51,416 bases of DNA from Patescibacteria group bacterium. GTDB taxonomy: Bacteria; Patescibacteriota; Patescibacteriia; PEXW01. The notes under the pieces were generated by a model. It searched no databases. It was not told where the DNA came from and was given only the letters and a program-made list of their open reading frames with translations. Every line of letters begins with the position of its first letter. Positions within the stretch are counted from its first letter, which is position 1. Location: the NCBI GenBank assembly GCA_038065015.1, contig JBBTRU010000001.1, positions 1-51,416 on the forward strand, given 5' to 3'. Shown one piece after another: positions 1 through 51,416 of this stretch. The translations under genes were made by a program, and so were the position numbers.

Positions 1-896
1 ATTGCGTAAATCATATCCGCGGGTACTTGGCTGTTCTGCAAACTCGTTATCAGGCTGCCGTACTGGGTGCGAACCCCGGTGGTACCATCCAGCCAGTCAC
101 GCGTGAGTGTAGCCGCACCAATGGCTGCGCCCCGCGCCCCATCTGAAACTTCACCTTCGGCAAAGACTTGCTCGATAGGTTTCACCGGCTTGAGCGTGAG
201 ACTGGTGAACTTGACCAACTTGGGGCTAATGGTAAGCAGCAACAGGTAGGCCGACAACGCCAGGATGACCCCGATAATAGCCGAGCTGATGGTCTCTTTT
301 GCTTCCTGAATTTTCCCGCGGTCGCCAGCGGCCAGCACCCAGCGCAGGCCGCCATACATTGTCATGACTGTTGCCAAAATGCCAATAGCACCCACCATGA
401 ACACGTAGAGCGCGGCAATGTACTCGCCCAGGGTATTGCCGGTAATAATAATGCTCTCGCCGGCAATAAACTTTGAGCCTGGCAACGTGAGCTGGGGTTT
501 AAACGCAATACCCACTGGAGCCGGTTGGGCCTGCTCGCTGCGGCAAGAGAGCGCCGTGCACGGCAATGTCGAAGGGCTGCTAAAGGCCGTGGTGCACGCT
601 CCCGAAGCCGTCGGTTGCTCACACATGCCGTTGAAGAGCACACAGCACTGCGTGGTTGCGGCAGCCACGGTCGGGCAAGTACAACTCGTCGCATAAACTC
701 CTGCATAACTGGCGCAAATTTTATCCTGCGTCCAGCCCCCGGGTGGCGGCTCGCCCGCCGGGGCTATGAGCTCCGCATCGGTAAAGCACTTGTTGGGTGT
801 GGTAACCGAAATGTTGCAGCAGCCCGCCTCTGCACGCAACGGCACCAGGATGCTTGTCAAAAACAGCAGACTGAGCAGGACAGATCGAATCTTCAC
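1..896 (-). CDS. Cys-rich secreted protein with VirB2/TrbC-like pilin membrane hairpin (start in window, 3' end beyond left edge)
   Basis: Absent from the ORF track because there is no stop in the window. My reverse-strand translation from GTG (896-894) gives VKIRSVLLSLLFLTSILVPLRAEA (signal peptide), then GCCNISVTTPNKC..TQCCVLFNGMCEQ..LPCTALSC. It continues GEYIAALYVFMVGAIGILATVMTMYGGLRWVLAAGDRGKIQEAKETISSAIIGVILALSAYLLLLTISPKLV. That stretch is colinear with GAYIGGLYKFFSGAIGIIATVMIFYGGIKWVAAAGNPSKIKEAKEAIFSALIAVVISLGSYMLLYVINPNLV of ORF 2805..4118. The frame stays open to position 1. The GTG overlaps the upstream stop (GTGA). Confidence 0.5.
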   Translation of the reverse strand, partial: MKIRSVLLSLLFLTSILVPLRAEAGCCNISVTTPNKCFTDAELIAPAGEPPPGGWTQDKICASYAGVYATSCTCPTVAAATTQCCVLFNGMCEQPTASGACTTAFSSPSTLPCTALSCRSEQAQPAPVGIAFKPQLTLPGSKFIAGESIIITGNTLGEYIAALYVFMVGAIGILATVMTMYGGLRWVLAAGDRGKIQEAKETISSAIIGVILALSAYLLLLTISPKLVKFTSLTLKPVKPIEQVFAEGEVSDGARGAAIGAATLTRDWLDGTTGVRTQYGSLITSLQNSQVPADMIYA

Positions 897-1507
897 AAGT
901 GCTTTTGGATTACCTGCCGAAGGTCAGCATCTTCGACTAACCCAGTAATCTGCTCGTCATTGACGAACATGGTCGGCACTTCTTGAATGCCAAGTCGTTT
1001 GCCTTCCGCAATAGCCGCATTCACGCGAGCCACGGCTTGGCCGCTCTCCAGGCACTGCTGTAGCTGCGCGGCATTGGTCCCGCTCTGCTGCGCCAGCACT
1101 TCTAGCGAGATGGTTGCAAGCTCGGTCTGGTGGTCGAAAAGCGTATCATGCATTTGCCAGAATTCGCCCTGGTCTTGGGCACAGCGGGCAATCTGCGAAG
1201 CGCGGTTGCTATTGGGGTGCAAGGGTAACGGAAAATCTTTAAACACCAAACGCACGTCATTTTGGTACGCACCAAGTGCAGACTTCAAAATTTGCACTTC
1301 GGCCTTGCAGAACTCGCACTCGAAATCGGTAAACACCACCAGCGTTACCTTACCGCGTTCGGCCCCAATTTTTGGGTCGGTGCTCTCCACCCGCGGCCGC
1401 ACCGCAGCAGTGCTGCCCGCGCCAAGCAGCGAGAGGCCATAGGTAACTATAATAAGCACGGCAAAACCGCCGATGATCGACAGAAGGACATTCTCGTGCC
1501 GCGTCAT
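893..1507 (-). CDS. DsbA-family thiol:disulfide oxidoreductase, membrane anchored
   Basis: 204 aa. N-terminal TM (LLSIIGGFAVLIIVTYGL). Thioredoxin-fold CxxC site in VVFTDFECEFCKAEV. Typical DsbA-like remainder (FKDFPLPLHPNS..ARCAQDQGEFWQMHD..VPTMFVN). Confidence 0.8.
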   Translation of the reverse strand: MTRHENVLLSIIGGFAVLIIVTYGLSLLGAGSTAAVRPRVESTDPKIGAERGKVTLVVFTDFECEFCKAEVQILKSALGAYQNDVRLVFKDFPLPLHPNSNRASQIARCAQDQGEFWQMHDTLFDHQTELATISLEVLAQQSGTNAAQLQQCLESGQAVARVNAAIAEGKRLGIQEVPTMFVNDEQITGLVEDADLRQVIQKHL

Positions 1508-1510
1508 AGG

Positions 1511-2770
1511 CTAGCGAATTTTCAGCGTCAGCACGCGGCCGGTGGGTGCGTCGGTGAAGTAGAGCGTCCGCTCGTCGGGCGAGAGGGTCATGTTGACGGC
1601 CGAGAAACGCCGGCTACCGTCGGTGCCCACCGGGTTGGCCAGCAAGGTTTTCGAACCTGTCGTCAGGTCCACCACATAGAAGCTATCGGGCGCGCTGGCC
1701 GCCTGGTCGCGATAAATACCGCTGCCCGAAGGGAGCGTACCGGCGTCGGGCACGGCACAGTAGAGTGTTGTACCGGCTTTGCTAAACGTGCATTTATCCG
1801 ACCACGTGGCCAAATCGAGCGGCCGGTTGTTAGCGCCTATGGTATCGCCGTTGGCGTCTACTATGTGCAAGCTAGGGTTGTAGCTAGAGCCGGCGGAGTA
1901 CGTGCTATACAGCATGCGCTGGCCGTCAGGCGACCACGACCCCTCGAACCCACGGCCGTCGGTGACCGCGGACTTAAAGTTCTCGCCGTTCTTGCCCACG
2001 AAGAATACTTCTTGCTTCGAGCCATCCAACCCCGGGCTGTACGTTGCCACCACCTGGTTGTTCGGCGACCACTGTACTGCAACCTTGCTGCCGTTCTCGC
2101 CCAACGGCTCGATAGGGGTAATATTCGTGCCGTCCGGGCTACTCACCACCAAAAACCGGTCGGCAACATTCGTGGCATTGTACTTAAACGCAATTTGCCC
2201 GCCGGCCGGGGCAAAGCTAAAGTCGTCGCCTTGCTTGGGCAGGGTGGCTTGCTTCTTGGTGTCGAAGTTGTAGTAGACCTTGGAATCGTCCGGGAAGCTG
2301 ACAATGACTTCGTTCTTCTGGCCCGACCACACCACTTCTTCGGCCTCGGGAAACTTGACTGTGGAGAGCGGAACGACATTGCCATTAGCGTCGAGCTTGT
2401 AGAACTGGCCGGTGGCTTTGTCGTAGTAACGCAGGTTGCCGCTGCTGTCGATGACGATGTCGCTGGCATTGCCAGAGACGAGCGTACCCACAGTCGTATC
2501 GCCGCCGCCCGCAACGCTGCTGGGCGCGGTGTTCGTCACCCCTGTGCCTCGATTGATATTCGAAGCATTTACGTTTGGCAGAACGCCATTAACATTCGTG
2601 GCTCGGTTTACATTGCCATTCAGGTCGGGTAGCGAGCCATTGAGATTGCCGTTCTGGTTGCCGTTAACGTTACCCGCTGGGCTGCTGCGGAAGAACGAAA
2701 TGTACAGCAAAAAGCCCAGGACAAGGACGCCGAGGACGAATGCAACAATGAGAATTATGCGACGGTTCAT
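1511..2770 (-). CDS. Membrane-anchored TolB-like beta-propeller (PD40/WD40-like repeats)
   Basis: 419 aa. N-terminal TM (IILIVAFVLGVLVLGFLLYISFF) followed by an Asn-rich linker (NVNGNQNGNLNG..NVNASNIN). Recurring PD40-type strands: VVSSPDGTNITPI, WSPNNQVVATYSP, WSPDGQRMLYSTYS, TLSPDERTLYFTD. Confidence 0.65.
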   Translation of the reverse strand: MNRRIILIVAFVLGVLVLGFLLYISFFRSSPAGNVNGNQNGNLNGSLPDLNGNVNRATNVNGVLPNVNASNINRGTGVTNTAPSSVAGGGDTTVGTLVSGNASDIVIDSSGNLRYYDKATGQFYKLDANGNVVPLSTVKFPEAEEVVWSGQKNEVIVSFPDDSKVYYNFDTKKQATLPKQGDDFSFAPAGGQIAFKYNATNVADRFLVVSSPDGTNITPIEPLGENGSKVAVQWSPNNQVVATYSPGLDGSKQEVFFVGKNGENFKSAVTDGRGFEGSWSPDGQRMLYSTYSAGSSYNPSLHIVDANGDTIGANNRPLDLATWSDKCTFSKAGTTLYCAVPDAGTLPSGSGIYRDQAASAPDSFYVVDLTTGSKTLLANPVGTDGSRRFSAVNMTLSPDERTLYFTDAPTGRVLTLKIR

Positions 2771-2804
2771 GCCTTATATTCTACACGATTTTCTATATCT
2801 CTGC

Positions 2805-4118
2805 CTATTCTGAAACGTGGCACGTCAGGTCTACAGCAGTTGCGGTTGTTGCGTTTGCTGTTGCTTTCATGCAGCAAATACCACGAACTTGTAAGGCCTG
2901 AAATAATCCTTTTTCTTTTCGCCACTCGCACTGGGAGGTAATAATTTTTCCAGTTGATGCAAGCGTCCCATCGTAAATTTCTTCAGCCGCGGATGCATCG
3001 TAACAACTGCCCGATACGCCGGTAAATTGAATGGATGGATTTACCTTTGTTCCAAAATTAATCGAACCAGTAGCATCTGGTTCTTGGGCCCGACGGCACG
3101 CCTCGCCGCCAACACGCACCGGAAAGTCCGATGGACAAGTGAGTACTGGCCAAGATTTGCAATAGTCAGTCACGGTCACATCGCCACATTCAGTTAAACC
3201 ACCAGCGGCATACCAGCTGCACTGGCGAGAACCCGGTTGGCTCAAAGGTGCACAGAGTACATCATGACGCCCCAAGCCGACATTTGCCAACGTATCATCC
3301 ACCTGCTCGCACGCCAAAATTTTATCCATGCAGCCGTATTTTGTGCCATTCACAGGATCAGAACGCAAGAATGTTTGCCCACTCAGTCCATCACGAAAAT
3401 CACTCCCAAGGCCGCAAGTCTTGGTCGTATCTGCACATACCGTTCCACGACACGTGGCCGCACCCGTGCTCCCAGCGGTGTACGGGTATTCTGTTCCGCA
3501 AAGCGGTTGCGTGTCACCACCAAGTTCTATTGGATACCCGCACGCTCCTGCGCCAGATCCGCAATCAGCATCTAACGTGCACTTCGTGCCGGCTTTCGCA
3601 CCGCTCAAGCACGTCCGCGATGTCGGACAGGTTGCAAAACGCTGTTCAATCGGTTTTACCACAGTCAATGACGGCGGACGAAGGTTAACCAGATTGGGGT
3701 TGATGACGTACAGCAACATGTACGACCCCAGCGAAATGACCACCGCGATGAGCGCGGAAAAAATTGCTTCTTTGGCCTCTTTAATTTTGCTGGGGTTGCC
3801 GGCCGCGGCCACCCACTTAATGCCCCCGTAAAAAATCATGACCGTGGCAATAATGCCAATGGCCCCGGAGAAAAATTTATACAGACCGCCAATGTACGCG
3901 CCCATGTCCTGAATGTAGTCGCGTGTTGCACCGGCACTATCGGTGCAGGTCGTGGTGACGCCGGGAATAGGCACGGCAACGCTAATCCACTTTTGCTCAA
4001 TATCGCTCAATACCACCCCGGTGGGGAGTTTGGAACACGTGAACGCAGCCTGGGTAGACCCGGCGGCGAAAAGGCCGATGAGGAGTATGAGTATGAAAAG
4101 TGTTCGTCGCATAGGCAT
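2805..4118 (-). CDS. VirB2/TrbC-like pilin-domain protein with ~270 aa Cys-rich C-terminal extension
   Basis: 437 aa. Signal peptide (LFILILLIGLFAAGSTQA). Two hydrophobic helices flank the conserved WVAAAGNPSKIKEAKEAI loop, the layout of T4SS pilins. About 22 Cys follow in the C-terminal part (ATCPTSRTCLSG..KCTLDADCGSGAGACGY..). Paralogue of the partial ORF 1..896. Confidence 0.55.
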   Translation of the reverse strand: MPMRRTLFILILLIGLFAAGSTQAAFTCSKLPTGVVLSDIEQKWISVAVPIPGVTTTCTDSAGATRDYIQDMGAYIGGLYKFFSGAIGIIATVMIFYGGIKWVAAAGNPSKIKEAKEAIFSALIAVVISLGSYMLLYVINPNLVNLRPPSLTVVKPIEQRFATCPTSRTCLSGAKAGTKCTLDADCGSGAGACGYPIELGGDTQPLCGTEYPYTAGSTGAATCRGTVCADTTKTCGLGSDFRDGLSGQTFLRSDPVNGTKYGCMDKILACEQVDDTLANVGLGRHDVLCAPLSQPGSRQCSWYAAGGLTECGDVTVTDYCKSWPVLTCPSDFPVRVGGEACRRAQEPDATGSINFGTKVNPSIQFTGVSGSCYDASAAEEIYDGTLASTGKIITSQCEWRKEKGLFQALQVRGICCMKATANATTATAVDLTCHVSE

Positions 4119-4849
4119 TAAAAAGTGCCGCTCGCCCCTGCCCCACCGGAACTACCGCCGGAAAAAAGGTCCCAAACGGCTTTTAACGCACCACTGGAAA
4201 GATCGAGAAATACCTGTGATTGGGTAATCGGATCCGCGGTAATAATCCACACAATGAACATGAGGAAGAACACAATAATTGCCAGGATGGTGAGAATGAC
4301 GAATGCAGCGGCCAGGTGAGAGATGAACACGCCAATGCCGACCAGACCCAGGCTGTACTTTGGAAAAATGACTATACCTTTCATGCGCAGCGGCACGATT
4401 GCTGCCATGATGCGCATAAAAAAAATGCTTAGGAAGAGCCACGGCGAAACAATTATTTCTAAAGCGAGCGCATTGCCAATGAGCTCGGACTGAAAACTGT
4501 TCAAAACCCGGGTGTAGGCGGCATTCGCTTTGGCCAGGGCCTGGCCCGAGGCTACTGCTTGAGCCGCCTGCTTACGCATTTCACCAATGTGCCGCAACCG
4601 GGCAATTGGACCCGAGTCATTCTGGCCAGCCGCTGCCTGGGCTGGGCCGGCATCCTGCGATAATGCTGGCGCCCCGGCGGTCTGGAGCGAAGAGTTGCTA
4701 TTGATGCTATCTAAACTCGTGCCCAAGCCCGAGGCTTGCCGCCGGATGTACTCCCCTGCGTCGGGCTGCTGGGCTTGCCGCTGCGCAAAAGTATCCGCGT
4801 AGAGTGCGCGCTGCTGCTGGGCTTCGAGGGTGGAGGCCGAATCGGCCAT
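4118..4849 (-). CDS. Polytopic membrane protein, function unknown (T4SS-like operon member)
   Basis: 243 aa. Hydrophilic Q/A-rich N-terminal ~130 aa, then 3-4 TM helices (IVSPWLFLSIFFMRIMAAIV, LGLVGIGVFISHLAAAFVILTILAIIVFFLMFIVWII). Gly/Ser tail. Its stop region overlaps the start of the next gene. Confidence 0.55.
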   Translation of the reverse strand: MADSASTLEAQQQRALYADTFAQRQAQQPDAGEYIRRQASGLGTSLDSINSNSSLQTAGAPALSQDAGPAQAAAGQNDSGPIARLRHIGEMRKQAAQAVASGQALAKANAAYTRVLNSFQSELIGNALALEIIVSPWLFLSIFFMRIMAAIVPLRMKGIVIFPKYSLGLVGIGVFISHLAAAFVILTILAIIVFFLMFIVWIITADPITQSQVFLDLSSGALKAVWDLFSGGSSGGAGASGTF

Positions 4850-4857
4850 AGGTGTGT

Positions 4858-5457
4858 TTACTGCTTAGCCCCCCAGGCCAAACGCCAAACTTTCCACGCC
4901 CCGTCCAGGCGCTGGAAGCTTAGGGTAATATCCTGGAAGTACGTGGTGGATTCCGTGCTGCTGCCCGACGTTTCGGTGCGCTGCAGAGTCACGCGCACTT
5001 CGGCCGTGCCGTCGTTTTCATCAAACGCCTCGACGTTAACAATCCGCGGTTCCGACGTAAAACCGGTGTACAGGGAGGTGTCGGCACGCTTGGCCTGCTC
5101 TACGCCTACGAACGCCTCCTGCTGGGCCTTAAGGGCCGGGGCCATGAGCGGGTACAAGCTGGTAATATTCTCAAAGCTGTTCTGGTTCGAGAAGCTGCCG
5201 TAAATGCTGGCAAAGCTCCGCGCCGTGCTCTCCACAATTGCCCGGGCCGTCAGGGCGCTGCCGTTAACCGCGGTGTTGCTGTTGCCGGCCTGATTGGTGT
5301 TGAGCACAACGGTGTTCACGTTGGGCAGGTTGCCGTTGGTGTTGCTGGCATTCGTGTTCGAATTGGCATCGCGGCGCTGCAGGAAGAAAAACACCCCCAG
5401 CGCCAGCAAGGCGAGGAGCAGAGCACCGGCAATAATGAGGAGGATGCGTCGGGACAT
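4858..5457 (-). CDS. Bitopic membrane protein, candidate VirB8 analogue (N-terminal TM + small alpha/beta domain)
   Basis: 199 aa. TM (ILLIIAGALLLALLALGVFFFL), Asn-rich linker, then ~130 aa of helices followed by strands (AEVRVTLQRTE..YFQDITLSFQRLDGAWKVWRL). This is compatible with an NTF2-like fold. It lies directly downstream of VirB4. The functional call rests on architecture only. Confidence 0.4.
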   Translation of the reverse strand: MSRRILLIIAGALLLALLALGVFFFLQRRDANSNTNASNTNGNLPNVNTVVLNTNQAGNSNTAVNGSALTARAIVESTARSFASIYGSFSNQNSFENITSLYPLMAPALKAQQEAFVGVEQAKRADTSLYTGFTSEPRIVNVEAFDENDGTAEVRVTLQRTETSGSSTESTTYFQDITLSFQRLDGAWKVWRLAWGAKQ

Positions 5458-5469
5458 AGGGCGGTGGGG

Positions 5470-7368
5470 TTAGGAGCCGGGTTGGCTGGTCTCGTTGAAT
5501 TCTTTCTTGGCGGCTTCAATTTCCAGCAGCTGGCGCGGGTCCGAGGTAATAATTTGATCTTCGGTGTACGAAGCTACAACTTTAATGGCCGCGTGCTTGG
5601 GCCCGGCAAAGAAAATGCCTTCACCCACCGCGGCTTCGAGCAGCAGGTATTTCTCCCCTTGCGTGAGCAAAAAGGTCTTGGCCACCATGTCCACCCCGGC
5701 CGGCGATTGCTTCATAAGCAGCTGCAAGGCGGAGTTCGTAACAATGGCCTGGCCGTACGGGCTGCGCAAAAAGTCGTTCACATCCTGCGTGATGGTGGTA
5801 ACCCCCAGGTAGTACTTGCGGCAGCGTTTGACCAGGGCGTAAATAAACCGCGCCGAGTCTTCGTTCTGCATCAGCCACCAGGCTTCGTCAATTACCAGGA
5901 TGCGCTTCTTGAGGCTGGAGCGCACCACATTCCAGATGTACGAAACAATGATAGAAATGCCAATGGGTCGCAGCTCGTCTTCCAGATCGCGGACCGAGAA
6001 CGTGACGAGCTGGTTGGTGAGCTCGATATTCGTGGGGCTATTGAAGAGCCCGGCAAACGTGCCTTCGGTGTACTTCTTCAGGCGCTCCACAATCCCTTCC
6101 GCCCCCACCATGCCGGCCAGTACCTCTTGGAAATCCGCCATCAGCGGCGGCTCCACTTTGGTCAAATCGCTCTCGGCGGTTATGTCTTTCTTGTTGTAGG
6201 TTTCAATAAGTCCGCGGTCGATAATGGAATCTTCTTCTGGAGAGAGCGCGCCCAGCATAAGGCGCAGCATGCTCTTAAGCGTGATAACCGCAGCGCGAAT
6301 AATGTCGGCCGGCTTCTCGGCGCCGCCCACGGGCCGCGGCAAGTCGAAGGGGTTTATCTTGGAATCCGAATTGAGCGAGATGTTAATGTACGTCCCGCCC
6401 ACGGCATCCGAGAGGTACTTGTACTCGCGTTCGGGGTCGATGACGATAACATCCGTACCCACCATGAGCGAGCGCAAGATTTCGAGCTTTACCGCGTAGC
6501 TCTTGCCCGCGCCCGACGTGGCGAAGACCACGAAGTTAGCATTCTGCAAGCTAAACCGGTCAAAGAGAATGAGCGAGTTGTTGTGCCGGTTAATGCCGTA
6601 GAGAATGCCGTTGTCCGAAGACACATCCGAAGAAATGAACGGGAAGCTGCTGGCGGCGGGCGAGGAATTCATGTTAAAGCTCACCTGGATTTCATCCTTG
6701 CCAATGGGCAGGGTGGAGTTGAACCCCTGCTCGGCCTGGTAGAGCACGCGCTTGCTAAACACCAGCTTCTGGCCGAACATGGCCTCGACCTTGTCCGAGA
6801 GCTTGTCCAGCTGGTCTTTGGCGTCGGCGTACAGGGTAACGTACAAGGCCACCTGGAAGAATTTCTCCGTCCCTTGCGTCAGGTTATCGCGCAGTTGCTC
6901 GATGTCTCGCAGCGCAGTTTCTCGAATGGGATCGCGCGGGGCGCCCTTCTCGGCATCAGAGAGAATTTGCGCTTCGAGTTGGCCGACCTTGTTGCGGAGT
7001 TGCTTGAGCACGACTTCGGACCCGACCGGGTAGAAGAACATGGCCACATCCAAAGGCACGTTGAGGTTGATGATGGGCGCAAACCAGCCCACGGCAATGT
7101 AGCGCGGGTAGGTAACCACGAACATGGTGCGCGCCAGCTTGCCGCCAATTTCCACTTCCTTGGGCGAAATTTTAAACGAGGCGGGCGCAATAAAGTCCCG
7201 CACCGAAACCACGCCGCGGCGGTAGATGCGCTCGGCTTCGAGCAGCTCGCGCTTGCGTTGCAGCTCCATAGCGGCCGCTTGCTGCTGCTCTTCTTGCGAG
7301 AGCATTTGCATGGGCAACGGGGTTTCCGCTGGTTGCGACTTTGGCTTACGTGATAAGTTGATTGCCAT
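5470..7368 (-). CDS. virB4: VirB4/TrsE/ConE-family T4SS ATPase (central and ATPase domains)
   Basis: 632 aa. Gram-positive-type VirB4 middle region (VRDFIAPASFKISPKEVEIGGKLARTMFVVTYPRYIAVGWFAPII). Walker A FATSGAGKSY. Walker B RILVIDEAWWLM. C-terminal YYLGVTTITQDVNDF motif. Confidence 0.85.
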   Translation of the reverse strand: MAINLSRKPKSQPAETPLPMQMLSQEEQQQAAAMELQRKRELLEAERIYRRGVVSVRDFIAPASFKISPKEVEIGGKLARTMFVVTYPRYIAVGWFAPIINLNVPLDVAMFFYPVGSEVVLKQLRNKVGQLEAQILSDAEKGAPRDPIRETALRDIEQLRDNLTQGTEKFFQVALYVTLYADAKDQLDKLSDKVEAMFGQKLVFSKRVLYQAEQGFNSTLPIGKDEIQVSFNMNSSPAASSFPFISSDVSSDNGILYGINRHNNSLILFDRFSLQNANFVVFATSGAGKSYAVKLEILRSLMVGTDVIVIDPEREYKYLSDAVGGTYINISLNSDSKINPFDLPRPVGGAEKPADIIRAAVITLKSMLRLMLGALSPEEDSIIDRGLIETYNKKDITAESDLTKVEPPLMADFQEVLAGMVGAEGIVERLKKYTEGTFAGLFNSPTNIELTNQLVTFSVRDLEDELRPIGISIIVSYIWNVVRSSLKKRILVIDEAWWLMQNEDSARFIYALVKRCRKYYLGVTTITQDVNDFLRSPYGQAIVTNSALQLLMKQSPAGVDMVAKTFLLTQGEKYLLLEAAVGEGIFFAGPKHAAIKVVASYTEDQIITSDPRQLLEIEAAKKEFNETSQPGS

Positions 7369-8048
7369 TAGCGTTCAATAGTGACGTTATCTACGCCGCC
7401 GACTTTTTCCTGGTCAGAGGTTTGGGGGTTGTAGGTAGTGTAGAACAGTTCAATGAGCCCCTGCGTGTCCAGCGGGATTGCCTTGAGCCCCAAGCTCGAG
7501 AGGCCGTCGGCGACAAAGTCTACCCGCTTTAGCAATTCTTCGCGGTACTCGTCGAAACGTTTTTGCTTAATGTGGATGACGTTAGTCGGCGAGAGCACGC
7601 CCGCCAAGCGCTTGAAAAAGCCTTGCCGCTTGTTTGACCCCGGCTGGTAGGGCACCACCACGTAGAAATGTTTTGACATAATATCGGCCAGCTCCACCAG
7701 CTCGCGCACGTAGGTAATGTACTCTTGCGTCTGCATCTTCAGCAGTTCGTTCGACTGCGTCTTCTCGATGAGCTTGAGATTTTCCAAGTACGGATCGATA
7801 TTGAGTTTGCGGGACTGTATAACAATCTGCAGCGGAAAATCCAGCGTGTTGAGAAACTGCGTGTACGCCTGGATGACCGCGGCTTGCTCTTCGTCCGACT
7901 TCAAGGCAAAATTCATGGACGAAACCAGGAGCACCGAACGGATGGTGCCGTTGCGCAGGATAACCACGTCATCTTTAATCTCCCACACGTCCATAAACTT
8001 CTGGGCGGAAGGGGCTTTGAGCTTGGGTTGGCGGGATTGGTCGGCCAT
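7368..8048 (-). CDS. VirB4 N-terminal-domain-like protein (separate ORF; split VirB4)
   Basis: 226 aa. FMDVWEIKDDVVILRNGTIRSVLLVSSMNFALKSDEEQAAVIQAYTQFLNTLDFPLQIVIQSRK resembles, from memory, the first ~200 aa of Gram-positive VirB4 homologues (PINF-L-S-EEQ type). Its stop overlaps the ATG of 5470..7368 (TAATG). 226+632 aa is about the size of single-chain homologues. Confidence 0.5.
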   Translation of the reverse strand: MADQSRQPKLKAPSAQKFMDVWEIKDDVVILRNGTIRSVLLVSSMNFALKSDEEQAAVIQAYTQFLNTLDFPLQIVIQSRKLNIDPYLENLKLIEKTQSNELLKMQTQEYITYVRELVELADIMSKHFYVVVPYQPGSNKRQGFFKRLAGVLSPTNVIHIKQKRFDEYREELLKRVDFVADGLSSLGLKAIPLDTQGLIELFYTTYNPQTSDQEKVGGVDNVTIER

Positions 8049-8051
8049 ATG

Positions 8052-8519
8052 CTACTGCTTGAGCGAACCAGCCACGATGTCGCCTTCTTCGGTGTACGCT
8101 CCGCCCGTATCGACGACCAGGGATAGTTCGGTAAGGCGGGAGGCAGTGAGTGCTTGCTTGGTGGCCATGGGTGCCTTGGGCTTGGCGGCCGGCGGGGCGG
8201 CAAAACGGTATTCGTATTCCGTGTCTTCCTTGTGCCAGAGGCGCAGCTTGGGCAGGCGCGTGGTTTGCAAAATTGAGAGAATAAAATAGTGGAACGGCCG
8301 GCCGTTAATTTTTACAAAGGCGAGCAGGAACATGAAGCCGGACCAGAAAATAAACAGGAAAATAAAAGTGAGCATGCTGAAAATTTTCAACTGCAAGAAA
8401 GACATAATGCCCCAGAACAAAATGAGGATGAACTGGCGAACCGTGAAGGGTCCTAAAATTTTATCCTCGACATCGATAAATTGTGGAACAACGAACTGCA
8501 TCATACGAATTGCAGGCAA
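8052..8519 (-). CDS. PrgI-family (VirB3-like) small membrane protein
   Basis: 155 aa. N-terminal VPQFIDVEDKILGPFTVRQFILILFWGIMSF followed by a second TM, the pattern of the PrgI family. It sits directly upstream of VirB4, as in Gram-positive T4SS. Confidence 0.6.
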   Translation of the reverse strand: MPAIRMMQFVVPQFIDVEDKILGPFTVRQFILILFWGIMSFLQLKIFSMLTFIFLFIFWSGFMFLLAFVKINGRPFHYFILSILQTTRLPKLRLWHKEDTEYEYRFAAPPAAKPKAPMATKQALTASRLTELSLVVDTGGAYTEEGDIVAGSLKQ

Positions 8520-8522
8520 GGC

Positions 8523-9899
8523 TTAGTAACGGAATTGGCGCATGAGCGCCCCGATCGCTTCGAATTCTTCGGGGGTGAGCGTGGGCGTGTGCTGCACTTT
8601 CAGCAAGTCTATAATTTCGGCTACTTCTTCTTTGCGTTCCATGGCCATTTGCCCCAGCTGCAGGTAGGCCTTAAACGTGGGTGACTGGCGGAATGCCGCA
8701 ATGCCGGCGGCCCGCTGGGCAAACGAATCGCGCGTGAGGGCGTCCATTTCTTCGGCAATCTTGCCGATGCGCGCACCCGCGCTGTCGCCCAGGCGGCGAA
8801 AATCATCCAAAGAAAGGTTGCCAAGGACTTCCACCGGGCCCATTACACGTGATGGCGCGCGCACATCGGTAACCATTTCGCGGTAGCTGGGTTCGGGCCG
8901 GGCGGTCATGGCCGCCGGGCGCGGCGCAGCCGGGCGAGCAACAGGCGTGCTTGCCGGCCGAACCATTGCGGCAGGCGCTTGCATTGGCCGCAACCACGGC
9001 GGTGGCGCCACTGAAGGTTTGGGGGCAACCGGGGCGGTGGCGGCCTTTACTGCTATTACTGGCTTTTGTACGGATTCCCTCCCACCTGTGGGGGGAGCCG
9101 AAGGCGGGTGCGACCCATCGGAAGCACCCTGGTCGGGGAGAGGGGCCGGCATCGCTGGCGGTGGCGTTGACTTGACCACAACCTTTGGCCCGCCCGCCAT
9201 CGGCTGTGCCTTAGGCGTTGCCGGGCGTGGCCTTCGATGGAGCTCTTCCACAATTTTTTCAAGTTCATTCACTATCCGGCTGGCGCGCGCCTCGTCAAAA
9301 CCCATGCCGCCAATTTTCAACGAGCGCTGTAGCATGTCCGTAGTCTCGCGCTTATCCCGCACATCCACCAGCCGCGCCTCGACAATTTTCTGCAAGCGCT
9401 TTCGCTGCATGTCGTCCAAGGTCAGCTTCTCTAGCTGGATAAACTTGGCCGTGACCTGCTCGGGGTTGGTGTCTACTAATGGCGGCGGCGCACTCTGCAG
9501 GGCGGCAGCGTGTTGGGCAATGTCCTGGTGGTCATCCGGATGCACCAGGTATTGCGAGGCGCCCGCCTGCGGTTGCAAAGGCATTTTTGGCACCTCGGCA
9601 GTGAGTACGTCTTTAACATCCGGCACGTCGAGCAAGTGGAACTTAAAAAACAAATCGTCCAGCATGTGCTTGGCCAGCTCTTTGCCTTTGCCGGCCGGCA
9701 CTTTGTACTGCAACTCCAGCACTTCATCCAGTTTTGCCGGGTCTACCTCTTGCACCATTACGCGCATAACCAGCTCGGCCAAGTTGACGCTGTAATCTTT
9801 CTCCAAGGTATCCAGCATACGCATAGCCGCAGGATCGGAGGCGCTAGCCTTCGCGGCATCGGGGAGCTTTTGAAATTTGAGGAGGAGGCTATCGGGCAT
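8523..9899 (-). CDS. Soluble Pro/Ala-rich protein, function unknown; contains a repeat-derived segment
   Basis: 458 aa with no TM or signal peptide. Central P/A-rich region (PATPKAQPMAGGPKVVVKSTPPPAMPAPLP..APPPWLRPMQAPAAMVRPASTPVARPAAPRPAA). Nucleotides ~9077..9135 are a copy of an intergenic repeat. Confidence 0.6.
   Translation of the reverse strand: MPDSLLLKFQKLPDAAKASASDPAAMRMLDTLEKDYSVNLAELVMRVMVQEVDPAKLDEVLELQYKVPAGKGKELAKHMLDDLFFKFHLLDVPDVKDVLTAEVPKMPLQPQAGASQYLVHPDDHQDIAQHAAALQSAPPPLVDTNPEQVTAKFIQLEKLTLDDMQRKRLQKIVEARLVDVRDKRETTDMLQRSLKIGGMGFDEARASRIVNELEKIVEELHRRPRPATPKAQPMAGGPKVVVKSTPPPAMPAPLPDQGASDGSHPPSAPPTGGRESVQKPVIAVKAATAPVAPKPSVAPPPWLRPMQAPAAMVRPASTPVARPAAPRPAAMTARPEPSYREMVTDVRAPSRVMGPVEVLGNLSLDDFRRLGDSAGARIGKIAEEMDALTRDSFAQRAAGIAAFRQSPTFKAYLQLGQMAMERKEEVAEIIDLLKVQHTPTLTPEEFEAIGALMRQFRY
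9077..9135. repeat. GC-rich repeat (family 3), in-frame copy inside ORF 8523..9899
   Basis: tccctcccacctgtggggggagccgaaggcgggtgcgacccatcggaagcaccctgg matches the reverse complement of 46021..46075 (ctctcccaccttggggggagccgtaggcgggtgcgacccatcgggagcgcccagg). There are only a few mismatches and one 1-nt indel. Confidence 0.6.
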
Positions 9900-9907
9900 T
9901 TTTGTGA

Positions 9908-12900
9908 TTAAATATTTTCGTCGCTGCCACCACCGGTACCACTGAACATGTTCTGCAAGCTGCCAAACTCGCTCTTGAACTCTTCGGCATTCCCGTCCCG
10001 CACGTGCTTTTCCATGCTGCCAATGTGCTTCTGGATTTCCGAACGACCCAGGTCGCTGAGTTTCTCGGATTTCTGTATTTCGGCAGCGTTATTCTTGATG
10101 TAACTCATAAGACCGCGCCAGACAATGCTGTTCTTGAGTGCGCTGTCCAAGACGTCGGCGGTTATCCCGGTTAGTTTACCACGAATTTCCGGCGGGGCGG
10201 ACTTGAAGACTTGCTGGATGTTCTGGGTGACGTTGGTAATGTTGGTGACGTTTGCTGCCGTCACGTCGGGTTCTTCAATAATGTCTCCCGTACCCCTTGT
10301 ACGGCCAGCAGCGCGCGTGGAAGTTTTGACGGTACGTTGAGACTGCGTAGATTCCTCTTTGGTCGCCACCGCTTGCTGTAATGCTGCTTGCTTTTCTGCA
10401 GTATTTTTACGTGCCGCCTCGGCCTTGGCCCGGGTCGGCTCCAGCTCGGCCTGCTCTTTGGCAATATCGTTGCGGTACGCCCCCATAAGCGTGTATGCAT
10501 TATCACGCTCGGCCTTACTCTTGGTACGGTCGTTATACGCAGCCTCATTCTTAGCATAATTATCCTGCAAACTCTTCAGCTTGGCATCTTTCTGTTTTCG
10601 GATGTTGGCATATTCCTGCTCGGCTTTTGCCTGCTCTTGCTGGGCAGCCTGGAATTCGTCTTTCTTTACCGACGTATCCATAACCTTCTGGGATTGCAAA
10701 ATACGCTCGCGCTGTTCATCCCTGACTTTTTCGTCTTCCCGACGGCGCTGCAACGGCGCGCCAACAAAATTCTTAACGCCTTGCCAGGCCTCACCGGCAT
10801 CCGCCCGCAATTTTCGGCCTGCCCCGGCTGCAGGCGGAACCACTACGTCTTCGAGTGCAGCTTCGTCTTTGGCGGTAAGTTTGAGGTCCACTCCTTTTGC
10901 TTCGGCCTTGGCTTTAAGCGCTAACGCCAAACCTGACTTGAGCTTCACAGCATCGGGCGATGTATCGGCCCAGCGACCTTGGTTGACCAAGCCCTTGGCC
11001 AAGTATTCATCAAACGCACGGTCTTCGCTCATCCCGGCGTGGTCAGACCGGTTGCGCTGGTCAGCAACAATTTCCTGGAATTCCTCGGGCGTAAATTGCG
11101 ACTTCATGGCTGCGCGGATAGAGCCATCATCATCCATGGCATCCAACTGCTTGTGCATGGCTTCTTCGGCCAGAATATTGCGCGCCGCCCCGCCCGACCG
11201 ATCAGCATTGATAAAGGTAATATCCTCGAGCTTCGATGGATCCTGTAACCGAGCTTGCGTTGCGCGCAAGGTGTTTTTCCGTGTTTGCAATGCAGCGCGT
11301 TGGGCTTCAATATCCTTGAGTTTTTCTGGGTCTGCCTGTGCCGGCGTCATCGGTCGGCCCGAGGCATCGAGCAGTTTACCAGCAGGCGTCTGCAATTGCT
11401 TTTCCTGCTGTGTGAGCTCAGCGAGCTCCGACTCTATCGAATCAACATCCCCTTGGATTTGCTGGTTGAGCACCCCGGCAATGCGCTTGATGGATTCTGG
11501 ATTACGCGTGTACCCGCCAGCAGTCGCTTTTACGCCTGCTTGGTTAAGCAAACCTTCACTTACGGCGAGGGTGTTTGACTTACCACTGTTGAACTTGCCC
11601 AAGCTGGTAATTTCGCTAGCGCCAGCCTTACCAGCTGCCAAGCGGTCCAGCACGCGCTGCTGCTGCCGCGCATTCTGCTGGTACTGTTGCTTGCTATAGT
11701 ACTTGCTTGGGTCGGCAATGTACTCGGCGCTTTTTTCAAATTCTTCTCCGTGCTGCGTGCGGAGTGCCTCGGTGCGTTGCTGCCGCTGATGATCAATGTC
11801 TTCTTGGGCAAGCACTTCGTCATCGGTATAGCGGCTGCCACGGGTAGCACCACCTCGGGCATTATCAATTGCCTCTTGCATTGATTGATTAACGTCAGAA
11901 TCAAATTTACTTTTATATTTGTCATTACGAAGACGTTCATCAAGTACGGGTAGTCCAACGCTTTTCATTACCGGGTCATCCCAATCTGATTTTTGCATGT
12001 CATTAAAATCAGCAAAGCTCATGCTCTTTATCTGATCGCGAAGCTTATTCTCGTAAAATGTACGCTCATCACCTGTGCTTGAGGATGCACGTACTGCCAG
12101 TAGGCCGGGGCTTTTCTTAAACAAATCTTTACGCCCCTTCAGTCCATCAGAGTCAATCGCCGATTCTGTAAACTCTCCAGGCTCACCACCAACTTTTGGC
12201 TTCTTCGAATAACCAATGTGTGCTTCATAGGCCGAAAGAATTTGCATCTTCTCTTCATTGGAGTAGCCGGCGAGCCCATGGGTCTTCATGGCATTCTCCA
12301 TAGCAGCCTTTTGGTACCCGCGGCCAGAAAGTGTTGCGGGATTCCCGAGGAGAATATCTCGCTCACCCTGTCCTTCTAAGAATTTCGCTGATGCGGCGTC
12401 CTTATCCTCCGACTTCATTCGTTGCTGTCGCAAAACGGCCTGCTGCTTTCGTGCGGCACCTTGGATTCCCAAAAAGTTCATTTTAGAGGCTAAACCCAGT
12501 GCTCCTTCACCCACACGGTACGCCGTAGGTTTTACCAAATCTGCTGCCCGCCCACCGGCAAATCCACCAAGTTTCTTCGCAATATTAAACGGCGCCATTG
12601 CACCGGCGGCGCCCAGGCGGTTAATATTCCCCATCCACTTACCGGCCACGTTACCGGCCACACCGCCGGCTTTGGTAGCCTGTTGTAACCCGGCCACCAG
12701 CATGCCCACGGCAACAATGTAATTAATAATTGAAGCAGTGGTCGTCGCCGCTCCCGCAAAGACCGGCTTATCCTGCGCGCCAGTTTGCTGGCTGGCAATC
12801 GTATCTTTAATTTGCACGTCGGGGAGTATGGTCGTATTCGAAAATGAAATGACGGTGAGCGCCAGCCACAAGAAAAAAGCGATAACCGGCCCTTTAATAA

Positions 12901-13699
12901 GCTGGTTCGAAAAATCCCGCCACCAGCTGCCCCACCAGCTGCCTAAGGAACCGGGCAGCACCGCCACCATGTAGGCCGTGGGCGCCAGGACAATGTAGAT
13001 CCAGAGCATGACAATGCGCTGGGCCAACAGCACCACGAAGATGCCCACCACCACCAGGGCAATGAACAGCATGACTACCGCAACGAATACCGAACCGAGC
13101 ACGGAGAGCGGGTTTATATCGCCACCCTGCGCACTTATATCTTGGGAAAAACTGACAATTTTATCAATGCCAAAGCCTTTCGTCAGGTTGCCGGCGGCCA
13201 TGTCTTTAAAGGCGTTGACAAAAGTGAGCATGACCACCTGCGAAAGGTCGATGAAGAATGCAGCAATGGTTTTGGAGAAGTTTATCAAGATGGCCATCAT
13301 AATGAGCTTCCGCAGCATGCTGGTGTAGCGGTACTCCTGAATTTGGAACACCGTACCAATAGATATCAGCAGCAAAGCCACAATGAAGAACATGTTGGCC
13401 ACATCGCGCGTCACTGCCCAGCCGGTCTGCACGGCCGGGGCATTGATGAAGTCGTTGTACTGCGCTATCCACACCAAAATATCTATAAACTTAATAAGCA
13501 AGCTGCCGAGAACATTCAGGATTATCGTCAGGAACCAGCTCACTATGGACACCACGCCATTGCCGAGTGCCGAAAGTGCCTGCGCGTGTGCGCCGGCCGG
13601 CCAGATGGCCACAATCGCGATTATCCCAACGCACAGCACCACCCCCTGGCGGGGATGTGCTTTAAGGTGCTGCCAGAATTTTCGAAAGGAAAAACTCAT
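9908..13699 (-). CDS. VirB6/TrbL-like polytopic membrane protein with ~900 aa coiled-coil C-terminal tail
   Basis: 1263 aa. The first ~350 aa hold 6-8 TM helices (WFLTIILNVLGSLLIKFIDILVWI, MFFIVALLLISIG, LIMMAILINFSKTIAAFFIDLSQVVMLTF, VFVAVVMLFIALVVVGIFVVLLAQRIVMLWIYIVLAP, GPVIAFFLWLALTVISF). The remainder is K/E/Q/A-rich, heptad-like sequence. The functional call rests on topology and operon position. Confidence 0.55.
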   Translation of the reverse strand: MSFSFRKFWQHLKAHPRQGVVLCVGIIAIVAIWPAGAHAQALSALGNGVVSIVSWFLTIILNVLGSLLIKFIDILVWIAQYNDFINAPAVQTGWAVTRDVANMFFIVALLLISIGTVFQIQEYRYTSMLRKLIMMAILINFSKTIAAFFIDLSQVVMLTFVNAFKDMAAGNLTKGFGIDKIVSFSQDISAQGGDINPLSVLGSVFVAVVMLFIALVVVGIFVVLLAQRIVMLWIYIVLAPTAYMVAVLPGSLGSWWGSWWRDFSNQLIKGPVIAFFLWLALTVISFSNTTILPDVQIKDTIASQQTGAQDKPVFAGAATTTASIINYIVAVGMLVAGLQQATKAGGVAGNVAGKWMGNINRLGAAGAMAPFNIAKKLGGFAGGRAADLVKPTAYRVGEGALGLASKMNFLGIQGAARKQQAVLRQQRMKSEDKDAASAKFLEGQGERDILLGNPATLSGRGYQKAAMENAMKTHGLAGYSNEEKMQILSAYEAHIGYSKKPKVGGEPGEFTESAIDSDGLKGRKDLFKKSPGLLAVRASSSTGDERTFYENKLRDQIKSMSFADFNDMQKSDWDDPVMKSVGLPVLDERLRNDKYKSKFDSDVNQSMQEAIDNARGGATRGSRYTDDEVLAQEDIDHQRQQRTEALRTQHGEEFEKSAEYIADPSKYYSKQQYQQNARQQQRVLDRLAAGKAGASEITSLGKFNSGKSNTLAVSEGLLNQAGVKATAGGYTRNPESIKRIAGVLNQQIQGDVDSIESELAELTQQEKQLQTPAGKLLDASGRPMTPAQADPEKLKDIEAQRAALQTRKNTLRATQARLQDPSKLEDITFINADRSGGAARNILAEEAMHKQLDAMDDDGSIRAAMKSQFTPEEFQEIVADQRNRSDHAGMSEDRAFDEYLAKGLVNQGRWADTSPDAVKLKSGLALALKAKAEAKGVDLKLTAKDEAALEDVVVPPAAGAGRKLRADAGEAWQGVKNFVGAPLQRRREDEKVRDEQRERILQSQKVMDTSVKKDEFQAAQQEQAKAEQEYANIRKQKDAKLKSLQDNYAKNEAAYNDRTKSKAERDNAYTLMGAYRNDIAKEQAELEPTRAKAEAARKNTAEKQAALQQAVATKEESTQSQRTVKTSTRAAGRTRGTGDIIEEPDVTAANVTNITNVTQNIQQVFKSAPPEIRGKLTGITADVLDSALKNSIVWRGLMSYIKNNAAEIQKSEKLSDLGRSEIQKHIGSMEKHVRDGNAEEFKSEFGSLQNMFSGTGGGSDENI

Positions 13700-16600
13700 T
13701 AGCGAATAATCACAATGTCATCCGGTAGCGGTTCCCAGTAAGAACTCTGCGTTGATGGGAACGAGTACGAGTATGGCGCGTTCGGGTTCACGCACCGCCC
13801 ACCATTGCACCAATCCCAGTTATCCTGAATTTGCACACGTGGACGAGCGATGCAGTACTCCTTTCCAGCAACCGCCTGGTTAAAATCTGGAGAAAACTTG
13901 TCACCATATTTACCGGTGCCTTTATCGAAGCATTGACCAGTACCTTGCCCAAAAAGATAGACATGTGTAAAAGAATGGGGGTCAGCGGCATTGCTGCGAG
14001 GAGCAAAATTCCATCGAATAATCTCATCGCTATTACTATCACCATCCCAGTCGATTGCAATATTTTTCATGGGTAATTGCTCCTTATCTACGATGCTATT
14101 AAACTGGAGTTGTATAAGCTCGCCAGCACCAATAATAGTTACGCCAGATTCACGGTTTCCGACTTTTACACTTTCCACCAAGGGCGGAATACCACAATAG
14201 GCATTCGTGAGTGCTACTTGATTCGAGGACACTACATTTGCCTTGGCACGATCGTACACACCGCCACAAGCGGGCATTGTAAGGTAGTTATCCCGCCAAC
14301 CGGTTATGCGTGAATCTGTAGCGGTAATATCGACGTAGGTTTGCGTAGCTTCATCTAGCTGCCAAGCGCCGTAGACATTCGCGAAAAGCAGTTTCAAATA
14401 TGCGATACCTGTACTGGTTGCCTTGTTTGTGACAAATGCACCACCGCCTACATTTTGTGTTGAACCATAATCACATTTTTCCCCAGCAGTGCCACACTGC
14501 GCATCAGTGGTGCAGGCCTGACTTACTTTACTACCAGTCTGGCATACCTTGGCTGTACCGGCCCCAATACAGAAGCCCTTTGCTGCCGTACAGGTTGCGA
14601 TTTCGGCAAGTGTATTGCACGCGCTACCTGTGATACTGCAAATACGGCGCGAGCAATTACCGCCTGCGGCACAACCATAGACGCTGCTTGCGCGCACGTC
14701 TTGAGTTGCGCTCATCACATACACACCTTGCTTACCAGGTTCAACCGTATTATCACGAGTATCCCACTGCCCAGGATCTTCCAGGTGCAATTCTGGTGGC
14801 ACTATCGCGCCATACGGAGCTGTATCCTGTGAAGCCAGGTAACGTAAATCTGGCAGTGGGTAAGACTGACTACTCGTCCGATTCGACCAACTTGCATTAG
14901 TCCCGCCAGGTTGAACCACTTGGGCCACAACTTGGCAAATATCTCGTACTATAAAACGTATATCAAGCTTATAGTGGCCACCGCCACCAGAAGCATCGCA
15001 CATCCCAAAGTTAATTGTTGCGGTTCTTGTATTGGGATCAGCTGGCCATTGTACGCGCAATCCCCAAAGGTTGGTGTTGTCGTCGCTACCATCCCAGTCA
15101 TCGCAACCACTTGCATTAAACGCTGGACTCATGCCCGACCAAGTAAATGGCATATTACATTTTCTATCGCTCGCCGAGCCTTGGCCACCACAACCTGCGA
15201 CAAACCAAGCAGGGGTTGTTCCACTGCTTGCTGGGCAATTATCTGCATCGCAATAGTACTGCCCACTGGTACGATTCATTGTGAGAACAGTACCATTACC
15301 TGGGTGCCAATCACCATCTGCTGCAGACACTACTGCCTGTATAGTTTCCACTTGATTGAGTGAGTACCCATTGACAGTATACGACCAAGTTGCGCCCTCA
15401 TCTTCGGTTTCTTCCACAGTCCGCATGCTAATATTTGCACCCCGGCCGGCTGATTGTAAGCACATGTACAATGGATTTTGCCCACTATACCCCGCGGCTT
15501 CCACCCGGCCAAAAATATTTCGTTCGCCTGCGAGTAAATCAATGGGATACCAGCTCAAACACCCGGTGGGATTGCGCGGGTCTGGTTCCAAGCAGTACCC
15601 TTGCCAACCGTCGAAACGTTTTCCAGTATCATCCTGATAACCACACGAAAGTGCTGTTGAATTTGGGTACGCACGGCAAGAACGAGCAATATATGCATCA
15701 TTACTTAACTGACCGGTAATGCCGCTCGTTGTAGCGGGCAGTGGATCGTCCACGTTGAGGACAGGCAGCACAGAAACATCATCAATCGCTATTGCCGTAC
15801 GATTGTTACTGGGTACTAAGAAGTACACCATACCCGTGCTTTGATCGAAAGGCTGGTGCGTGCTATTCCCATTATTATCAAACGCAGTGTTCCCCTGGGC
15901 CTGTGTAGCGTTAGCACTTAACGTGAGCGGGCCAATGACGAAACGCTGCCACTGGGTGGTGGGCTTAACATTACCGTACCATGCATTGGTCGAGATGATC
16001 CCAGCAGTGGCACTGGAAGCTATACCTGCACTAATTTTCGTGTCGGTCAGTAATCGGTCTGGGCTCTGGACGTAACGAATGTTAAATGAGAGCACATACG
16101 TACGGTCGGGGGTCAAGCGGTTTGCCATGGCTGCAGTGGTGGTACGAATAACGGTCGGACGGGATCCACCAATTGATGGGGTGGCTTGCAGGAAAGGATT
16201 CACAGTCACGGGTGCGGTCGTATTGCCAACAGCTAAGGTTTGACTGGTCGTGAGAGCGAGCACACTACCATCGGTAGTTGAATCGGCTTGCAAAGTCCAT
16301 CCGCTCTCACTTAAAATTTTTGATTTATTAAACGTACCGTTCAGCACGTCATCGGCCACGGCCACGCCGTCGTTGCCCACTTGCGGGGCCACCCCGAACA
16401 AATACTTGCCATTGAGAATTTGATTCCCCGCCCATTGCAAACCGGCCAGCACCAAGCCGCTCTTGTTGCGCAGGTCTTCCCGGCTGTAGGCGGCCGTGTT
16501 GCCCGTAAAGTTCATGGGCTTGCACACGCCGGCGCCGCAATCCGCATCTACCACGCAGGTTTGCTTCGCATTGTTGCTGCAGCGCATTTCGTCTACAAAG

Positions 16601-19600
16601 TGGTTGCACTGGCCGCTGGGGCTAAAACTGTCGCAGGTGGCTAGGCCGAGGGTAAGATTTTCTTTTTGGCCATTCGGCTTGGTGCTTTCGATGGTGGTAG
16701 TTGGCGTTAGCCACTGGCTGCACTGCCGGTCGCGCTGCACTTTTAGCAGCACGTTACTGTCGCACAGTTCGGGGTGGTCGGCGCAGGCGGCCGGGCTGCC
16801 CGTGGCATCCGGATCGGTCGGCGAACCGCCGATGGGGCTCTGGTCGACATCGTAGGCCAGTGTCGCATTCGAAAGATCGTTGAAGAGTCGGCAGCCTTGC
16901 TTGTCGCCCACCTGGCCGTTGCAGCTGGTGGAATCTACGCTCTGCCGAATAACCGACGTGTTGGTGGTGCTGTTGACTTGCAGGTTATCCAGCCAGTAGC
17001 CGGTGGTGCCGCCCACTGCGCCGGCAATGACATTGCAAGTGACGGCATTACCCGAGAAGAACCGACCGCTAACCCGGAGCGCTGCCGTGTCGCCAAAGCG
17101 GTCGGCCGGAATGCGAAGGGTGGTGCTAGTATTATCGTTAAACAAGCTGCCATCGGGCGAGCTCACCGGCGCATCGCCGCCCTGCGCATTTTTGCAGCTC
17201 ACCAGGCCCAGCCGAAAGTCCTCAGTCATTGCCGCGCTGCCCTTGGCCACGTCGGCACTTACCACGTAGTACGCGTTCGCATCCAGGCTCACGGTTTGCG
17301 TAAAGGTGCCCTGGTTGGTAATAATTGCGCGCACCGCTTGCGAGCCGTTGTTGGGGACGTAGGCCTGCAGGCTCGCACTGACGCCACTCCAGCCTTGGGG
17401 CAGGCTGCCGTTGGCAACTTCGAAATTTCCATTGGTTGTCAAACTGGCGCCGGTGCCAAGTGGGTCCAAGAAGTTACCGCAGCCGTTTTGCTCGGCGGGA
17501 CAGAGTCCGGCGTAGCCGCCATTAGGCACCGCGGGCGGGATGTTGTTGAGCTCGCGCACCGGGCAGGGCGTATCCGTGCCAGCAATGTACCAACCCGCGG
17601 ACTTGTTGCCCGAAACATCGCGGTAGCTGCAGACTTTGCTGCCCGGGTTGCGGAAATAGGCATTGCCGCCTTCGGACAAAGTGTACTCCTCGCAGAACAG
17701 CGCTCCGCGGCCGCACATAATAGTGGTATAGGTGTCGGGGTTATCCCGCAGGTACACGGTTTCCATATTTTGCAGCTTGCCGCTGGCATCGAAATTCTCT
17801 TTGCCCAAGGCGCGGCAACCCTTCTCCTCGGCGCGGCAGGCTTTGGTCGGGTCGTTTACCCAGAATTCCACTTCGTCGGCATCGGTGTCGACTTTGTCGC
17901 CGGGGTACGGGTTGCTGCTAAACGGCGTGCCATCAGAAAGGAACTTGGTAAGCGCAGTAACATCCCCAACGTTGACATTCCCATCGGCATTCGTATCACC
18001 CGCTTCTAACGGGAAGGGCTTTGGGCCGCCAGAGAACATGTAGGCCGCTAGGTAATTAATGTCGGCGCTATCCACCTTGCCGCTGCCGTCTACGTCGCCG
18101 CGCTGGCTGGGGAAGGTAACGCTGGATGCAAACGCATCGGTAGAATTTTTAGTGTTGATGAGTGCCTCGCACCCCACCACTTCGGACTTGCAGAGTTTGC
18201 TAAAGCCGGAGTACGTGTTTACCACGTTGCTGCGGTTGCGGTATTCCTGGCAGCCTTCGAAGCCACCACACGCCGTCTGGCTGGCTTTAATGCGGTAGGT
18301 GCTGTCCGAAATCTCGGTGAGCACAAGGTTATCTATGTAGAAATCTGCACCCAGTACCGACAGGACATTGGTGCCTGCGGTTGCGAAGCTAACGTTCGTG
18401 GGTCCCAGGGTGTAGGCGTTCCAATCTGTCCTCACCGACACGGTACCCATAGACACGGCACTGCCGTTTTGCAAACGGGCTTCCACATCTACATTGGCAC
18501 CGGTATTACTCTTGGCCCAGAACGCCAGGACGTAGCTCTTACCCTGCACCAAGGGCTGGTTGGTTGCCTGGGCATTGGTGGTGACGTGCAAAGAATGCCC
18601 GCCAAAGGTTATGCTCTCGGTGGTGGGGTTAGTTGGATTGCCACTGACCACCCACGGGCTGGACGAGCCGTTTTCAAATTCGCTCTTGAGAATTGTACGG
18701 GTGTTGCTGCCGGTGTTGCCCACATACTCGCGGCAACCCACAGCCGCGGCCGAGCAGGAAAGGGATTTTGTGGCATCGGCGTAGTACACGTTGCTATCCA
18801 CGGTGTTGCGGTAGGGGTGGCAGTCAGCAGTGCCTTCGATAAGGCGCGAGCGCAAGCGGTAGTACACATTGCTTGGATTGAGATCATCGTAGTACTGGCC
18901 GCAGTCTGGATCGGTGCCAAAGGTCGCCTGGCAGTCGATAACTGCTGTTTGCGGGCTGGTGTTGTCTACGCAGTTGAGCGGCAAGGTCTGCCCGGTGTCC
19001 AGGTTGGTACACGGGCCGCTCCCCGCATTACTCTGCTTCAGGCGGTACTGTTTTAACTGGTAGCCGGATTCATTGTCGCCCACCCAGGAATAGTAGTTTT
19101 TCAAGCCCGGGTCGTTGGGCTGCACGCAGAGTTGGAGCTTGGTAAACTGCGCTTTGCCTTCGCCGCCCTGCGCCACCTGGTCTAGGTTGGTATACGCCTC
19201 GCAACCCACATCGGTAGCAGTGCACTGCGTACCGGTTTTGGCAATGAAAGAGACGAGCGGCTGGCAGTCTGCAGGGTTATTACTGCAAGCTGATGCCAGA
19301 GTTGGATCGCACGATGTAAACTTCGTCGGGAGGTCGCTCTTGCAGTAAAACCCGGTGCGCGTGTCGTGCGCTTTCAGCACCCCGGTGGTGGGCTGCTCGC
19401 GGAACGTGGCGCAGCCGGCTTTGTCGGCCGGGCAGCTAATGCCGCCCTTGGCTGGCACGGCTGTACCGCCCGCCGTCGGGGTGAACAAATCGCAACCCAC
19501 ATCCGCGGCAGTACATTTGGAAATAAACTTGCTGCATGCCGGCGGGTCCGTTGCCACATTGCCCGTACAGGCCAGGCCGTCGGCCGGCCGCTTGAGGTGC

Positions 19601-22600
19601 ACCTGGTTTACCGCGCCATAGTCTTTGTAGTCCGTCAGTTGGCTGCCCTCTTCTACCTGCACGTTATCCAGTACGTACGTGCACGTGTCGGTTGGCTCGA
19701 AGATAAGCGAGAAATTGATTTCGGTTCGCGTGCTGTCCACGGTGGTGGTGTAGCTGTACCGCTGCCAGTCCGGGGTAATGGTTAGGGCCGGAGCCGCGCC
19801 AAGCCAGCCGCCCGCCCCCAGCTGCGTCAACGGCGAGCAAGACGCGCCTTCGGATTTTGCGTAGAAAGAGGTGGTAAACGTTCGGCCGCCAATGGGCGTG
19901 CCTGTGTAGATGGTGGTGGTAAACTTCTGGGCGCTCGGTGTGCAGTCGGGCAAATATTGCAACCGCGCGGCCTGGCTGCCGCCGAACGCCAGGGACGAGG
20001 CAAAAGTCTGCGCCCCGCAGGTGTGCGTGCCATTCCCCGTTAGCCAGCCGCTAAAGTTAGCATTACCGGCCGGGTTGACCACCGTGGACTGCTCGAAGCC
20101 GCCATTGCCCGCCAGGTTGGTACCGGTAGTCATGCGCAAAAACTGCGTGCAGCCCTCGGCATTTGCGTCGCACTCCTGGGCATCGCGGTCAAAGCGCTTG
20201 GTCGCCGTCGGCAGCGTAGCATCCGTACACGACCACTTGCCGGCCGTGTAGTCGTAAGTAGTGCAGTACTGCTGGCAACCGGCATTATCCGCACCGCAAC
20301 TGTTGGGCTGTAGTGTATTCTGCAGGTAGCTCACGCTCTGGCCGCCACTGTCGGTGTAGGTCTGGCAGGATGCGTACACGTTGTTGCAGCTCTGGCCGTT
20401 GAAACGCCAAGTGTCTTTTTCTTCGGTGCAGGTGCCAAACTGCTTGCACGTGCCGTCGTCGTTTTCCAATACGCAGGTGCGTTCGTCCACGCAGGCTTCG
20501 CGGCGCTGGATTTGCTCTTGCCGGGGTGTAATGAAGGCGCAGGTGGCGAGCGCAACAGCACCATCGTCCCGCTTCTTCACGCACAGTCCCTGGCCAGGCG
20601 GGTCGGTATCATATTGCGCAATACATGGTGTGCTTGGGTCCAGTGGATCGGTCGTGCATTTACATTCCTTGCCCACATTCGCATCGGAGTCGCTATTGCA
20701 ATACCGCTTAGCATAATCAATATTCTTCCGGCCGCCTTCATCGCCGTCCTCATCCACAAATTCCTGCGAGATAATATCCGAAGAAAAACCCGTGCGTAAG
20801 CAAATATTCTCTGGCGATTTCAGCACCCAGGTGGGATCAATGAGGCGGTAGTAGGGCGAGTCGGGGTTGTCGAACTGCTGCACGATTGCGCCCAGGTTTA
20901 CGTTTTGCCGCTCGAAATCTCTTATGTACTGGGCGGCCAGATCCCAACCCACCGGGAGTACTCGATACTTGCGCAAAATCTTTAAGCTACGGAACGGGTA
21001 GCCGCTGCGGAAGTCTGGCTCGCGGCCGTTTGCATCGAAGCCGAACACTTTTTGGTCCGAGAGCAACTTGCGGTCCAGGGCTTGCTGCACAGTCAGGTGC
21101 TCTTCCACGGCCTGGCGAAAAGACGAATCAATCACGCAATTATTTGCAGACACCAAACCTAATGTTGTTGCGGAAACATTGGTCACATCCACTGGGCAAG
21201 CACTAAGGTCATTGAGAATATCTATGCCACCCCCCGTACCAAGGTTTACTTGGCCCAAGCTGGCAAATCGCTCTTTGGCCGCCGCCACACCGCCCGAGGA
21301 ACTGCTAATGATTCCGCCATTACCAAACTGTAAACTTTTGGCCTTCGGGTCTACTATGCCTTTGCTGAAAATGCGCTCAATGAGCTTGTTCGTGAGCGTG
21401 TTAGTAAAAATGCCAAACGCATCCGCAATGGGCGATCCGGTTTGCGTGGTTTCACTCTTGGAGGCATTCTGCGTGCTCAAGCCTTCTTCAGTGGTTTTCT
21501 TGGTGAGGAATGATGGAGTTTTAATTGCCCCGCTAATGAGCGCCTTAATTGGCAACGCTCCGCCAAAGAGTTGCGTATCTTTCTCTTTTTTTTCTGCTTC
21601 GACTTTTTTTTCTTGGGCTTCGTCGTAGAGGGTCAAAAACTGCCCAAGCGGATTTTCGGTGGGTTTAAAAATTTTTGGGAGGTCGCCTTTTTCAAAAGCT
21701 TGCTGCAGCGATGCGCCGGTCGCTTGTCTGGAGCCAAGGGGCGTGCCAACCGAAATGCTGCTCTGGGCAAGACCGCTCTGTATATTGTCGCCAATTGCAC
21801 TAAGTGTGCAAGAGGTGGTACGCCGAGTTTTGGCGCTGGTACACTTGTTGATACATAGTTTTAGGTTCGCGTCGGCTTGAGAACCCATTTGCACTACATC
21901 TTTAATTTTATTCCTGCATTCATTCATGGTTTTTATACATAAAAAACCATCACCGCATGCACTGCAATAGGACCAAATCGTCGGCGTTTTTTCCCGTGCT
22001 TCATTCCCACCGTAATTCATTGGTGGATCCCAGGCTGCGTCAGGATGTTCTCGACATGACGCTGCTCCTGTACTTGGGTCGGTGTACCACTCACAGCGTC
22101 CGAGATTCTGCGTCCAGGCATCCGCATCACATTCTGATTTTAAAGAAGTTGCGGCACACCGTGCGCCTTCTCTTGTAGTTATATCGCTAATGAGTGCCTC
22201 AAAAGCCGACAGCTCTGCACCTAGATTCCTTAAATTGTCAGACTTTCCCCCCTCGACAAGTTCTAACTGATCACTATAATTTTTTTGGCAATTTTCCTGG
22301 CAGAAGTTCGGATCCAGGTTAACGCGCAAGGCAATATCAATGTTCAGCTTGGCAAAGCCCGGGTCGCACATGCTCACGCCAAACTGCTCTTTAGAGAGCG
22401 TATCCAAAAAGTCACCGGCCGCGGCATTGCCCAGGTTTTTAAAGTAATTCGGATCCGTAATAAAAAGTGGGCCTTGCCCTTTTGCGCCCGAGGCTATCCA
22501 CGTTGCGGTATCTTCAGCAATCTTGCCTAAAAACACTCGCATAGCGTTTTTAAACGCAGCATCGCCTGCTTTCTTGTATAAATTCTTGGCTAGTTCTGCA

Positions 22601-22836
22601 GTTTTATCAGCAATATAACGCCCCGCATCAACAATATTCCTTACAATACGCTCCACCAGAGAGCCCGGATCACTAACGACGAATTGCGCGTTCGCCGGCA
22701 CTGGTCGAATAAGCGCGGCGGCAAGACCAACTACGAGTAGCACGCTCGCTACACCTGTTACAAAGGCACGTTGAGGCGACGTTGCCTTACGTTGGCGATG
22801 AAATATTGAGAAAAATTTTCTGCGCTTAGGAGCCAT
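13699..22836 (-). CDS. Giant Cys-rich surface protein: N-terminal anchor, four CBM4_9-like modules, internal dockerin
   Basis: The ORF is open 13699..22908 (3069 codons). The ATG at 22836 (MAPKRRKFFSIF) is preferred because it cuts the overlap with the upstream gene to 11 nt. One TM/signal anchor (VASVLLVVGLAAALIRPVPANA). Module signatures and the dockerin are detailed in the findings. The stop overlaps the next ATG (TAATG). Confidence 0.8.
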   Translation of the reverse strand: MAPKRRKFFSIFHRQRKATSPQRAFVTGVASVLLVVGLAAALIRPVPANAQFVVSDPGSLVERIVRNIVDAGRYIADKTAELAKNLYKKAGDAAFKNAMRVFLGKIAEDTATWIASGAKGQGPLFITDPNYFKNLGNAAAGDFLDTLSKEQFGVSMCDPGFAKLNIDIALRVNLDPNFCQENCQKNYSDQLELVEGGKSDNLRNLGAELSAFEALISDITTREGARCAATSLKSECDADAWTQNLGRCEWYTDPSTGAASCREHPDAAWDPPMNYGGNEAREKTPTIWSYCSACGDGFLCIKTMNECRNKIKDVVQMGSQADANLKLCINKCTSAKTRRTTSCTLSAIGDNIQSGLAQSSISVGTPLGSRQATGASLQQAFEKGDLPKIFKPTENPLGQFLTLYDEAQEKKVEAEKKEKDTQLFGGALPIKALISGAIKTPSFLTKKTTEEGLSTQNASKSETTQTGSPIADAFGIFTNTLTNKLIERIFSKGIVDPKAKSLQFGNGGIISSSSGGVAAAKERFASLGQVNLGTGGGIDILNDLSACPVDVTNVSATTLGLVSANNCVIDSSFRQAVEEHLTVQQALDRKLLSDQKVFGFDANGREPDFRSGYPFRSLKILRKYRVLPVGWDLAAQYIRDFERQNVNLGAIVQQFDNPDSPYYRLIDPTWVLKSPENICLRTGFSSDIISQEFVDEDGDEGGRKNIDYAKRYCNSDSDANVGKECKCTTDPLDPSTPCIAQYDTDPPGQGLCVKKRDDGAVALATCAFITPRQEQIQRREACVDERTCVLENDDGTCKQFGTCTEEKDTWRFNGQSCNNVYASCQTYTDSGGQSVSYLQNTLQPNSCGADNAGCQQYCTTYDYTAGKWSCTDATLPTATKRFDRDAQECDANAEGCTQFLRMTTGTNLAGNGGFEQSTVVNPAGNANFSGWLTGNGTHTCGAQTFASSLAFGGSQAARLQYLPDCTPSAQKFTTTIYTGTPIGGRTFTTSFYAKSEGASCSPLTQLGAGGWLGAAPALTITPDWQRYSYTTTVDSTRTEINFSLIFEPTDTCTYVLDNVQVEEGSQLTDYKDYGAVNQVHLKRPADGLACTGNVATDPPACSKFISKCTAADVGCDLFTPTAGGTAVPAKGGISCPADKAGCATFREQPTTGVLKAHDTRTGFYCKSDLPTKFTSCDPTLASACSNNPADCQPLVSFIAKTGTQCTATDVGCEAYTNLDQVAQGGEGKAQFTKLQLCVQPNDPGLKNYYSWVGDNESGYQLKQYRLKQSNAGSGPCTNLDTGQTLPLNCVDNTSPQTAVIDCQATFGTDPDCGQYYDDLNPSNVYYRLRSRLIEGTADCHPYRNTVDSNVYYADATKSLSCSAAAVGCREYVGNTGSNTRTILKSEFENGSSSPWVVSGNPTNPTTESITFGGHSLHVTTNAQATNQPLVQGKSYVLAFWAKSNTGANVDVEARLQNGSAVSMGTVSVRTDWNAYTLGPTNVSFATAGTNVLSVLGADFYIDNLVLTEISDSTYRIKASQTACGGFEGCQEYRNRSNVVNTYSGFSKLCKSEVVGCEALINTKNSTDAFASSVTFPSQRGDVDGSGKVDSADINYLAAYMFSGGPKPFPLEAGDTNADGNVNVGDVTALTKFLSDGTPFSSNPYPGDKVDTDADEVEFWVNDPTKACRAEEKGCRALGKENFDASGKLQNMETVYLRDNPDTYTTIMCGRGALFCEEYTLSEGGNAYFRNPGSKVCSYRDVSGNKSAGWYIAGTDTPCPVRELNNIPPAVPNGGYAGLCPAEQNGCGNFLDPLGTGASLTTNGNFEVANGSLPQGWSGVSASLQAYVPNNGSQAVRAIITNQGTFTQTVSLDANAYYVVSADVAKGSAAMTEDFRLGLVSCKNAQGGDAPVSSPDGSLFNDNTSTTLRIPADRFGDTAALRVSGRFFSGNAVTCNVIAGAVGGTTGYWLDNLQVNSTTNTSVIRQSVDSTSCNGQVGDKQGCRLFNDLSNATLAYDVDQSPIGGSPTDPDATGSPAACADHPELCDSNVLLKVQRDRQCSQWLTPTTTIESTKPNGQKENLTLGLATCDSFSPSGQCNHFVDEMRCSNNAKQTCVVDADCGAGVCKPMNFTGNTAAYSREDLRNKSGLVLAGLQWAGNQILNGKYLFGVAPQVGNDGVAVADDVLNGTFNKSKILSESGWTLQADSTTDGSVLALTTSQTLAVGNTTAPVTVNPFLQATPSIGGSRPTVIRTTTAAMANRLTPDRTYVLSFNIRYVQSPDRLLTDTKISAGIASSATAGIISTNAWYGNVKPTTQWQRFVIGPLTLSANATQAQGNTAFDNNGNSTHQPFDQSTGMVYFLVPSNNRTAIAIDDVSVLPVLNVDDPLPATTSGITGQLSNDAYIARSCRAYPNSTALSCGYQDDTGKRFDGWQGYCLEPDPRNPTGCLSWYPIDLLAGERNIFGRVEAAGYSGQNPLYMCLQSAGRGANISMRTVEETEDEGATWSYTVNGYSLNQVETIQAVVSAADGDWHPGNGTVLTMNRTSGQYYCDADNCPASSGTTPAWFVAGCGGQGSASDRKCNMPFTWSGMSPAFNASGCDDWDGSDDNTNLWGLRVQWPADPNTRTATINFGMCDASGGGGHYKLDIRFIVRDICQVVAQVVQPGGTNASWSNRTSSQSYPLPDLRYLASQDTAPYGAIVPPELHLEDPGQWDTRDNTVEPGKQGVYVMSATQDVRASSVYGCAAGGNCSRRICSITGSACNTLAEIATCTAAKGFCIGAGTAKVCQTGSKVSQACTTDAQCGTAGEKCDYGSTQNVGGGAFVTNKATSTGIAYLKLLFANVYGAWQLDEATQTYVDITATDSRITGWRDNYLTMPACGGVYDRAKANVVSSNQVALTNAYCGIPPLVESVKVGNRESGVTIIGAGELIQLQFNSIVDKEQLPMKNIAIDWDGDSNSDEIIRWNFAPRSNAADPHSFTHVYLFGQGTGQCFDKGTGKYGDKFSPDFNQAVAGKEYCIARPRVQIQDNWDWCNGGRCVNPNAPYSYSFPSTQSSYWEPLPDDIVIIR
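17929..18099 (-). other. Dockerin (type I-like, two Ca-binding segments) embedded at aa ~1604-1660 of the giant protein
   Basis: GDVDGSGKVDSADINYLAAYMFSGGPKPFPLEAGDTNADGNVNVGDVTALTKFLSDG. This is a duplicated D-x-[DN]-x-[DS]-G-x-V-[DN]-x-x-D loop-helix pattern. Confidence 0.75.
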
Positions 22837-23626
22837 TCGTGTTCGTATTTTCTTTGAGCGCTTCTTGGAGGGCTTGGTCGTAGACGGCGCGCAGGGTGGC
22901 GTCGTCATAGCTGTTCAAGGTGGTTTCGTCCACGCCGCCAGACTTGAGGAACTCGCGAATTTCCGGAATCGTCAGGTTTTTGAGCTGGTCTACCGTTAGT
23001 GAGCTATTGGTTGCGGTTGCCGTATTTGCATTGGCAGTAGTATTCGTATTCGTGGCTTCGCTGGCAACGACATCCTGATAGTTTTTGAGTAAGGTTGCAT
23101 CGTCAATGGCGTCTACTTCGGCTTGGGAAACCCCGGCAGCCAAGAGTGCTTCGCGCAATTGCTGTGGGGTTACCGTGCTCGTGCCGGCTACCGGGGCAGT
23201 ATTCGTAGTTTCGTTGCCAGCCGCGGCATTGGTGTTGCTTATAACCCCGCAGGTCTGGCCGGCTGGGCAGTTGGGGTTGGTGTTGCTGTCTACTTCTTGT
23301 TTGTCGGTCTGGCCGTCGCTATCCGAATCCGCAATGTAGGGGCTGGTATTGTAGCTGTAGAGCTCGTCGTAGTCGGTTAAACCGTCTTTATCGGTATCTT
23401 TAGCCTGCAAGGCCAACAACTCGGTATTCTGCGGCTGCGTATCCCGCTGCAATTGCGCCCGACCCGCAACAGTGAAAGGCTGCTTGAGGTTGCTACGGAG
23501 TTGAAACCCACCCAGGACCAAAGCTGAGATCCCTAGCCCAAAAATCAGCCACGCTAACCGCTGCTTGCGCTGTTTTTGCTCCGGATCACGTGGTTGCACG
23601 TCCCCGTTCGCTGGTTCGTTTTCCAT
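22826..23626 (-). CDS. Membrane-anchored protein with thrombospondin type 3 (Ca-binding) repeats
   Basis: 266 aa. TM (LAWLIFGLGISALVLGGF). TSP3-like DTDKDGLTDYDE and DSDSDGQTDKQEVDSNTNP. T/N-rich low complexity follows. First gene of the operon. Confidence 0.6.
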   Translation of the reverse strand: MENEPANGDVQPRDPEQKQRKQRLAWLIFGLGISALVLGGFQLRSNLKQPFTVAGRAQLQRDTQPQNTELLALQAKDTDKDGLTDYDELYSYNTSPYIADSDSDGQTDKQEVDSNTNPNCPAGQTCGVISNTNAAAGNETTNTAPVAGTSTVTPQQLREALLAAGVSQAEVDAIDDATLLKNYQDVVASEATNTNTTANANTATATNSSLTVDQLKNLTIPEIREFLKSGGVDETTLNSYDDATLRAVYDQALQEALKENTNTNGS

Positions 23627-23738
23627 GTTTCGGTATTTTGGTCTCGGCTAACTTTGCTAATTCACAGCAAGCTTTGGATAGACCAAAGTGTAGCAGAAAA
23701 ATACGCTAATGTCAAAACATATTCTGGGGAGTACGTCA

Positions 23739-23780
23739 ACCCAGCACCACTTTCGCCAGCTGGCGAAAGTGGTGCTGGGT
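23739..23780. repeat. Perfect 42-nt palindrome (21-bp arms)
   Basis: acccagcaccactttcgccag|ctggcgaaagtggtgctgggt, centred on CAGCTG and flanked by tcaaccc on both sides. It lies in the rsmA / T4SS-operon intergenic region. Confidence 0.9.
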
Positions 23781-23790
23781 CAACCCTCAT

Positions 23791-23931
23791 TGTCATTGCG
23801 AGTCCCGCAGCAGCGGGACGAAGCAATCTCCCTGTTAACTCTAGCCTAGGCATAACCAAAACAAGATTGCCCCGCCTCCCGAAGTCTCGTACGGCGGGCA
23901 GGCGCGCTCCCGTAGCTCGCTCGCAATGACA
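23791..23931. mobile_element. MITE-like palindromic element, family 1 (12-nt terminal inverted repeats TGTCATTGCGAG)
   Basis: tgtcattgcgag at 23791-23802 and ctcgcaatgaca at 23920-23931. Internal hairpins are cccgcagcagcggg and ccccgcct..ggcgggcagg. It is homologous, in opposite orientation, to 30164..30284 through shared blocks tgtcattgcgagt, ctgttaa, acaagattgc-cccgcct, cggcgggcagg and ctcgcaatgaca. No transposase is present. Confidence 0.55.
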
Positions 23932-24044
23932 GTTGGGGTGGTAGGTGAGGGTGTGGCGGCGAGTATAGTGAACGTGGTGTGGGTACGCGTTGTCTTCACC
24001 ACGCACCCTCACCCATACTCGACGCACGAACCCAGACCACGTAC

Positions 24045-24899
24045 CTATACCAGACCCGCCAACCCCCGCCACTGCTCCAGGGTTAATTCCTGGGCGCGGA
24101 CCGTAGGTTTTAACCCCAGCGCAACAATATTTTCGACAATTTCGGGTCGTGATTTTCGCAAACCCGCGCTCAAGGCATTGCCTAGGGTCTTGCGGCGGCC
24201 GGCAAAGCCCATTTTTGCCAAATGAAAAATTGCCGAGCGGGTTTCGGCATCAAAAAGCGGTTTGGGGTGACGCTCCACGTGCAATATTGCCGATTCCACT
24301 TTTGGGGCGGGCCAAAAGGCTTCGGCCGGCACTACTGCACACACCATGGGCGTGCCAAACATTTGCACGCTTAGTGCGAGCAAGCTCATATCTCCTGGTT
24401 CGGCGGCGACCCGCTCGGCAACTTCGCGCTGCACCAGCACGGTCAGGCTTCGTGGGGCATCCGGCGTGTCGAGAAAGCGCTGCAGAAAATGCGAGGTAAG
24501 GTGGTACGGAAGGTTCGCTACTACTTTGTACGGTGCGGTCGCGCTGCTGAAGTGGCTGCGTAGTGCGGCTATCGGCGTGCGCATGACGTCGGCATGCACC
24601 AAGGTGACGTTGCTTAAACTTTTCGTGACTTCCCGAAGCAACGGCAGTAAGTGGTCGTCAATTTCCACCGCGACGACTTTGCCAGCGTGCGCTGCAAGCA
24701 CTTGGGTGAGTACACCCGTGCCCGCCCCGACTTCGATGACATTATCATTTTTCGTAAGCTGGCTGGCCGCAATCATTTCTTCCAGCACGTCGGGTTCCAA
24801 AAGAAAATTCTGGCTTAACTTTTTATCGGGCCGGATGCAAAATTGCTGCAGCAAGTGCTGCAGCGTGCGAAAATCTGTCAGGTCGTATTGCTGGGTCAT
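24045..24899 (-). CDS. rsmA: 16S rRNA (adenine1518/1519-N6)-dimethyltransferase RsmA/KsgA
   Basis: KKLSQNFLLEPDVLEEMI, SAM-binding VIEVGAGTGVLTQVLA, VANLPYHLTS. The start is moved to the ATG at 24899 (MTQQYDL), which removes the overlap with the upstream MFS gene. Confidence 0.85.
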   Translation of the reverse strand: MTQQYDLTDFRTLQHLLQQFCIRPDKKLSQNFLLEPDVLEEMIAASQLTKNDNVIEVGAGTGVLTQVLAAHAGKVVAVEIDDHLLPLLREVTKSLSNVTLVHADVMRTPIAALRSHFSSATAPYKVVANLPYHLTSHFLQRFLDTPDAPRSLTVLVQREVAERVAAEPGDMSLLALSVQMFGTPMVCAVVPAEAFWPAPKVESAILHVERHPKPLFDAETRSAIFHLAKMGFAGRRKTLGNALSAGLRKSRPEIVENIVALGLKPTVRAQELTLEQWRGLAGLV

Positions 24900-24915
24900 G
24901 TTTGCGGGCGGACGG

Positions 24916-26073
24916 TCATCGAAACAAAAAATAGAAAAGGGTAAAACCAGCACCTAGTATAAAGGCAACGGTGAAGGGTGGGTACACCAGTGCTAGGCCA
25001 GCTAAAAGCAAGCCAGCGAGTACTTTGCCAAAGGACAAACCCTGCTCAAGAAGTATCGAACGACCGATATCGTTTTTTTCTTGTAATGCGCGTTCATAAG
25101 CAACATCTGATGAGGTCACCCACGATATGTTCTGGCTAAGTTGCCCGGCTACAGCGCTACTAAAAACCGCGGGTACGGTATGTATCCATGGCCGGGTGAG
25201 CCAAGTCAGTAAGGCTAGGCCAGCCCCTGCGCGCAAGGTAAATCGCCATTTACCCCGATCAAAGTACTTGCCAATAATAAGGGTTACGAATGCAGTGAAT
25301 AAAGTTGCCAAAGTCATTAATCCACCAAGGCGTTCGATTGTAACAAACGAAATTGAAAGGTAAATCGGCCATATGTAAACATGCAGAAGTGATTCACCGA
25401 AACCAAAGTATGACAGGGTAGTCCGTCGGTGCCAGTGGCTCCAGGGCAGCTTAAAAAGCTCACGATAACTCTGCGTCTCGCGAATAGGTGGCACCGGAGT
25501 AAACAGCAGGGGTAAACTTGCTATGAAAATAACCACTGCTCCAATAGTAAAAAGTGTCGTGTACCCGAAGGAGGTAATCACTAAGCCCCCAATGACTGGG
25601 CCAATAATGTACATGATGGACGAAAGCGCATATAATCCGGAAAATTCTCGACCTCGTTCTCCGGACTTGGAAGCACGGATAAAATCCGTATGAAAACCCG
25701 GCCAATAAAAAGTTTTCTGCAGAGCAAAAAAAATAGGCGCTACCCACATCATGAACGGTAAATTTGGAGTCAACATTAACGTTACATAGTACCCCACTAA
25801 AAATAGGGTGCTCAGTGCGATTGCCCTTGGTGGGCCAAAACGACCAACAAATTTTCCACCAAAAGGGATAAGAACGATATACAGCAGATATACGGTTACA
25901 TAAAAAAAGGCTATCCGAGATACGGAATACCCTTGGCGATACAGAAATACCGGTTCGAATAGTATCATCATTGCCAGGGCAAATTCCTGTAAAGCTACAA
26001 AAATGTAAAGCGCGCCCAACGGACGACCTAGCGATTTATGTAAGTAGTGTGGAAAATGATCAATAAGTCGCAT
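24916..26073 (-). CDS. MFS-type transporter
   Basis: 385 aa with ~10-12 TM helices throughout and an MFS-like loop (GGKFVGRFGPPRA). GC is visibly lower than in neighbouring genes. Confidence 0.65.
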   Translation of the reverse strand: MRLIDHFPHYLHKSLGRPLGALYIFVALQEFALAMMILFEPVFLYRQGYSVSRIAFFYVTVYLLYIVLIPFGGKFVGRFGPPRAIALSTLFLVGYYVTLMLTPNLPFMMWVAPIFFALQKTFYWPGFHTDFIRASKSGERGREFSGLYALSSIMYIIGPVIGGLVITSFGYTTLFTIGAVVIFIASLPLLFTPVPPIRETQSYRELFKLPWSHWHRRTTLSYFGFGESLLHVYIWPIYLSISFVTIERLGGLMTLATLFTAFVTLIIGKYFDRGKWRFTLRAGAGLALLTWLTRPWIHTVPAVFSSAVAGQLSQNISWVTSSDVAYERALQEKNDIGRSILLEQGLSFGKVLAGLLLAGLALVYPPFTVAFILGAGFTLFYFLFR

Positions 26074-26074
26074 A

Positions 26075-26635
26075 TTAAAAAAATATGTGCTGAATTCTAT
26101 CTACCGCATGCTTATAAGGAGTACGGGAAATATGCTTGATGGCACGTTGTTCGGTTTCTTGGTAGGTACGGGGTAAAATGGTTACTACCGTTTGAGCCGC
26201 CCAGCCAAGACGCGTGGTTTTCCGTCGTCCATAGGGTTGCTTTGGCAGCAATAAGCCCAACCGGTAAAGGTCCCAAAGCGCAATCAAGTAAGCGCAAGGG
26301 TATTTCCCATGCATGCGTACATGTTCGTTAATAGAACGGCTTTCAGATGCCTGAAGGTCAGGCTGTAATAATTCGTGCAGATGTGGTAAATCCGACTCAT
26401 GCATAACCACATCCGGGTTGAGACCTGCCATATTCAATCGCTGAACGTACGCATCTTCATCAAGGTTGGTATTTTTCGGATTGTACTCATCAACGAGTAC
26501 CGTTAAAATGCAATTCGGTTGTCCAATACCGTTAACAAACTTTTTTGCCTCAAGGACGCCAAGCTCCTGATCACGACCGAATTGCTGATCTGCGTAAATA
26601 TGAGCGTATTCAATATTATACTTTACCTGTTGCAT
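26075..26635 (-). CDS. Hypothetical protein
   Basis: 186 aa ORF packed 1 nt from the MFS gene. I recognise no motif. It lies in the low-GC segment. Confidence 0.5.
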   Translation of the reverse strand: MQQVKYNIEYAHIYADQQFGRDQELGVLEAKKFVNGIGQPNCILTVLVDEYNPKNTNLDEDAYVQRLNMAGLNPDVVMHESDLPHLHELLQPDLQASESRSINEHVRMHGKYPCAYLIALWDLYRLGLLLPKQPYGRRKTTRLGWAAQTVVTILPRTYQETEQRAIKHISRTPYKHAVDRIQHIFF

Positions 26636-26694
26636 AACTGACTATAGTGTTGGGTAAATATGCCCAGCCAAATTGGTGCGGAACGTTTTGAACA

Positions 26695-27336
26695 TTAGCG
26701 ATGTTTCGCTTTAGCAATTTTTCCCAGCTGCACGCGCACGCTGCCCTGCCGCAAGATAACCGGCGGCGTTACCGAAAGATCGACAATGGTGGAAGGCGGT
26801 TCTTCGGGAATTTCACCCGCATCCAGCACGAAGTCTGGCTGGATTGGCTGCTGCTCGAAGTGCCGCACCACTTCCTGCCCCACGTAAAAAACGCCGGCGC
26901 CCGAAAGATTCGCGCTGGTACAGGTAATGGGCCTACCCAGGCCGCTCACCAAAGTTTGGGCAATCGGCTGGTTTGCCTGGCGGATACCGAGCGTAGGCTT
27001 GCCAAGCGTGAGCGCGCTCGGCAGTGTATTGGTGTGCGGCAAAATGAGCGTGACTGGCCCTGGCCAGTAGCTCTTGATAAAGGTGTGCGCGGCATCACTT
27101 ATCTGCACGTACTTCTTCGCCATAGTAATGCCGGTGACCAGCACCGGCAGGGCCTTCTGCGCGCGGTGCTTCATAACGAAGAGCTTGCCAATGGCTTCCT
27201 CGTTCGTTGCGTCAACAGCCAAGCCATATGCGGTATCGGTTGGGTACACCACCACGCCCCCGGCCATGAGCACCGCCAAAGCTTGCCGGATGAAAACCGG
27301 ATTAGGTTTTTTCGCATTAATGGCAACAATTTGCAT
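26695..27336 (-). CDS. tsaC: L-threonylcarbamoyladenylate synthase (TsaC/YrdC/Sua5 family)
   Basis: VVVYPTDTAYGLAVDATNEEAIGKLFVMKHRAQKALPVLV, YWPGPVTLIL, GIRQANQPIAQTLV..PITCTSANLSGAG. Confidence 0.85.
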   Translation of the reverse strand: MQIVAINAKKPNPVFIRQALAVLMAGGVVVYPTDTAYGLAVDATNEEAIGKLFVMKHRAQKALPVLVTGITMAKKYVQISDAAHTFIKSYWPGPVTLILPHTNTLPSALTLGKPTLGIRQANQPIAQTLVSGLGRPITCTSANLSGAGVFYVGQEVVRHFEQQPIQPDFVLDAGEIPEEPPSTIVDLSVTPPVILRQGSVRVQLGKIAKAKHR

Positions 27337-27343
27337 AGGCGGG

Positions 27344-27865
27344 TTACAAGGCGAGGTAGTGCTTGGCGGGTTGTGTGGTCAAATCCCAATCCACCGATTT
27401 GGTTTCAACGCCATACTTTTCGCGAAGAGCAAGCTCCACGTTCGCAATGGCATCTTGCAGGTGGAGGCCGGCGCGCTCGGCAACGGCCGTACTCACCGCC
27501 TGTAAAATCTGGTCGCGTCGTTCTGCCGATGCATAGCCCGTCGCGAGGTTGGCGCGCACCAGCAGCCAGATGAGATCGTACAGCATTTGCTCAACATCGG
27601 CGGTAACTACCAATGAGAGCGGCGCTGGCACACTTGTTCCATCGGCAATGAGGTAGATAGGTATCGTGTGCTGGGCCGCCGTCCAGGGAAAGCCGGTCAC
27701 CTGCGGGATTGCGTCCAGGATAGGCCCGATCGCATCGTAGAATACCCGTTCGAATACTTCGCCTCGAAAAATGAGTTCCTGCCAGGCTTCTTTAAATGCC
27801 GCTGGGCCCCGGTACAGCCGCTCGGCGTAATCGTGGTTGTAGATGAGATCGGCCTGCGGGGTCAT
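27344..27865 (-). CDS. Hypothetical protein
   Basis: The ORF is open 27344..27967. The ATG at 27865 (MTPQADLIYNHDY) is preferred because it avoids overlap with the DUF559 gene. No motif recognised. Confidence 0.5.
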   Translation of the reverse strand: MTPQADLIYNHDYAERLYRGPAAFKEAWQELIFRGEVFERVFYDAIGPILDAIPQVTGFPWTAAQHTIPIYLIADGTSVPAPLSLVVTADVEQMLYDLIWLLVRANLATGYASAERRDQILQAVSTAVAERAGLHLQDAIANVELALREKYGVETKSVDWDLTTQPAKHYLAL

Positions 27866-27887
27866 GCTCGTACTGTAGCAAGTCTGT

Positions 27888-28238
27888 CTATTTGCTGCGA
27901 GTGAGTTGTGCAAGTATCGTTTCAACAATACCCTCAATGTTGGTTTCAACCTCGTTACTCCACACACGTATCACCTTCCAATCTTGTGCCTGAAACCAGG
28001 CATCTCGTTCTGCATCGTATTTCTGTTGGCTTGGCATTGCGTGTCCTCCGCCATCTACTTCAATAATCAGGCGTTTACCGGGCGCAGCAAAGTCGGCAAT
28101 GTATGGCCCCACTGGATATTGCCGAAAGAATTTTACGCCATTCAAGCGTTTTGCCCTAAGGTGTTGCCATAACTTGGTTTCAGAGGGTGTTTGACGTCTT
28201 CGTAAGGAACGAGCGCGTTGAGTAAAAATTGCGGCCAT
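27888..28238 (-). CDS. DUF559 (Vsr-like endonuclease fold) protein
   Basis: RARSLRRRQTPSETKLWQHLRAKRLNGVKFFRQYPVGPYIADFAAPGKRLIIEVDGGGH...ERDAWFQAQDWKVIRVWSNEV is the DUF559 pattern. The start is set at ATG 28238 (MAAIFTQ). The 43 upstream codons in the track ORF are translated hairpin repeats. Confidence 0.75.
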   Translation of the reverse strand: MAAIFTQRARSLRRRQTPSETKLWQHLRAKRLNGVKFFRQYPVGPYIADFAAPGKRLIIEVDGGGHAMPSQQKYDAERDAWFQAQDWKVIRVWSNEVETNIEGIVETILAQLTRSK

Positions 28239-28371
28239 ATAAACTCTTTTCTCCTCTCCCTCGTTCCCTCCCCTACACGAGGGGAGGGAGGTGATAGTAA
28301 TGTCTTTACCGAATAGAGCTTCCTCCCTCTCCCCCTTGTGGGAGAGGGTTGGGGAGAGGGGTGGCAATGAT
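28239..28371. repeat. Cluster of CCCTCYCC/GGRGAGGG hairpins (family 2), directly 3' of the leuS stop
   Basis: ccctcccct-acacg-aggggaggg (28266-28288, 9-bp stem) and ccctctcc-cccttgtg-ggagaggg (28325-28348, 8-bp stem), plus ggggagagggg. Same motif family as 45955..46330 and 29634..29690. Confidence 0.7.
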
Positions 28372-30993
28372 TTACACCACGATACTCACCAACTTCCCTT
28401 TCACCACGATAATCTTCTTTGGGGTTTTGCCGTCCAGCCAGTGCTGAATTTTTTCAGACGCCAGAGCTTTGGCTTGCAGATCTTCCGCGCGGGTACCCGA
28501 AGCGACGGTGAACTTGTCGCGTACTTTTCCGTTAATTTGGACCACTACTTCCACATTTTCTGCCACGACTTTCGACGCATCGAAGCTTGGCCACTCCTGG
28601 TCGTGTACCTGATCTTTGTGGCCAAGCTGCACCCACAGCTCTTGCGCCAAGTGCGGGGCGAAAGGCGAGAGCAAGGTGATAAAAATTACAAACTCTTTCT
28701 TCGAAACAGACTCCCAAGTTGTAGCTGCGTTTACCCACTTCATAAAGTTGCTCACCGCTGTGTTCAAAGAGAACGATGCAATATCCTCGCCAATGTGTTT
28801 GACGAGTGCATGCGTCTCGCGATGCAAAGTATCACCAGGTGTTACCTTGTCTTGTAATTGCCATACCTTCTCGAGGAAACGCCGCACGCCCACAATCCCG
28901 CGCGTGCTCCAGGGCTTGGCGTCTTCCAGCGGCCCCATGAACATTTCGAACATGCGCAAGCTATCCGCACCGTACTCCCGCACAATGAGGTCGGGGGTAA
29001 TAACATTGCCGCGACTCTTGCTCATCTTCTGGCCGTCTTCGGCGAGTATCAACCCTTGGTTAATGAGCTTGGTAAACGGTTCATCGGGCAGGCTCTTTGG
29101 CACTACTTCAATATCGTGCAAGAACTTGTAGATGAAACGGGCATACAGCAAGTGCAACACGGCGTGCTCGGCCCCGCCAATATAGGTGTCTACCGGTAAC
29201 CAAGCTTTGAGTTTTTCCGGGTCGGCGAGTTGCTTAGCATTGTGCGGGTCGCAGTAGCGTAAGAAGTACCAGTTAGAACCCGCCCACTGCGGCATAGTGT
29301 TGGTCTCCCGTTTAGCTGGCCCGCCACATTTTGGACAGGTGGTGTTCACCCAACTCTTGATGCCGGCGAGCGGCGATTCTCCCGTGCCAGTGGGTTCGTA
29401 CTTTTCTACATCGGGCAGAACGACTGGCAGTTGTTCCTCGGGAACACCAACGATTCCGTCTTTTGGGCAATGCACCATCGGAATCGGCTCGCCCCAGTAG
29501 CGTTGGCGGCTGAACACCCAGTCGCGGAGCTTGTAGTTGGTGGCGGCTTTACCGTTGCCGGTTTTTTCTAACCAACCGACAATGGCTTTGCGGAATTCTT
29601 GCGAGGTGAGGCCTTCATACGGTCCGTCGTACGTCCCCTCCCTCTCTCCCTCCCCCCCTTGCAAAGGGGGGGCAGCAGGGGGGGTAACCATAATGCCCTC
29701 GCCTGTCCAGCACTCACTCTCTATATCACTGCCAAGGTGCCCCCATGCACCGGGGCTTGCAACCGGTTCAAGTGCATTTCTGGGCATTACTTTTGGCGGT
29801 TCAATAACTTTCTTTACAGGTAGCTTAAATTTCTTCGCAAACGCGTGGTCACGCTCGTCGTGCGCAGGCACGGCCATAATGGCCCCCGTGCCGTAGCTGA
29901 CCAGTACATAGTCCGCAATCCACACCGGGATTTTTTCATTGTTCACCGGGTTGATAGCGTAGGCACCGGTGAACACGCCGGTTTTTTCTTTGGCAAGCTC
30001 GGTGCGTTCCAAATCAGACTTCTGGCTCGCGTGCTTCTGGTACTTTTCTACGGCTTTCCGCTGCTCGTCAGTGGTGATTTGTGAAACAAGCGCGTGCTCG
30101 GGCGAGAGTACCATGTACGTCGCGCCGAAGAGCGTGTCGGGGCGGGTGGTGAAGACTTTAATATTGTCATTGCGAGGAGACCCGCTATTGCGGGACGACG
30201 ACCTGCCCGCCGCACTCGCCTGGGCGAGGCAGGCGGGAGCAATCTTGTCTTTGCTATTAACAGCAGGATTACTCGCAATGACAAACTGAACCTCCGCCCC
30301 CTCACTCTTCCCAATCCAGTTGCGTTGTGATTGCTTGATGCTCTCTGGCCAGTCCAGCTGGTCGAGATCATTCAGCAAGCGCTCGATGTACTTGGCGTCG
30401 GTAATCTTCACCAGCCACTGACGAATATTCTTTTTCTCGACGACGGTGCCGCAGCGGTCGCATTTGCCGCCGACGACTTCTTCATTGGCCAAACCGGTCT
30501 TGTCTTTGGGGCACCAGTTGATTGGCGCTTCGGCTTCGTACGCCAAACCGTGCTCAAAGAGCTTAAGGAAAATCCACTGCGTCCACTTGTAGTATTCCGG
30601 ATCGGTGGTGTTCACCTCCCGCGACCAGTCGTAACTAAAACCCAGGGACTGAATCTGACGTTTGAAATTGGCAATGTTCTTTTTGAGGGTGACGGTGGGG
30701 TGCGTACCGGTTTTGATGGCGTAGTTCTCGGCGGGCAAGCCAAAGGCATCCCAACCCATGGGGTGGAGCACTTGTTTGCCCTGCATCCGCAGGTACCGGC
30801 TGAAAATGTCGGACGCGGTGTAGCCCTCGGGATGGCCAACGTGCAGCCCGTCGCCCGAAGGGTACGGGAACATATCCAAAATGTATGCCTTAGCTTTGCC
30901 AGGCACAGCCGAAACAGTAAAAGCGCCCGAGCCGTACCAGATATCCTGCCACTTTTGCTCTACTTTTTTGTGGTCATAGTGCTCCTGGGCCAT
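28372..30993 (-). CDS. leuS: Leucine--tRNA ligase, carrying two repeat-derived in-frame insertions
   Basis: Class I signatures: PYPSGDGLHVGHPEGY (HIGH region), KMSKSRGN (KMSKS), TTRPDTLFGATYMVLSPEH (CP1/editing), YKLRDWVFSRQRYWGEPIPMVHC. The start is set at ATG 30993 (MAQEHYDHKKVEQKWQ). Confidence 0.95.
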   Translation of the reverse strand: MAQEHYDHKKVEQKWQDIWYGSGAFTVSAVPGKAKAYILDMFPYPSGDGLHVGHPEGYTASDIFSRYLRMQGKQVLHPMGWDAFGLPAENYAIKTGTHPTVTLKKNIANFKRQIQSLGFSYDWSREVNTTDPEYYKWTQWIFLKLFEHGLAYEAEAPINWCPKDKTGLANEEVVGGKCDRCGTVVEKKNIRQWLVKITDAKYIERLLNDLDQLDWPESIKQSQRNWIGKSEGAEVQFVIASNPAVNSKDKIAPACLAQASAAGRSSSRNSGSPRNDNIKVFTTRPDTLFGATYMVLSPEHALVSQITTDEQRKAVEKYQKHASQKSDLERTELAKEKTGVFTGAYAINPVNNEKIPVWIADYVLVSYGTGAIMAVPAHDERDHAFAKKFKLPVKKVIEPPKVMPRNALEPVASPGAWGHLGSDIESECWTGEGIMVTPPAAPPLQGGEGEREGTYDGPYEGLTSQEFRKAIVGWLEKTGNGKAATNYKLRDWVFSRQRYWGEPIPMVHCPKDGIVGVPEEQLPVVLPDVEKYEPTGTGESPLAGIKSWVNTTCPKCGGPAKRETNTMPQWAGSNWYFLRYCDPHNAKQLADPEKLKAWLPVDTYIGGAEHAVLHLLYARFIYKFLHDIEVVPKSLPDEPFTKLINQGLILAEDGQKMSKSRGNVITPDLIVREYGADSLRMFEMFMGPLEDAKPWSTRGIVGVRRFLEKVWQLQDKVTPGDTLHRETHALVKHIGEDIASFSLNTAVSNFMKWVNAATTWESVSKKEFVIFITLLSPFAPHLAQELWVQLGHKDQVHDQEWPSFDASKVVAENVEVVVQINGKVRDKFTVASGTRAEDLQAKALASEKIQHWLDGKTPKKIIVVKGKLVSIVV
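29634..29690. repeat. Family-2 GC-rich hairpin repeat inside the leuS reading frame
   Basis: tcccctccctctctccctcccccccttgcaaagggggggcagcagggggggtaacc. It is translated as VTPPAAPPLQGGEGEREGT between the conserved GEG and GLTSQEF..YKLRDW segments. Confidence 0.55.
30164..30284. mobile_element. Family-1 MITE-like element inserted in frame in leuS
   Basis: ttgtcattgcgag (30164-30176) and ctcgcaatgacaa (30272-30284) are 13-nt inverted termini. The interior is homologous to 23791..23931. It is translated as VIASNPAVNSKDKIAPACLAQASAAGRSSSRNSGSPRNDN, immediately before the conserved KVFTTRPDT. Confidence 0.6.
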
Positions 30994-31071
30994 GGGCTGC
31001 AGAATACCACGATTTTGCCACTGGAGCAAGCTACTTTTTGGCTAAGGTTAGCCTAAAAAACTCCAAAACCG

Positions 31072-31100
31072 TTGACAGCAAGAGGCTTGGATGCTACCTT
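31072..31100 (+). promoter_or_regulatory. Candidate sigma70-type promoter for the LysM/M23 gene
   Basis: TTGACA (31072-31077), a 17-nt spacer ending in TGc, then TACCTT (31095-31100). The -35 is perfect and the -10 is weak with an extended -10 TG. Confidence 0.3.
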
Positions 31101-31109
31101 TGAGACTCG

Positions 31110-31141
31110 AAAAATCTCTTGGTACATGCCGGAGATTTTTT
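31110..31141 (+). terminator. Terminator-like hairpin in the leader (possible attenuator)
   Basis: aaaaatctc-ttggtacatgccg-gagattttt followed by t. The stem is 9 bp, with an A-tract 5' and a T-tract 3'. It starts ~10 nt after the predicted -10, about 200 nt before the first possible start codon. Confidence 0.3.
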
Positions 31142-31337
31142 GCTATCTACCTCCTTACTGGTTGTGGCCCGGCCGATTTGCCCGTAGTGCCAGCCAACGC
31201 CCCGCGGAGGAACGAAAGTCACTTGTATTTCTACTCGGCTCACCCAACTCGCCATCCGCACAACCGTCTCGATACTTCGAGGCTTTGCCAAGCTCTTCGT
31301 CGGGCTGGGCCGAGTTCTCTGGTTTGTACTCTTACCG

Positions 31338-32543
31338 TTGCGCTGGATATTCCGGACGGTTATACCAGCAGTGGCGCGGCCACTCTACCGCGTGTACCGC
31401 TTGCTCCGCAGCGCACTCAATCGCATCCTCGCCCCGGCAAAAAACCGCTGGGCGTACTTTTTGCTGCATCGCAACACGGTCACCGGGGTTATTGCACTTA
31501 TGGCGCTGCTCATTGCCTTTAACAACGTGCAAGCGCGCGACCAGCAGAGCGAGACCATTGGCCAGCAGAGCCTCTTTGCCACATTCTTCCCCACGGACTT
31601 GGCCGAGGATGTGGAAATTGTGGAAGGGGCAGTTGCGCCAATCAACCACGAGGACAAACTCGCGCTTACGCCCACCAGCCAGCAAGCCCGGCCAGCACCC
31701 GATACCACGACGGACCAGGCAAACACTGCCGAGCAGCAACTGGCGCTTGGCATTGGCGGGAATGGTGACGACCAGGAAGAAGATGTGCGTTTCTACATCG
31801 TCGAAGGGGGCGACACCTTGAGCAGCATTGCCGTGCAATTCGGCATCTCAACCGATACTATCCAGTGGGAAAATAACCTTTCGGATACCGACTTTATTAA
31901 ACCCGGCCAAAAACTCACGATTTTGCCGGTAGACGGCGTCACGCACACTGTCAAAAAGGGCGATACAGTGGCATCGATAGCAAAAAAGTACAAAGCCGAG
32001 GATGAGAAAATTCTGGCCTACAATCGCTTAGCAAATGCCGAGGCACTCAACGAAGGGGAGGAACTTATAATTCCGGGTGGGGTTATCGAATCTGCTGCCC
32101 CACGCCAGGCGCCGCAGAACCCAACCTCGGCTACCCGACGTCTCGCGCTTTTCAATATTCCCCCGCCCGCGCGCAGCACCACGGGCAAACGAATGCAGTG
32201 GCCATCCTCGAGCCGCCGCATTAACCAGTATTTCAAGTTCCGCCACACCGGCATCGATATTGACGGCAACGTCGGCTCGCCGGTATATGCTGCCGACAGC
32301 GGCGTGGTGGAGAGCGTGACCTACGCCCGCTATGGCTACGGCTTCCACCTGGTTATTAACCACGGCGGCGGCCGCGAAACCCTGTACGCGCACAATGCAA
32401 AAATCTTCGTGCGCCCGGGCCAGTCGGTCAAACGCGGACAAAGCATTGCGGTCATTGGCCTCACTGGTCGAACGACTGGTGCGCACCTGCACTTCGAGGT
32501 TATCCAAAATGGCGCCAAGCGCAATCCGCTAAGCTACCTGTAG
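31338..32543 (+). CDS. Cell-wall hydrolase: 2x LysM + M23 (LytM) metallopeptidase
   Basis: TM (VTGVIALMALLIAF). LysM 1 YIVEGGDTLSSIAVQFGISTDTIQWENNL. LysM 2 HTVKKGDTVASIAKKYKAEDEKILAYNRL. M23 motifs HTGIDIDG and GAHLHFEV. The track start at 31338 is TTG; the true start is uncertain (in-frame GTG/TTG occur within the next ~60 nt). Confidence 0.85.
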   Translation: MRWIFRTVIPAVARPLYRVYRLLRSALNRILAPAKNRWAYFLLHRNTVTGVIALMALLIAFNNVQARDQQSETIGQQSLFATFFPTDLAEDVEIVEGAVAPINHEDKLALTPTSQQARPAPDTTTDQANTAEQQLALGIGGNGDDQEEDVRFYIVEGGDTLSSIAVQFGISTDTIQWENNLSDTDFIKPGQKLTILPVDGVTHTVKKGDTVASIAKKYKAEDEKILAYNRLANAEALNEGEELIIPGGVIESAAPRQAPQNPTSATRRLALFNIPPPARSTTGKRMQWPSSSRRINQYFKFRHTGIDIDGNVGSPVYAADSGVVESVTYARYGYGFHLVINHGGGRETLYAHNAKIFVRPGQSVKRGQSIAVIGLTGRTTGAHLHFEVIQNGAKRNPLSYL

Positions 32544-32627
32544 CAGCGGATGACAAATGGCCTTGAGCAAATCGCCTAGGGTAAAGGGCGAGGCATTTTC
32601 CATGCCCCATATGCTATAAGCTCTTGG

Positions 32628-33449
32628 CTAGGTCTTGCCCTGGCCCGGTAAAAACCGATGAATTTTTTTAATAATCTCGTCAATCGTCAAGTTAGACTTG
32701 ATGAGGTAATCATTGGCCCCCAGTGACTTGCCTTTTTGCACGTCCGAATCTTGCCCCAGGTTCGAGAGCAGGACAATGGGTACTTGCGAAACGACATTAT
32801 CACCCGACGCGCGCACTTGCTGCAAGACGTTGAACCCATCGAGGCCGGGCAAAATAACATCCAAAAGTACGATATCCGGTTTCACCGTTTGTATCTTGAG
32901 CAAGCCTTCGCGGCCGTCCACGGCCACGTGCACGTCGAAGCCCTCGCGTTTGAGTTTGGTGGTCATGAGTTCGCGGAGAAACTGATCGTCTTCCACCAGG
33001 AGTATCCGCACCCCGTTGGCATCTACCACGGACGGGTTGACCGCTGCAGACGGCGTGGGGGTTGGCGCGGCCGGGGCCTCGGGCAAGCGCAATACCTGTC
33101 GCACCTTGGTAACCACTTCTTCTGGCGTTATCTTGGCTTTGATAATGTAGTCCCGCGCGCCGAGGCTGGCGGCCTTGTCTATTTCTACGCCCTGGCCAGA
33201 ATTAGAAATAATAATAATCGGCGGTAAAGGCTTATTCTCGGCTCGCAGGGCGGTGAGGACGTCATACCCATTGAGCACGGGCATGACAATATCGAGGAGG
33301 ACGACATCGTGCTGCTGCGTGCGAAGTAATTCCAGGCCGGCCGCCCCGTCTGCCGCAGACCGGACGGTAAAGCCCTCGCTGGTGAACTTGCTCACCAGGA
33401 CGTCGCGGAGAATTGTCTCGTCTTCGATAATGGCAATGCTATAGGGCAT
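32628..33449 (-). CDS. Response regulator with two receiver (REC) domains and no output domain
   Basis: REC1 IAIIEDETILRDVL..HDVVLLDIVMPVLNGYDVL..IIISN..KAASLGARDYIIK. REC2 ILLVEDDQFLRELM..PDIVLLDVILPGLDGFNVL..VLLSN..GKSLGANDYLIK. Confidence 0.85.
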   Translation of the reverse strand: MPYSIAIIEDETILRDVLVSKFTSEGFTVRSAADGAAGLELLRTQQHDVVLLDIVMPVLNGYDVLTALRAENKPLPPIIIISNSGQGVEIDKAASLGARDYIIKAKITPEEVVTKVRQVLRLPEAPAAPTPTPSAAVNPSVVDANGVRILLVEDDQFLRELMTTKLKREGFDVHVAVDGREGLLKIQTVKPDIVLLDVILPGLDGFNVLQQVRASGDNVVSQVPIVLLSNLGQDSDVQKGKSLGANDYLIKSNLTIDEIIKKIHRFLPGQGKT

Positions 33450-34182
33450 AGGGGGGTGTGGAAGTGGGTCGAACAGTTTGCAAGTTCAGTGGCGGCAGGC
33501 GTGTGGGTCGGTGGTACGCAACCCCGAGAAAGATTGTGAGTAAGCCGGCTATGGAGAAAAAATCACCCAGCACGGCAACAATTTCGGTACTCGTGCGGAA
33601 GGTAATGACCGCCGAGAATGCCAGGAACGTGCTCCCGATGCCGATGGTGTAGGCCCGCACTCGGACAATATGGTTAGCTTTTGCCCGTGCACCCTGCCAT
33701 AGGAATAGAATGGCACCCGGAAGCAGAACGAGCAAGAACAAGGTGGCGGTATACAGCCCGGCACCTGCGCTGGGATTCCAGTTGGTAATACCGGTGCTGG
33801 TATCGACAATCGGTGCGGCCAGATCAACCAGGAGCAAAGCCACCGCCAGTGCTGCCAGGCAAAGGTACCCGGGGAAAAACCACCGGGTCACGCGTGGAAA
33901 GGTGTAGGCCAATACTACCCGTCCATAGAAAGCGTTAGCGAGTAAAAAGAATGCCACGCCAATGCCAAAGGCGTACCCTAAGAAGTCGGTATTCTGGCTA
34001 TCGAAAATGCGGGGTACGGTAAGAAAAAAATACGCCGCCGTGAGGGCGCTATACGTGTAGAAGAAGTACCGGACCATTCGGCTGCCCGGATCTTGGTGCA
34101 TGGCGCGTGCCAGCCGCATGGCTAGGTATACGCACACGCCAGCGTTGGCAAGGTCAACCAGGGTGGAAATGGGTAGGGCCAT
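33439..34182 (-). CDS. Polytopic (about 7 TM) membrane protein between kinase and regulator
   Basis: 247 aa, hydrophobic throughout. Its start lies 4 nt after the stop of the HK gene and its end overlaps the RR start by 11 nt. Confidence 0.55.
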   Translation of the reverse strand: MALPISTLVDLANAGVCVYLAMRLARAMHQDPGSRMVRYFFYTYSALTAAYFFLTVPRIFDSQNTDFLGYAFGIGVAFFLLANAFYGRVVLAYTFPRVTRWFFPGYLCLAALAVALLLVDLAAPIVDTSTGITNWNPSAGAGLYTATLFLLVLLPGAILFLWQGARAKANHIVRVRAYTIGIGSTFLAFSAVITFRTSTEIVAVLGDFFSIAGLLTIFLGVAYHRPTRLPPLNLQTVRPTSTPPYAL

Positions 34183-34185
34183 AGC

Positions 34186-35601
34186 TTAGTACTTCTGTAA
34201 CATTTGATCGATCGATTCCTGACTGGTGGCTTGCTGCTTGCGATGCCCCACGAGTGGCAGACTAATAAAGAAGGTGGTGCCGTTGCCTTCGTGGCTTTCA
34301 AACCAGATGCGGCCATGGTGCTTCTGCACAATACTGTACGAAATAAAGAGCCCCAAGCCCGTGCCCTCGGTCTGCATGCGGATGACGTTATCGCCGCGAA
34401 AAAACTTGGAAAAGACGTGCGTCTGCTGGTGCACGGGTATACCCACGCCCGTATCCTGAATGCTCAAAATCATTTCATCGTGTTCGGCCCTTACACGGAG
34501 CGAAATGGTGCCGCTGACCGGGGTGTACTTTAAAGCGTTATCGAGAAGATTCTGTATGGCCAGGTGCATTTTCTGCGCATCGATACGCACAATCGGTAGG
34601 GGTTGCTTGCCGGCGTCGTACAGAATTTTTATGCGCTTCTCTTCGGCCGTATGCTGCACTTCGTCAATGAGCTCATGGAGAATCGGGTCGAGCGGCTCCT
34701 CAACAAAAGTATACGAAAAACGATTCTCCTCTATACGCGAGACGTCAAGGAGATCGTTGATGAGCGTAATCATGCGCTCGTTGCTCTGGTAGCCCTTCGA
34801 AACCATGTCGGCCTGCTGCTTGTTGAGCGGGCCGGCATCTTCATCCATGAGCATTTTTAAAGACCACTTCACGGCCGACAGCGGCGTGCGTAGCTGGTGG
34901 CTGGCAACCGAAATGAATTCCGTTTTTAACTGGTCGAGTTCTTTCAGGTGCTGGTTTGCCGTCTGAAAAGCTTTGTTCGCGTTTACTAAATCCTCGTTGG
35001 TTTTGGCGAGCTGGGCTTCGACCGCCTGCAAACTGCGCACGACGTAGCCCGAGCGGTAGGTAGAAACGAGCATGAGCGTGACCAGGGTAACCCCGGTGGC
35101 GGCAATGAACGCAAAATTCTTGTGCAAATCTGGCGCAACATCAAAAGGCGCGTAATGGTTGAATATCCCCTGCTGCTCCAGGACGAAGAGAAAGGCAAAC
35201 ATGCCCGTGCCAATGAAGAAGTTTATTGGCCCGGCCCACTTCGAGAACTGCACGTTTGTGCCGACAATTTGCAGCAGGTACAGGGGCAGGAACACGCTAG
35301 TAATGCCGCCCGTGAAATGGACAATGGTGGTAATAACCGCCATGTCGATAACAATGCCCAGGTAGGGGAAGATATTGCTAATCTTCGGGCGGCTGTACAA
35401 AAAGCTGAACGCCAGGTTGAACCCCAGGGCCATAGCCACCGAGAAGAGTATGCCCGGCAAGAAAAAGTCTGCGCCAAATTGCGTCCCGGCCCACGAGAGG
35501 AGGACGACGATGAAGATGACCAGGTAGCGAATGATGACCGACCACTGCAAGCGCTTTCGGCGTTCCTGCTCTTCGAGCGCCAGCAAATCTTCAGGACGCA
35601 T
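34186..35601 (-). CDS. Membrane sensor histidine kinase
   Basis: N-terminal ~5-6 TM. H-box FISVASHQLRTPLSAVKW. N-box LLDNALKYTP. G1 IQDTGVGIP. G2 GTGLGLFISYSIV. Confidence 0.85.
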   Translation of the reverse strand: MRPEDLLALEEQERRKRLQWSVIIRYLVIFIVVLLSWAGTQFGADFFLPGILFSVAMALGFNLAFSFLYSRPKISNIFPYLGIVIDMAVITTIVHFTGGITSVFLPLYLLQIVGTNVQFSKWAGPINFFIGTGMFAFLFVLEQQGIFNHYAPFDVAPDLHKNFAFIAATGVTLVTLMLVSTYRSGYVVRSLQAVEAQLAKTNEDLVNANKAFQTANQHLKELDQLKTEFISVASHQLRTPLSAVKWSLKMLMDEDAGPLNKQQADMVSKGYQSNERMITLINDLLDVSRIEENRFSYTFVEEPLDPILHELIDEVQHTAEEKRIKILYDAGKQPLPIVRIDAQKMHLAIQNLLDNALKYTPVSGTISLRVRAEHDEMILSIQDTGVGIPVHQQTHVFSKFFRGDNVIRMQTEGTGLGLFISYSIVQKHHGRIWFESHEGNGTTFFISLPLVGHRKQQATSQESIDQMLQKY

Positions 35602-35629
35602 AGTGTTACTTTCTATTTTTGATATCTAT

Positions 35630-35658
35630 ATTCTAGCACATTTTTTCGGTTCTGTCAA
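35630..35658 (-). promoter_or_regulatory. Candidate sigma70-type promoter of the HK / membrane protein / REC-REC operon
   Basis: Minus strand: TTGACA-gaaccgaaaaaatgtgc-TAGAAT. The -35 is perfect, the spacer is 17 nt, and TGc gives an extended -10. It lies 28 nt upstream of the ATG at 35601. Confidence 0.5.
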
Positions 35659-35660
35659 AA

Positions 35661-37172
35661 CTACCCTTGACTCCGGTACTGCAACGCTTCGGCAACGTGC
35701 GCGAGCAGAATGCCTTCGCTCCCGGCCAAATCCGCAATGGTACGGCTCACTTTAAGCACGCGCACGTACCCGCGGGCCGAGAGGTGCAGCTGGTCGACGG
35801 CTTGGCGCAGCAGCGCCTGGCTGGCGGCATCTACCTGGCAGTATTTGGTGAGCAGTGCCTGCGACATGTGCGCATTGGTACGATTGTGGTGCTGTGCAAA
35901 ACGCTGCTCTTGCGTCGCCCGCGCTTGCACCACCCGGTCGCGTATGCTCGCAGAATTTTCTGCCAGCTTTCCATCCAGCCGCAGGGTGGCAAAATCCTGA
36001 CGCGGCACTTGGATGTGGAGGTCAATACGATCCAGTAATGGCCCGGACACCCGACGCTGGTAGCGGAGCAACTGGGCCGGGCTGCAGGCGCAGGCGCGCT
36101 TGGGATCGTTACGGTATCCGCACGGGCACGGGTTCTGGCTGGCCACCAGCATGCACTGTGCCGGAAAGCGCAAACTCTGCGCCGCCCGGGCCACGGTAAC
36201 CATGCCGTCCTCCAGGGGTTGGCGCAGCGCTTCCAGGGCTTGGCGCGGGAATTCTGGCAGTTCATCCAGGTAGAGCACGCCGTAGTGGGCCAGCGACACT
36301 TCGCCGGGTTTGGGTATAGAGCCCCCGCCGACGAGCGCCGCCGTAGACGTGGTGTGGTGCGGCGTGCGAAACGGCCGCCGCAACTGCAGCGGGGTTTCCG
36401 AATGGAGTGTGCCGCCAACGCTATGAATTGCCGTTACCTCCAAAGCTTCTGCATACGAGAGCGGCGGCAGGATGGAAGGCATGCTGCGGGCCAGTAGCGT
36501 TTTACCCGAACCCGGCGGGCCAACCAGCAGGACGTTGTGCCCGCCGGCCGCGGCAATTTCCATTGCGCGCTTGGCCTGCTGCTGGCCGCGCACCAGTGCA
36601 AAGTCGCTATCATCCTGCTGGGCGATGGCCGGTTGTGCAGCCGTGACAGCCTCGAGCGCGTGCGTTGCGGTAAGGTGTTGCACCAGCTGCTGCAGGGTCT
36701 GCGGGGCAAAGACCGTAAGCCCTTCCACCAGCGCGGCTTCGGGGCCATTCGCGGCCGGGACAATGGCAGTGCGGGAAGGCTGCTCTACAGCCGCCCGCGC
36801 CATTGGCAAGGCGCCGCGGACTGGACGGAGGGAGCCATCCAAACCTAGCTCGCCAATAAAGGTGAGTCCGGCACAGGGTTCGGCCGGCAGCTGGTGGGTT
36901 TGCACGAGCAGGGCAAGCGCAATGGGCAAATCGAAACCCGGCCCGGCTTTTTTTAAATCTGCGGGCGCAAGGTTTACGGTAACGTGGCCGCGCGGAAACG
37001 AGAAACCCGCGGCGCGAATGGCCGAACGCACGCGCTCGCGCGATTCTTGCACGGCCGTATCGGGCAAACCCACCACGAGAAATTTCGGCAAACCAAACTG
37101 GCTGTCAGCTTCTACAGAAACGGCACAGCCCTCCACGCCCAGCGTGGTGGCGGACAAAATTGTTGCAGACAT
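35661..37172 (-). CDS. comM: Mg-chelatase-like AAA+ protein YifB/ComM
   Basis: N-terminal Lon-protease-like domain (LGVEGCAVSVEADSQFGLPKFLVVGLPDTAVQESRERVRSAI..DLPIALALL). Walker A LLVGPPGSGKTLLA. Walker B VLYLDELPEF. The start is set at ATG 37172 (MSATILS); the upstream 57 codons of the track ORF look non-coding. Confidence 0.9.
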   Translation of the reverse strand: MSATILSATTLGVEGCAVSVEADSQFGLPKFLVVGLPDTAVQESRERVRSAIRAAGFSFPRGHVTVNLAPADLKKAGPGFDLPIALALLVQTHQLPAEPCAGLTFIGELGLDGSLRPVRGALPMARAAVEQPSRTAIVPAANGPEAALVEGLTVFAPQTLQQLVQHLTATHALEAVTAAQPAIAQQDDSDFALVRGQQQAKRAMEIAAAGGHNVLLVGPPGSGKTLLARSMPSILPPLSYAEALEVTAIHSVGGTLHSETPLQLRRPFRTPHHTTSTAALVGGGSIPKPGEVSLAHYGVLYLDELPEFPRQALEALRQPLEDGMVTVARAAQSLRFPAQCMLVASQNPCPCGYRNDPKRACACSPAQLLRYQRRVSGPLLDRIDLHIQVPRQDFATLRLDGKLAENSASIRDRVVQARATQEQRFAQHHNRTNAHMSQALLTKYCQVDAASQALLRQAVDQLHLSARGYVRVLKVSRTIADLAGSEGILLAHVAEALQYRSQG

Positions 37173-37197
37173 GGGAACGTGGACGAATGCACGCGGT

Positions 37198-37240
37198 CTC
37201 CCCGCCTGCCTTCGCCTAGTGCTAGGCAGTGGCGGGCAGG
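37198..37240. repeat. Partial family-1 hairpin module (CCCGCCTGCC..GGCGGGCAGG)
   Basis: ctccccgcctgccttcgcctagtgctaggcagtggcgggcagg parallels ctcccgcctgcctcgcccaggcgagtgcggcgggcagg of the leuS element (reverse strand). It lies in the lspA-comM intergenic region. Confidence 0.45.
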
Positions 37241-37275
37241 AAAGCGCGGGCAAACGCCGATTGTGGTCATCCTGC

Positions 37276-37740
37276 TTACTGCGGGATTTCCGGACGAGTG
37301 CGCCCTTTGGGCACAAACGAGAGAATGAGCACGACCGTTCCAAGGGTTATCAGCCAATCGCCGAGGTTGGCCGTCGTGGGCCAGAAGTCGAACTTGAGGA
37401 AATCGCGAACGTAGCCGAACTCCAGACGGTCGAGGAGATTTGACGCTGCCCCGCAAATAATGGCCAGTGCCGACACCCAGCGGGCGGTAGCACCGGTACG
37501 ATACGCACCCCAGGCAATAGCTGTCACCACCAGTAGCAGCAGGGCAATGAGAAAAAGGGTGAACGGCCCGGGGAGGCCGATGCCAAATGCAATGCCCGTG
37601 TTCGTGGTGGGCGCGCTCTGCAGTAATCCTGGAATAATAGTCTGGGGCGCATGGGCAAAAGCCAGCGTGCGGGTAATGCGATCCGCAACGAAGAGGGCCA
37701 GGGTGCCCCCGGTCCACAGCCAGAATACTCGGCGGAACAT
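37276..37740 (-). CDS. lspA: Lipoprotein signal peptidase (signal peptidase II)
   Basis: 154 aa, 4 TM, with NTGIAFGI, GAASNLLDRLEFGYVRDFL and ANLGDWLI motifs. Confidence 0.85.
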   Translation of the reverse strand: MFRRVFWLWTGGTLALFVADRITRTLAFAHAPQTIIPGLLQSAPTTNTGIAFGIGLPGPFTLFLIALLLLVVTAIAWGAYRTGATARWVSALAIICGAASNLLDRLEFGYVRDFLKFDFWPTTANLGDWLITLGTVVLILSFVPKGRTRPEIPQ

Positions 37741-37741
37741 C

Positions 37742-38122
37742 TTAGGCTTGCGCCCGCGCTTTCTTCACGCAGTCGATGCAGGTGGTTGCCGACGGGACGA
37801 GCTCTAGGCGTTTAGCCTCAATGGGCTTGCCGCAAGTCTGGCAAATACCGTAGGTACCGTCAGCCACGTGCTTCAATGCACTCTGCACTTGGCTTATCGA
37901 CTGCTCCAGATTTTTCTCCATGGACAGCTTATCCTGGAAATCCGAAACTTCAGCGGCGTTCTCCTCATCCTTGCTCCCGTACTCGTCCCACAAGGCTTTC
38001 CCCTTGTCGACGATCATCCCCAGGCGGGATGTGAGACGGTCGTACTCTTTCAAGAGCCGATTCTTCACATCGCCCAGGAAGGCGAGGCGTCCGCGGGTAG
38101 GTTGAGGGGTTGGCTGGGCCAT
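37742..38122 (-). CDS. DksA/TraR-family C4 zinc-finger protein
   Basis: 126 aa. Coiled-coil N-terminus and CQTCGKPIEAKRLELVPSATTCIDC. The stop lies 1 nt from the lspA start. Confidence 0.8.
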   Translation of the reverse strand: MAQPTPQPTRGRLAFLGDVKNRLLKEYDRLTSRLGMIVDKGKALWDEYGSKDEENAAEVSDFQDKLSMEKNLEQSISQVQSALKHVADGTYGICQTCGKPIEAKRLELVPSATTCIDCVKKARAQA

Positions 38123-38215
38123 ACGAAAAATCCAAATAGCTTGGACACTTGGACGTGCTCAATCTCTTGTCGCTAGCACTATAGCAGGCCCCTTTCGAGC
38201 AGGCAAGGACGGCCT

Positions 38216-38326
38216 TTACAGCTTCGGGCCAAAGCTGGCTGCCAGCACGCCGGCGAAAACGGCAAAAACCGCCAACCAGCTGACGGCGATGCGAATACTC
38301 TGCTGCGGGGTGCGGACAGTCTGCAT
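38216..38326 (-). CDS. Possible 36-aa hydrophobic peptide
   Basis: ATG at 38326. Hand translation is MQTVRTPQQSIRIAVSWLAVFAVFAGVLAASFGPKL, with TAA at 38218-38216. It lies 32 nt downstream of a good promoter-like motif. It is below the size cut-off of the ORF track and has no other support. Confidence 0.25.
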   Translation of the reverse strand: MQTVRTPQQSIRIAVSWLAVFAVFAGVLAASFGPKL

Positions 38327-38358
38327 AGTTTTTACTTTTTCTTTTATTTTCTATATGC

Positions 38359-38387
38359 AGTATAGCGCATTTGCACAAAAAATGCAA
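38359..38387 (-). promoter_or_regulatory. Candidate sigma70-type promoter (small ORF / dksA-like / lspA)
   Basis: Minus strand: TTGCAT-tttttgtgcaaatgcgc-TATACT, with a 17-nt spacer. It lies 23 nt downstream of the cohesin gene stop. Confidence 0.4.
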
Positions 38388-38409
38388 GCGCAAACGTGTT
38401 CTGGATTGT

Positions 38410-40158
38410 CTACTTCCGTTGTTTCTTGCGTTTTATCTTCTTCACCTGCCGGTCGACCAAATCGTCTATGCGCTTGCGCACTTGGGTAATATCTTTTCGA
38501 ATTTGCTCGTGGGTGGCGGCTTGCATGGACCGTTCGGTGACGCTCGACCGGATAGCGCCAACAATATCTTTCTCCAAGCTCGACTGCAGCCGGTCAATTT
38601 CCTGGTTTATCTGGTCTTCGGCGGTAGTAAGATCAAAACTCTCGGCGCGCTGCCAGTGCCGAAAGCGCTCGTACAGAATGAGGAGCATAGCCAGCAATAG
38701 CAGAATGATGACCAGCAAAAAAATGACCAGGCTCACCGAAGGTACCAGAAAGCCAAAAAGCTGCACGGTAGTGCCCAACGTGTGCATGGTAGCCGGAACC
38801 GACGGTGGGCTTTCAATGCCCTGGCGGTTGATGGCTATCGCCGTAAGGGTGTGGTCGCCCGGCGCGAGGAATGGTTTAAAGGTGTAGCGCCACAGCGTGT
38901 GGCCATCGGGAATCGTTATCCGAGGTGCCGAATCAATGCGGTAGGTGTCGCTGCGAAAACGCGCACTCTCTTTCCCGTCAATGAGGAGAATAATGGTATC
39001 GCCCTGCAGGGTAAGGCCCTCAACCGGCAATTCTGCAAAAAGCGTGAGTTTCTTCGGCACGGAGGTCAGGCGGGGGGCCGGACTGCCTTCGACATTGAAC
39101 TGGCCAATTGCTTCGCGAATGTTCCCGGCGGCATCAATGGCCCGCAGGGTAAACTGGTGTATGCCCGACTTCTGCGTTTCCATGACGTGCGGGCTGGTGA
39201 CGTTGGTAAACTCCTGCGTGTCGAGTGCGAGCATGTACCGCGCCACGCCACTGCCGCTATCCGTTGCTTCAAAAACCAGGCGGTAGGTGGGCGTGCTCGC
39301 ATCCGGTACGGCATTCACCTGCGGGGTAAAACTTTCGGGCGGCTTGGTATCCACGCGTATGCGCAGGTGTGCGGCACTCGACCAGCCGGCACTGTACTTG
39401 GCCCGCAAGTGGAAGTACCACACGCCATCCGCCACGTCGTCGTATTGCCGCGTGCCGCTATTTTCCTCTAGGTTTTCATCGGGTACGGTGCTGGCATTCT
39501 GGTCGAGCAGGTAGCTCACGCCCTGTATACCGGTTGGCTTTGTCCAAGTGAAAACACTATCGTTGAGGTTGTACCAAACACTCGCATCGGGGTGCGTCGA
39601 AGACCGAACAACGGGTGTCGGCGTGCCCGGCGTGGGGGTGGGCGGCGGTACGGTGGGTTCCGCGGCTTGGGCTGCACCAATGCTCAAGGTCACGCTGCCA
39701 TAGGCGGTAAGAATGTTCGTGCCCAAACCGTCGTTGGCCAAAATCGTGCCCGAGGCATAGGTGAGGGCGGCTTTGCCCTCGGCCTTGGCTTTAAAGGTTA
39801 TGGTAATAATGCTGCGGCCCGTGCCTTTGTACCCCGGGGAGGGTAAGCCGCCACCAAACGTCACCGTGCCGTTGCTATTTGAGTACGCCGGCTCGGTAGT
39901 CCAGTACGAGAAGAGACTCCCCTTACTCACGCTGGTTACCTGCAGCTTGTCCGCCGGGAAACTCACCTTGCCCTGGCTGGCATTCATGGCTTGGTCGTTG
40001 CTGCGCGCGATAACCGAAACCGTCGTGGTCTTGCCAACGGTAAGGTTCGTTGCTGCAGCCGACAGGCCAAGGGTTGCAGCACTCGCACTTTGCCCGAACC
40101 AGAACGCAAAACCGAAAGTGAGGAGCGCGACCAAGGCTACACGGAAGGGGCGTGGCAT
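38410..40158 (-). CDS. Cohesin-domain protein, C-terminally membrane anchored (paralogue 3)
   Basis: The start is set at ATG 40158 (MPRPFRVALVALLTFGFAF), 3 nt after the upstream stop. Signal peptide. Cohesin-like module (LTVGKTTTVSVIARSNDQAMNASQGKVSFPADKLQVTSVSKGSLFSYWTTEPAYSNSNGTVTFGGGLPSPGYKGTGRSIITITFKAKAEGKAALTYASGTILANDGLGTNIL). The STHPDASVWY..WYFHLRAK module follows, then Ig-like repeats, a TM (LVPSVSLVIFLLVIILLLLAMLLIL) and a basic coiled-coil tail. Confidence 0.65.
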   Translation of the reverse strand: MPRPFRVALVALLTFGFAFWFGQSASAATLGLSAAATNLTVGKTTTVSVIARSNDQAMNASQGKVSFPADKLQVTSVSKGSLFSYWTTEPAYSNSNGTVTFGGGLPSPGYKGTGRSIITITFKAKAEGKAALTYASGTILANDGLGTNILTAYGSVTLSIGAAQAAEPTVPPPTPTPGTPTPVVRSSTHPDASVWYNLNDSVFTWTKPTGIQGVSYLLDQNASTVPDENLEENSGTRQYDDVADGVWYFHLRAKYSAGWSSAAHLRIRVDTKPPESFTPQVNAVPDASTPTYRLVFEATDSGSGVARYMLALDTQEFTNVTSPHVMETQKSGIHQFTLRAIDAAGNIREAIGQFNVEGSPAPRLTSVPKKLTLFAELPVEGLTLQGDTIILLIDGKESARFRSDTYRIDSAPRITIPDGHTLWRYTFKPFLAPGDHTLTAIAINRQGIESPPSVPATMHTLGTTVQLFGFLVPSVSLVIFLLVIILLLLAMLLILYERFRHWQRAESFDLTTAEDQINQEIDRLQSSLEKDIVGAIRSSVTERSMQAATHEQIRKDITQVRKRIDDLVDRQVKKIKRKKQRK

Positions 40159-40160
40159 GG

Positions 40161-41534
40161 CTACTTCGGGGGTGGCTGCGGGCCAGAATCCTGCTGGTGC
40201 CGGGCCTCGGCGGCAATCGAGGCTTCGAACTCGCGGGCAACTTGAATAGTCTTGGCCAATTCGGATTCTTTGGCGAGAGTTGCGCGTTCGAGCTTTACCA
40301 TATCGTGGATAACATCCACCGGCCGGCGGCGCCAGCGCAAAATGAGCCACACCGCTAGCACGAGCGCGAGCACGCCCAAGCTAATGATGGCAATATTCGT
40401 AATGTAGGTGTTCCGCAACAACGGGTTGCGCTTAATAACCGGCTCGGTTTCGGGGGCGTGGACGGTAAAGAGAATTTTCCCGTCTGTCGAATTTCCGGCC
40501 TGGTCAAAGGCGCGAACAATGACTTCGTACTCACCCACCGAGACTTCGGGCAAACGCACCGGGCTGGTCTGCTCCACGAAAAACGGCGTGGTTTGGTTTG
40601 GATCTTTTAGGGCTTGCGTTTGCATTTCGTAGTGCTCGATGCCAGACATGGCGTCGGTGGTAAGAAACTTTAACTCGGGACGCTTGCCCGGCTCCGGATT
40701 TTGCGGGTCTATGCTGGGTGTAAAGCCGGCCGGGGCCACGCTATCAATAAGCACCGGGTAGTGGCTGGTGCCGCCCCAACTAGTCACTTTGGCGCGCACA
40801 TGGAAGTACCAGCGGCCGTCTTTATCGGCTGACACCTCGGCGGTGCGATTGACCGTCGCATCCGCGCGTTCGGGCGGGGTGGTGCGCGGGTTCTGGTCGA
40901 AAACGTAACTATAGCCAGTGGCATTGATAATGGCTTCCCACGCAAATTGGGCCGACCGGTTCTGGTACCAGGCGTTCTGGTCGGGATGGGAGGCAGACGA
41001 AACAATCGGCCCTTCGGGTGCGGCCAAGCTCAACGTATACGTGGCGTCGCCACGGGAAGTGAGGATATCTGTCCCCTGCCCGTCATTGAGAAGAATTTGT
41101 GAAGTGCTCTGAAAAGAGAGCTTCGCCGACCCAGCTGACGTGGCCCGAAAGGTGATCGTACTAATAATCCCGGCATCGGTTTTAATACCCGGGTTCGGTA
41201 ACCCGCCCTGGAACGATATCGTGCCCGCGGTGTTGGAGTACGCCGGCTGGTTAACCCAAATGGAAATAAAAGAGGTGCCCGCGCTCGGGTTGACCACTTG
41301 CATGCGGTTAGCCGGGAATTTTATATCAACTTTGGCGGCATTAATAGACTTGCCGCCGGTATTGAGCATGATGGATACGTTGAACGTACTCCCAACGGTA
41401 AAACTCCCGCTTGCCGGACCAAAGAGCAAACTTGCGCCTTCGAGGGCACGGCTCGGTGCGGGAGCGACGCTGGCAACCAGAACCGCGAGCGCGAGACCAA
41501 AGAAAAATCTTGGTATGTGATGTTTAACCTCCAT
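40161..41534 (-). CDS. Cohesin-domain protein, C-terminally membrane anchored (paralogue 2)
   Basis: 457 aa. Signal peptide. Cohesin-like module (FTVGSTFNVSIMLNTGGKSINAAKVDIKFPANRMQVVNPSAGTSFISIWVNQPAYSNTAGTISFQGGLPNPGIKTDAGIISTITFRATSAGSAKLSFQSTSQILLNDGQGTDIL). ASHPDQNAWY..GRWYFHVRAK module. TM (ITNIAIISLGVLALVLAVWLIL). Confidence 0.65.
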   Translation of the reverse strand: MEVKHHIPRFFFGLALAVLVASVAPAPSRALEGASLLFGPASGSFTVGSTFNVSIMLNTGGKSINAAKVDIKFPANRMQVVNPSAGTSFISIWVNQPAYSNTAGTISFQGGLPNPGIKTDAGIISTITFRATSAGSAKLSFQSTSQILLNDGQGTDILTSRGDATYTLSLAAPEGPIVSSASHPDQNAWYQNRSAQFAWEAIINATGYSYVFDQNPRTTPPERADATVNRTAEVSADKDGRWYFHVRAKVTSWGGTSHYPVLIDSVAPAGFTPSIDPQNPEPGKRPELKFLTTDAMSGIEHYEMQTQALKDPNQTTPFFVEQTSPVRLPEVSVGEYEVIVRAFDQAGNSTDGKILFTVHAPETEPVIKRNPLLRNTYITNIAIISLGVLALVLAVWLILRWRRRPVDVIHDMVKLERATLAKESELAKTIQVAREFEASIAAEARHQQDSGPQPPPK

Positions 41535-41564
41535 ACAGCCTAGTATAGCGCGTTTTTTCAGGGT

Positions 41565-42680
41565 CTACCTGCGCCGACGGACTATGTATACCGCCATCCC
41601 CGAACTCACCACCAGGATGCCGCCAATAATGAGAATGAGCAGGTGCGACGAGCGATCGGGCGCGAGACCAGAGCCGGCCAGGGTGACCGCCCGGGCATTG
41701 CCCGCCGCATCATAGGCTGTGACGACAATGGCCGCGCGCTGCTTCTGGTCGAGCAAGGTATAGGGGCTTGCAGCATTATCTGCAACCACGCTGCCTTCCT
41801 GCACGGTGTAACGGACAATATCCGAGGTTTCGTCCGTCGTTTGGAATACGAGCGCGAGCTTTCCCGGTATGACATCGCGGGTAAGCACCGGGGTAAACCC
41901 TTCGGGCATAACCGTGTCTACGAGTACGCGGCGAATGGCAACGGTCCGCCAGGCATCACCGGGCAATTTTTCGCGAAGAATAAAGTAGTGCGCCCCATCC
42001 TGCACGTCGGTGAATGTTGCTTCGGCCATCGCCGTGCCAAAGCGCTCATCCGGCAGGGCAGCGGGTTCGTCTGCCAGGAGGAAGGCGTAGAGCGCGTCTT
42101 TGGTGGGTGTCCAGGCCAGGGCCACGTTGCCGGCGTTGTACCAAGCATTCTCTTGCGGGTGGGTGCTCGAAACCAAACTTATGCTGCTATCGTTTACGCC
42201 CACGGTTACCGTGCTGGTTTCCGCCCGCAGCGGCGTGGCCGTGCCGAGGCCGTCGTTCAACCGCACGCTCGAAAGCACCGTATCCACGCCAATAGTCGTG
42301 GCGCCGAGCACCTTGGGCCGGAACACCAGCGAGAGGACGCGGCCGTTAATAACGTAGCTGCCGTTGGGCACGCCGCCGACGAAAGACACCACGCCCGCAA
42401 CCGCGTCGACCTTTGGCCCTTCGGCCCAGAGCGTCAGGAACGAACCGGCTTTCGACACGTCAACAACTTCGAGGGCGGTTGGATCGTACGTGATCTTGCC
42501 TTCCACGGCGTTCACCACTTGCGTTTCGCTGTTGAGCCGCACCTCCACAACCGCCAGCTGGTCTTGGGCCGCGTTTACCTTTGCCGGAATAACGGAAAGT
42601 ACTGCCGCCGTAGCACGGTGCTGTGCCAGCGTGAACGCGAGTATGGCGAGGGCAAAAATGGAAAATAATCGGTTGCGCAT
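41565..42680 (-). CDS. Cohesin-domain protein, C-terminally membrane anchored (paralogue 1)
   Basis: 371 aa. Signal peptide. Cohesin-like module (LAVVEVRLNSETQVVNAVEGKITYDPTALEVVDVSKAGSFLTLWAEGPKVDAVAGVVSFVGGVPNGSYVINGRVLSLVFRPKVLGATTIGVDTVLSSVRLNDGLGT). STHPQENAWY..GAHYFILREK module. TM (HLLILIIGGILVVSSGMAVYIV). Confidence 0.65.
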   Translation of the reverse strand: MRNRLFSIFALAILAFTLAQHRATAAVLSVIPAKVNAAQDQLAVVEVRLNSETQVVNAVEGKITYDPTALEVVDVSKAGSFLTLWAEGPKVDAVAGVVSFVGGVPNGSYVINGRVLSLVFRPKVLGATTIGVDTVLSSVRLNDGLGTATPLRAETSTVTVGVNDSSISLVSSTHPQENAWYNAGNVALAWTPTKDALYAFLLADEPAALPDERFGTAMAEATFTDVQDGAHYFILREKLPGDAWRTVAIRRVLVDTVMPEGFTPVLTRDVIPGKLALVFQTTDETSDIVRYTVQEGSVVADNAASPYTLLDQKQRAAIVVTAYDAAGNARAVTLAGSGLAPDRSSHLLILIIGGILVVSSGMAVYIVRRRR

Positions 42681-42691
42681 AGGTGTATGGG

Positions 42692-43549
42692 TTACTTCTG
42701 GCCAGTCCAGAAGTACAGCATAACGCTGAAATCAATAATATTCACGGTGGTGTCATGATTTATGTCTGCCCGGGCATTGGCAGGATTTTTTTGCAGCCAG
42801 TAGAAAAGCAGGATGCTGAAGTCAATAATATCCACATTCCCATCCTTGTTAATATCCGCATCAATGTACCCGGCATCCGGGTTCGTGATGCTCGCCACCG
42901 TAAATGCCACGCTGTTGCTGAACTCCGAAATGAGCCCTTCCGGGTCTTCGGCTTTGGACCGAGCCACGTGATCACCCGCCTTCAGGTCATCGGCAAAGAG
43001 CTGCTTGGTCCAGAGCCCGTCCGTGCCGGCTTTGGTGGTGTATTCCCGCTCGGTATCGGAAGCGACAAAAACGTGAACGTTGCTACTCGGGCTGGTAGCG
43101 CCAAACACCGTCACGGTTTCGCCAAAGGTGAGCGTCGTACGGTCGGCCACAATCGTCGGTCCCAAAAAAATCCCGGTTATCGTCACGGTCGTGCCGGTGG
43201 TAAGCGTTACCGTGAAGCTCGAAGTCGGGCTCTGGCGGCTCTGGCCATCCGTGGCAAAAATCCCAAAGGTGTACGTGCCGGCAGTCAGGCTCCCCACGGT
43301 AATATCAAAGCGCGCCTGCGGGTCGGCCGGTACTTGCACTGTGGTCACGCCGTCTTTTTGAATGGTGACGGTAGACGACGGGTAGGCTATACCTTTAAAA
43401 ATAACCGCGGTGGGCGGTGGTTCGGGCGGGATGGGACTCGGCACAGTTGCGGTTACCGAAATGTCTATGGCCTGCGCCGGCACCGCGGCAAGCAAAACAA
43501 AAATTGCCGCCAGGATTGCCAGTGTCCGGTACCAGCGGCCGGTACGCAT
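42692..43549 (-). CDS. Secreted Ig-like protein with C-terminal dockerin
   Basis: 285 aa. Signal peptide (LAILAAIFVLLAAVPAQA) and a beta-rich body. The C-terminal dockerin (DNA ~42707..42862) reads DADINKDGNVDIIDFSILLFYWLQKNPANARADINHDTTVNIIDFSVMLYFW. Confidence 0.75.
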   Translation of the reverse strand: MRTGRWYRTLAILAAIFVLLAAVPAQAIDISVTATVPSPIPPEPPPTAVIFKGIAYPSSTVTIQKDGVTTVQVPADPQARFDITVGSLTAGTYTFGIFATDGQSRQSPTSSFTVTLTTGTTVTITGIFLGPTIVADRTTLTFGETVTVFGATSPSSNVHVFVASDTEREYTTKAGTDGLWTKQLFADDLKAGDHVARSKAEDPEGLISEFSNSVAFTVASITNPDAGYIDADINKDGNVDIIDFSILLFYWLQKNPANARADINHDTTVNIIDFSVMLYFWTGQK

Positions 43550-43556
43550 GCACTTG

Positions 43557-44594
43557 CTAAACTATCCCCTTCGGCGGATTTTGGTTCTTCCCAGCCTGGG
43601 CTTTAGAAATAACCCACTTATTGTACCGCTTGATGAGGATGATGAGCAGCACCAGTAAAATGACGAAGCCTAGGCCCCACGCCAGCAGGACGTGCCAGGG
43701 GAACACCATAAACGTCGTGGTTGCCGTGGTCGCAACGCCGCCCGATTGTCCTGCGGTGAGCGCGAGGGTGGCCGTGTACTTGCCGAAGCCAAAGTTTGCC
43801 CGTTCGTTACTGTATTCTTCCCAGAACTTGGCCCAGGCATTACTGGCCGTTGCTAGTACTGTACCTTTCTCCCACGTTACATCGTAGCTGCGGGAAGACT
43901 TTGGCAAGGTCGAACGTTTCGTGGGGTTTACGGCAAGCGTAGCAGCGACTTTCTTGCCCATGCCCGTAATCGTCACGTTACCAGACGGTTTCAAGTGAAT
44001 GTTCCCAGTGTTCTGGTAGTCAATGGTAAAGCTCACCGGCATGCGGTTCGTCCGAGATACGGTAGTGAATGTGGAAATTGCGGCAGACTCCACAACATCA
44101 CCTTCAATACGTACCAGCAATAACGTACCAATGCCTTGCGTAATAGCAACTTGCGGCTTGTCTGTACCCGTGGTCGGCGGCTTGGAAGAGAAAGCAACAA
44201 TACCATAGTGCCCGCCCGGGGCGGCATCGGCCGGCACATTCACGGTGATGGTTACTTCTTTTCGCCCTTGCGGTTCCAGAATTATTGGTGCGGGATCCAG
44301 CTTTACCCAGGTGGCGATATCTTCTTTAGGTACTGTAAAATCATAAACCGGTATGCCTTCTTCCGACCCAGAAGTGAAGGTAGTGGCGTCTAAGAATAGC
44401 TCTTGCTTGGTCGCGCCTTCGTTGTAGAGCTTGACGACAAACTCGGCCTGGTTGCCAGGTTGAACGGTGAACTCGATGGAGGGCGGGCTAATGGTGAGCG
44501 CCTTTGCGGGCAACGCCCCGCTCAAGAGGCCAACAATGCCGAATGCAGCGGCGAGGATTCCAGAGAAAATGAATTTATTTTGCTTTCTAGCCAT
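43557..44594 (-). CDS. Cell-surface protein, DUF916/CscA-like architecture (signal peptide, beta-sandwich body, C-terminal TM + basic tail)
   Basis: 345 aa. LTISPPSIEFTVQPGNQAEFVVKLYNEGATKQ..WVKLDPAPIILEPQGRKEVTITVNVPADAAPGGHYGIVAFS. C-terminal TM (VLLAWGLGFVILLVLLIILI) then KRYNKW. The assignment rests on architecture and motif resemblance only. Confidence 0.4.
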   Translation of the reverse strand: MARKQNKFIFSGILAAAFGIVGLLSGALPAKALTISPPSIEFTVQPGNQAEFVVKLYNEGATKQELFLDATTFTSGSEEGIPVYDFTVPKEDIATWVKLDPAPIILEPQGRKEVTITVNVPADAAPGGHYGIVAFSSKPPTTGTDKPQVAITQGIGTLLLVRIEGDVVESAAISTFTTVSRTNRMPVSFTIDYQNTGNIHLKPSGNVTITGMGKKVAATLAVNPTKRSTLPKSSRSYDVTWEKGTVLATASNAWAKFWEEYSNERANFGFGKYTATLALTAGQSGGVATTATTTFMVFPWHVLLAWGLGFVILLVLLIILIKRYNKWVISKAQAGKNQNPPKGIV

Positions 44595-44728
44595 AGGTTT
44601 GTCTAGTCAAAACTACCCCCATACTATAGCACATTCTTGGTTGGTTCCCTATCGTGACGAAGGACAAATACCTGGAGTGCCCATTATGAGGCCTTCAGGC
44701 AATGTCCATAATATTCACGCCAAGTACG

Positions 44729-45880
44729 TTAAAAAGTACCGGTGGCGATGTAGGTAATTGTTGTAGTGTATGCACCAGCACCAGTCGACCCAACAATGTT
44801 TGCCAATGCGCTCACGGTTAATGTTTCCGTATTCGTAGCAACGGCTTCAGAAATGAGCGTGGTTGTCGTGCTGGCCACGTAATTGAAACTCGCGGTGGCA
44901 TCTCTTTCGTATCCACTTGTGGGAGTTGAATCACCGTCTGTGCTAACACTAATACCAAAGGTGGCGGTAGTACCGGGTGCGCCATCACTATCATTGGTTG
45001 TGCTGTTATTCGGAATCGTGCTTGGACCGCCTAGTGATGCACCATTGTAAGTCACGGCCCAACCAGACGCAGCGTTTGTCGCAACCGTCATTGTGTGGGC
45101 TGCATCAGGAATGGTCGTACCATTTGGGGCAGCAGATCCGGTTGTTCCAGTCGCCCAACGGGCATTTGCTGTGGTTAGTGTACCGAATCCAATTGTATTA
45201 TCATCAACGGTAAAAGTAATCGAGGGGTCAACTGTGGCCGTCACTGCAACCTGTTCATCAGTGATAATTGAGATTGAACCTGACCCGCTATCATCGGTTG
45301 CACCCAGTTCAGTGGTAATGTCCACATCATAGTTGCCGGCAGTACCGTTTGTTATTGTGCTGGTTGACCCACCCCCACCCGAGGTCGCACCATCACCGGC
45401 AATAAGTTTTACGCAACGGCCAGCGGTAACTTCGCCACTTGTTGCATCGGTCGGGGCCGTAAGGGTAATAGCCTGGCCCGTTACATCAACACCCCAGGTC
45501 GCAGCAGCTGCGGTCAGTGACAGGGTTTTATCCACGTAGGTTAATCCACCATTGAGACACGTACCGTTTGCAGTCGAAACCTCAAAGTCAAAGTTGACGG
45601 CAGCTTCGGCAGCCAAAACTACACCAGAATCAAAGGTGTAGGTAATCGTATCGGTAGATGCATCTACGCCAGTTGGAATCGTATGGTAAATGTTGACGCT
45701 CGTGGCAGCGATACTGGCCTTAACACGCTTTTGCTCCCATGAAATCTGCCCTAGGGTAGCGGCCTGTGCTGGATTAATAGGCGTAAGAAAAGCCAGCAAG
45801 GCAAATATTGCAACAACGGCTACGGCTTTGCGAGCCGGTCCATGCTTGGTCAGCAATGCGATGATGGTTTTCATAGCCAT
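44729..45880 (-). CDS. Secreted surface protein with WxL-like C-terminal domain
   Basis: 383 aa. Signal peptide (VAIFALLAFLTPINPAQA). The C-terminal ~170 aa (SITFTVDDNTIGFGTL..AASGWAVTYNGASL..GAYTTTITYIATGTF) is colinear with the C-terminus of ORF 46335..51416. GC and codon usage are lower than in neighbours. Confidence 0.45.
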   Translation of the reverse strand: MAMKTIIALLTKHGPARKAVAVVAIFALLAFLTPINPAQAATLGQISWEQKRVKASIAATSVNIYHTIPTGVDASTDTITYTFDSGVVLAAEAAVNFDFEVSTANGTCLNGGLTYVDKTLSLTAAAATWGVDVTGQAITLTAPTDATSGEVTAGRCVKLIAGDGATSGGGGSTSTITNGTAGNYDVDITTELGATDDSGSGSISIITDEQVAVTATVDPSITFTVDDNTIGFGTLTTANARWATGTTGSAAPNGTTIPDAAHTMTVATNAASGWAVTYNGASLGGPSTIPNNSTTNDSDGAPGTTATFGISVSTDGDSTPTSGYERDATASFNYVASTTTTLISEAVATNTETLTVSALANIVGSTGAGAYTTTITYIATGTF

Positions 45881-45918
45881 TCGGGGCTAAAGTAAGGGTT
45901 TTTATTACGACTGAAAAT

Positions 45919-45947
45919 AGTATAGCACGGATTACGAAAAAAGGCAA
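45919..45947 (-). promoter_or_regulatory. Candidate sigma70-type promoter of the 383-aa surface protein gene
   Basis: Minus strand: TTGCCT-tttttcgtaatccgtgc-TATACT, with a 17-nt spacer and a TGc extended -10. It lies 38 nt upstream of the ATG at 45880. Confidence 0.4.
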
Positions 45948-45954
45948 ACCTAGG

Positions 45955-46330
45955 CTACGCCCCTCTCTCGCCCTTCCTGCCCGCCATTGCTAACGCTCAG
46001 GCGTTGCAGGCGGGCGGGCACCTGGGCGCTCCCGATGGGTCGCACCCGCCTACGGCTCCCCCCAAGGTGGGAGAGTGATGAAAAGTGTTAACCCCCCCTC
46101 TCCCTCGGGAGAGGTACGGGTGAGGGGATGACGAGTGTGGCTCTGTCACACCTCCCCTTAGTCCCCTCCTTCGTAAGGAGGGGATAATTTCTAAGCATCC
46201 TCCCCTGCGAGTGGAGAGGATGTTCTAAGGTCTCCCTCTCCGCTTGGGGAGAGGGACCAAGGGAGAGGGGTTCAAAGAAAAATATCCCCTCCTCTCGGAG
46301 GAGGGGTGGCCAAAGGCCGGGGTGGTATTA
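45955..46330. repeat. Array of non-identical GC-rich hairpins (families 1-3), directly 3' of the giant gene stop
   Basis: cctgcccgcc..aacgc-tcag-gcgtt..ggcgggcggg (about 45977-46018). Family-3 unit at 46021-46075. cctctcc-ctcg-ggagagg (~46097-46114). cccctcctt-cgt-aaggagggg (46163-46183). catcctcccc-tgcgag-tggagaggatg (46196-46222). tccctctcc-gcttgg-ggagaggga (46233-46256). cccctcctc-tcg-gaggagggg (46286-46306). Confidence 0.75.
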
Positions 46331-46334
46331 TTTT

Positions 46335-49300
46335 CTAGAACGTCCCCGTGACAATGTACGTCACGGCGGTGCTGTACGCGCCAGGCAGCGTGGTTGCAGC
46401 AATGTTGCAAATGTAATACACGCTGGCCGTTTCGGTGGTGGGCGTGGCCGTGGCTTTAGAAAGCAGCGGCGTGGTTGTACTCGGTACAAACGAGTAGTTG
46501 TTGCTGGCTTGCTGGTTGGCCGACGGGATAGTGCCGCTGCCGTTTGTGGTAATCGCCAGGGCAAATTGCTTGCTGTTGGGCGTACCATCGGCATCGCCGG
46601 TGAACGTGGCCGCGGTAATCGTTTCTGGGCCGACCAGGTTAGCGCCATTGTAGCTAAGGGCGTAGCCTTCAAATGCGCTGGTGGTAATAGCTAGGGTGTG
46701 GGCGGCCACGGCGCTAGCCGAACCCGTTGCCCCGGCATTGGCCCAGGTGGCGGCCGTGGAAGAGAGCGTACCAAACCCGACTGCCACATCGTTAATAACA
46801 AAGGTGAGGGTGTGGATATTCCAGCAGTCGTTGCCGCCAATGTCGTGGCTCGTGCCGTCGCTGGCGTCAATGTCTGGAGCTTGGCCGCAGGCGTTAGAGT
46901 CTTTTACTTCTGTATACGTTACCGCCCGCGTACCCGCCACGTTCACATTCCACTGCGTGCCGCCGGTGGAACTGCGCAAAGCCACGCGCGTACCAGTGGC
47001 TTGGCCATTGAGGGTAAGATTTTGCAACGTGTACGTGCCACCGGCCAAGAAGCGCAGCTTGGTACTGGCCGTGCTGGCGTTAAAGGTGCTGGCTGTATCC
47101 AGTGCTGCAGCAAAGATGACGGACGGTGAAGTCACCGGATCCGATCCCGAAGCATTGGTAATGATGAGGTTGTTAAACCGGTCATTGGCGCCCGTGAGTT
47201 GGCCATCTACGGTCTGCTGGCTGCCGCCATCCAGCGTGACTGTGCCACTGCCGTCGGTGAAGTCGCCGTTGTTGGTCCAGTTACCCGCGACGTTGAATGC
47301 CGCCGTGGATGAAGCCTGCAGTGTCGTGCCAGCGCCAATCGTCACGGCGCCGTTGACGTCTATAATCCGATCGTTGGTTTCGTTATCAACTATCAAGGAC
47401 GTGCCGCCATTAGTGGTAGACAGCGTATTTGCCACAATGGTTTGGCCAGTACCCGTGGCATTGAACGTGATTGTGGGCGTGCCGGATGAGGCCGTGAACG
47501 TAAGGTTGTAGAACGTCCAGTTGGTACCCACGGCCACGTTGGTGCCAAAGCTCTTGCTGGCACTCACACTCTGCGTGAAAGTATTGGTGCCAGCACTGTT
47601 CATGGTAATGGTGCCGCAGGTGGTAAGGCACTGCACGTTGCCATTCACCGTGACATTGGCTGTGCCGGCAGCCGTATTAAACGTACCCGCAGTCATAATG
47701 AGGTCATTCGTTACCGTCAGGGTATTCGTCAGTGGCGACCACGCCCCGCCCGAACCGTTGAACGTAACGTTGTAAAAATTCGATGCGCCATTATTTATGG
47801 TGTGGCCCGTGTCGGTTGCCGTGAACGTGGCGGTGGAGGTGTCGTACGTAAAAGTGTTGCTGTTCAACCAGTTGCCCCCAACGCTGATGGCATTTGCGTC
47901 GGCGGTCCAAACGCCCACGTTTTCCACGTGGTTTGTGGTTACGTCAGCGCCACCGGCTGATGCCGGACGGAACGTATCGCCAGACGCAACGTAGAGCTCT
48001 TCCTGCGAAGACTGTACTTCTGTATCAACGGTGAGGTCGTTGCCCGCGCTGACTTCCCAGAAAACGTCGTCATCGCCGCTGGCAACCGAGTTGTCATATT
48101 GGCCAATGTCCGCATTGGTAAGCGTCTGGTCGTCCACGCTGCCAATGGTGAAGTGTTCTTTGAAAAGTGTCACGCCGGTTATATCGCCCGTGCCGTCATA
48201 CTTGGCCACTGCCCCGGCCCGGTCGGCCATGGTGGCCGCCGCGTCTATCCATATGGTTACAATCTGTCCAGAGGTTACCGACACGCCAGAGATATCCCAG
48301 GTGCCGGCAATGCTGGTATCTTCCTGGGCTTGGACAGACCCGTTGACCGCAACTTTCACAGTGCCAACGTCGGTGCAGTCCGTGCTTTGGTCATAGGCGT
48401 CGCACGTGCCAGAAATAGTTATACCGCAGGTGGCACCGGCGCTCACGCTCCAGTTGGTGTTGCCGCCGCCGGTTTCGGTGGAAAAAGTGGCACAGAACGC
48501 GGCACCGGTATTATTAGAATCCGATACCTGCACGTACGTGACCGCTGCCGCCGTGGGATTGATAGTCCACTGGGTTGGCGAGCTGGATGACTCGAGGGTA
48601 ATTTTCTTCCCCGAGAATCCAGTAATCGTCCACGTACCCGACACGGTCTGGGTGGTACTGGCAGTGAAGCGGAGGGTGCGGCCGGCCGCATTCGCCGACG
48701 TGGACGCGTTGAAATTATTGAAGGTTGTGCTGCCCGAAAGCAGTTGCGTCGAAGCATCGGCACCGTCGAAGGTGACGGTTCCGCTGCGGGCAGTGAACCC
48801 GCCAGAGTTTGCCCAGTTCCCGGCCACGTCAAGGTTGTAGTTTGAGCCCGACTTCGCGTCGAGGGTTGCGCTGGCGCCAATGGTCACGTTGCCGCCGACC
48901 CCATTTGAACCCGTCAGATCGCCCGAGAGGTCATAGGTTTCCGCGCCAGCCACCTCCAAATTGTTGTACGTCGTGGTGGCGACGTTCACATTCCCCCCGG
49001 AATTCGTTGCTGTGTATTTCACCGTGGAATTGCTATTGGGCGTAAGCGTACCAGTCACCGTGAATACAGTAGCCGTCGCTCCGGCCTTCGCCAGCATCAA
49101 TGTGTAGCCACTGCTCGCCAGGTCCAGGGTATCGCCAGTCTGAATGTCTGCACTATCCCCAGTCATACTGGATGCGAGTGTCACTTTATCATTAGCGCCC
49201 ACACCGCTGGTTTTGTTGAAGACGACGGTGCCAATATTCTGCGGAGTGCCGGTGCTATCGGTGTAGGTCGCGGCCGTGGTGCCATCGAAGGTCCAGGTGC

Positions 49301-51416
49301 CGGTCCCTTTCATCACACTACCGGCTGACGCAATGGAAACATTCTTCGCAACATTCACATTCGGGTCGTTCGTATCAATATCCAGCGCCCCGTCGGTGAG
49401 TGTGAGGTTGCCAGCCACAATCAAATTGCCAGAGATAATACAATCATCGTTGCTTGTGCCGGCATTCTTACATTCGAAGTTATAGAAAGTCTGGCCGTTG
49501 GTAATTATAGTCTCGTGGGCATTCGTGGCGGCCGTGCTATTCATGAACACCGTCGAGTTCGTGTACGCCGTAAGCGTACCCGACATGGTCCAGTTGCCGC
49601 CCACGTCCATAATGGTGCCGTCACCTTCGTTACTCCCGCCGCTGTCCGTTAGGTCGAGCGTACAGGTACCCTGGCAATCTACGTGGTGGGTTACCGTCAC
49701 GTCGTAGCCCTTGGTATTCAAGGTGTCGGTGGTGTGAATGTTTAAGTTCTCGACGCTGGTATCGCTCGAAAGCGTCACCGTGCTGGGGCTTTGGCCAATT
49801 TGCAGGGTGCCCAGATTCTGCTTAGTTGCATTCGAGTCCGTGTAGGTCATGGTCGTTCCATCCAGGATGAAGACACCCGAGCCGCTGGCTTTGGTAAACG
49901 TGCCGCCGCTAGCAATGCTCACCGTAGCGCCTGTAAGAACGACGTTCACATTGGCGCCTTGCTGGAAAGTGGCACCGTTGGCAATGGAGTAGGCACCATC
50001 TGCTTGCATGGCAGTGGAGTTCGTCACCGTGCCCGTGCCCGAAACCGCAACGGCGTTGAACGACGAGCTGCCGTTGAGCGTGCCGGAGAGCGTCTGCGTG
50101 CCGGTACCGTTGAAAGTTACCGTACCGCTGCTGTGCGTGAACGTCCCGTTGTTGGTGTAATCGCCCTTAAGGTTAAGCGCGCCGCTACTAGGCGCAGTGA
50201 GGGTATTCCCCGTGCCAATGGTGGTTGCCCCACCGACCGTAAAGGTCGGGTTGTTCGTAACCATATCTATAGTGACTGTTCCGGTGCTCGTTTTGGTCAG
50301 GCTCAAGGCACCACTTAAGGTCACCGTTCCCAAGTTTACCGTCAGGGTGCGATTGGTAGCGCCGGTGTTGTACGCTTCTACATCCCCGTAGTCTGCCCGT
50401 GCGCTCAAAGTCTGCGCCGCATTGGTCATGTCCATGCGCAAGATGAGCACGGCGGCAAGCGTACCCGAAGTTGGGAATGCCGTGCCGCTCTGGTACGTGA
50501 GCCGGCCCGGACCGTTGAGCGTACCGCTAAGGGTGAGCGTGGCACCGGTGTGCGTAAGGGTGCGCCCGCTATTTATGGTGAGTGCATCACTGGCCGCAAT
50601 ATCCAACGTGTTTGAAACTATAAGATCGGAAGTTTGCAAAGTAATAGTACCGGCCGAGCTGGGATTAATGGTGAGGCTATTGAGCGTGAACCCGCCTCCG
50701 GTAATATTGTTGGACGTGCCGGTCATCGTCACCGTGGACGTGCCCGGGGTCACGGTACCGCCGAGCACGAGGTTGCCGTTCACAGTGTGCGTGGCATTGG
50801 CCAGGGTAATGGTTCCGGAGAGCGTGAGATTTTGCAGGGTTTTACCAGCACTCGTTAAAGTCTTGCCCGCACCGTTCATGACCAGCGTATTCCCGGCTGC
50901 CGCGGTCAGGGCCCAACAATTGGTCATCGTAAAGTCCCCCCCAATGGTCCAGGTGTTCGTGCCGGTAATAACTGTTGCCCCGTTCTCTATAGGAATGGTG
51001 CAGGAAAAATTTCCTAACGCTGTGAAAGGCAAATTATTCGTGGCCCCGGTGAGTATGGGGTCAATACTAACATTCCCAACGGTCACGTTCCCGTCCGCGT
51101 AGAACTCGCCCAGCGTATAGGTGGGAATACCAAGCCCCGTCGGGTTGAAGGTGACGTGGTGGTAGTAGTTGCTCGCCGAGGTGGTCGTCCCCACGGTGGC
51201 ACTCGTAATGTTACTGTAGTTGAACGTGGACGTACTACCCGTGAGCCGGCCATTGTTCACAAATGGCGCACCCGTGGCCTTGAGCTGCCAGGTCTTGCTG
51301 CCCGCATTGAGGTACGTGTAGTACGTGGCATCCGTCGTGGTGGTGAGCACGCCGTTAATGGTCATGCCCCCGACACCCAAGGCTGTGGTCGTCTTATCCG
51401 CGCCAGCACCGGTAAT
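46335..51416 (-). CDS. Giant T/G/N/S-rich beta-helix-type surface protein with WxL-like C-terminal domain (5' end beyond right edge)
   Basis: The frame is open from the stop at 46335 to the last base of the window; upstream of the track's TTG 'M' it reads ITGAGADKTTTA in frame, so >1,693 aa. Degenerate ~20-25 aa G-x-T-[LV]-T/N-x-G repeats run throughout. Two longer modules end in W-x-[IV]-N..V-[TS]-Y-x-x-V-x-D-S-N. The C-terminal 170 aa (LTFVINDVAVGFGTL..FEGYALSYNGANL..GAYSTAVTYIVTGTF) are shared with ORF 44729..45880. Confidence 0.7.
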   Translation of the reverse strand: MTGAGADKTTTALGVGGMTINGVLTTTTDATYYTYLNAGSKTWQLKATGAPFVNNGRLTGSTSTFNYSNITSATVGTTTSASNYYHHVTFNPTGLGIPTYTLGEFYADGNVTVGNVSIDPILTGATNNLPFTALGNFSCTIPIENGATVITGTNTWTIGGDFTMTNCWALTAAAGNTLVMNGAGKTLTSAGKTLQNLTLSGTITLANATHTVNGNLVLGGTVTPGTSTVTMTGTSNNITGGGFTLNSLTINPSSAGTITLQTSDLIVSNTLDIAASDALTINSGRTLTHTGATLTLSGTLNGPGRLTYQSGTAFPTSGTLAAVLILRMDMTNAAQTLSARADYGDVEAYNTGATNRTLTVNLGTVTLSGALSLTKTSTGTVTIDMVTNNPTFTVGGATTIGTGNTLTAPSSGALNLKGDYTNNGTFTHSSGTVTFNGTGTQTLSGTLNGSSSFNAVAVSGTGTVTNSTAMQADGAYSIANGATFQQGANVNVVLTGATVSIASGGTFTKASGSGVFILDGTTMTYTDSNATKQNLGTLQIGQSPSTVTLSSDTSVENLNIHTTDTLNTKGYDVTVTHHVDCQGTCTLDLTDSGGSNEGDGTIMDVGGNWTMSGTLTAYTNSTVFMNSTAATNAHETIITNGQTFYNFECKNAGTSNDDCIISGNLIVAGNLTLTDGALDIDTNDPNVNVAKNVSIASAGSVMKGTGTWTFDGTTAATYTDSTGTPQNIGTVVFNKTSGVGANDKVTLASSMTGDSADIQTGDTLDLASSGYTLMLAKAGATATVFTVTGTLTPNSNSTVKYTATNSGGNVNVATTTYNNLEVAGAETYDLSGDLTGSNGVGGNVTIGASATLDAKSGSNYNLDVAGNWANSGGFTARSGTVTFDGADASTQLLSGSTTFNNFNASTSANAAGRTLRFTASTTQTVSGTWTITGFSGKKITLESSSSPTQWTINPTAAAVTYVQVSDSNNTGAAFCATFSTETGGGNTNWSVSAGATCGITISGTCDAYDQSTDCTDVGTVKVAVNGSVQAQEDTSIAGTWDISGVSVTSGQIVTIWIDAAATMADRAGAVAKYDGTGDITGVTLFKEHFTIGSVDDQTLTNADIGQYDNSVASGDDDVFWEVSAGNDLTVDTEVQSSQEELYVASGDTFRPASAGGADVTTNHVENVGVWTADANAISVGGNWLNSNTFTYDTSTATFTATDTGHTINNGASNFYNVTFNGSGGAWSPLTNTLTVTNDLIMTAGTFNTAAGTANVTVNGNVQCLTTCGTITMNSAGTNTFTQSVSASKSFGTNVAVGTNWTFYNLTFTASSGTPTITFNATGTGQTIVANTLSTTNGGTSLIVDNETNDRIIDVNGAVTIGAGTTLQASSTAAFNVAGNWTNNGDFTDGSGTVTLDGGSQQTVDGQLTGANDRFNNLIITNASGSDPVTSPSVIFAAALDTASTFNASTASTKLRFLAGGTYTLQNLTLNGQATGTRVALRSSTGGTQWNVNVAGTRAVTYTEVKDSNACGQAPDIDASDGTSHDIGGNDCWNIHTLTFVINDVAVGFGTLSSTAATWANAGATGSASAVAAHTLAITTSAFEGYALSYNGANLVGPETITAATFTGDADGTPNSKQFALAITTNGSGTIPSANQQASNNYSFVPSTTTPLLSKATATPTTETASVYYICNIAATTLPGAYSTAVTYIVTGTF

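Follow-up and report, generated by a model that had tools for sequence, protein, structure and literature searches.

The locus analyzed here raises the question of what a T4SS does for its bearer if neither a relaxase nor a coupling protein (T4CP) is encoded with it and if it is accompanied by genes for surface proteins, one of them of giant size. It lies within a stretch of 51,416 nucleotides, hereafter called the window, from a Hainich groundwater bacterium of the Kerfeldbacteria/GTDB-ABY1 type. Of 316 GTDB-species matches to VirB4 of this locus, the top 80 show 69-95% identity, and those with a name among them belong for the most part to the Kerfeld-, Buchanan-, Falkow- and Veblenbacteria, which confirms the Patescibacteria origin suspected from the DNA sequence.

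Analysis of the reading frames and their junctions reproduced the 13 co-directional ORFs of the original prediction with their coordinates and gene order. All of them are located on the minus strand with junctions of -11 to +34 nt, and each has a proper start and stop except ORF 1-896, which leaves the window. The common orientation is not special here, because nearly the whole 51 kb is oriented this way; the sole annotated gene on the plus strand encodes an M23/LysM peptidase. A single transcript is plausible because of the tight junctions and a promoter-like site that precedes the first ATG by about 60 nt. This site is a candidate only, since the promoter and terminator scans as a whole gave no more matches than expected from shuffled sequences. 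A perfect palindrome, unique in the window and with a chance expectation of 0, is located 24 nt upstream of the -35-like hexamer and may serve as operator, as REP-like element or as terminator stem of rsmA. The proposed transcription unit of ~23.6 kb was drawn too short: the ORF at the edge extends to 448 aa on the parent contig and has an overlap of 4 nt with radA, and the unit comprises at least 15 genes with radA as the last one.

Table 1. Features of the locus and its surroundings, in the order of transcription.
Feature	Position	Strand	Junction to next gene (nt)	Basis
Cohesin/dockerin cluster: three membrane-anchored cohesin-domain proteins and a Big_13/dockerin protein	38410..43549	-		Pfam
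Perfect 42-bp palindrome between rsmA and operon	23739..23780	.		21+21 nt, 100% complementary
Promoter-like site (candidate): TTGACA, 17 nt, TG-extended TACACT	23687..23715	-		best minus-strand match, 10/12
TSP3-repeat protein, 266 aa, N-terminally anchored, first gene of the unit	22826..23626	-	-11 (stop 22826, giant start 22836)	Pfam TSP3_bac E 1e-4
Giant Cys-rich surface protein, 3,045 aa, Sec signal	13699..22836	-	-1 (at 13699)	CBM, dockerin, Cys-pair motifs
Extended VirB6-like protein (VirB6L), 1,263 aa	9908..13699	-	+8	~8 TM helices in first ~340 aa
Soluble protein (ProR), 458 aa, conserved N- and C-terminal helical domains, Pro-rich linker	8523..9899	-	+18 (+3 if PrgI starts at TTG 8519)	no TM helices
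PrgI/VirB3-like small membrane protein, 150 aa	8052..8504	-	+3	Pfam PrgI 8e-6, hydrophobic hairpin
TrsD-like protein, separate VirB4 N-terminal domain, 226 aa	7368..8048	-	-1 (at 7368)	stop overlaps virB4 start
VirB4 ATPase, MPF-FATA/CD1110 type, 632 aa	5470..7368	-	+12	NCBIfam conju_CD1110 5.9e-106
VirB8-like bitopic protein, 199 aa	4858..5457	-	+8	N-terminal TM helix, Asn/Thr-rich linker, NTF2-like C-terminal domain
243-aa protein, hydrophilic N-half, three C-terminal TM helices	4118..4849	-	-1 (at 4118)	TM map
Pilin-domain protein 2, 437 aa	2805..4118	-	+34	signal peptide, VirB2-like hairpin, ~300-aa Cys-rich C-terminal domain
PD40/TolB-like beta-propeller, membrane-anchored, 419 aa	1511..2770	-	+3	Pfam PD40 1.3e-4, just over cut-off
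DsbA-type thiol-disulfide oxidoreductase, membrane-anchored, 204 aa, CEFC motif	893..1507	-	-4 (GTGA at 893-896)	Thioredoxin_4 1.6e-28
Pilin-SLT fusion (pilin 1), first 298 of 448 codons	1..896	-		Pfam T4SS_pilin 6e-11 on window fragment

The VirB4 protein reaches 355.5 bits with the NCBIfam model conju_CD1110 (cut-off 325), matches the Pfam families P-loop_TraG, AAA_10 and DUF87, and contains the Walker motifs GAGKS (A) and VIDEAW (B) in its translation. It is 28-34% identical to VirB4 proteins of plasmids from Firmicutes and Actinobacteria. The TrsD-like protein, encoded in 56 of 56 loci, corresponds to positions 109-233 of NCBIfam VirB4_plasma (2.5e-10), matches TrsD (2e-4) and carries the precomputed annotation PF26593 (TraC-like). 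The PrgI-like protein, found in the same 56/56 loci, scores 26.7 bits against a Pfam cut-off of 27. For the VirB6-like protein itself no Pfam match was obtained; among its orthologues, which range from about 590 to 2,056 aa, 9 of 44 N-terminal domains match Pfam TrbL/VirB6 (best 3e-6), and in the distant locus L006 TrbL_3 was detected on a 589-aa gene in the corresponding position, separated from the giant gene by one 200-aa gene. The C-terminal part of this protein is a hydrophilic domain of ~900 aa, rich in Ala, Lys, Glu and Gln and with a weak TolA-like match, and the gene is present in 48/56 loci. The 458-aa ProR protein has no relative in Pfam, NCBIfam or PDB; its gene, located on the same strand in 56 of 56 ABY1 loci, belongs to the core and is conserved universally.

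At the sequence level the VirB8-like protein matches Pfam VirB8 with an E-value of 0.068, and 2 of 59 orthologues match VirB8 and one TcpC. Foldseek with the AF2 model (pLDDT 78.5; C-terminal domain above 90) revealed the VirB8 homologue CagV as best match (E 8e-5, TM 0.65-0.68), and A. tumefaciens VirB8, PrgL, R388 TrwG and pIP501 TraH were among the other top matches in a list that also mixes in other NTF2-like folds. The predicted structure thus supports the assignment as VirB8-like, previously a candidate only, and the gene occurs in 46/46 loci. The neighboring 243-aa protein matches no family in Pfam or NCBIfam and is lineage-restricted (11 of 80 loci after HMM iteration). Taken together, the Pfam and NCBIfam matches of the proteins and their orthologues supported, at the level of sequence comparison, the T4SS identity that had been claimed for VirB4, its separate N-terminal domain, PrgI and VirB6.

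Both pilin-like proteins were substantiated by matches to Pfam T4SS_pilin. Pilin 2 exceeds the cut-off (1.3e-7), matches the NCBIfam family of Mbov_0395 pilin-like proteins (2e-6), and the cores of the two pilins share 56% identity along 91 aa. In pilin 1 a signal peptide, a Cys-rich N-terminal domain and the VirB2-like hairpin are followed by an SLT domain that is located mostly past the window; the full-length protein from locus L001 contains SLT at residues 286-398 (9.4e-18). The reported lack of a VirB1-type lytic transglycosylase was therefore incorrect and due to an ORF cut by the window edge. The inclusion of VirB2 in the minimal channel of Gram-positive systems also had to be revised: it is not a member of this set, and pilins are the special trait of Patescibacteria T4SSs (PMC12857230). 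Since both pilins are fusion proteins of 437-448 aa, a true pilus is uncertain. A pilin was found in 30/46 loci.

The overlap of pilin-SLT with radA is part of a wider linkage: in 26/46 loci radA follows downstream in the same orientation, in 41/46 recG is nearby, and a ComM/YifB gene lies 12 kb upstream. These neighbors point to the main rival of a host-contact function, a T4SS that imports DNA or other nucleic acid like ComB of H. pylori or archaeal Ced and supplies RadA, RecG and ComM with DNA of the host or the environment, to be recombined or used for nucleotide salvage. Neither relaxase nor T4CP would be required for such a process, functional coordination has been suggested for comF, recG and radA in ABY1 T4SS loci (PMC12102498), and T4SS-mediated nucleotide acquisition has been proposed in a PNAS perspective (PMC11665869). 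The tight coupling to radA is explained by a role related to DNA at least as well as by effector export. However, radA and recG are housekeeping repair genes whose adjacency may be neutral conserved synteny, and the cluster is devoid of a DNA-binding or ComEA/ComEC-like component. VirB4 also matches the DNA-import ATPases CedB and CedD, but weakly (18-35 bits against cut-offs of 600-700), which reflects the shared P-loop only. In Southlakia the competence gene comEC is dispensable whereas the T4SS is essential, so that competence and T4SS are not the same pathway there. On balance we regard DNA import as rather unlikely.

The chromosomal location was corroborated by housekeeping genes on both sides (rsmA, MFS, Sua5 and leuS on one, radA, recG and clpB on the other), which keep their order in hundreds of species, and the same synteny is seen in distant relatives. 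The original prediction had noted the absence of relaxase, VirD4/TraG-type ATPase, VirB11 and integrase; none of them was detected within the window or the next ~11 kb to its left, and the finding that was to refute the prediction, a conjugative module adjoining the left edge, thus did not come up. An ordinary conjugative element, i.e. an ICE or plasmid remnant with relaxase and T4CP outside the sequenced stretch, would account for the descent of the CD1110-type VirB4, of TrsD, of PrgI and of the Mbov_0395-type pilin from conjugation systems of monoderms. Genes for coupling proteins often lie at a distance, many distal VirD4 homologues are known from Patescibacteria (PMC12102498), and a T4CP could be encoded elsewhere in this genome. 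Against such an element stand the conserved flanks, the lack of a tRNA or repeat boundary in the 51 kb and the additional 11 kb, and the lack of a compositional island, the GC content of the unit (0.50-0.59) being no different from that of its flanks. Moreover, a nearby relaxase is known for only 15 of 2,474 virB4 genes of Patescibacteria (PMC12102498). This explanation is very improbable and close to refuted.

The giant protein carries CBM4/9/22-like modules and a type I dockerin; its N-terminal domain is conserved, its C-terminal half variable. Pfam identified CBM_4_9 (3.6e-8) and Dockerin_1 (1.9e-7), and a profile of the family matched dockerin (1e-11) and CBM (5e-7) structures in the PDB; for the N-terminal domain neither a usable model nor a structural match was obtained. 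Of its 112 Cys residues 67 are conserved at >=70% in 35 homologues, and 16 C-x4-6-C motifs, compared with 4.3 in shuffled sequences, suggest a disulfide-stapled protein. Pilin 2 contains 24 Cys and the pilin 1 fragment 12, the cytoplasmic and channel components 0-1. The DsbA protein (also Pfam DSBA, 1e-16) is encoded in the cluster on the same strand in 25/46 loci (35 loci after iteration), and the propeller, which matches the TIGR TolB propeller far under cut-off (2e-4), in 53/80 after HMM iteration; both calls had been made before and were sustained. The TSP3 (Ca-binding) repeat scores under the curated cut-off; in L003-L006, L089 and the P0305 locus the giant gene is likewise preceded by a gene of about this size, and the one in L006 matches TSP3_bac faintly.

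The adhesin-like character proposed for these proteins was borne out by the CBM, dockerin and TSP3 assignments, but their designation as cargo of the T4SS is unlikely, because N-terminal signal or anchor helices imply Sec export of the giant protein (a signal-like helix followed by an invariant A-Q), the TSP3 protein, the pilins, the propeller and DsbA; the TSP3 protein, the propeller and DsbA each have one such TM helix. The dockerin might be held at the surface by the three cohesin proteins (Cohesin 3.9e-7, 7.6e-8 and 1.3e-4) and the Big_13/dockerin protein (Dockerin_1 7.4e-8) encoded further upstream; cohesin homologues share contigs with giant homologues in at least five relatives.

The link between giant protein and T4SS is one of synteny. 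In 33 of the 42 loci that could be tested, the gene directly upstream of VirB6L is a giant-family ORF, and the linkage persists to ~36% identity in a family of 1,081 representatives (more than 1,000 protein clusters); even the member ranked 150th retains it. The Sec-type signals are compatible with two separate systems, in which the TSP3 protein, the giant protein, DsbA and possibly VirB6L and ProR form an adhesin system uncoupled from the T4SS core and adjacent to it merely by inherited gene order. In L004, L005 and L089 the module of TSP3 protein, giant protein, VirB6L and ProR is not followed by PrgI-VirB4, so the two halves of the cluster are separable; about 40% of the loci are devoid of DsbA in the cluster, and in these small genomes gene order is highly conserved even for the unrelated rsmA, MFS and leuS. 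On the other hand, the genes of the giant protein and VirB6L have 1 nt in common, and VirB6L accompanies the giant gene even where VirB4 is located elsewhere, which ties at least one bona fide channel component to the giant protein. The conservation across so many clusters also argues against a mere neighborhood, and an oxidase is also needed by parts of the T4SS itself, the Cys-rich pilin-domain proteins. We consider two uncoupled systems improbable, slightly more so than DNA import.

Our preferred explanation, which we hold to be probable, is a chromosomal, vertically inherited Patescibacteria T4SS with a surface module that serves most likely as host-contact apparatus of an epibiont. In this apparatus the split ATPase (TrsD and VirB4) would power an envelope channel of PrgI/VirB3, extended VirB6 and the VirB8-like protein, and the SLT muramidase fused to one pilin-domain protein would take the role of VirB1 and open the wall. 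The Sec-exported module of TSP3 Ca-binding anchor, giant protein, PD40 propeller and DsbA would surround this core. The conserved N-terminal domain of the giant protein may tie it to the machine or the membrane, its CBM, dockerin and variable C-terminal parts may bind the host surface, and the anchored DsbA presumably introduces the many conserved disulfides into giant protein and pilin appendages. The apparatus would attach to a host cell and transfer macromolecules through the zone of contact, either as effector export or as import of host material. Translocation or attachment at the host contact is the most likely function we infer, and a machine without relaxase or coupling protein would not be conjugative. 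The putative function in contact and adhesion instead of conjugation agrees with the inference drawn for related systems (PMC10633639, PMC12102498).

The extended VirB6 proteins known, e.g., from Rickettsiales (PMC12857230) likewise combine a polytopic N-terminal VirB6/TrbL domain with a large hydrophilic C-proximal domain, but the tail found here is unrelated to theirs. ComB and Ced share the VirB4-type ATPase, a VirB2/3/6/8-like channel and the independence from relaxase and T4CP, and the adjoining recombination helicases radA, recG and comM count as a further likeness; the locus does not belong to them at the sequence level, and they have no counterpart of giant adhesin, DsbA and propeller. 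The MPF-FATA systems of monoderms (C. difficile CTn2/CD1110, pGO1 Trs, pCF10 Prg/Pcf, Mycoplasma ICE Mbov_0395/0397) resemble it in VirB4, TrsD, PrgI, an NTF2-fold VirB8-like protein (cf. PrgL, TraH) and a VirB1-type hydrolase, and the pilin core matches the pilin-like family of the Mycoplasma ICE. In contrast to these systems, no relaxase, T4CP or oriT context and no mobile element is seen here, VirB2-like pilin domains are present that Gram-positive systems lack (PMC12857230), and a giant Sec-exported protein stands in place of the LPXTG adhesin of the PrgB type, of which none was detected in the phylum-wide survey (PMC12102498). By their description, the dockerin-type giant proteins of Omnitrophota, proposed to act in attachment (West-Roberts et al. 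2023, bioRxiv 10.1101/2023.11.21.568195), are comparable: a very large membrane-anchored extracellular protein with dockerin/TSP3/CBM-like Ca-binding modules is encoded beside a secretion-like cluster in an ultra-small, probably host-dependent bacterium. They belong to another phylum, are tenfold larger (>=30,000 aa) and adjoin a T2SS-like instead of a T4SS-like locus.

The closest relatives are the T4SSs of the Patescibacteria themselves, which are chromosomal and consist of an MPF-FATA-related VirB4, separate TrsD, PrgI/VirB3, VirB6, VirB2-like pilins (PF18895) and a cell-wall hydrolase, with no relaxase or T4CP nearby. Southlakia epibionticum cannot grow as an epibiont without its pilin-bearing system (SEML1_0006-0019), which has neither relaxase nor T4CP (Wang et al. 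2023 Cell, PMC10633639); Saccharibacteria possess an array of six short pilins, whereas two large pilin-domain fusions, one with SLT, are encoded here. The survey of the phylum reported linkage to radA/recG in class ABY1 and VirB8 matches restricted to this class (Quinonero-Coronel et al. 2025, PMC12102498), and the T4SSs of ABY1 have radA, recG and ksgA/rsmA as neighbors exactly as in our locus. The view of an unusual, non-textbook combination was therefore overstated: the core is the published Patescibacteria T4SS in its ABY1/Kerfeldbacteria-type form. As far as the main text and supplements of PMC10633639 and PMC12102498 were accessible, the giant Cys-rich dockerin/CBM protein, DsbA, the propeller and the TSP3 protein are not mentioned in them, and no description of the giant protein was found. 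Compared with the known systems, the one under-described feature of this locus is a conserved giant Cys-rich dockerin/CBM surface protein with its own DsbA.

The locus is an ABY1-type T4SS of Patescibacteria, the core of which is already known. All 13 minus-strand ORFs predicted at window positions 1-23626 were found in exactly the predicted order. The recomputed junctions are, in transcription order, -11, -1, +8, +18, +3, -1, +12, +8, -1, +34, +3 and -4 nt, and the overlaps reported before at 22826/22836, 13699, 7368 and 4118 as well as the GTGA at 893-896 are all among them. The final ORF extends past the window edge, and with the parent contig beyond this edge the unit comprises at least 15 genes rather than 13.

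Features of the T4SS locus and its surroundings. Positions refer to the window unless a locus is named (L001, stretch of the parent contig; L003, L004, L005 and L089, loci of relatives carrying giant homologues). The last column gives the loci with the feature out of those with enough flank.
Feature	Position (strand)	Evidence or remark	Loci
Pilin 1, VirB2-like, pilin-SLT fusion	1-896 (-), cut by edge	PF18895 T4SS_pilin hairpin, above Pfam cut-off	30/46 (pilin gene)
DsbA, membrane-anchored	893-1507 (-)	Pfam Thioredoxin_4 1.6e-28	25/46; 35 loci after HMM iteration
PD40/TolB-like propeller, anchored	1511-2770 (-)	weak matches	30/46; 53 loci after HMM iteration
Pilin 2, VirB2-like, 437 aa	2805-4118 (-)	PF18895 T4SS_pilin hairpin, above Pfam cut-off	30/46 (pilin gene)
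3-TM protein, 243 aa	4118-4849 (-)	no family assignment	
VirB8-like	4858-5457 (-)	bitopic (one N-terminal TM helix), directly after virB4; predicted VirB8 fold in C-domain	46/46
VirB4 ATPase, monoderm MPF-FATA/CD1110 type	5470-7368 (-)	NCBIfam conju_CD1110 355.5 bits (curated cut-off 325), E 5.9e-106	
TrsD, detached VirB4 N-domain	7368-8048 (-)	NCBIfam VirB4 N-region and TrsD matches; PF26593 TraC-like	56/56, same strand
PrgI/VirB3-like	8052-8504 (-)	Pfam 26.7 bits (cut-off 27)	56/56, position kept, same strand
ProR, soluble Pro-rich protein, 458 aa	8523-9899 (-)	no family assignment	56/56, same strand
VirB6L, extended VirB6-like	9908-13699 (-)	~8 TM helices, then ~900-aa hydrophilic tail	48/56
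Giant Cys-rich protein	13699-22836 (-)	3,045 aa with start at 22836	33/42 directly upstream of VirB6L (loci having at least 900 nt available)
Anchored protein with TSP3 repeat	22826-23626 (-)	match under Pfam cut-off	
Promoter-like site	23715-23687	TTGACA-17-(TG)TACACT; ~60 nt 5' of first ATG	
Perfect 42-bp palindrome	23739-23780	ACCCAGCACCACTTTCGCCAG / CTGGCGAAAGTGGTGCTGGGT; unique in window; 24 nt upstream of promoter-like site	
DUF559/REase-like endonuclease-domain protein	27888-28367 (-)	E 2e-35	
leuS	28372-31029 (-); L003 2376-5768; L004 1-1771; L005 563-3556; L089 3087-6263		
ComM/YifB	35661-37343 (-)		
Three cohesin paralogues, dockerin protein	38410-43549 (-)	646, 457 and 371 aa; 285 aa	
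WxL-interacting-protein-like protein, two Thr/Gly/Asn-rich proteins	43557-51380 (-)	383 and 1,681 aa (Thr/Gly/Asn-rich)	
radA	L001 17816-19165 (+)		26/46, same strand downstream
recG	L001 19811-21874 (-)		41/46, nearby
Blocks not followed by PrgI-TrsD-VirB4	L004 15072-24922; L005 15867-25862; L089 20874-30770		

The VirB4 ATPase also matches Pfam P-loop_TraG, AAA_10 and DUF87, its Walker A and B motifs are readable in the translation, and the closest plasmid copies are 28-34% identical to it. The TrsD gene adjoins virB4 through the stop/start overlap at 7368. The PrgI-like protein falls 0.3 bits short of the Pfam cut-off but is conserved in position. VirB6L has no family match of its own, and its VirB6-like domain gave no match to PDB sequences. 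Using orthologues, 9 of 44 N-domains match Pfam TrbL/VirB6 (best 3e-6), and TrbL_3 is present on a gene at the corresponding position of L006, a distant locus of a relative. These matches support the VirB6 identity at the family level, and the homologies proposed for VirB4, PrgI and VirB6 are upheld.

The sequence of the VirB8-like protein is ambiguous (Pfam VirB8 0.068; two of 59 orthologues match VirB8 and one TcpC; no match to PDB sequences). An AlphaFold2 model based on a 28-sequence alignment reached a pLDDT of 78.5, with values above 90 in the C-domain. A Foldseek search with this model returned CagV, a VirB8 homologue, as the best match (E 8e-5, TM 0.65-0.68), followed by A. tumefaciens VirB8, PrgL, R388 TrwG and pIP501 TraH; other NTF2-like folds interleave at similar scores. 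The predicted structure settles the assignment as VirB8-like, and topology and position add support.

The T4SS_pilin matches of the two pilin-domain proteins reach 42.6 and 32 bits; their cores are 56% identical over 91 aa and their appended Cys-rich domains are unrelated. Read to its full length of 448 aa, the edge-cut pilin 1, of which the window holds residues 1-298, contains an SLT domain (PF01464, 9.4e-18) at residues 286-398 in its C-terminal half. A VirB1-equivalent is therefore present in the cluster, contrary to the original prediction that a VirB1-type lytic transglycosylase is missing. No family could be assigned to the 243-aa protein using Pfam and NCBIfam, and ProR matched nothing in Pfam, NCBIfam and PDB beyond spurious hits to FtsK_gamma (0.0057) and NF-YC (0.14).

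The left extension was read on the parent ENA contig Hain_H51_01um_R2_74 (92,740 bp; Hainich groundwater, 0.1-um fraction). The stop of the pilin-SLT gene, the last T4SS gene, overlaps radA by 4 nt, and the two genes are translationally coupled. RadA has the canonical architecture of Zn-ribbon, RecA-like and Lon_C domains, and its gene is followed by a convergent small ORF, recG, three small ORFs and a ClpB-type chaperone gene. Together with comM/yifB, three recombination/transformation-associated helicase/ATPase genes are located within ~40 kb around the T4SS. In all ORFs of the 51.4-kb window and the ~11 kb of left extension no relaxase family, no VirD4/TcpA-type coupling ATPase and no integrase was detected; besides VirB4 the only large P-loop proteins found locally are ComM/YifB, RadA, RecG and ClpB. 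A coupling protein may be encoded distally. The absence of these mobility functions claimed for the window consequently extends beyond its left edge, where they could have identified an ordinary integrative conjugative element. Rfam and tRNA scans of the 418-nt leader and the rest of the window revealed neither a structured RNA nor a tRNA. The GC content is uniform through the window, the neighbouring genes are conserved across species and housekeeping genes flank the T4SS locus. A remnant of an integrative conjugative element is essentially excluded, as relaxase, coupling protein, integrase and tRNA are all lacking in the whole window and 11 kb past the left edge.

The remaining window genes have housekeeping or cell-surface functions and encode RsmA, an MFS transporter, Sua5, a DUF559 protein, LeuS, an M23/LysM peptidase, a two-component system, ComM/YifB, LspA, DksA, cohesin and dockerin proteins and large surface proteins. 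The DUF559 gene is located between the Sua5-region genes and leuS; it is absent at the corresponding position in L003, L004 and L089 and may therefore be a small mobile or selfish insertion. The neighbouring LeuS contains low-complexity insertions, and in the relatives its extra domains differ: NUDIX in L003 and L005, Ham1p-like in L089 and an alpha/beta-hydrolase in L004. An essential enzyme here carries an unusual domain insertion that varies between relatives.

The promoter-like site and the palindrome are both located in the 418-nt gap after rsmA. For the palindrome, an operator, a REP-like element and a terminator stem lacking a T-tract all come into consideration. Promoter and terminator scans of the window gave counts equal to the shuffle expectation, so that a single transcript for the unit is plausible but neither proved nor disproved. 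As the minus strand holds every annotated window gene except the M23/LysM peptidase gene, the co-directionality of the T4SS genes is weak evidence.

To analyze the conservation of the cluster, GTDB species genomes were scanned for VirB4 relatives. The scan yielded 316 stretches, and the best 80, which are 69-95% identical, were used for counting. Where record titles are informative, they name Patescibacteria in almost all cases (Candidatus Kerfeldbacteria, Buchananbacteria, Falkowbacteria and Veblenbacteria); numerous further records have unrelated labels or titles of no use for assignment. These four lineages belong to the GTDB class ABY1, and NCBI taxonomy places Kerfeldbacteria within the Patescibacteria/Parcubacteria group. 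At the position of the giant gene, two loci in addition to those with a giant-family ORF contain a Cys-rich ORF longer than 1,000 aa that was not recognised. In L004, L005 and L089 a block of TSP3-like, giant, VirB6-like and ProR-like genes is followed by a PEP-utilizer and other genes and not by PrgI-TrsD-VirB4, indicating that the two halves of the cluster are separable. IS200/Y1 transposase genes adjoin the break in L004 and L005, and the giant gene of L005 is apparently split into ORFs of 1,953 aa and 1,444 aa. This separability, together with the Sec signals on the surface proteins, would fit an adhesin module and a T4SS that are merely adjacent. We consider such mere adjacency unlikely, because the giant gene overlaps the VirB6L gene by 1 nt and VirB6L travels with the giant gene.

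The N-terminus of the giant protein consists of a hydrophobic helix followed by PANA|Q, with the A-Q invariant in 18 homologues. This signal-like sequence suggests that the protein is exported by Sec or anchored, and it is not an obvious T4SS substrate; the idea of an adhesin-like cargo coupled to the T4SS has to be revised in this respect. When residues 45-700 were used for an exhaustive HMMER search, 1,081 representatives (50% clustering) were retrieved, of which 417 have E <=1e-30. The length of most members is 1,500-3,600 aa, and the conserved stretch is located close to their N-terminus. Even the member ranked 150th keeps the order leuS - MFS - rsmA - small gene - giant - ... - PrgI - TrsD, and the same order was seen around other family members. 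The N-terminal residues 100-700 and middle parts are the most conserved, and the C-terminal third is the least conserved. Searched against PDB, the family profile detected type I dockerins (1e-11; Pfam dockerin 1.9e-7 for the protein itself) and CBM4/22-type modules (5e-7), and found no match for the first ~800 residues; the dockerin of the giant protein is located at about residues 1575-1635. An AF2 model of residues 45-700 was poor (pLDDT 55, ~110 residues confident), and Foldseek returned nothing with E <1 for it. A VirB5/TrbJ-like N-terminus, considered because of a DUF4141 match (E 0.0066), was dropped as unsupported.

Of the 112 cysteines of the giant protein (3.7%), 67 are conserved at >=70% across 35 homologues with overall identities down to 24%. 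The Cys-pair motif C-x4-6-C-x1-3-[FYWL] occurs in 16 copies, compared with 4.3 expected in shuffles. The copies at residues 782-2788, for example CDANAEGCTQF, CTAADVGCDLF, CPADKAGCATF and CSAAAVGCREY, are mostly invariant among homologues. The motif resembles a hairpin or interdomain linker module stapled by a disulfide, and we know of no described family for it. Pilin 2 and the fragment of pilin 1 have 24 and 12 cysteines, compared with 0-1 in the cytoplasmic and channel proteins. This contrast between Cys-rich extracellular domains and a Cys-poor channel provides a simple rationale for an operon-encoded DsbA.

Three anchored cohesin proteins are encoded at 38.4-42.7 kb of the window. These paralogues each combine a signal peptide, a cohesin domain and a C-terminal TM anchor, and they are followed by a protein with Big_13 and type I dockerin domains. 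The arrangement resembles a cohesin-dockerin system of the cell surface, here of non-cellulosomal type and in a CPR bacterium. In at least five relatives, cohesin and giant homologues are encoded on the same contigs. Such cohesins may tether the giant protein through its dockerin, which is an attractive possibility. The adjacent genes encode a WxL-interacting-protein-like membrane protein with a weak peptidoglycan-binding match and two Thr/Gly/Asn-rich proteins without a Pfam match; the latter share 42% identity over a C-terminal domain of 166 aa, which ends in TYI(A/V)TGTF. This may be a csc/WxL-like cell-surface complex cluster.

By homology, the locus comprises a split VirB4, a VirB3/VirB6/VirB8-type channel, pilin-domain proteins, an SLT domain, an oxidase and a CBM/dockerin giant protein. 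We consider it reasonably probable that these parts assemble into one host-contact apparatus for translocation or attachment. In such an apparatus the split VirB4 would act as energiser, the SLT domain as wall opener and the VirB3/VirB6/VirB8-type proteins as membrane channel. The conserved N-domain of the giant protein would tie it to VirB6 or the membrane, its variable C-terminus would recognise glycans of the host surface, and DsbA would mature the extracellular Cys-rich domains.

A machine importing DNA or other nucleic acids, which requires no relaxase, would fit the translational coupling of radA and the nearby recG and comM. We regard this function as unlikely, since all three are housekeeping genes and competence and T4SS are separable in Southlakia, the cultivated epibiotic saccharibacterium. 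The VirB4 protein scores far below the family cut-offs for CedB (34.7 bits, cut-off 700) and CedD (17.8, cut-off 600); this makes membership in a Ced/ComB family less likely, and not an ability to import DNA.

We tentatively put forward a more far-reaching reading, which as a whole is possible rather than probable: the giant family, with at least 1,081 clusters at 50% identity, may have gone unrecognised so far as a structural partner dedicated to the Patescibacteria T4SS. Its members share a conserved N-terminal domain of ~310 aa, stapled CBM/dockerin modules and a hypervariable C-terminus. The giant protein would be translationally coupled to the extended VirB6, held at the surface by cohesin-bearing anchors and oxidised by the operon-encoded DsbA. 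Together these parts would form the host-recognition end of a machine for the import of nutrients or nucleic acids from the host, and the coupling to RadA and RecG would then be explained. If true, this would be a concrete and testable model of host choice and feeding by ABY1-type CPR bacteria. The protein pairs of interest are giant N-domain/VirB6L, dockerin/cohesin and DsbA/Cys-rich domains. If inherited gene order alone accounts for the linkage, the locus is no more than a usual representative of a known system.

Tn-seq has shown, for Southlakia only, that the T4SS gene cluster is essential for epibiotic growth; the system resembles Gram-positive conjugative T4SSs and has predicted pilins, and neither a coupling protein nor a relaxase could be recognised in it (Wang et al. 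2023, PMC10633639). A survey found that Patescibacteria VirB4 forms a clade allied to MPF-FATA, clustered with TrsD, PrgI, VirB6 and VirB2-like pilins, and that VirB8 matches are nearly all in ABY1 (Quinonero-Coronel et al. 2025, PMC12102498). Only 15 cases of a relaxase close to virB4 were counted, ksgA is frequent among the neighbouring genes, and ABY1 loci commonly include comF, recG and radA (PMC12102498). The central inference of the original prediction, a contact or translocation organelle rather than a conjugation system, thus agrees with what had already been published (PMC10633639, PMC12102498) and is not new. A 2025 review calls these T4SSs the 'most exciting newcomers' of the superfamily and states that Gram-positive T4SSs otherwise lack VirB2 (PMC12857230). 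The question of what the Patescibacteria systems do is acknowledged to be open: their role has been called 'completely unknown', the proposals being effector delivery or nucleotide/DNA uptake, and the system is essential in the sole cultivated model (PMC11665869).

The locus leaves the picture of the core machine unchanged, and the core will not surprise a specialist. What appears under-described is the conserved giant Cys-rich dockerin/CBM protein with DsbA and the pilin-SLT fusion. The available text and supplements of the survey contain no mention of the giant protein, DsbA, propeller or TSP3 protein (PMC12102498), and in the literature no description of a giant Cys-rich T4SS-linked protein in CPR bacteria was found. 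In the ABY1 bacteria, a large and uncultivated group, a soluble ProR-type protein and a VirB8-like protein nearly always occur together with the core, and the hydrolase can be a pilin-domain fusion. Throughout a very large family, the VirB6 gene is linked to that of a giant disulfide-rich CBM/dockerin protein, which often has a DsbA of its own. The giant protein is a candidate host-recognition component where the survey detected no PrgB-type adhesin (PMC12102498), and its linkage provides a concrete handle on what the essential T4SS contacts and moves.

In comparison with known systems, the pilins of Saccharibacteria are short, whereas both pilin-domain proteins described here are large fusions. 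The large FhaB-type proteins of Patescibacterium danicum contain FhaB and DUF2341 domains and have, according to the authors, no full-length homologues; these domain descriptions set the giant protein apart from them. A conceptual parallel is found in Omnitrophota, in which dockerin/TSP3 giant proteins are encoded beside a T2SS-like locus.

Follow-up and report, generated by a model that had tools for sequence, protein, structure and literature searches.

A stretch of 51,416 nucleotides from an ultrasmall Patescibacteria (CPR) group bacterium (contig JBBTRU010000001.1 of assembly GCA_038065015.1, positions 1 to 51,416; here referred to as the window) carries near its first position two genes for long proteins, PILIN-A and PILIN-B, in which a helical hairpin of the T4SS pilin type is combined with extensions rich in Cys. 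The question raised by this locus is what such a hairpin does in proteins of this size and which payloads it carries. T4SSs are widespread in Patescibacteria and essential for growth on the host in the one strain tested, and according to surveys a VirB1-type wall hydrolase is often absent near virB4 (PMC12102498, PMC10633639, PMC12857230).

Gene order of the locus

Because a VirB4-type ATPase is encoded (Table 1), the locus is regarded as a T4SS operon, and both pilin-domain genes are found on the same strand and in the same operon as this ATPase. A PrgI/VirB3-like gene at 8052-8519 reaches 26.7 bits, just under the cut-off of 27 bits. The order VirB4, VirB8-like protein, membrane protein, PILIN-B, TolB-like protein, DsbA and PILIN-A is complete in eight out of ten related loci from GTDB species, the remaining two (L028 and L033) being contig fragments, and from VirB4 to PILIN-A it is also seen in three contigs that were retrieved, of which one is the record of L032. 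Of the nine related loci reaching VirB4, eight have a version with 89-97% identity, and L035 one with 76%. Each of the nine related loci extending to the TolB-like gene has an orthologue of it, with 44-84% identity; the PD40 match of this protein is weak, with 22.3 bits barely exceeding the cut-off of 20.9 bits. The 243-aa membrane protein gave no Pfam match in the profile search and is only 29-38% identical across related loci, with its position kept, and DsbA likewise keeps its position. The stop codon of the membrane protein gene overlaps the ATG start of PILIN-B (TAATG), and these two genes are translationally coupled; the same applies to the DsbA gene and PILIN-A, where the stop codon of the former and the GTG start of the latter overlap (GTGA).

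Table 1 Features of the T4SS locus in the window and domain layout of PILIN-B and PILIN-A
Feature	Position	Strand	Evidence or remark
VirB4-type ATPase	5470..7368	-	P-loop_TraG 1.2e-25, also AAA_10 and DUF87
Bitopic 199-aa protein, possible VirB8 analogue	4858..5457	-	Sub-threshold VirB8 match, E=0.068; position conserved
Polytopic membrane protein, 243 aa	4118..4849	-	Directly upstream of PILIN-B
PILIN-B, 437 aa	2805..4118	-	PF18895, 32.0 bits
PILIN-B signal peptide, residues 1-24 (...GSTQA/AFTC)	4047..4118	-	A-x-A site conserved in alignment A1
PILIN-B small N-terminal beta domain, residues 25-70 (~45 aa)	3909..4046	-	Two invariant Cys
PILIN-B VirB2-like helical hairpin, residues 71-142, loop AAGNPSKIKEAKE	3693..3908	-	
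PILIN-B neck (INPNLVNLRPPSLTVVKPIEQ), common to PILIN-A	3633..3692	-	BLASTP alignment
PILIN-B C-terminal disulfide-rich domain, 22 Cys, mostly beta	2808..3632	-	pLDDT 80-90
TolB/PD40-like beta-propeller protein, N-terminal anchor	1511..2770	-	Between PILIN-B and PILIN-A genes
Membrane-anchored DsbA-like thiol oxidase	893..1507	-	Thioredoxin_4 1.6e-28, DSBA 1e-16
PILIN-A, partial gene, 298 codons in window	3..896	-	PF18895, 42.6 bits
PILIN-A signal peptide, residues 1-24 (...VPLRAEA/GCC)	825..896	-	Hydrophobic stretch; A-x-A site
PILIN-A N-terminal Cys-rich module, residues 25-120, 12 Cys	537..824	-	
PILIN-A VirB2-like helical hairpin, residues 156-228, basic loop AAGDRGKIQEAKE	213..431	-	
PILIN-A neck (ISPKLVKF..LKPVKPIEQ), flexible linker, first SLT residues	3..212	-	

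The shared hairpin

PILIN-A and PILIN-B share a core with 56% identity over 91 aa (BLASTP, E=3e-30), and the motif quoted for it in the first-pass annotation is present as RWVLAAGDRGKIQEAKETI in one protein and KWVAAAGNPSKIKEAKEAI in the other, so that both minus-strand reading frames and their common core are real. Hydropathy yields the same arrangement for both proteins, namely a signal peptide, a hydrophobic helix, a short basic loop rich in K/R and a second helix. In PILIN-A, the hydropathy segments cover residues 155-184 and 201-228, the helices in the AF2 model of an orthologue residues 158-190 and 195-225, and the PF18895 match residues 154-219; in PILIN-B, the AF2 model places the helices at residues 70-102 and 107-137, with the match spanning residues 76-130. 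Both proteins score above the gathering cut-off of PF18895 (T4SS_pilin; 26.6 bits), and their hairpins scanned alone reach 45.9 bits (PILIN-A) and 36.5 bits (PILIN-B), bearing out the earlier assignment of the cores to T4SS pilins. PF04956 (TrbC/VirB2) was not matched by PILIN-A or PILIN-B even at E<=10, and the link between the two families consists here of only two sub-threshold matches from paralogues, a protein on contig C26 (E=0.0035, 18 bits) and a plain pilin on contig C11 (E=0.027).

The genome also encodes five plain pilins of ~115-120 aa matching the same PF18895 profile, and therefore a real pilus may exist, to which PILIN-A and PILIN-B could belong. Small size, i.e. a precursor of ~100-130 aa made up of the hairpin only, is a feature of these five pilins and not of PILIN-A or PILIN-B. 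The latter are mutually closest paralogues with 45-56% identity, compared to 27-36% to the other pilin-domain paralogues, and have a neck in common which is without counterpart in those paralogues. The earlier statement that pilins comprise nothing but the hairpin is correct for classical VirB2/TrbC pilins but not for Patescibacteria, where about 19 of the best 150 PF18895 matches (61 sampled genomes) lie in frames >250 aa. In relatives, the same hairpin is joined to Peptidase_M23 or a C39-like peptidase.

With both termini predicted to lie outside the cytoplasm, topology logic would put every Cys-rich part of PILIN-A and PILIN-B outside as well, not inside, as is expected for the disulfide-bonded extensions envisaged in the first-pass annotation. 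Cys counts in the mature proteins are even (22 in joined PILIN-A, 24 in PILIN-B), and VKOR, a partner for DsbA, is encoded elsewhere in the genome (C38:17375-17764).

PILIN-A and its SLT domain

PILIN-A is composed of a signal peptide, a Cys-rich N-module, the pilin hairpin, the neck and a flexible linker before it runs off the contig. That this edge gene continues beyond the window had been anticipated, and its probable remainder lies at the start of contig C14 (C14:3-452), where it encodes an SLT lytic-transglycosylase domain (5.6e-14). The reading frame runs on from one part into the other, the two sharing 1 nt, and the sequence follows that of orthologues residue by residue through the junction; the join rests on this overlap and on the alignment to orthologues, no contig overlap longer than 1 nt having been found. 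The window part stops four residues before the catalytic Glu, its tail ...QVPADMIYA aligning to ...QVPEDMIYAIIYVESGG of P0021. The joined protein has about 448 aa, and orthologues of 436-439 aa carry PF18895 together with PF01464.

The SLT domain at C14:3-299 scores 51.4 bits against a cut-off of 21.3 bits and is the sole SLT match in a profile search of this 94%-complete genome. Its catalytic E-S motif is intact (IIAVESGG), with ESGG aligning to the same stretch of MltE/EmtA, and both E and S are kept by at least 90% of the sequences in alignment A2 and by all of those in alignment A3. In the AF2 model of the orthologue from L026, the SLT domain displays pLDDT values of 85-98, and a Foldseek search with the orthologue SLT model retrieved MltE, MltC and MltF (E 2e-4 to 4e-4, probability 1.00). 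The domain also holds about 10 Cys conserved in the alignment. Profile scans revealed no second catalytic domain beside SLT in PILIN-A or its orthologues. Given the SLT continuation and the fact that 25 out of 27 PILIN-A homologues are fusions of PF18895 and SLT (PF01464), PILIN-A is best read as a pilin hairpin bearing an enzyme of VirB1 type.

The N-terminal module contains 12 Cys within residues 26-118 (~95 aa), all 12 of which are kept in an alignment with the closest relative, L026, while the module is present yet strongly diverged in other orthologues. Its AF2 confidence in the orthologue model is low (pLDDT 50-78), and the linker in the orthologue model reaches only pLDDT 33-43. The hairpin is the best-conserved portion of the protein, with 70% identity to orthologues. 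Since PILIN-A continues as an SLT domain, its extensions flank the hairpin on both sides. Hence, the view that PILIN-A and PILIN-B carry their Cys-rich extensions on opposite sides of the hairpin is right as to the positions of these regions, but incomplete as a contrast: PILIN-A additionally possesses the C-terminal SLT domain with its 10 further Cys, and PILIN-B a small N-terminal domain of its own.

PILIN-B and its Cys-rich domain

In PILIN-B, a signal peptide and the small N-domain are followed by the pilin hairpin, the neck and a 275-aa Cys-rich orphan domain (AF2 mean pLDDT of the protein 76.7). The family comprises 13 further homologues of 325-463 aa with a query coverage of 56-100%. 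Within the N-domain, for which the model shows strands at residues 24-26, 43-45, 54-58 and 63-67, all 14 family sequences share C26 and C56 (numbering of database entry P0001). Pairwise identity within the family is highest in the hairpin (71%), and neck residues 144-154 have pLDDT values <50.

The C-terminal 278 aa contain 22 Cys, where about 2.4 would be expected from the genome background of 0.87% (mean over 832 long ORFs of this genome), and PILIN-B is the most Cys-rich ORF among those of at least 400 aa in the genome. Measured against this background, the Cys-richness of both proteins noticed in the first-pass annotation is genuine. Neither a Foldseek match in PDB or BFVD nor a PDB sequence match was obtained for the C-terminal domain, and only nine matches were found among 1.84 billion (1.84e9) representatives. 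Eight of these are proteins of 376-442 aa in which the domain begins at about residue 160-176, and in all four that were scanned or have a precomputed annotation the hairpin precedes it. A cassette-like exchange of extensions, as had been considered, is thus not what the PILIN-B family displays; instead, one lineage-restricted domain occupies the same position behind the hairpin. Cys columns of this domain are 91% conserved compared to 33% for other columns, and identity drops from 40% to 28% toward the C-terminus, the distal third being most variable. The reduced GC content reported earlier for this extension is modest but real, with 46-49% in 2701-3150 compared to 52-57% over the remaining PILIN-B gene and 54% genome-wide, and the dip falls on the stretch that encodes the most variable portion of the protein. 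The domain is fast-evolving.

Possible roles of the hairpin

In both proteins the hairpin is far better conserved (68-70%) than the Cys-rich ectodomains (27-35%), whereas three single-pass neighbour proteins exhibit the opposite trend, with an anchor less conserved than the ectodomain. This difference speaks for the hairpin having a specific function and against passive anchoring. It is quite improbable, in our view, that PILIN-A and PILIN-B are ordinary envelope proteins, such as a housekeeping muramidase and a surface protein, which use a generic two-helix anchor and merely lie beside T4SS genes: in addition to the conservation pattern, their in-operon position with overlapping start and stop codons is fixed in at least eight species, and their hairpin belongs to the very family of the phylum's T4SS pilins (PMC12102498), even though a sole SLT domain in the genome may also serve general wall turnover and PILIN-B is without functional annotation.

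About an even chance is given here to the reading that PILIN-A and PILIN-B are accessory subunits of the Patescibacteria T4SS in which the VirB2-like hairpin would insert into the membrane and dock a payload located outside the cytoplasm. This proposal builds on domain composition, catalytic motif, SLT fold, topology logic, conserved operon position and conservation pattern. Of the two options raised in the first-pass annotation, decorated pilins or anchor proteins reusing the pilin hairpin, the latter fits best, the main payload of PILIN-A being the lytic transglycosylase encoded off-window. Both proteins would be exported by Sec with subsequent cleavage of the signal peptide, leaving two long helices in the membrane and the short basic loop facing the cytoplasm, and the hairpin would then dock to the T4SS. 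Outside, the operon's own DsbA would oxidise the Cys-rich parts and in turn be recycled by VKOR. PILIN-A, with its family-1 (SLT) lytic transglycosylase on a ~35-residue flexible tether, would represent the VirB1 equivalent and cleave the peptidoglycan locally, at the point of passage of the apparatus through the wall. The disulfide-stapled domain of PILIN-B, with its fast-evolving surface, may be an exposed recognition or contact element; as it has no recognisable fold or motif, this role is read only from exposure, disulfides and evolutionary rate. A lytic transglycosylase that is borne on a pilin hairpin and occupies a fixed place in the operon is a concrete candidate for the missing VirB1-type enzyme, and the rapidly diverging head of PILIN-B is a candidate host-contact element.

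Could the two proteins instead be part of a filament? As major subunits of decorated fibres, they would place a head domain on every subunit, for which the pilin-profile hairpin and long linkers able to splay the heads outward could be adduced. By our own estimate from published geometry, however, a 30-kDa head per subunit is hard to fit into a VirB2-type helical lattice; moreover, the five plain pilins are better suited as major subunit and each fusion is single-copy at a fixed operon position outside any pilin array, which renders decorated fibres highly improbable. Alternatively, the hairpins might co-polymerise with the plain pilins as minor pilins, so that the T4SS pilus carries the payloads, either at the tip or thinly scattered over its length; on the host cell, SLT would then cut the wall, and the variable Cys-rich head would bind to the surface. 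Minor pilins of type IV pili and of type II secretion systems (CofB/TcpB, GspK) combine a polymerisation module with a bulky domain, and each filament has a single one, which sits at the tip or initiates assembly. They would be the model for PILIN-A and PILIN-B if the minor-pilin reading is right, as an analogy only, because they have a type IV pilin fold, belong to another assembly machine and share no homology with VirB2 hairpin proteins. Both termini face outward in solved VirB2-type pili (F- and T-pilus structures), making terminal payloads sterically conceivable at low stoichiometry. A role as minor pilins is also consistent with highly conserved hairpins matching the profile of the plain pilins, with flexible neck and linker segments, and with exposed domains that diverge rapidly beside a VirB4 of high identity in eight of nine loci. 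Furthermore, Ca. Southlakia epibionticum requires the T4SS with its pilin array to grow as an epibiont (PMC10633639). Yet no pilus has been observed for any Patescibacteria T4SS, reviews treating it as a possibility (PMC12857230), and PILIN-A and PILIN-B are closer to each other than to any other pilin-domain paralogue and have their own neck; the minor-pilin reading is therefore considered possible but doubtful.

An extension of this idea, speculative and in our judgement unlikely, is that pilin hairpins serve generally as modules by which interchangeable payloads are mounted on a T4SS pilus. Such payloads might, just as tentatively, include the wall-cutting enzyme and the hypervariable binding head and, in paralogues or relatives, Ig-like giants as well as M23 and C39-like peptidases. 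If true, the epibiont would bear an 'armed' filament recognising and breaching the host cell wall, which would provide a concrete mode of action for the essential, functionally unexplained Patescibacteria T4SS.

Comparison with known systems

The VirB2-like pilins of Patescibacteria, as described for Ca. Southlakia epibionticum (SEML1_0006-0019; Wang et al. 2023, PMC10633639) and by Quinonero-Coronel et al. (2025, PMC12102498), belong to the same Pfam family PF18895 and resemble PILIN-A and PILIN-B in having a signal peptide, a two-helix hairpin and several paralogues per genome, as well as in their location beside virB4 in a chromosomal MPF-FATA-type T4SS cluster with no relaxase nearby. In contrast to these pilins, which are small and arranged in arrays, PILIN-A and PILIN-B are long and have folded ectodomains; each gene is single-copy, with a fixed place in the operon, and the neck common to both proteins is absent from plain pilins. 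Pilin-domain fusions are unmentioned in the main text of both papers, and the terms 'SLT', 'T4SS_pilin' and 'PF01464' are absent from the searchable portion of their supplement text. In the literature searched, the design of a hairpin-borne enzyme plus Cys-rich head was not found.

VirB1-class hydrolases (Agrobacterium VirB1 and the monoderm proteins PrgK of pCF10, TraG of pIP501 and TcpG of pCW3) belong to the same SLT family as PILIN-A, and PILIN-A likewise has the catalytic Glu-Ser motif, is encoded in a T4SS operon and would be held at the membrane. While PrgK, TraG and TcpG possess an N-terminal single-pass anchor and usually an additional CHAP, NlpC/P60 or M23 domain (in part after PMC12102498), PILIN-A is predicted to lose its signal peptide and to be anchored by a pilin hairpin within the chain, carries a Cys-rich module before this anchor and has SLT with its conserved Cys as sole catalytic domain. 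For PILIN-B, a possible functional counterpart is given by the VirB5/TraC-type pilus-tip adhesins of diderm T4SSs, likewise an exposed, variable, target-contacting component. VirB5, however, is a soluble helical protein without membrane hairpin, and no sequence or fold similarity to PILIN-B was detected in PDB sequence and Foldseek searches.

Counts of 'VirB2 pilins' made by PF18895 include multi-domain proteins, which calls for caution in surveys. Separately, some database entries of this family begin at an internal Met and thereby lose the N-terminal module.

Genomic setting of the pilin-domain genes

The window belongs to a 94%-complete genome of 0.93 Mb in 68 contigs with 54% GC, and its closest relatives are MAGs labelled Patescibacteria, Parcubacteria or Kerfeldbacteria. 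Every gene from position 1 to about 23 kb is encoded on the minus strand. These genes are compiled in the table, in which C1 denotes the window and the other C numbers further contigs of the same genome. The DsbA stop and PILIN-A start codons overlap in GTGA, as do the stop codon of the TM protein and the start codon of PILIN-B in TAATG. Rfam gave no match anywhere in the window.

Minus-strand genes of the first ~23 kb in gene order and further loci of the same genome
Feature	Coordinates	Strand	Remarks
Giant protein		-	3069 aa
1263-aa protein		-
458-aa protein		-
PrgI/VirB3-like protein		-
226-aa protein		-	No Pfam family matched; orthologue at locus L011 annotated TraC-like
VirB4	C1:5470-7368	-
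199-aa protein		-	Bitopic
TM protein		-	243 aa, polytopic
PILIN-B	C1:2805-4118	-	437 aa
TolB/PD40-like protein		-
DsbA-like protein		-
PILIN-A	C1:3-896	-	Last gene; leaves the contig at its start
VKOR homologue	C38:17375-17764		84 bits
846-aa frame	C33:8007-8972		Coupling-protein-type matches
566-aa frame	C7:48358-48759		Coupling-protein-type matches
Three tandem pilin-domain genes (L071)	C11:9750-11450
Large pilin-domain protein (L070)	C26:3-3614	-	At least 1204 aa, cut by contig end

In such bacteria, DsbA is usually re-oxidized by VKOR; this partner is not encoded in the window, and a homologue is found on another contig. Likewise away from the T4SS operon, two frames match T4SS-DNA_transf and TrwB_AAD_bind above cut-off, which makes them candidates for either T4CPs or FtsK-like ATPases.

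A shared hairpin core

The first-pass annotation had described a pilin-like core common to both proteins and large Cys-rich extensions around it. The cores, together with the neck that follows them (ISPKLVKF..VKPIEQ in PILIN-A, INPNLVNL..VKPIEQ in PILIN-B), are indeed 56% identical over 91 aa (E=3e-30), and both ORFs match the two-helix pilin family PF18895 (T4SS_pilin) above the gathering score. The proposed Cys counts were reproduced as well: residues 26-118 of PILIN-A contain 12 Cys and the C-terminal 278 residues of PILIN-B contain 22, the proteome mean being 0.87%; among ORFs of at least 400 aa, PILIN-B has the highest Cys content. The lower GC noted for the PILIN-B extension is present but modest (46-49% at 2701-3150) and coincides with the most variable part of this protein.

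The missing end of PILIN-A

On contigs with close PILIN-B homologues the same operon is found, and its last gene, which is followed by radA, encodes a protein of 436-439 aa combining PF18895 with PF01464 (SLT). When such an orthologue was searched against the window's own genome, its residues 114-290 matched C1:3-524 and its residues 293-433 the very start of contig C14. This C14 piece is the sole SLT match of the genome, and it is followed by a RadA-like zinc ribbon. The ends of C1 and C14 overlap by 1 nt and give an in-frame junction, reading ...DMIYAIIAVESGGQP... versus ...DMIYAIIYVESGGRP... in the orthologue, while no overlap of at least 15 nt was found between the end of C1 and any other contig. 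Hence, we infer that PILIN-A probably continues on C14, which supplies a candidate for the 3' end that had been missing; the joined protein would measure about 448 aa and contain 22 Cys in its mature part, beyond the signal peptide.

Both PF18895 and SLT are present in 25/27 database homologues of PILIN-A, several of which are named 'lytic transglycosylase domain-containing protein' at NCBI. The family profile matches MltE/EmtA as well as MltC and Slt70; in the MltE/EmtA alignment, the ESGG motifs of family and enzyme coincide. The full-length orthologue closest to PILIN-A (locus L026) was modelled with AF2. Its model contains the SLT domain at pLDDT 85-98, the hairpin at 70-82 and a linker, about 35 residues long, that is disordered; the N-module, the Cys-rich region before the hairpin, is poorly defined. 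Foldseek searches with this model returned MltE, MltC and MltF with probability 1.00. The earlier proposal that the two proteins carry their extensions on opposite sides of the hairpin is thus only partly upheld: a Cys-rich region does precede the PILIN-A hairpin, but the contrast is not one-sided, because the hairpin gene apparently continues as SLT, so that PILIN-A would be extended on both sides with an enzyme encoded outside the window as its main payload.

All 12 Cys of the N-module are kept in L026, and in more distant orthologues the module is diverged and still Cys-rich. Database entries of 328-340 aa suggest short forms of PILIN-A devoid of this module. For one of them, the 332-aa protein P0034, this was rejected by comparison with its source DNA (L029:5986-7407): since the frame continues upstream through the Cys-rich module and a full signal peptide, the annotated start at an internal Met is a mis-called one. 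The entries P0033, P0035 and P0037 start at the same point as P0034, the one entry compared with DNA. A lipoprotein reading of the A-G-C-C junction was also discarded, as the window protein (A-E-A-G-C-C) and most orthologues have an A-x-A site and no lipobox-like L-A-G-C. Some orthologues (loci L030 and L035) do have L-A-G-C at the signal-peptide junction, and lipidation is possible in this subset.

The Cys-rich domain of PILIN-B

Thirteen further PILIN-B homologues of 325-463 aa were found (56-100% query coverage), in whose alignment two Cys preceding the hairpin are invariant and about 20 following it are conserved. In the AF2 model (mean pLDDT 76.7), a small N-terminal beta domain leads into the hairpin, whose helices span 70-102 and 107-137; the neck is disordered, and the C-domain is mostly beta with pLDDT 80-90. 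Foldseek found nothing below E=0.6 in the PDB or below E=0.05 in BFVD, and the family profile retrieved no PDB sequence at E<=10; a fold can therefore not be assigned.

It had also been suggested that the extensions might be exchanged like cassettes. A search with the C-domain alone against 1.84 billion representatives returned nine proteins, in eight of which (376-442 aa) the domain begins at residue ~160-176, behind the hairpin; the four matches with Pfam annotation all carry PF18895. The ninth (P0051, 2679 aa) has only a short Cys motif in common with the C-domain. With 8/9 matches at the same place, swapping is rejected for the PILIN-B family. Among GTDB species genomes, the C-domain occurs in 7/11 genomes of the same family and in 0/29 other families of the class, and within the genus its identity falls to 36-46%. 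Pairwise identity is highest in the hairpin (71%), lower in the N-domain (48%) and drops further along the C-domain (40%, 32% and 28%), where Cys columns are 91% conserved and all others 33%. Judged from these alignments, the C-domain is a putatively disulfide-stapled scaffold whose surface changes rapidly, not a swappable cassette. In the giant P0051, which comes from another source, the region of the PILIN-B domain with the motif C-T-x-D-A-D-C-G-x-G-A-G-x-C occurs in seven stretches, and this motif may represent a reusable small disulfide module.

Conservation of the operon in relatives

Ten GTDB species loci were retrieved with the PILIN-A profile, and in 8/10 the complete order of VirB4, 199-aa protein, TM protein, PILIN-B, TolB-like protein, DsbA and PILIN-A is present. 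VirB4 is 89-97% identical to that of the window in 8/9 loci reaching this gene (76% in L035), and the TolB-like protein 60-84% in 8/9 loci (44% in L035), followed by DsbA (44-80%), PILIN-A (37-57%), PILIN-B (36-56%) and the TM protein (29-38%). The operon displays an extreme contrast in rates (5470-7368 versus 2805-4849; loci L026-L034), as VirB4, at 89-97% identity between species, adjoins a TM protein, PILIN-B and PILIN-A at only 29-57% identity. Many of the GTDB records with this Patescibacteria-type operon or the pilins (L032, L034 and others) are TPA assemblies titled 'uncultured Gammaproteobacteria bacterium' and were apparently mislabelled at the source.

Topology and role of the hairpin

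Both proteins start with a hydrophobic stretch leading up to an A-x-A site, and a K/R-rich loop separates their two hydrophobic helices. By the positive-inside rule, this loop is predicted to be cytoplasmic with both flanks outside; a cytoplasmic placement of the Cys-rich parts, which would have spoken against exposed heads, was not obtained. The even Cys counts and the adjoining DsbA agree with the predicted placement outside.

Conservation peaks at the hairpin in both proteins (68-70% versus 27-35% for the Cys-rich ectodomains), whereas in three single-pass neighbours (DsbA, TolB-like and 199-aa protein) the ectodomain is better conserved than the anchor. This difference suggests that the hairpin specifically contacts other pilins or the T4SS platform. 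While the observations of the first-pass annotation were confirmed, its interpretation as pilins with disulfide-knotted heads, or as anchors reusing the hairpin, is supported only in part. Both are best read as T4SS accessory proteins built on VirB2-type hairpins, in which the hairpin would serve as carrier of a VirB1-type lytic transglycosylase in PILIN-A and of a variable disulfide-rich head in PILIN-B. Both could either stay at the base or ride on a pilus.

In a survey of Patescibacteria T4SS, VirB2-like pilins were counted with PF18895 and found in arrays of 2-11, the association of VirB1 homologues with virB4 was poor in most classes, and the authors concluded that pilus biogenesis may do without VirB1 (PMC12102498). 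Pilin-domain fusions are not mentioned in the main text of this survey, and SLT, T4SS_pilin and PF01464 are absent from the searchable text of its supplement. A literature search on PF18895/T4SS_pilin and on pilin plus lytic transglycosylase in CPR yielded no description of a fusion and nothing closer. Pilin genes are described as essential, and a pilus only as possible, in a Cell 2023 study (PMC10633639) and a 2025 FEMS review (PMC12857230).

Other hairpin fusions

PF18895 has nine matches in the genome, five of which are plain pilins of ~115-120 aa. One protein of the tandem L071 genes has 288 aa and 6 Cys, and its hairpin is extended in both directions; these genes adjoin a 509-aa solute-binding protein and a DUF2079 membrane protein. 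The L070 protein combines an N-terminal PF18895 hairpin with Big_5 Ig-like domains (29 Cys in a 1216-aa open frame) and gives a sub-threshold match to TrbC/VirB2 (PF04956, E=0.0035). In relatives, the hairpin is fused to Peptidase_M23 or a C39-like peptidase. PF18895 matches were obtained in 60/61 sampled Patescibacteria genomes, and about 19 of the best 150 lie in open frames exceeding 250 aa, of which ten reach 445 aa or more; such frames slightly overstate gene length.

What the first reader, a model, noticed from the sequence alone, without database searches (positions are those of the whole stretch)
13699..22908. 3,000-aa Cys-rich mosaic protein with recurring G-C-x-x-[FY] motif, four CBM-like modules and a mid-chain dockerin
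**Seen in translation.**
- There is one uninterrupted ORF of 3,069 codons.
- Four modules start N-G-x-F-[EN] and end [LI]-D-[ND]-[LV]-x-[VL]. They are LAGNGGFEQS...VLDNVQVEEG (~19650-20120), KSEFENGSSSPW...YIDNLVLTEI (~18310-18690), TNGNFEVANGSLPQGW...WLDNLQVNS (~16975-17440) and LNGTFNKSKILSESGW...AIDDVSVLPV (~15765-16360).
- That start/end pattern is what CBM4_9/CBM22-type beta-sandwich modules look like.
- The first three modules are each preceded by G-C-x-x-[FY] 10-15 residues upstream (AEGCTQF, AVGCREY, QNGCGNF).
- I find the motif at least nine times (also AGCQQY, VGCDLF, AGCATF, VGCEAY, EGCQEY, QGCRLF), plus variants (VGCEAL, KGCRAL, LFCEEY).
- Cys is very frequent throughout; I did not count it exactly.
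- The dockerin (aa ~1604-1660) sits in the middle of the chain, not at the C-terminus as in cellulosomal enzymes.

**Inference.** This is a disulfide-stapled, glycan-binding adhesin that can be docked to a cohesin partner. The Cys motif may define an undescribed small repeat domain.
Basis: partly seen in the sequence, partly recalled or inferred. Interest (0 to 1): 0.8.

Follow-up and report, generated by a model that had tools for sequence, protein, structure and literature searches.

The report
Giant lectin-like protein heading T4SS operon
This 3,000-residue, disulfide-rich surface protein carries four sugar-binding-type modules and a docking module, and it is the conserved first gene of the type IV secretion operon of an ultra-small (Patescibacteria) bacterium, so it is a good candidate for the part that grips the host cell.

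Summary
There is one 3,069-codon ORF, with the real start probably at M25. It has 113 Cys, four mutually homologous CBM4/CBM22-type beta-sandwich modules and a mid-chain type I dockerin with both calcium loops intact. The recurring Cys motif is real, but it is better written C-x6-C-x2-[FYL]: 13 copies against 0.5 expected.

The gene belongs to a Patescibacteria family with more than 1,000 clusters at 50% identity, mostly proteins of 2,400-3,600 aa. No Pfam or NCBIfam model covers the N-terminal domain that defines the family.

The gene sits between a 266-aa membrane protein and a VirB6/TrbL-like protein. Downstream come PrgI (VirB3), TrsD, VirB4, a VirB8-like protein, a VirB2-like pilin and a DsbA-like oxidoreductase. 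Three membrane-anchored cohesin proteins and a second dockerin protein lie 15-20 kb upstream, and this arrangement is conserved in a related genome.

The signal peptide plus the first ~30 mature residues give weak hits, and the only families hit repeatedly are VirB5, TrbJ and DUF4141 (T4SS minor pilins).

Best reading: a Sec-exported, disulfide-stapled, cohesin-docked lectin-like adhesin of the T4SS. This is a new variant of a known kind. Its function is inferred, not shown.

The parts
13699..22908 (-). Giant ORF, 3,069 codons. The probable true start is M25 at 22836, giving 3,045 aa.
   Evidence: P0001, the same contig in the database, is 3,045 aa, and homologues align from M25.
22687..22836 (-). 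Signal peptide, aa 25-74: a basic N-region, a 20-residue hydrophobic core and an A-N-A|Q signal peptidase I site.
   Evidence: Hydropathy peak at aa 49-67. An A-x-A site is conserved across 86 family N-termini, with A32 nearly invariant. Cleavage is inferred.
22609..22686 (-). First ~26 mature residues (QFVVSDPGSLVERIVRNIV...), resembling the N-terminus of VirB5, TrbJ and DUF4141.
   Evidence: DUF4141 at 22.5-22.7 bits for this protein, with the best family member at 29.9 bits against a cutoff of 30. VirB5 and TrbJ models are the only families hit repeatedly. All hits are below threshold.
20749..22686 (-). N-terminal domain that defines the family (aa 75-720). It is mostly helical and has no Pfam or NCBIfam model. 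It includes a lineage-specific Cys-rich insert at aa 205-350 (21859-22296).
   Evidence: 1,082 representative clusters at E<=1e-3. 217 GTDB species. AlphaFold pLDDT 54, helical, with only aa ~592-702 confident, and no Foldseek match. Insert not conserved.
20134..20700 (-). Cys-rich linker region (aa 737-925) with C-x6-C hairpins at aa 841, 871 and 913.
   Evidence: AlphaFold confidence is low here.
19651..20118 (-). Module 1 (aa 931-1086), a CBM4-like beta-sandwich.
   Evidence: Family profile against laminarinase CBM4 1gui, E 1.1e-4. pLDDT 83-94. Foldseek matches to CBM4-2 and CBM22, TM-score normalised to the target 0.6-0.7.
18709..19569 (-). Most conserved core (aa 1114-1400), a beta-rich region stapled by hairpins at aa 1132, 1159, 1208, 1229 and 1385. 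It contains the near-invariant VGCE[AY]TNLD...GGEG.
   Evidence: Invariant columns in A2. pLDDT 70-92 for aa ~1169-1309 and 1329-1400. No family assigned.
18310..18693 (-). Module 2 (aa 1406-1533), CBM_4_9 / CBM22-like.
   Evidence: Pfam 34.3 bits against 25.9. Family profile against CBM22 4xup, E 1.2e-5. Confident beta-sandwich.
17935..18102 (-). Type I dockerin (aa 1603-1658) with two intact calcium loops.
   Evidence: Pfam 31.6 bits against 22.9. PDB dockerin hits. Loops read. Present only in the P0001-P0015 subclade.
17470..17838 (-). Hairpin-bearing linker (aa 1691-1813) with C-x6-C at aa 1691, 1732 and 1803.
16975..17442 (-). Module 3 (aa 1823-1978), CBM-like on profile evidence only. 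It is the weakest of the four.
   Evidence: Module HMM cross-hits at 2.5e-4 to 4e-3. No Pfam CBM hit. Not modelled.
15766..16362 (-). Module 4 (aa 2183-2381), CBM_4_9-like with an insertion.
   Evidence: Cross-hits to module 2 at 9e-11 and 2.8e-8. Weak Pfam CBM_4_9, E 0.012. Not modelled.
14959..15423 (-). Swapped variable cassette (aa 2496-2650).
   Evidence: 63% identical to P0005 but at most 30% to every other homologue, whereas the rest of the protein is closest to P0002-P0004.
13702..14673 (-). C-terminal Cys-rich region and conserved end (aa 2746-3069). It contains IAIDWDGD...PH..HVY...QIQDNWDWCN, which looks PKD-like by eye only.
   Evidence: Conserved down to homologues 24-28% identical. 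No Pfam or PDB hit.
22826..23626 (-). 266-aa single-pass membrane protein with a weak calcium-binding TSP3 repeat. It is the conserved partner gene immediately upstream.
   Evidence: A homologue lies directly upstream of the giant gene in 76 of 80 species loci.
9908..13699 (-). 1,263-aa polytopic protein, an 'extended' VirB6/TrbL-like protein. Its start codon overlaps the giant ORF's stop codon.
   Evidence: 7-8 hydrophobic segments in aa 1-335. Homologues carry PF04610 TrbL/VirB6 (2) and PF19590 (6). It follows the giant gene in all 6 further loci.
893..9899 (-). Rest of the T4SS operon: a 458-aa protein, PrgI/VirB3 (8052-8519), TrsD-like (7368-8048), VirB4 of the CD1110 family (5470-7368), VirB8-like (4858-5457, weak), a 3-TM protein, a VirB2-like pilin with 24 Cys (2805-4118), a PD40 protein, and a DsbA-like thioredoxin (893-1507).
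   Evidence: VirB4 scores 355.5 bits against the NF045971 cutoff of 325.
38410..43549 (-). Candidate docking partners: three proteins with a signal peptide, a cohesin domain and a C-terminal TM anchor (38410-40158 with its probable start, 40161-41534, 41565-42680), plus a second dockerin protein with Big_13 and Dockerin domains (42692-43549).
   Evidence: Pfam Cohesin E 3.9e-7, 7.6e-8 and 1.3e-4; Dockerin E 7.4e-8. Architectures read. The same cluster lies next to the T4SS region in the P0010 genome.

Best explanation
The ORF encodes the giant extracellular component of a Patescibacteria (ABY1/Kerfeldbacteria-like) type IV secretion system. I read it as a host-contact adhesin.

**Proposed steps.**
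1. (Inferred) The protein is exported by Sec, and signal peptidase I cleaves it after A-N-A (aa 74).
2. (Inferred from conservation and context) Its 112 remaining Cys form disulfides outside the cell, with help from the DsbA-like oxidoreductase at the end of the operon. Short C-x6-C loops staple the start of beta-strands at module boundaries and give a rigid, protease-resistant stalk.
3. (Inferred from invariant gene order) The conserved helical N-terminal domain ties the protein to the secretion machine. Its gene always lies between a 266-aa membrane protein and the VirB6-like channel subunit.
4. (Fold shown, ligand unknown) Four CBM4/CBM22-type lectin modules bind glycans on the envelope of the host bacterium.
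5. (Domains shown, pairing inferred) In this subclade only, a mid-chain dockerin clips the chain to one of three membrane-anchored cohesin proteins encoded nearby. This holds the cleaved protein on the cell surface.

The net role would be to recognise the host cell and hold it where the T4SS and its pilus act.
For: **T4SS operon identity.** PrgI, the TraG/VirB4 P-loop domain and T4SS_pilin. VirB4 passes the CD1110 family cutoff and TrsD is present. A weak full-length VirB8 match. VirB6/TrbL Pfam hits in homologues of the downstream polytopic protein.

**Gene order.**
- The pair of 266-aa protein and giant gene is found in 76 of 80 species-level loci.
- The VirB6-like gene follows the giant in 6 of 6 further loci. 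PrgI and TrsD, with VirB4 next in the gene tables, follow wherever the locus reaches far enough.

**Family size.** 1,082 clusters at 50% identity and 217 GTDB species, all Patescibacteria where the records are correctly labelled.

**Export.** Hydrophobic segment and a conserved A-x-A site.

**Disulfides.** 95 of 113 Cys conserved. DsbA-like gene.

**Lectin fold.**

**Dockerin and cohesins.**

**Literature.** The Patescibacteria T4SS is essential for epibiotic growth and its role is unknown (PMC10633639; PMC11665869). A 2025 survey found no PrgB-type adhesin and left unannotated neighbours uncharacterised (PMC12102498).
Against: - No experiment or expression data exists. Adhesion, the glycan ligand, signal peptide cleavage, the disulfides and the cohesin pairing are all inferred.
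- Operon membership does not prove a role in secretion.
- The cultivated model Southlakia has a T4SS cluster without any 3,000-aa protein. The giant protein is therefore not universal to Patescibacteria T4SSs.
- In one locus (L087) the VirB6-like gene is followed by PEP-utilizer genes rather than T4SS genes within 10 kb.
- The N-terminal domain could not be modelled with confidence (pLDDT 54) and matches no known fold.
- About 60% of the chain has no assigned fold.
Confidence: 0.6

Rival explanations
1. It is the VirB5/TrbJ equivalent of this T4SS. On this reading it is a minor pilin or pilus-tip protein whose short N-terminal pilus-association segment has been fused to a 3,000-residue adhesin. 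It would sit at the tip of the VirB2-like pilus rather than on the cell body.
For: - Among 86 family N-termini, the only families hit more than twice are DUF4141 (7 members, best E 3e-7), VirB5 NF010434 (5), TrbJ NF010448 (4) and TrbJ_Ti (3). VirB5 TIGR02791 is hit twice, as is one unrelated family, DUF948 (best E 0.026). Every other family is a singleton.
- DUF4141 proteins are encoded between traG (VirB4) and traJ (VirB6) in Bacteroides conjugative transposons.
- The giant gene directly precedes the VirB6-like gene. From my own knowledge, virB5 precedes virB6 and trbJ precedes trbL in the same way.
- A VirB2-like pilin is in the operon.
Against: - Every hit is below its family cutoff. Each covers only the signal peptide plus about 30 residues.
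- Only about 8% of family members give the signal.
- The profile of family N-termini finds no VirB5 structure in the PDB.
- tblastn against plasmids finds nothing.
- The N-terminal model is too poor to compare with the VirB5 fold.
Confidence: 0.18
2. It is a general surface adhesin or envelope protein whose place in the T4SS operon reflects co-expression or gene-order inertia. On this reading it has no functional link to secretion.
For: - CBM-like modules, dockerins and giant size are common in surface proteins unrelated to T4SS.
- The upstream synteny includes housekeeping genes (KsgA, Sua5, LeuRS), so the whole region is a conserved block.
- L087 lacks T4SS genes within 10 kb downstream.
Against: - The stop codon of the giant ORF overlaps the start codon of the VirB6-like gene.
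- The order 266-aa protein, giant gene, VirB6-like gene persists down to homologues 24% identical, while the other neighbours change.
Confidence: 0.15
3. It is a secreted toxin or effector released onto the host cell. The lectin modules would serve as receptor-binding domains, as in Cry protoxins or binary toxins.
For: The top Foldseek hits include Cry1Ac, Cry1Ca and Cry8Ba protoxins and the CDTb and iota-Ib binary-toxin components. If the signal peptide is cleaved, no membrane anchor remains.
Against: - Those matches have whole-chain TM-scores of only 0.10-0.17 normalised to the query. They reflect shared CBM-like beta-sandwiches.
- No pore-forming, enzymatic or toxin domain was found by Pfam, NCBIfam or PDB profile searches.
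- No immunity gene is evident.
Confidence: 0.05
4. It is a cellulosome-like scaffold or enzyme for polysaccharide breakdown, or it is an assembly chimera or pseudogene.
For: Dockerin, cohesin and CBM modules are cellulosome vocabulary. GC3 varies strongly along the ORF: 0.44-0.53, then 0.66-0.78, then 0.39-0.44.
Against: - No glycoside hydrolase or other catalytic domain exists in the protein or in the cohesin cluster.
- Thirteen full-length collinear homologues come from independent assemblies.
- The reading frame is intact and the Cys are conserved.
Confidence: 0.02

Closest known systems
PrgB (aggregation substance) and PrgC of the Enterococcus pCF10 Gram-positive T4SS (MPF-FATA class)
   Same: A large surface protein encoded upstream of the VirB6 (PrgH), VirB3 (PrgI) and VirB4 (PrgJ) genes of a monoderm T4SS. 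It is presumed to make cell-to-cell contact. The VirB4 here belongs to the same broad class (PMC12102498).
   Different: No sequence or domain relationship: no polymer-adhesin domain and no LPXTG anchor. The protein here is about 2.3 times longer and disulfide-rich. It uses CBM-like modules and a dockerin. The 2025 survey found no PrgB homologue in Patescibacteria.
VirB5, TrbJ and TraI (DUF4141) minor pilins of Gram-negative and Bacteroides T4SSs, including tip adhesins such as CagL
   Same: A signal peptide followed by a V-x-D-P-x-x-L-type helix start gives the only recurring weak hits. The gene lies immediately upstream of the VirB6 homologue. The presumed role is host contact.
   Different: VirB5 proteins are about 220 aa, whereas this protein is 3,045 aa. 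All matches are below threshold and about 40 residues long. The fold is unverified.
TraN of F-like plasmids with the plasmid-encoded thioredoxin-like TrbB and TraF (recalled from my own knowledge)
   Same: A Cys-rich T4SS adhesin for mating-pair stabilisation whose disulfides are serviced by an oxidoreductase encoded in the same operon. This parallels the Cys-rich giant protein, the Cys-rich pilin and the DsbA-like gene here.
   Different: TraN is an outer-membrane protein of about 600 aa in diderms. No homology was detected.
Non-cellulosomal cohesin-dockerin systems and CBM4/CBM22 modules of glycoside hydrolases
   Same: The dockerin, the cohesins and module 2 pass Pfam thresholds. The modelled modules superpose on CBM4-2 and CBM22.
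   Different: There is no catalytic partner. The dockerin is mid-chain rather than C-terminal. The cohesin proteins are single-cohesin membrane anchors, not multi-cohesin scaffoldins.

Membership tests
CBM_4_9 / CBM22 (galactose-binding-like beta-sandwich) | Sequence match above the curated family threshold | tested here: met
   Module 2 scores 34.3 bits against a cutoff of 25.9. Modules 1, 3 and 4 do not pass on their own. They are linked through profiles: module 1 to PDB CBM4 at E 1.1e-4, and module-to-module HMM hits.
CBM_4_9 / CBM22 (galactose-binding-like beta-sandwich) | Jelly-roll beta-sandwich fold that superposes on solved CBMs | tested here: met
   For modules 1 and 2: pLDDT 80-94 and Foldseek TM-scores normalised to the target of 0.6-0.74 to 4bj0, 1gui, 4xup and 8xmz. 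Modules 3 and 4 were not modelled.
CBM_4_9 / CBM22 (galactose-binding-like beta-sandwich) | Carbohydrate binding | not testable with these tools
   Needs glycan arrays or pull-downs. Binding-cleft residues were not analysed.
Type I dockerin | Pfam match above threshold and two EF-hand-like loops with D/N at positions 1, 3, 5, 9 and 12 | tested here: met
   31.6 bits against 22.9. Loops DVDGSGKVDSAD and DTNADGNVNVGD, with Ser at position 5 of the first loop. PDB dockerin alignments.
Type I dockerin | A cohesin partner encoded in the genome | tested here: met
   Three cohesin-domain proteins in the window. Orthologous clusters are on the same contigs as dockerin-bearing giant-protein orthologues. 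Actual binding is untested.
VirB5 / TrbJ / DUF4141 T4SS minor pilin | Family-level sequence match | tested here: inconclusive
   Only sub-threshold matches of about 40 residues: DUF4141 at most 29.9 bits against a cutoff of 30, and VirB5 and TrbJ at 13-21 bits against cutoffs of 100-346. These are still the only families hit more than twice across 86 members.
VirB5 / TrbJ / DUF4141 T4SS minor pilin | A small (~220 aa) three-helix bundle with a globular appendage | tested here: not met
   The protein is 3,045 aa. The N-terminal model is helical but of low confidence (pLDDT 54) and has no Foldseek match. It is therefore not filed as a VirB5 member, only as possibly VirB5-derived at its N-terminus.
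VirB5 / TrbJ / DUF4141 T4SS minor pilin | Gene adjacent to the VirB6 homologue in a T4SS operon | tested here: met
PrgB-type Gram-positive T4SS adhesin | Polymer-adhesin (GbpC-like) domain and LPXTG sortase anchor | tested here: not met
   No such Pfam or NCBIfam hit. The C-terminus reads ...WEPLPDDIVIIR, with no LPXTG or TM segment.
Cellulosomal enzyme or scaffoldin | A catalytic glycoside hydrolase module, or multiple cohesins in one chain | tested here: not met
   None found in the giant protein or its neighbours.

The most novel reading that the evidence does not exclude
The protein may be a hypertrophied VirB5-type tip adhesin. On this reading, a monoderm, pilus-bearing T4SS of Patescibacteria carries a 3,000-residue, disulfide-stapled lectin stalk at the end of its VirB2-like pilus, and that stalk selects the host cell. 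The family, with more than 1,000 clusters, swappable cassettes and a subclade-specific dockerin, would then be the host-range determinant of a large part of the candidate phyla radiation.
Probability: 0.18. Interest if true: 0.85.

Novelty: new variant of a known kind. Interest (0 to 1): 0.66.

Why it matters
Patescibacteria make up a large share of bacterial diversity and live attached to other microbes. Their type IV secretion system is the first one shown to be essential for the growth of the bacterium that carries it, yet its role is unknown. A 2025 survey reported finding no adhesin linked to it.

This work points to a widespread, unannotated giant protein family that always sits at the head of that operon in ABY1-type lineages. 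The family carries lectin-type modules and mosaic cassettes. That gives a concrete, testable candidate for how these cells recognise and hold their hosts. It also supplies a new N-terminal domain family and a short disulfide-loop motif that could be added to annotation databases.

Tried and rejected
- **NCBIfam on the whole protein.** No hit.
- **PDB sequence search with the single protein.** Only dockerins.
- **AlphaFold of the N-terminal domain.** Poor model (pLDDT 54), and Foldseek found nothing with E<3. The fold of the family-defining domain stays unknown.
- **Profile of 86 N-termini against PDB sequences.** Only generic designed helices; no VirB5.
- **tblastn of the N-terminal domain against 72,556 plasmids.** One chance hit, to a relaxase.
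- **PDB and Pfam searches on the 1,263-aa neighbour.** Nothing direct. Its VirB6 identity came only from Pfam hits recorded for its homologues.
- **Pfam on the C-terminal 675 residues and on the inter-module regions.** Nothing. The PKD-like reading of the last ~100 residues rests on motif inspection alone.
- **Hairpin motif elsewhere.** No copy in eight other ORFs of the window that I checked, including the 24-Cys pilin.
- **Literature searches.** Searches for giant or Cys-rich proteins with the T4SS in Patescibacteria found no description of this family.
- **Southlakia T4SS cluster.** It has no counterpart of this size.
- **Rejected readings.** Cellulosome (no catalytic modules) and assembly chimera (collinear homologues).

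Full report
**1. What is in the sequence**

ORF 13699..22908 on the minus strand is open for 3,069 codons. The database copy of this same 51,416-bp contig (P0001, 3,045 aa) and all close homologues begin at the residue equivalent to M25. The real start is therefore probably window 22836.

The protein has 113 Cys, 3.7% of residues. G-C-x-x-[FY] occurs 9 times against 0.73 expected from shuffles. The fuller unit is C-x6-C-x2-[FYL], with 13 copies against 0.54 expected (shuffle maximum 4). A spacing of 7 residues is by far the commonest distance between consecutive Cys.

Pooled over this protein and eight diverse homologues, the unit reads C-[PS]-A-[ED]-A-[VA]-G-C-x-[AE]-[YF]-T. Nothing is conserved around it. 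It recurs 8-14 times per protein, even at 24% overall identity.

In the AlphaFold model, the second Cys of each copy runs straight into a beta-strand that carries the aromatic residue. The copies at aa 913, 1229 and 1385 show this. The motif is therefore a disulfide-closed loop that caps a strand at module boundaries. It is not a repeat domain.

Of the 113 Cys, 95 are at least 80% conserved in 13 close homologues. Mean conservation is 0.89 for Cys and 0.50 for other residues.

**2. The modules**

- *Sequence evidence.* Pfam assigns CBM_4_9 to aa 1406-1499 and Dockerin_1 to aa 1604-1657, both above threshold. A profile of the whole family matches CBM22 (Xyn10C) at module 2 and CBM4 (laminarinase 16A, xylanase CBM4-2) at module 1 among PDB sequences.
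- *Relationship between modules.* HMMs built from each of the four modules across the family find one another. Modules 1, 2 and 4 match at 1e-8 to 1e-11. Module 3 matches only at about 1e-3 to 1e-4.
- *Structure.* The AlphaFold model of aa 780-1560 has mean pLDDT 71, with 80-94 in the two modules. Its beta-sandwiches match CBM4-2, CBM22, CBM16 and a porphyran-binding CBM, with TM-scores of 0.6-0.74 normalised to the target.
- *Toxin-like hits.* The whole-chain hits to Cry protoxins, binary toxins and Elapor1 have TM-scores near 0.1. They only reflect shared sandwich domains.
- *Dockerin.* It has two canonical calcium loops and aligns to solved type I dockerins. It is present only in the closer subclade (P0001-P0015) and missing from P0016-P0028.

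About 60% of the chain has no assignable fold. That includes the N-terminal 650 residues, the conserved core at aa 1114-1400 and the C-terminal 675 residues.

**3. The family**

The whole protein has full-length collinear homologues at 40-67% identity in 13 independent assemblies, plus shorter or split relatives down to 24% identity. Where they are named, all are Patescibacteria.

The N-terminal domain (aa 75-720) alone finds 1,082 representative clusters at 50% identity, 951 of them at E<=1e-10. Most are proteins of 2,400-3,600 aa.

A scan of one genome per GTDB species finds 217 species. Named ones include Kerfeldbacteria, Falkowbacteria, Kuenenbacteria, Buchananbacteria, the Parcubacteria group and one Microgenomatus. 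From my own knowledge of GTDB, the first four belong to class ABY1. Several records carry evidently wrong labels such as 'Gammaproteobacteria'.

No Pfam or NCBIfam model covers this domain.

**4.

The gene heads a minus-strand operon. The order is:
- a 266-aa membrane protein;
- the giant gene;
- a 1,263-aa polytopic protein whose start codon overlaps the giant ORF's stop codon;
- a 458-aa protein;
- PrgI (VirB3);
- a TrsD-like protein;
- VirB4, which scores 355.5 bits against the CD1110-family cutoff of 325;
- a weak full-length VirB8 match;
- a 3-TM protein;
- a VirB2-like T4SS pilin with 24 Cys;
- a PD40 protein;
- a DsbA-like thioredoxin.

Homologues of the polytopic protein carry TrbL/VirB6 Pfam hits (PF04610 in two, PF19590 in six). 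I recall PF19590 as a TrbL-like family but could not check this here.

The gene order is conserved.
- A homologue of the 266-aa protein lies directly upstream of the giant gene in 76 of 80 species loci. KsgA lies upstream in 65 of 80.
- The VirB6-like gene follows the giant gene, or its split halves, in all six further loci examined.
- PrgI and TrsD, with VirB4 next in the gene tables, follow wherever the locus reaches far enough.
- One locus (L087) instead shows PEP-utilizer genes after the VirB6-like gene.

The published survey of Patescibacteria T4SSs describes VirB4, TrsD, PrgI, VirB6, VirB8 and VirB2-like pilins, and notes KsgA nearby. It states that no PrgB-type adhesin was detected and does not describe this protein (PMC12102498).

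The T4SS is essential for epibiotic growth in Southlakia, and its function is unknown (PMC10633639, PMC11665869, PMC12857230). The Southlakia cluster has no protein of this size.

**5. A docking system in the same window**

Three proteins at 38410-42680 share one architecture: a signal peptide, one cohesin domain, Ig-like middle domains and a C-terminal membrane anchor. A 285-aa protein at 42692-43549 carries Big_13 plus a C-terminal dockerin.

Cohesin orthologues lie on contigs of exactly the same lengths as those that carry dockerin-bearing orthologues of the giant protein: 62,379, 513,202, 51,993, 181,924 and 229,691 bp. In the P0010 genome, the same cluster of a dockerin protein plus three cohesins lies just beside the T4SS region on one contig.

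It also suggests how a protein that loses its only hydrophobic segment on signal peptide cleavage could stay on the cell.

**6. A VirB5-like N-terminus?**

The whole-protein Pfam scan gave a weak DUF4141 hit at aa 66-91. I scanned 86 family N-termini without preselection.
- *Families hit more than twice.* DUF4141 (7 members, best E 3e-7), VirB5 NF010434 (5), TrbJ NF010448 (4) and TrbJ_Ti (3).
- *Families hit twice.* VirB5 TIGR02791, and one unrelated family, DUF948 (best E 0.026).
- *Everything else.* Singletons.

DUF4141 proteins are encoded between traG (VirB4) and traJ (VirB6) in Bacteroides conjugative transposons. That is the slot virB5 and trbJ occupy in proteobacterial operons (my own knowledge), and it is the slot the giant gene occupies here.

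All these matches are below threshold, span about 40 residues and occur in about 8% of members. No structural confirmation was possible. This is a lead, not a membership.

**7. Mechanism**

I commit to a host-contact adhesin of the T4SS. The protein is exported by Sec and folded oxidatively. It is tied to the machine through its N-terminal domain, presents four lectin-type modules on a disulfide-stapled stalk, and in this subclade is clipped to membrane cohesins.

- *Shown.* The domains and folds of two modules, the dockerin and cohesins, the identity of the operon, and the conserved gene order.
- *Inferred.* Signal peptide cleavage, the disulfides, the ligand, the docking, and any role in secretion.

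My confidence is 0.6. The rivals are a VirB5-type pilus-tip adhesin (0.18), a general adhesin that merely travels with the operon (0.15), a secreted toxin (0.05), and a cellulosome component or artefact (0.02).

**8. Unexplained**

GC3 runs at 0.44-0.53 for codons 1-600, at 0.66-0.78 for codons 600-2,100, and at 0.39-0.44 for codons 2,400-3,000. The middle zone matches the window's baseline (VirB4 0.76, LeuRS 0.66). The orthologue in L001 is uniform apart from a dip at the variable cassette.

At the protein level, aa 2496-2650 are 63% identical to P0005 but at most 30% identical to all other homologues, which indicates a cassette swap. The low GC3 of the N-terminal third is not explained by a different protein ancestry.

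Collinear homologues argue against an assembly chimera, but read coverage could not be checked.

**9. Verdict**

It is wrong about a repeat domain, and it misses the T4SS context.

This is a new variant of a known kind (T4SS-associated adhesins and giant surface proteins). It belongs to a large protein family that I could not find described in the literature I could search.

Noticed in passing
window 38410-43549 (-): A small cohesin-dockerin system in a Patescibacterium. It has three paralogous proteins, each with a signal peptide, one cohesin domain and a C-terminal membrane anchor. It also has a 285-aa protein with Big_13 and a dockerin. The cluster is conserved next to the T4SS region in a related genome (L089).
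   Followed up: partly
window 43557-51380 (-); L089:1-1541: Three further surface-protein genes. A 345-aa protein has weak WxLIP_PGBD and fn3_5 hits and a C-terminal membrane anchor. A 383-aa protein and a 1,681-aa ORF that runs to within about 40 bases of the contig end both finish with ...TYI[AV]TGTF. The orthologue of the long one is 3,513 aa. This looks like a WxL-type surface cluster.
   Followed up: no
window 2805-4118 (-): The VirB2-like T4SS pilin is 437 aa. After the pilin core (aa 76-130) it carries an extension of about 300 residues with most of its 24 Cys. By my recollection VirB2-type pilins are far shorter. The extension has no C-x6-C-x2-[FYL] motif.
   Followed up: partly
window 13699-22908 (-), codons 1-600 and 2400-3000: Strong GC3 zoning within the gene: about 0.47, then about 0.72, then about 0.41, against a window baseline of about 0.65-0.75. 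Other low-GC3 genes or segments are the MFS transporter (0.42), the first cohesin gene (0.48), the 383-aa protein (0.44), and codons 450-600 of the VirB6-like gene (0.43).
   Followed up: partly
window 14959-15423 (-) (aa 2496-2650): A cassette shared only with homologue P0005 (63% identity against at most 30% for all others). A second variable Cys-rich insert at aa 205-350 is unique to this protein. Both point to modular shuffling within the family.
   Followed up: partly
L003:10001-20998; L086:10001-21249: In more distant relatives the giant gene is split into two adjacent ORFs: 2,053 + 1,524 aa and 1,718 + 2,031 aa. In L003 the second half carries fn3, Big_7 and Pur_ac_phosph_N hits instead of the C-terminal architecture seen here.
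   Followed up: no
window 28372-31029 (-) compared with L001:1373-4756, L003:2335-6435, L086:2292-6866: The leucyl-tRNA synthetase is 885 aa here. In related genomes it is 1,127-1,524 aa, with NUDIX, Ser_hydrolase and Ham1p-like domain hits inside the synthetase.
   Followed up: no
window 5470-8048 (-): The VirB4 function is split. A 226-aa TrsD-like protein matches the N-terminal part of VirB4 models and is followed by a 632-aa ATPase. This is the arrangement the 2025 survey reports as typical of Patescibacteria.
   Followed up: partly
window 27888-28367 (-): A DUF559 / MTES_1575 endonuclease-like ORF (E 2e-35) sits between LeuRS and the Sua5-side genes. It overlaps the neighbouring 207-aa ORF and is absent from the syntenic loci L001 and L003.
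   Followed up: no

Follow-up and report, generated by a model that had tools for sequence, protein, structure and literature searches.

What has brought a palindromic repeat into the coding sequence of an essential aminoacyl-tRNA synthetase, and what keeps it there? The question is raised by the leucyl-tRNA synthetase gene (leuS) of a Patescibacteria group bacterium, an 885-aa ORF on the minus strand (28372..31029) of the 51,416-nucleotide stretch of DNA that we analysed (hereafter the window). The annotated protein, P0001, starts 12 codons after the start of this ORF. A preliminary description of the window had proposed that leuS carries a non-autonomous repeat resembling the Rickettsia palindromic elements (RPEs), and this proposal agrees with our results in that the segment is palindromic, in frame and placed in a predicted surface loop. 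The element, e1, is a composite palindromic repeat of 121 nt and of a four-box REP-dimer type (30164..30284, minus strand). As had been described, it is read through without a stop, giving VIASNPAVNSKDKIAPACLAQASAAGRSSSRNSGSPRNDN (window 30163..30282), which corresponds to residues 250-289 of the ORF and runs from VIAS to PRNDN (VIAS...PRNDN).

In the leuS sense, terminal box A (TTGTCATTGCGAG, 30272..30284) encodes (F)VIAS and terminal box A' (CTCGCAATGACAA, 30164..30176) encodes PRNDN. Between them, also on the minus strand, lie the internal box B' (GATTGCTCC, read on the plus strand as GGAGCAATC; 30236..30244), a nested GC hairpin module (CCCGCCTGCC...GGCGGGCAGG, 30202..30237) that encodes PACLAQASAAGR and, between this module and box A', a small stem-loop (CCCGCAATAGCGGG, 30181..30194). 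An example of a peptide from within the insert is IAPACLAQASAAGR. The 13-nt inverted termini noticed earlier match perfectly, and TTGTCATTGCGAG at up to one mismatch occurs at only four sites in the 51 kb window, namely both ends of e1 and both ends of a second copy, e2. Allowing two mismatches gave 6 matches against 1.15 expected, a number reached in 0 of 100 shuffles. Both strands of e1 folded much more stably than shuffles (DNA z = −7.6 to −7.8), and the element hairpins as DNA had energies of −36 to −46 kcal/mol (z = −7.6 to −10). We consider e1 very likely to be a selfish, non-autonomous palindromic repeat built from two inverted REP-like units around a spacer; these units comprise outer boxes TGTCATTGCGAG / CTCGCAATGACA and inner boxes CGAAGCAATC / GATTGCTTCG, plus the nested GC hairpin module.

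The second copy, e2, is a complete intergenic four-box copy located downstream of a ksgA-like gene (23790..23932, plus strand), in the opposite orientation to e1. Its parts follow the order A, stem-loop, B, spacer, B', hairpin module, A'; compared with e2, box B (the partner of B') and the first stem-loop are deleted in e1. The interiors of the two copies aligned only when one of them was reverse-complemented (score 30, shuffle mean −13.7, z = 5.3, equalled in 0 of 500 shuffles), and alignment in the same orientation gave z = −0.6. The inverted, block-by-block similarity to the intergenic element, on whose significance the preliminary description had left room for doubt, is thus significant. 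The arms of the hairpin module, CCGCCTGCC / GGCGGGCAGG, occur four times, nested in e1 and e2 and solo at two sites. One solo module lies upstream of the likely comM start (37202..37240, plus strand), and the hairpin previously noted at 37198..37240 is real, with the same arms as the nested modules; the other lies within an intergenic cluster of hairpin repeats (45976..46017, minus strand). The repeat copies seen in the 51 kb window are accordingly two full elements and two solo modules. A second repeat-derived segment, TPPAAPPLQGGEGEREGTYD, is also in frame in leuS (residues 449-468; 29626..29685, minus strand) and belongs to a different hairpin repeat family with other copies at 28323 and 46232. 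A search of Rfam with the whole window and 20 loci with copies returned no family at gathering score, and a permissive E-value on e2 yielded only chance-level microRNA matches.

The synthetase itself retains HVGH, KMSKS and TTRPDT, all intact. Flanked by GAEVQF and IKVFTTRPDT, the insert stands in place of the tip of the first β-hairpin of the CP1 editing domain, five residues before TTRPDT, and the alignment to Thermus thermophilus LeuRS (1H3N) breaks at the insert, at residues 237|242. The distance from NWIG to FTTRPDT is 52 aa here versus a commonest value of 20 aa in outgroup LeuRS (33 of the 46 in which both motifs were located, out of 80 loci); this baseline comes from one metagenome scan with a LeuRS query and consists of distant LeuRS only (49-55% identical). 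The position at the entry to CP1 given in the preliminary description is therefore correct. In an AlphaFold2 model (mean pLDDT 83, pTM 0.78) residues 256-286 had pLDDT <50 and lay between strands 241-251 and 289-294. The encoded 36-40 residues are thus predicted to form a disordered surface loop between two strands that are modelled with confidence, in a LeuRS that is otherwise intact, consistent with the tolerance that had been suggested for this site.

Palindromes may cause misassembly, and the inverted repeats that bound e1 could pair in RNA, as might be expected of an assembly chimera or of an intervening sequence removed before or during translation. Either origin is scarcely credible. 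The independent assembly P0122 contains an identical insert (872/873 identity), the insert is found in ten orthologous contigs from different samples, and 10 of 10 copies are stop-free multiples of 3 nt, which would occur with a chance of about (1/3)^10 if frame were irrelevant. No excision polymorphism was observed among near-identical proteins (a three-member cluster in which every full-length protein has the insert). The frame and length statistics suggest that the insert is translated as part of LeuRS. Intein, intron and translational bypass were ruled out by the frame statistics together with the absence of intein motifs.

Same-family copies were found in the same loop of at least nine leuS orthologues besides the query. 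The 10 orthologous copies share the loop, the frame and the TGTC tag; all have lengths that are multiples of 3 and none contains a stop. The peptides they encode diverge widely in sequence and vary from 27 to 41 aa. The conserved core of the gene has changed faster than the REP dimer that sits in this loop: nucleotide identity was 63-77% for the leuS conserved core versus 78-96% for aligned element positions, and the copies L121 and L124 are 76% identical in the gene core and 96% in the element. Among third positions in boxes A and A' of the leuS copies, 5 of 6 were invariant (pairwise identity 0.97), compared with 0 of 15 in flanking codons with identical amino acids (0.39). Synonymous positions of leuS outside the boxes are close to saturation, and the boxes do not drift at synonymous sites.

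Orthologues of only 57-64% identity have related VIA...RND peptides at this position, as they would if the segment were an old LeuRS loop of this lineage whose likeness to a repeat is accidental. The refuting condition named in the preliminary description has a mixed outcome: more distant orthologues do have an insert at this site, but they have it in the form of repeat copies with intact boxes and not as ancestral protein. An ancestral loop is very improbable in view of the DNA homology to the intergenic copy e2 in the same window, the restriction of frozen synonymous sites to the boxes, and the occurrence of the 20-aa NWIG-FTTRPDT form in outgroups and several ingroup members. Moreover, the boxes are identical to those at 120 or more loci in unrelated phyla.

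Those loci define a family with the architecture [C/T]GTCATTGCGAG ... CGAAGCAATC ... GATTGCTTCG ... CTCGCAATGAC[G/A], present at at least 120 genome loci from many phyla; a further 111 viral contigs carry shorter variants. The element is therefore not confined to this lineage: the four-box family to which it belongs crosses phyla and is of the CGTC/TGTC-tagged REP-dimer type. The inner boxes were absent from the search pattern, and each was nevertheless present in 94 of the 130 listed copies versus 1-3 in shuffles; 76 of the 77 listed copies having both carry them in the order B then B'. The base preceding GTC was C in 77 and T in 44 of the listed copies, and their lengths modulo 3 were distributed 39/58/33. 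Thirteen of the 130 lie within long ORFs. A Pfam scan of 10 element-bearing ORFs gave domain matches for 8, with the element inside or beside the domain (ABC-F ATPase, histidine kinase, TruB, Eco57I-type methylase, MiaB-like, TsaD, radical SAM and O-antigen ligase). Short direct repeats (2-8 bp) bordering the 130 listed copies were no commoner than chance would give, and the flanks of these copies contained no common target motif. A full-text literature search for the box sequences returned only unrelated primers.

The occupants of the leuS loop change among sister lineages. In the clade {P0001, P0002, P0003, P0005, P0021}, which has 96% bootstrap in a neighbour-joining tree built from a fast alignment, the loop holds the four-box element, an α/β-hydrolase domain, a different palindrome (GAACTTAGAAC...GTTCTAAGTTC) or a low-complexity insert; of the query's four closest relatives, P0021 has the same element and the other three have quite different occupants. 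Across the close sister lineages we found other palindromes, α/β-hydrolase or ITPase-like domains, or the short ancestral turn, and NUDIX domains occupy a second LeuRS site close to the insert loop. Relatives with a short loop include P0011, P0060 and P0062. No inverted repeats beyond the element itself flank the α/β-hydrolase domain of L131 or the ITPase-like domain of L128, and the delivery of domains by palindromes is thus without support.

Alternatively, each copy may have reached a preferred target on its own and fairly recently, instead of descending from an old insertion. The target could be a sequence or structure at the codon, or an existing palindrome that attracts further palindromes. 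In L132 unrelated palindromic families occupy the identical site, directly following the TTT Phe codon; the leuS copies show two junction types, F|VIAS and F-x|VIAS; L126 has its hairpin module on the opposite arm and in the opposite orientation; and short, ancestral-type loops (P0060, P0062) are nested among carriers, at a bootstrap of only 67-75%. Intact boxes and high element identity would likewise be expected of recent arrival. Set against this, all copies use the same one of six open frame combinations and lie no more than one codon apart in position, potential donor copies are few or absent in the 10-23 kb around each orthologous leuS gene, and neither a common target motif nor a duplication appears in the flanks of the 130 listed copies. 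Element variants also follow host subclades (L121 and L124; L125, L127 and L128; the query and L122), which favours inheritance. The GC hairpin module is distributed less regularly, being common to the distant query and L121 and absent from their nearer relatives, including L124. The small stem-loop CCCGCAATAGCGGG is common to the query and the L122 copy. Repeated site-directed insertion is on this evidence possible but doubtful.

A different question is whether the element is kept because it serves LeuRS. Domestication could have taken place at the protein level, the peptide serving for instance as a disordered arm close to the editing site or to the path of the tRNA acceptor, or at the nucleic-acid level, where a hairpin in leuS mRNA or DNA could offer a protein-binding site or make translation pause where the catalytic core meets CP1. 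The invariance of the boxes at synonymous sites in ten orthologues would fit such a role, as would conservation of the element above that of the gene core, occupation of the loop in many lineages, the very stable DNA hairpins (−36 to −46 kcal/mol) and the location of the insert exactly at a domain boundary. However, intergenic copies in many phyla keep these boxes just as well, so that the constraint is the element's and not that of leuS. The peptides vary in both length (27-41 aa) and sequence, the segment is predicted to be disordered, and well-supported sisters have unrelated occupants or the short ancestral turn. We therefore regard domestication as unlikely.

Comparison with known systems places the family closest to the CGTC-tagged REPs and their inverted dimers (Di Nocera, De Gregorio and Rocco, 2013, BMC Genomics 14:522; PMC3733652), a class that includes Neisseria dRS3 and the Rickettsia elements RPE-6 (CGTC-1) and RPE-4 (CGTC-4). 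These REPs have a terminal tag CGTC, which may be TGTC or CCTC, an 8-9 bp stem whose first two positions are complementary A-T, a 4-5 nt loop and a short unpaired tail with consensus CCA; they occur mostly as inverted dimers with 20-100 bp spacers, some of them in frame in genes, and were reported from five phyla (PMC3733652). The four-box elements share the terminal CGTC/TGTC tag (TGTC in e1, e2 and all ten leuS copies) and a stem that opens with AT, ATTGC pairing with GCAAT in every unit. The tail varies: many proteobacterial copies have CCA, AAT-CCA after box B being found in 41 of the listed copies with that box (entries CAG, CAT and CAC), and CPR copies read AATCTC. The tag-plus-stem hairpin of the element reads TGTC-ATTGCGAG. 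Like CGTC REPs, the elements are mostly inverted dimers with the tags outermost (both inner boxes in 77 of 130 listed copies) and 20-100 bp spacers, are spread over several phyla, include in-frame genic copies, also in aminoacyl-tRNA synthetase genes, and lack a dedicated transposase. They differ from CGTC REPs in the unit, where a perfect stem of just 5 bp leads into GAG/CGAA and then a stem-loop that varies from 7 to 40 nt, and in the peptides, since VIAS...EAI / EIA...RND has no counterpart among the four families that PMC3733652 tabulates (VIPAKAGI, VIAGLDPAI, VIPWLDHGI and others). Patescibacteria, Chloroflexota, Bacillota and several other phyla in which we found copies lie outside the five reported there.

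Earlier work has described CGTC REPs and RPEs inside genes, those of aminoacyl-tRNA synthetases among them (PMC3733652; PMC10969869; PMC3767692). According to PMC10969869 and PMC3767692, RPEs (Ogata et al., 2000, Science 290:347; Ogata et al., 2002) are palindromes roughly 100-150 bp long that interrupt unrelated housekeeping genes without breaking the frame; what they encode is exposed at the protein surface, and orthologues can have inserts at the same locus. The same sources give a common ATGAC motif for RPE-4, -6 and -7 and raise the question of a hotspot or common origin. The leuS insert is likewise an in-frame palindromic repeat whose encoded segment is predicted on the surface. It differs in phylum and box sequence, and its VIAS...RND peptides differ from those listed for RPE-4 and RPE-6, the two families compared and compared by peptides (VIPWLDHGI, VIPAKAGI, DSRFRGND). 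In contrast to the RPE case, the leuS loop also takes unrelated palindromes and whole enzyme domains, and synonymous-site conservation of the boxes has been quantified.

REPINs, which are mobilised by RAYTs (REP-associated tyrosine transposases; Bertels and Rainey, 2011; PMC3116915), resemble the element in having two inverted REP units around a spacer that could form one long hairpin, no target duplication and long vertical persistence; the GTAG tag of REPINs is absent. Close relatives (L122, L132, L133) do have a single-copy RAYT gene in conserved synteny (NF047646, 106-121 bits). This gene is missing from the syntenic position in the window, and no RAYT was detected within the 8 kb stretches around the 130 listed cross-phylum copies. 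The RAYT genes of L122, L132 and L133 are not flanked by four-box boxes, and a tblastn search with a relative's RAYT, covering about 1 Mb of loci and the window, returned only its self-match, so that a RAYT link is without support. The label MITE-like holds in part: the perfect 13-nt terminal inverted repeats are as in MITEs of DDE-transposase insertion sequences, but there is no target-site duplication. No transposase was found in the 51 kb window, as noted previously, nor adjoining the copies examined elsewhere.

Taken together, the data make it probable that e1 is an in-frame four-box repeat that is tolerated in a leuS loop and persists vertically under a constraint on the boxes at the level of the element. 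Arrival would have relied on a hairpin and probably on a single strand, in a transposition or recombination event without target duplication, with a putative mobilising enzyme acting in trans. Because leuS is essential, only stop-free copies with a length that is a multiple of three, in a permissive loop, would survive. After insertion the element would persist vertically within subclades while hairpin modules in its interior are gained, lost and possibly inverted. The integrity of the boxes would reflect a constraint belonging to the element and not to the gene: other copies could correct them by gene conversion, the opposite arm could serve as a template for repair, or the element could re-insert repeatedly. 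In sister lineages the occupant may have been replaced by other palindromes or whole domains, or is absent.

The phenomenon is of a known kind; what this locus adds is a persistent insertion hotspot with unusually conserved element DNA. It shows in-frame palindromic repeats in housekeeping genes, known best from Rickettsia, in the reduced genomes of Patescibacteria, with boxes common to many phyla. We also entertain, as a speculative and rather unlikely extension, that the first β-hairpin of LeuRS CP1 is a long-lived landing pad in this Patescibacteria clade, having received at least two unrelated palindrome families as well as α/β-hydrolase and ITPase-like domains. Should active maintenance or re-targeting of the repeats take place there, whether by templated repair, gene conversion or a site-directed enzyme, they would be lasting residents that leave the loop available for new protein features, and more than tolerated debris. 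Peptides of the form VIAS...EAI...EIA...RND in predicted proteins are markers of translated repeats and should be handled accordingly by annotators and structure predictors. A single codon-level site in an essential gene, sampled in many lineages, amounts to a compact natural experiment, in which the repeat's own constraint can be measured against a saturated synonymous background and turnover among repeats, whole domains and the ancestral turn can be traced. It could make testable what preserves REP-like sequences over the long term, and whether such elements help proteins to gain loops and domains.

The leuS gene lies on the minus strand at 28372..31029 as an 885-aa ORF; its product is identical to a protein of a Patescibacteria group MAG that carries the annotation leucine--tRNA ligase. 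The palindromic element within it (e1, 30164..30284) is 121 nt long, starts with TTGTCATTGCGAG and ends with the exact reverse complement, as the preliminary description had proposed from its 13-nt inverted termini. The same termini bound a 143-nt intergenic element (e2, 23790..23932), and a search for the 13-mer allowing at most one mismatch returned four sites in the window, namely both ends of e1 and both ends of e2; allowing up to two mismatches gave 6 hits against 1.15 expected, a number that none of 100 dinucleotide shuffles reached. The relationship suggested between the interior of e1 and the segment 23791..23931 in opposite orientation was also borne out: the interiors could be aligned only after reverse-complementing one of them (z = 5.3; 0/500 shuffles as good), and alignment in the same orientation was at chance level. 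Each element folds as a long, branched hairpin whose stability greatly exceeds that of shuffled sequences (DNA z = −6.2 to −7.8). Element e2 is a complete four-box copy, with outer boxes A and A' and inner boxes B and B'; box B and the first stem-loop have been lost from e1. The hairpin seen at 37198..37240 is a separate small repeat with arms CCGCCTGCC / GGCGGGCAGG, nested in both e1 and e2 and present alone at 37202..37240 and also at 45976..46017. Read through without a stop, e1 is translated as leuS residues 250–289, VIASNPAVNSKDKIAPACLAQASAAGRSSSRNSGSPRNDN. Misassembly as the source of this insert was ruled out by an independent second assembly, whose version of the protein (872/873 identical) contains the insert as well.

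In an alignment to T. thermophilus LeuRS (1H3N), the match stops at ...GAEILFPVE237 and restarts at R242-IPVFTTRPDT, indicating that the insert takes the place of a β-hairpin turn where the CP1 editing domain begins, five residues ahead of the threonine-rich editing motif. LeuRS proteins from a metagenome scan served as an outgroup baseline; of 80 loci, 46 yielded both motifs. NWIG and FTTRPDT are 20 aa apart in 33 of these 46 and 52 aa apart in the query, in line with the placement originally given at the CP1 entry. An AlphaFold2 model built from 42 sequences (mean pLDDT 83, pTM 0.78) has confident strands at 241–251 and 289–294, with residues 256–286 at pLDDT below 50. HVGH, KMSKS, TTRPDT and every invariant family column are intact in the query. 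The enzyme is apparently functional and bears a surface excursion predicted to be disordered, consistent with a tolerated surface loop.

We then compared the DNA of twelve orthologous leuS loci, some named Kerfeldbacteria and all syntenic, with comM, hisKA, a response regulator and LysM/M23 on one side of leuS and Sua5, MFS, ksgA and the giant protein gene on the other. Nine of the twelve (P0018, 21, 22, 23, 24, 25, 28, 38 and 53) encode LeuRS proteins 57–64% identical to the query, and all nine carry the four-box element in the same loop. The comparison with orthologues, proposed as a check on whether the 40 aa are lineage-specific, gave a mixed answer: some relatives have a short loop or other occupants, but the element persists in these nine. 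All ten leuS copies are read in one frame, GTC ATT GCG ... CGC AAT GAC (VIA...RND), and their lengths (81, 81, 87, 93, 96, 111, 117, 117, 120 and 123 nt) are all multiples of three, versus a 39/58/33 split of length modulo 3 for cross-phylum copies among the matches listed. At the level of sequence, this pattern argues strongly for translation of the segment. Two junction types were observed, F/VIAS and F-x/VIAS (slash at the junction), and the interiors are mosaics. L121 and L124 are almost the same, the difference being a 39-nt hairpin module in L121 that is also present in the query; L122 has a left stem-loop identical to that of e2 and a right stem-loop matching that of e1; L126 carries the hairpin module on the opposite arm and inverted; and L128 has an ITPase-like domain directly after the element.

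The element is better conserved than the gene that carries it. At flank codons with identical amino acids in the ten sequences, 0/15 third positions were invariant (pairwise identity 0.39), versus 5/6 in boxes A and A' (0.97). Host leuS nucleotide identity was 63–77% over 633 gap-free codons, that of the element 78–96% over aligned positions, and for L121 versus L124 the values were 76% and 96%, respectively. Across the whole gene, third-position identity at identical residues was 0.29–0.56. Conservation of the boxes exceeds the coding requirement. A translated, disordered and functionally free loop should outpace the core of an essential enzyme in evolution, yet the leuS element changes through module indels and hardly by substitution, which excludes a passively drifting old insertion. 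Three explanations are left: the sequence of the element is itself under constraint, it is homogenised by other copies, or copies have arrived repeatedly.

In a bootstrapped neighbour-joining tree, the query groups with P0002, P0003, P0005 and P0021 (96% support), with P0011 as sister (99%). Within this clade the loop is occupied by the four-box element in the query and P0021, an α/β-hydrolase domain of ~190 aa in P0002, a different palindrome (TTT/GAACTTAGAACTGAGAAC...GTTCTTCGTTCTAAGTTC) in P0003 (locus L132), and a low-complexity insert in P0005. P0011 has a 26-aa form of near ancestral length, and the short-loop P0060 and P0062 group with carriers at only 67–75% support. Given these diverse occupants and the short loops among carriers, the leuS site, a loop predicted to be disordered and variable across relatives, is a hotspot with a changing occupant. 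The copies may have been inherited and maintained in the loop, or repeatedly re-inserted there; the variants of the element follow the host subclades, and this speaks for inheritance inside each subclade.

Other repeat families occur at the same leuS codon in P0003 (L132 10001..12952), P0007, P0019, P0059 and P0005, 8, 16 and 96. The GAACTTAGAACTGAGAAC...GTTCTTCGTTCTAAGTTC palindrome is read there as ELRTEN...VLRSKFSV, and an AT-rich low-complexity type as EILNxKSETxxKxEIRNSK. In many LeuRS of this CPR clade, whole enzyme domains are inserted in the same CP1 hairpin loop, either α/β-hydrolase (PF12697/PF06821, ~190–210 aa) or Ham1/ITPase-like (PF01725). A second insertion site, after AHDERDxxFAxKxxLP, holds NUDIX (PF00293) or α/β-hydrolase. 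Domain inserts were seen in P0002, 4, 6, 9, 10, 15, 17, 29, 34, 35, 52 and 76, in P0028, 32, 39 and 50, and in L128 and L131, such LeuRS reaching 1367 aa; we found no description of them in the literature searched. No inverted repeats beyond the element itself were found flanking the inserted domains (α/β-hydrolase in L131, ITPase-like in L128), leaving the idea of palindromes as their carriers without support. That the loop is an actively maintained landing pad fostering protein innovation seems to us unlikely.

Further repeats were observed in the window. A second hairpin repeat, from an unrelated family (CTCCCTCyCCCCCTTG...GGGAGAGGG), is translated in frame as leuS residues 449–468 (29626..29685; TPPAAPPLQGGEGEREGTYD; pLDDT below 50) at the C-terminal CP1 boundary, where most orthologues have ...INSGKYDG... 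and P0003, P0004 and P0013 have related peptides; related copies lie at 28323..28362 and 46232..46271. The third translated repeat, 45 nt at 9089..9133, is in frame in a Pro/Ala-rich linker (..PDQGASDGSHPPSAPPTGG..) of a 458-aa hypothetical protein (ORF 8523..9899, minus strand) and is 91% complementary to an intergenic copy at 46020..46064. The intergenic region 45880..46335 is crowded with short GC hairpin repeats of at least six kinds, a solo CCGCCTGCC/GGCGGGCAGG module among them. A perfect 42-nt palindrome (23739..23780; ACCCAGCACCACTTTCGCCAG / CTGGCGAAAGTGGTGCTGGGT) lies ~10 nt from e2, between a ksgA-like gene and the gene for a 3069-aa giant protein. Directly downstream of leuS is a DUF559 ORF (27888..28367, minus strand; Vsr-like endonuclease fold) whose 5' extension is built of the GGGAGAGGG-type repeat. 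DUF559 genes occupy varying places around leuS in relatives L121, L125, L128 and L131, as if mobile.

To look beyond this lineage, one genome per species was scanned with the pattern GTCATTGCGAG-N(90-120)-CTCGCAATGAC, which matched at least 120 stretches. The matches listed include Bradyrhizobium, other Alphaproteobacteria, Legionellales, Coxiellaceae, Helicobacter, Chloroflexus, Anaerolineae, Bacteroidota, Bacillota, Spirochaetaceae, Atribacterota, Armatimonadetes, a Kuenenbacteria MAG and others. Among these, 130 copies share an architecture not imposed by the search pattern: outer box, variable GC stem-loop, CGAAGCAATC, 20–60 nt spacer, GATTGCTTCG, variable stem-loop, outer box. Each inner box (at most one mismatch) was found in 94 of these 130 listed copies versus 1–3 in shuffles, their order was correct in 76 of the 77 listed copies with both, and the base outside GTC was C in 77 and T in 44 of the 130. 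The element thus consists of two inverted units, [C/T]GTC-ATTGC-GAG...CGAA-GCAAT-C, around a spacer. Shorter variants are carried by 111 viral contigs. No Rfam family matched in the window or in 20 loci with copies.

Thirteen of the 130 listed copies sit within open frames that extend for 80 codons or more to either side. A Pfam scan of ten such ORFs gave domain matches in eight, with the element within or adjoining an ABC-F ATPase (Helicobacter canis), histidine kinase, TruB, Eco57I-type methylase, MiaB-like enzyme, TsaD, radical SAM protein or O-antigen ligase domain. The leuS insertion is one case of a general habit of the four-box family; the finding is real, and its first interpretation as an RPE-like in-frame insertion into a housekeeping gene is supported. 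In L093 (2528..3790), from another phylum, a four-box copy links TruB to a cytidylyltransferase-like (RibF-type) domain within one ORF, possibly a repeat-mediated gene fusion.

No target-site duplication was found at copy ends, and no transposase in the window, as already noted, or beside the copies examined elsewhere. Mobilisation may proceed via hairpin or single-strand intermediates with an enzyme acting in trans; in an essential gene only stop-free copies of a multiple of three in a tolerant loop would survive, and an element-intrinsic process might maintain the boxes. A candidate mobilising enzyme is the REP-associated tyrosine transposase (RAYT; NCBIfam NF047646, 106–121 bits, cut-off 80) that three close relatives carry at a syntenic position between comM and hisKA. 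The gene is single-copy, confirmed by NF047646 in L122 (5529..6068) and L132 (4696..5274) and based on a PF01797 match in L133 (4630..5190). It is absent from the 60-nt gap at the syntenic position in the window (35601..35661), and the four-box boxes do not flank it in the relatives.

CGTC-tagged REPs, defined by Di Nocera et al. (2013; PMC3733652), have a CGTC, often TGTC, tag, a stem opening with A-T pairs and a CCA tail; inverted dimers with 20–100 bp spacers predominate. They are known from five phyla, also within genes including tRNA synthetase genes, and have no dedicated transposase; CGTC-1 comprises Neisseria dRS3 and Rickettsia RPE-6, and CGTC-4 is RPE-4 (PMC3733652). The four-box unit shares the tag, A-T start and dimer organisation. 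A CCA that may correspond to the tail follows AAT in 41 of the listed copies with box B, and the CPR copies read AATCTC. The unit lacks the 8–9 bp stem with a 4–5 nt loop, and its peptides are absent from those tabulated for the four families (PMC3733652). Judged by these sequence features, it is probably a related subfamily beside, not inside, the CGTC-tagged superfamily, uncatalogued in PMC3733652 and outside any described family. In Rickettsia, orthologues with inserts at the same locus have been reported, with 'hotspot or common origin' left open (PMC3767692; review PMC10969869). The leuS insert is a new case of a known kind, repeats of RPE or REP-dimer type that are translated as part of housekeeping genes; what goes beyond anything we found described is the cross-phylum four-box subfamily and a codon-level leuS hotspot whose repeat is better conserved than the surrounding gene.
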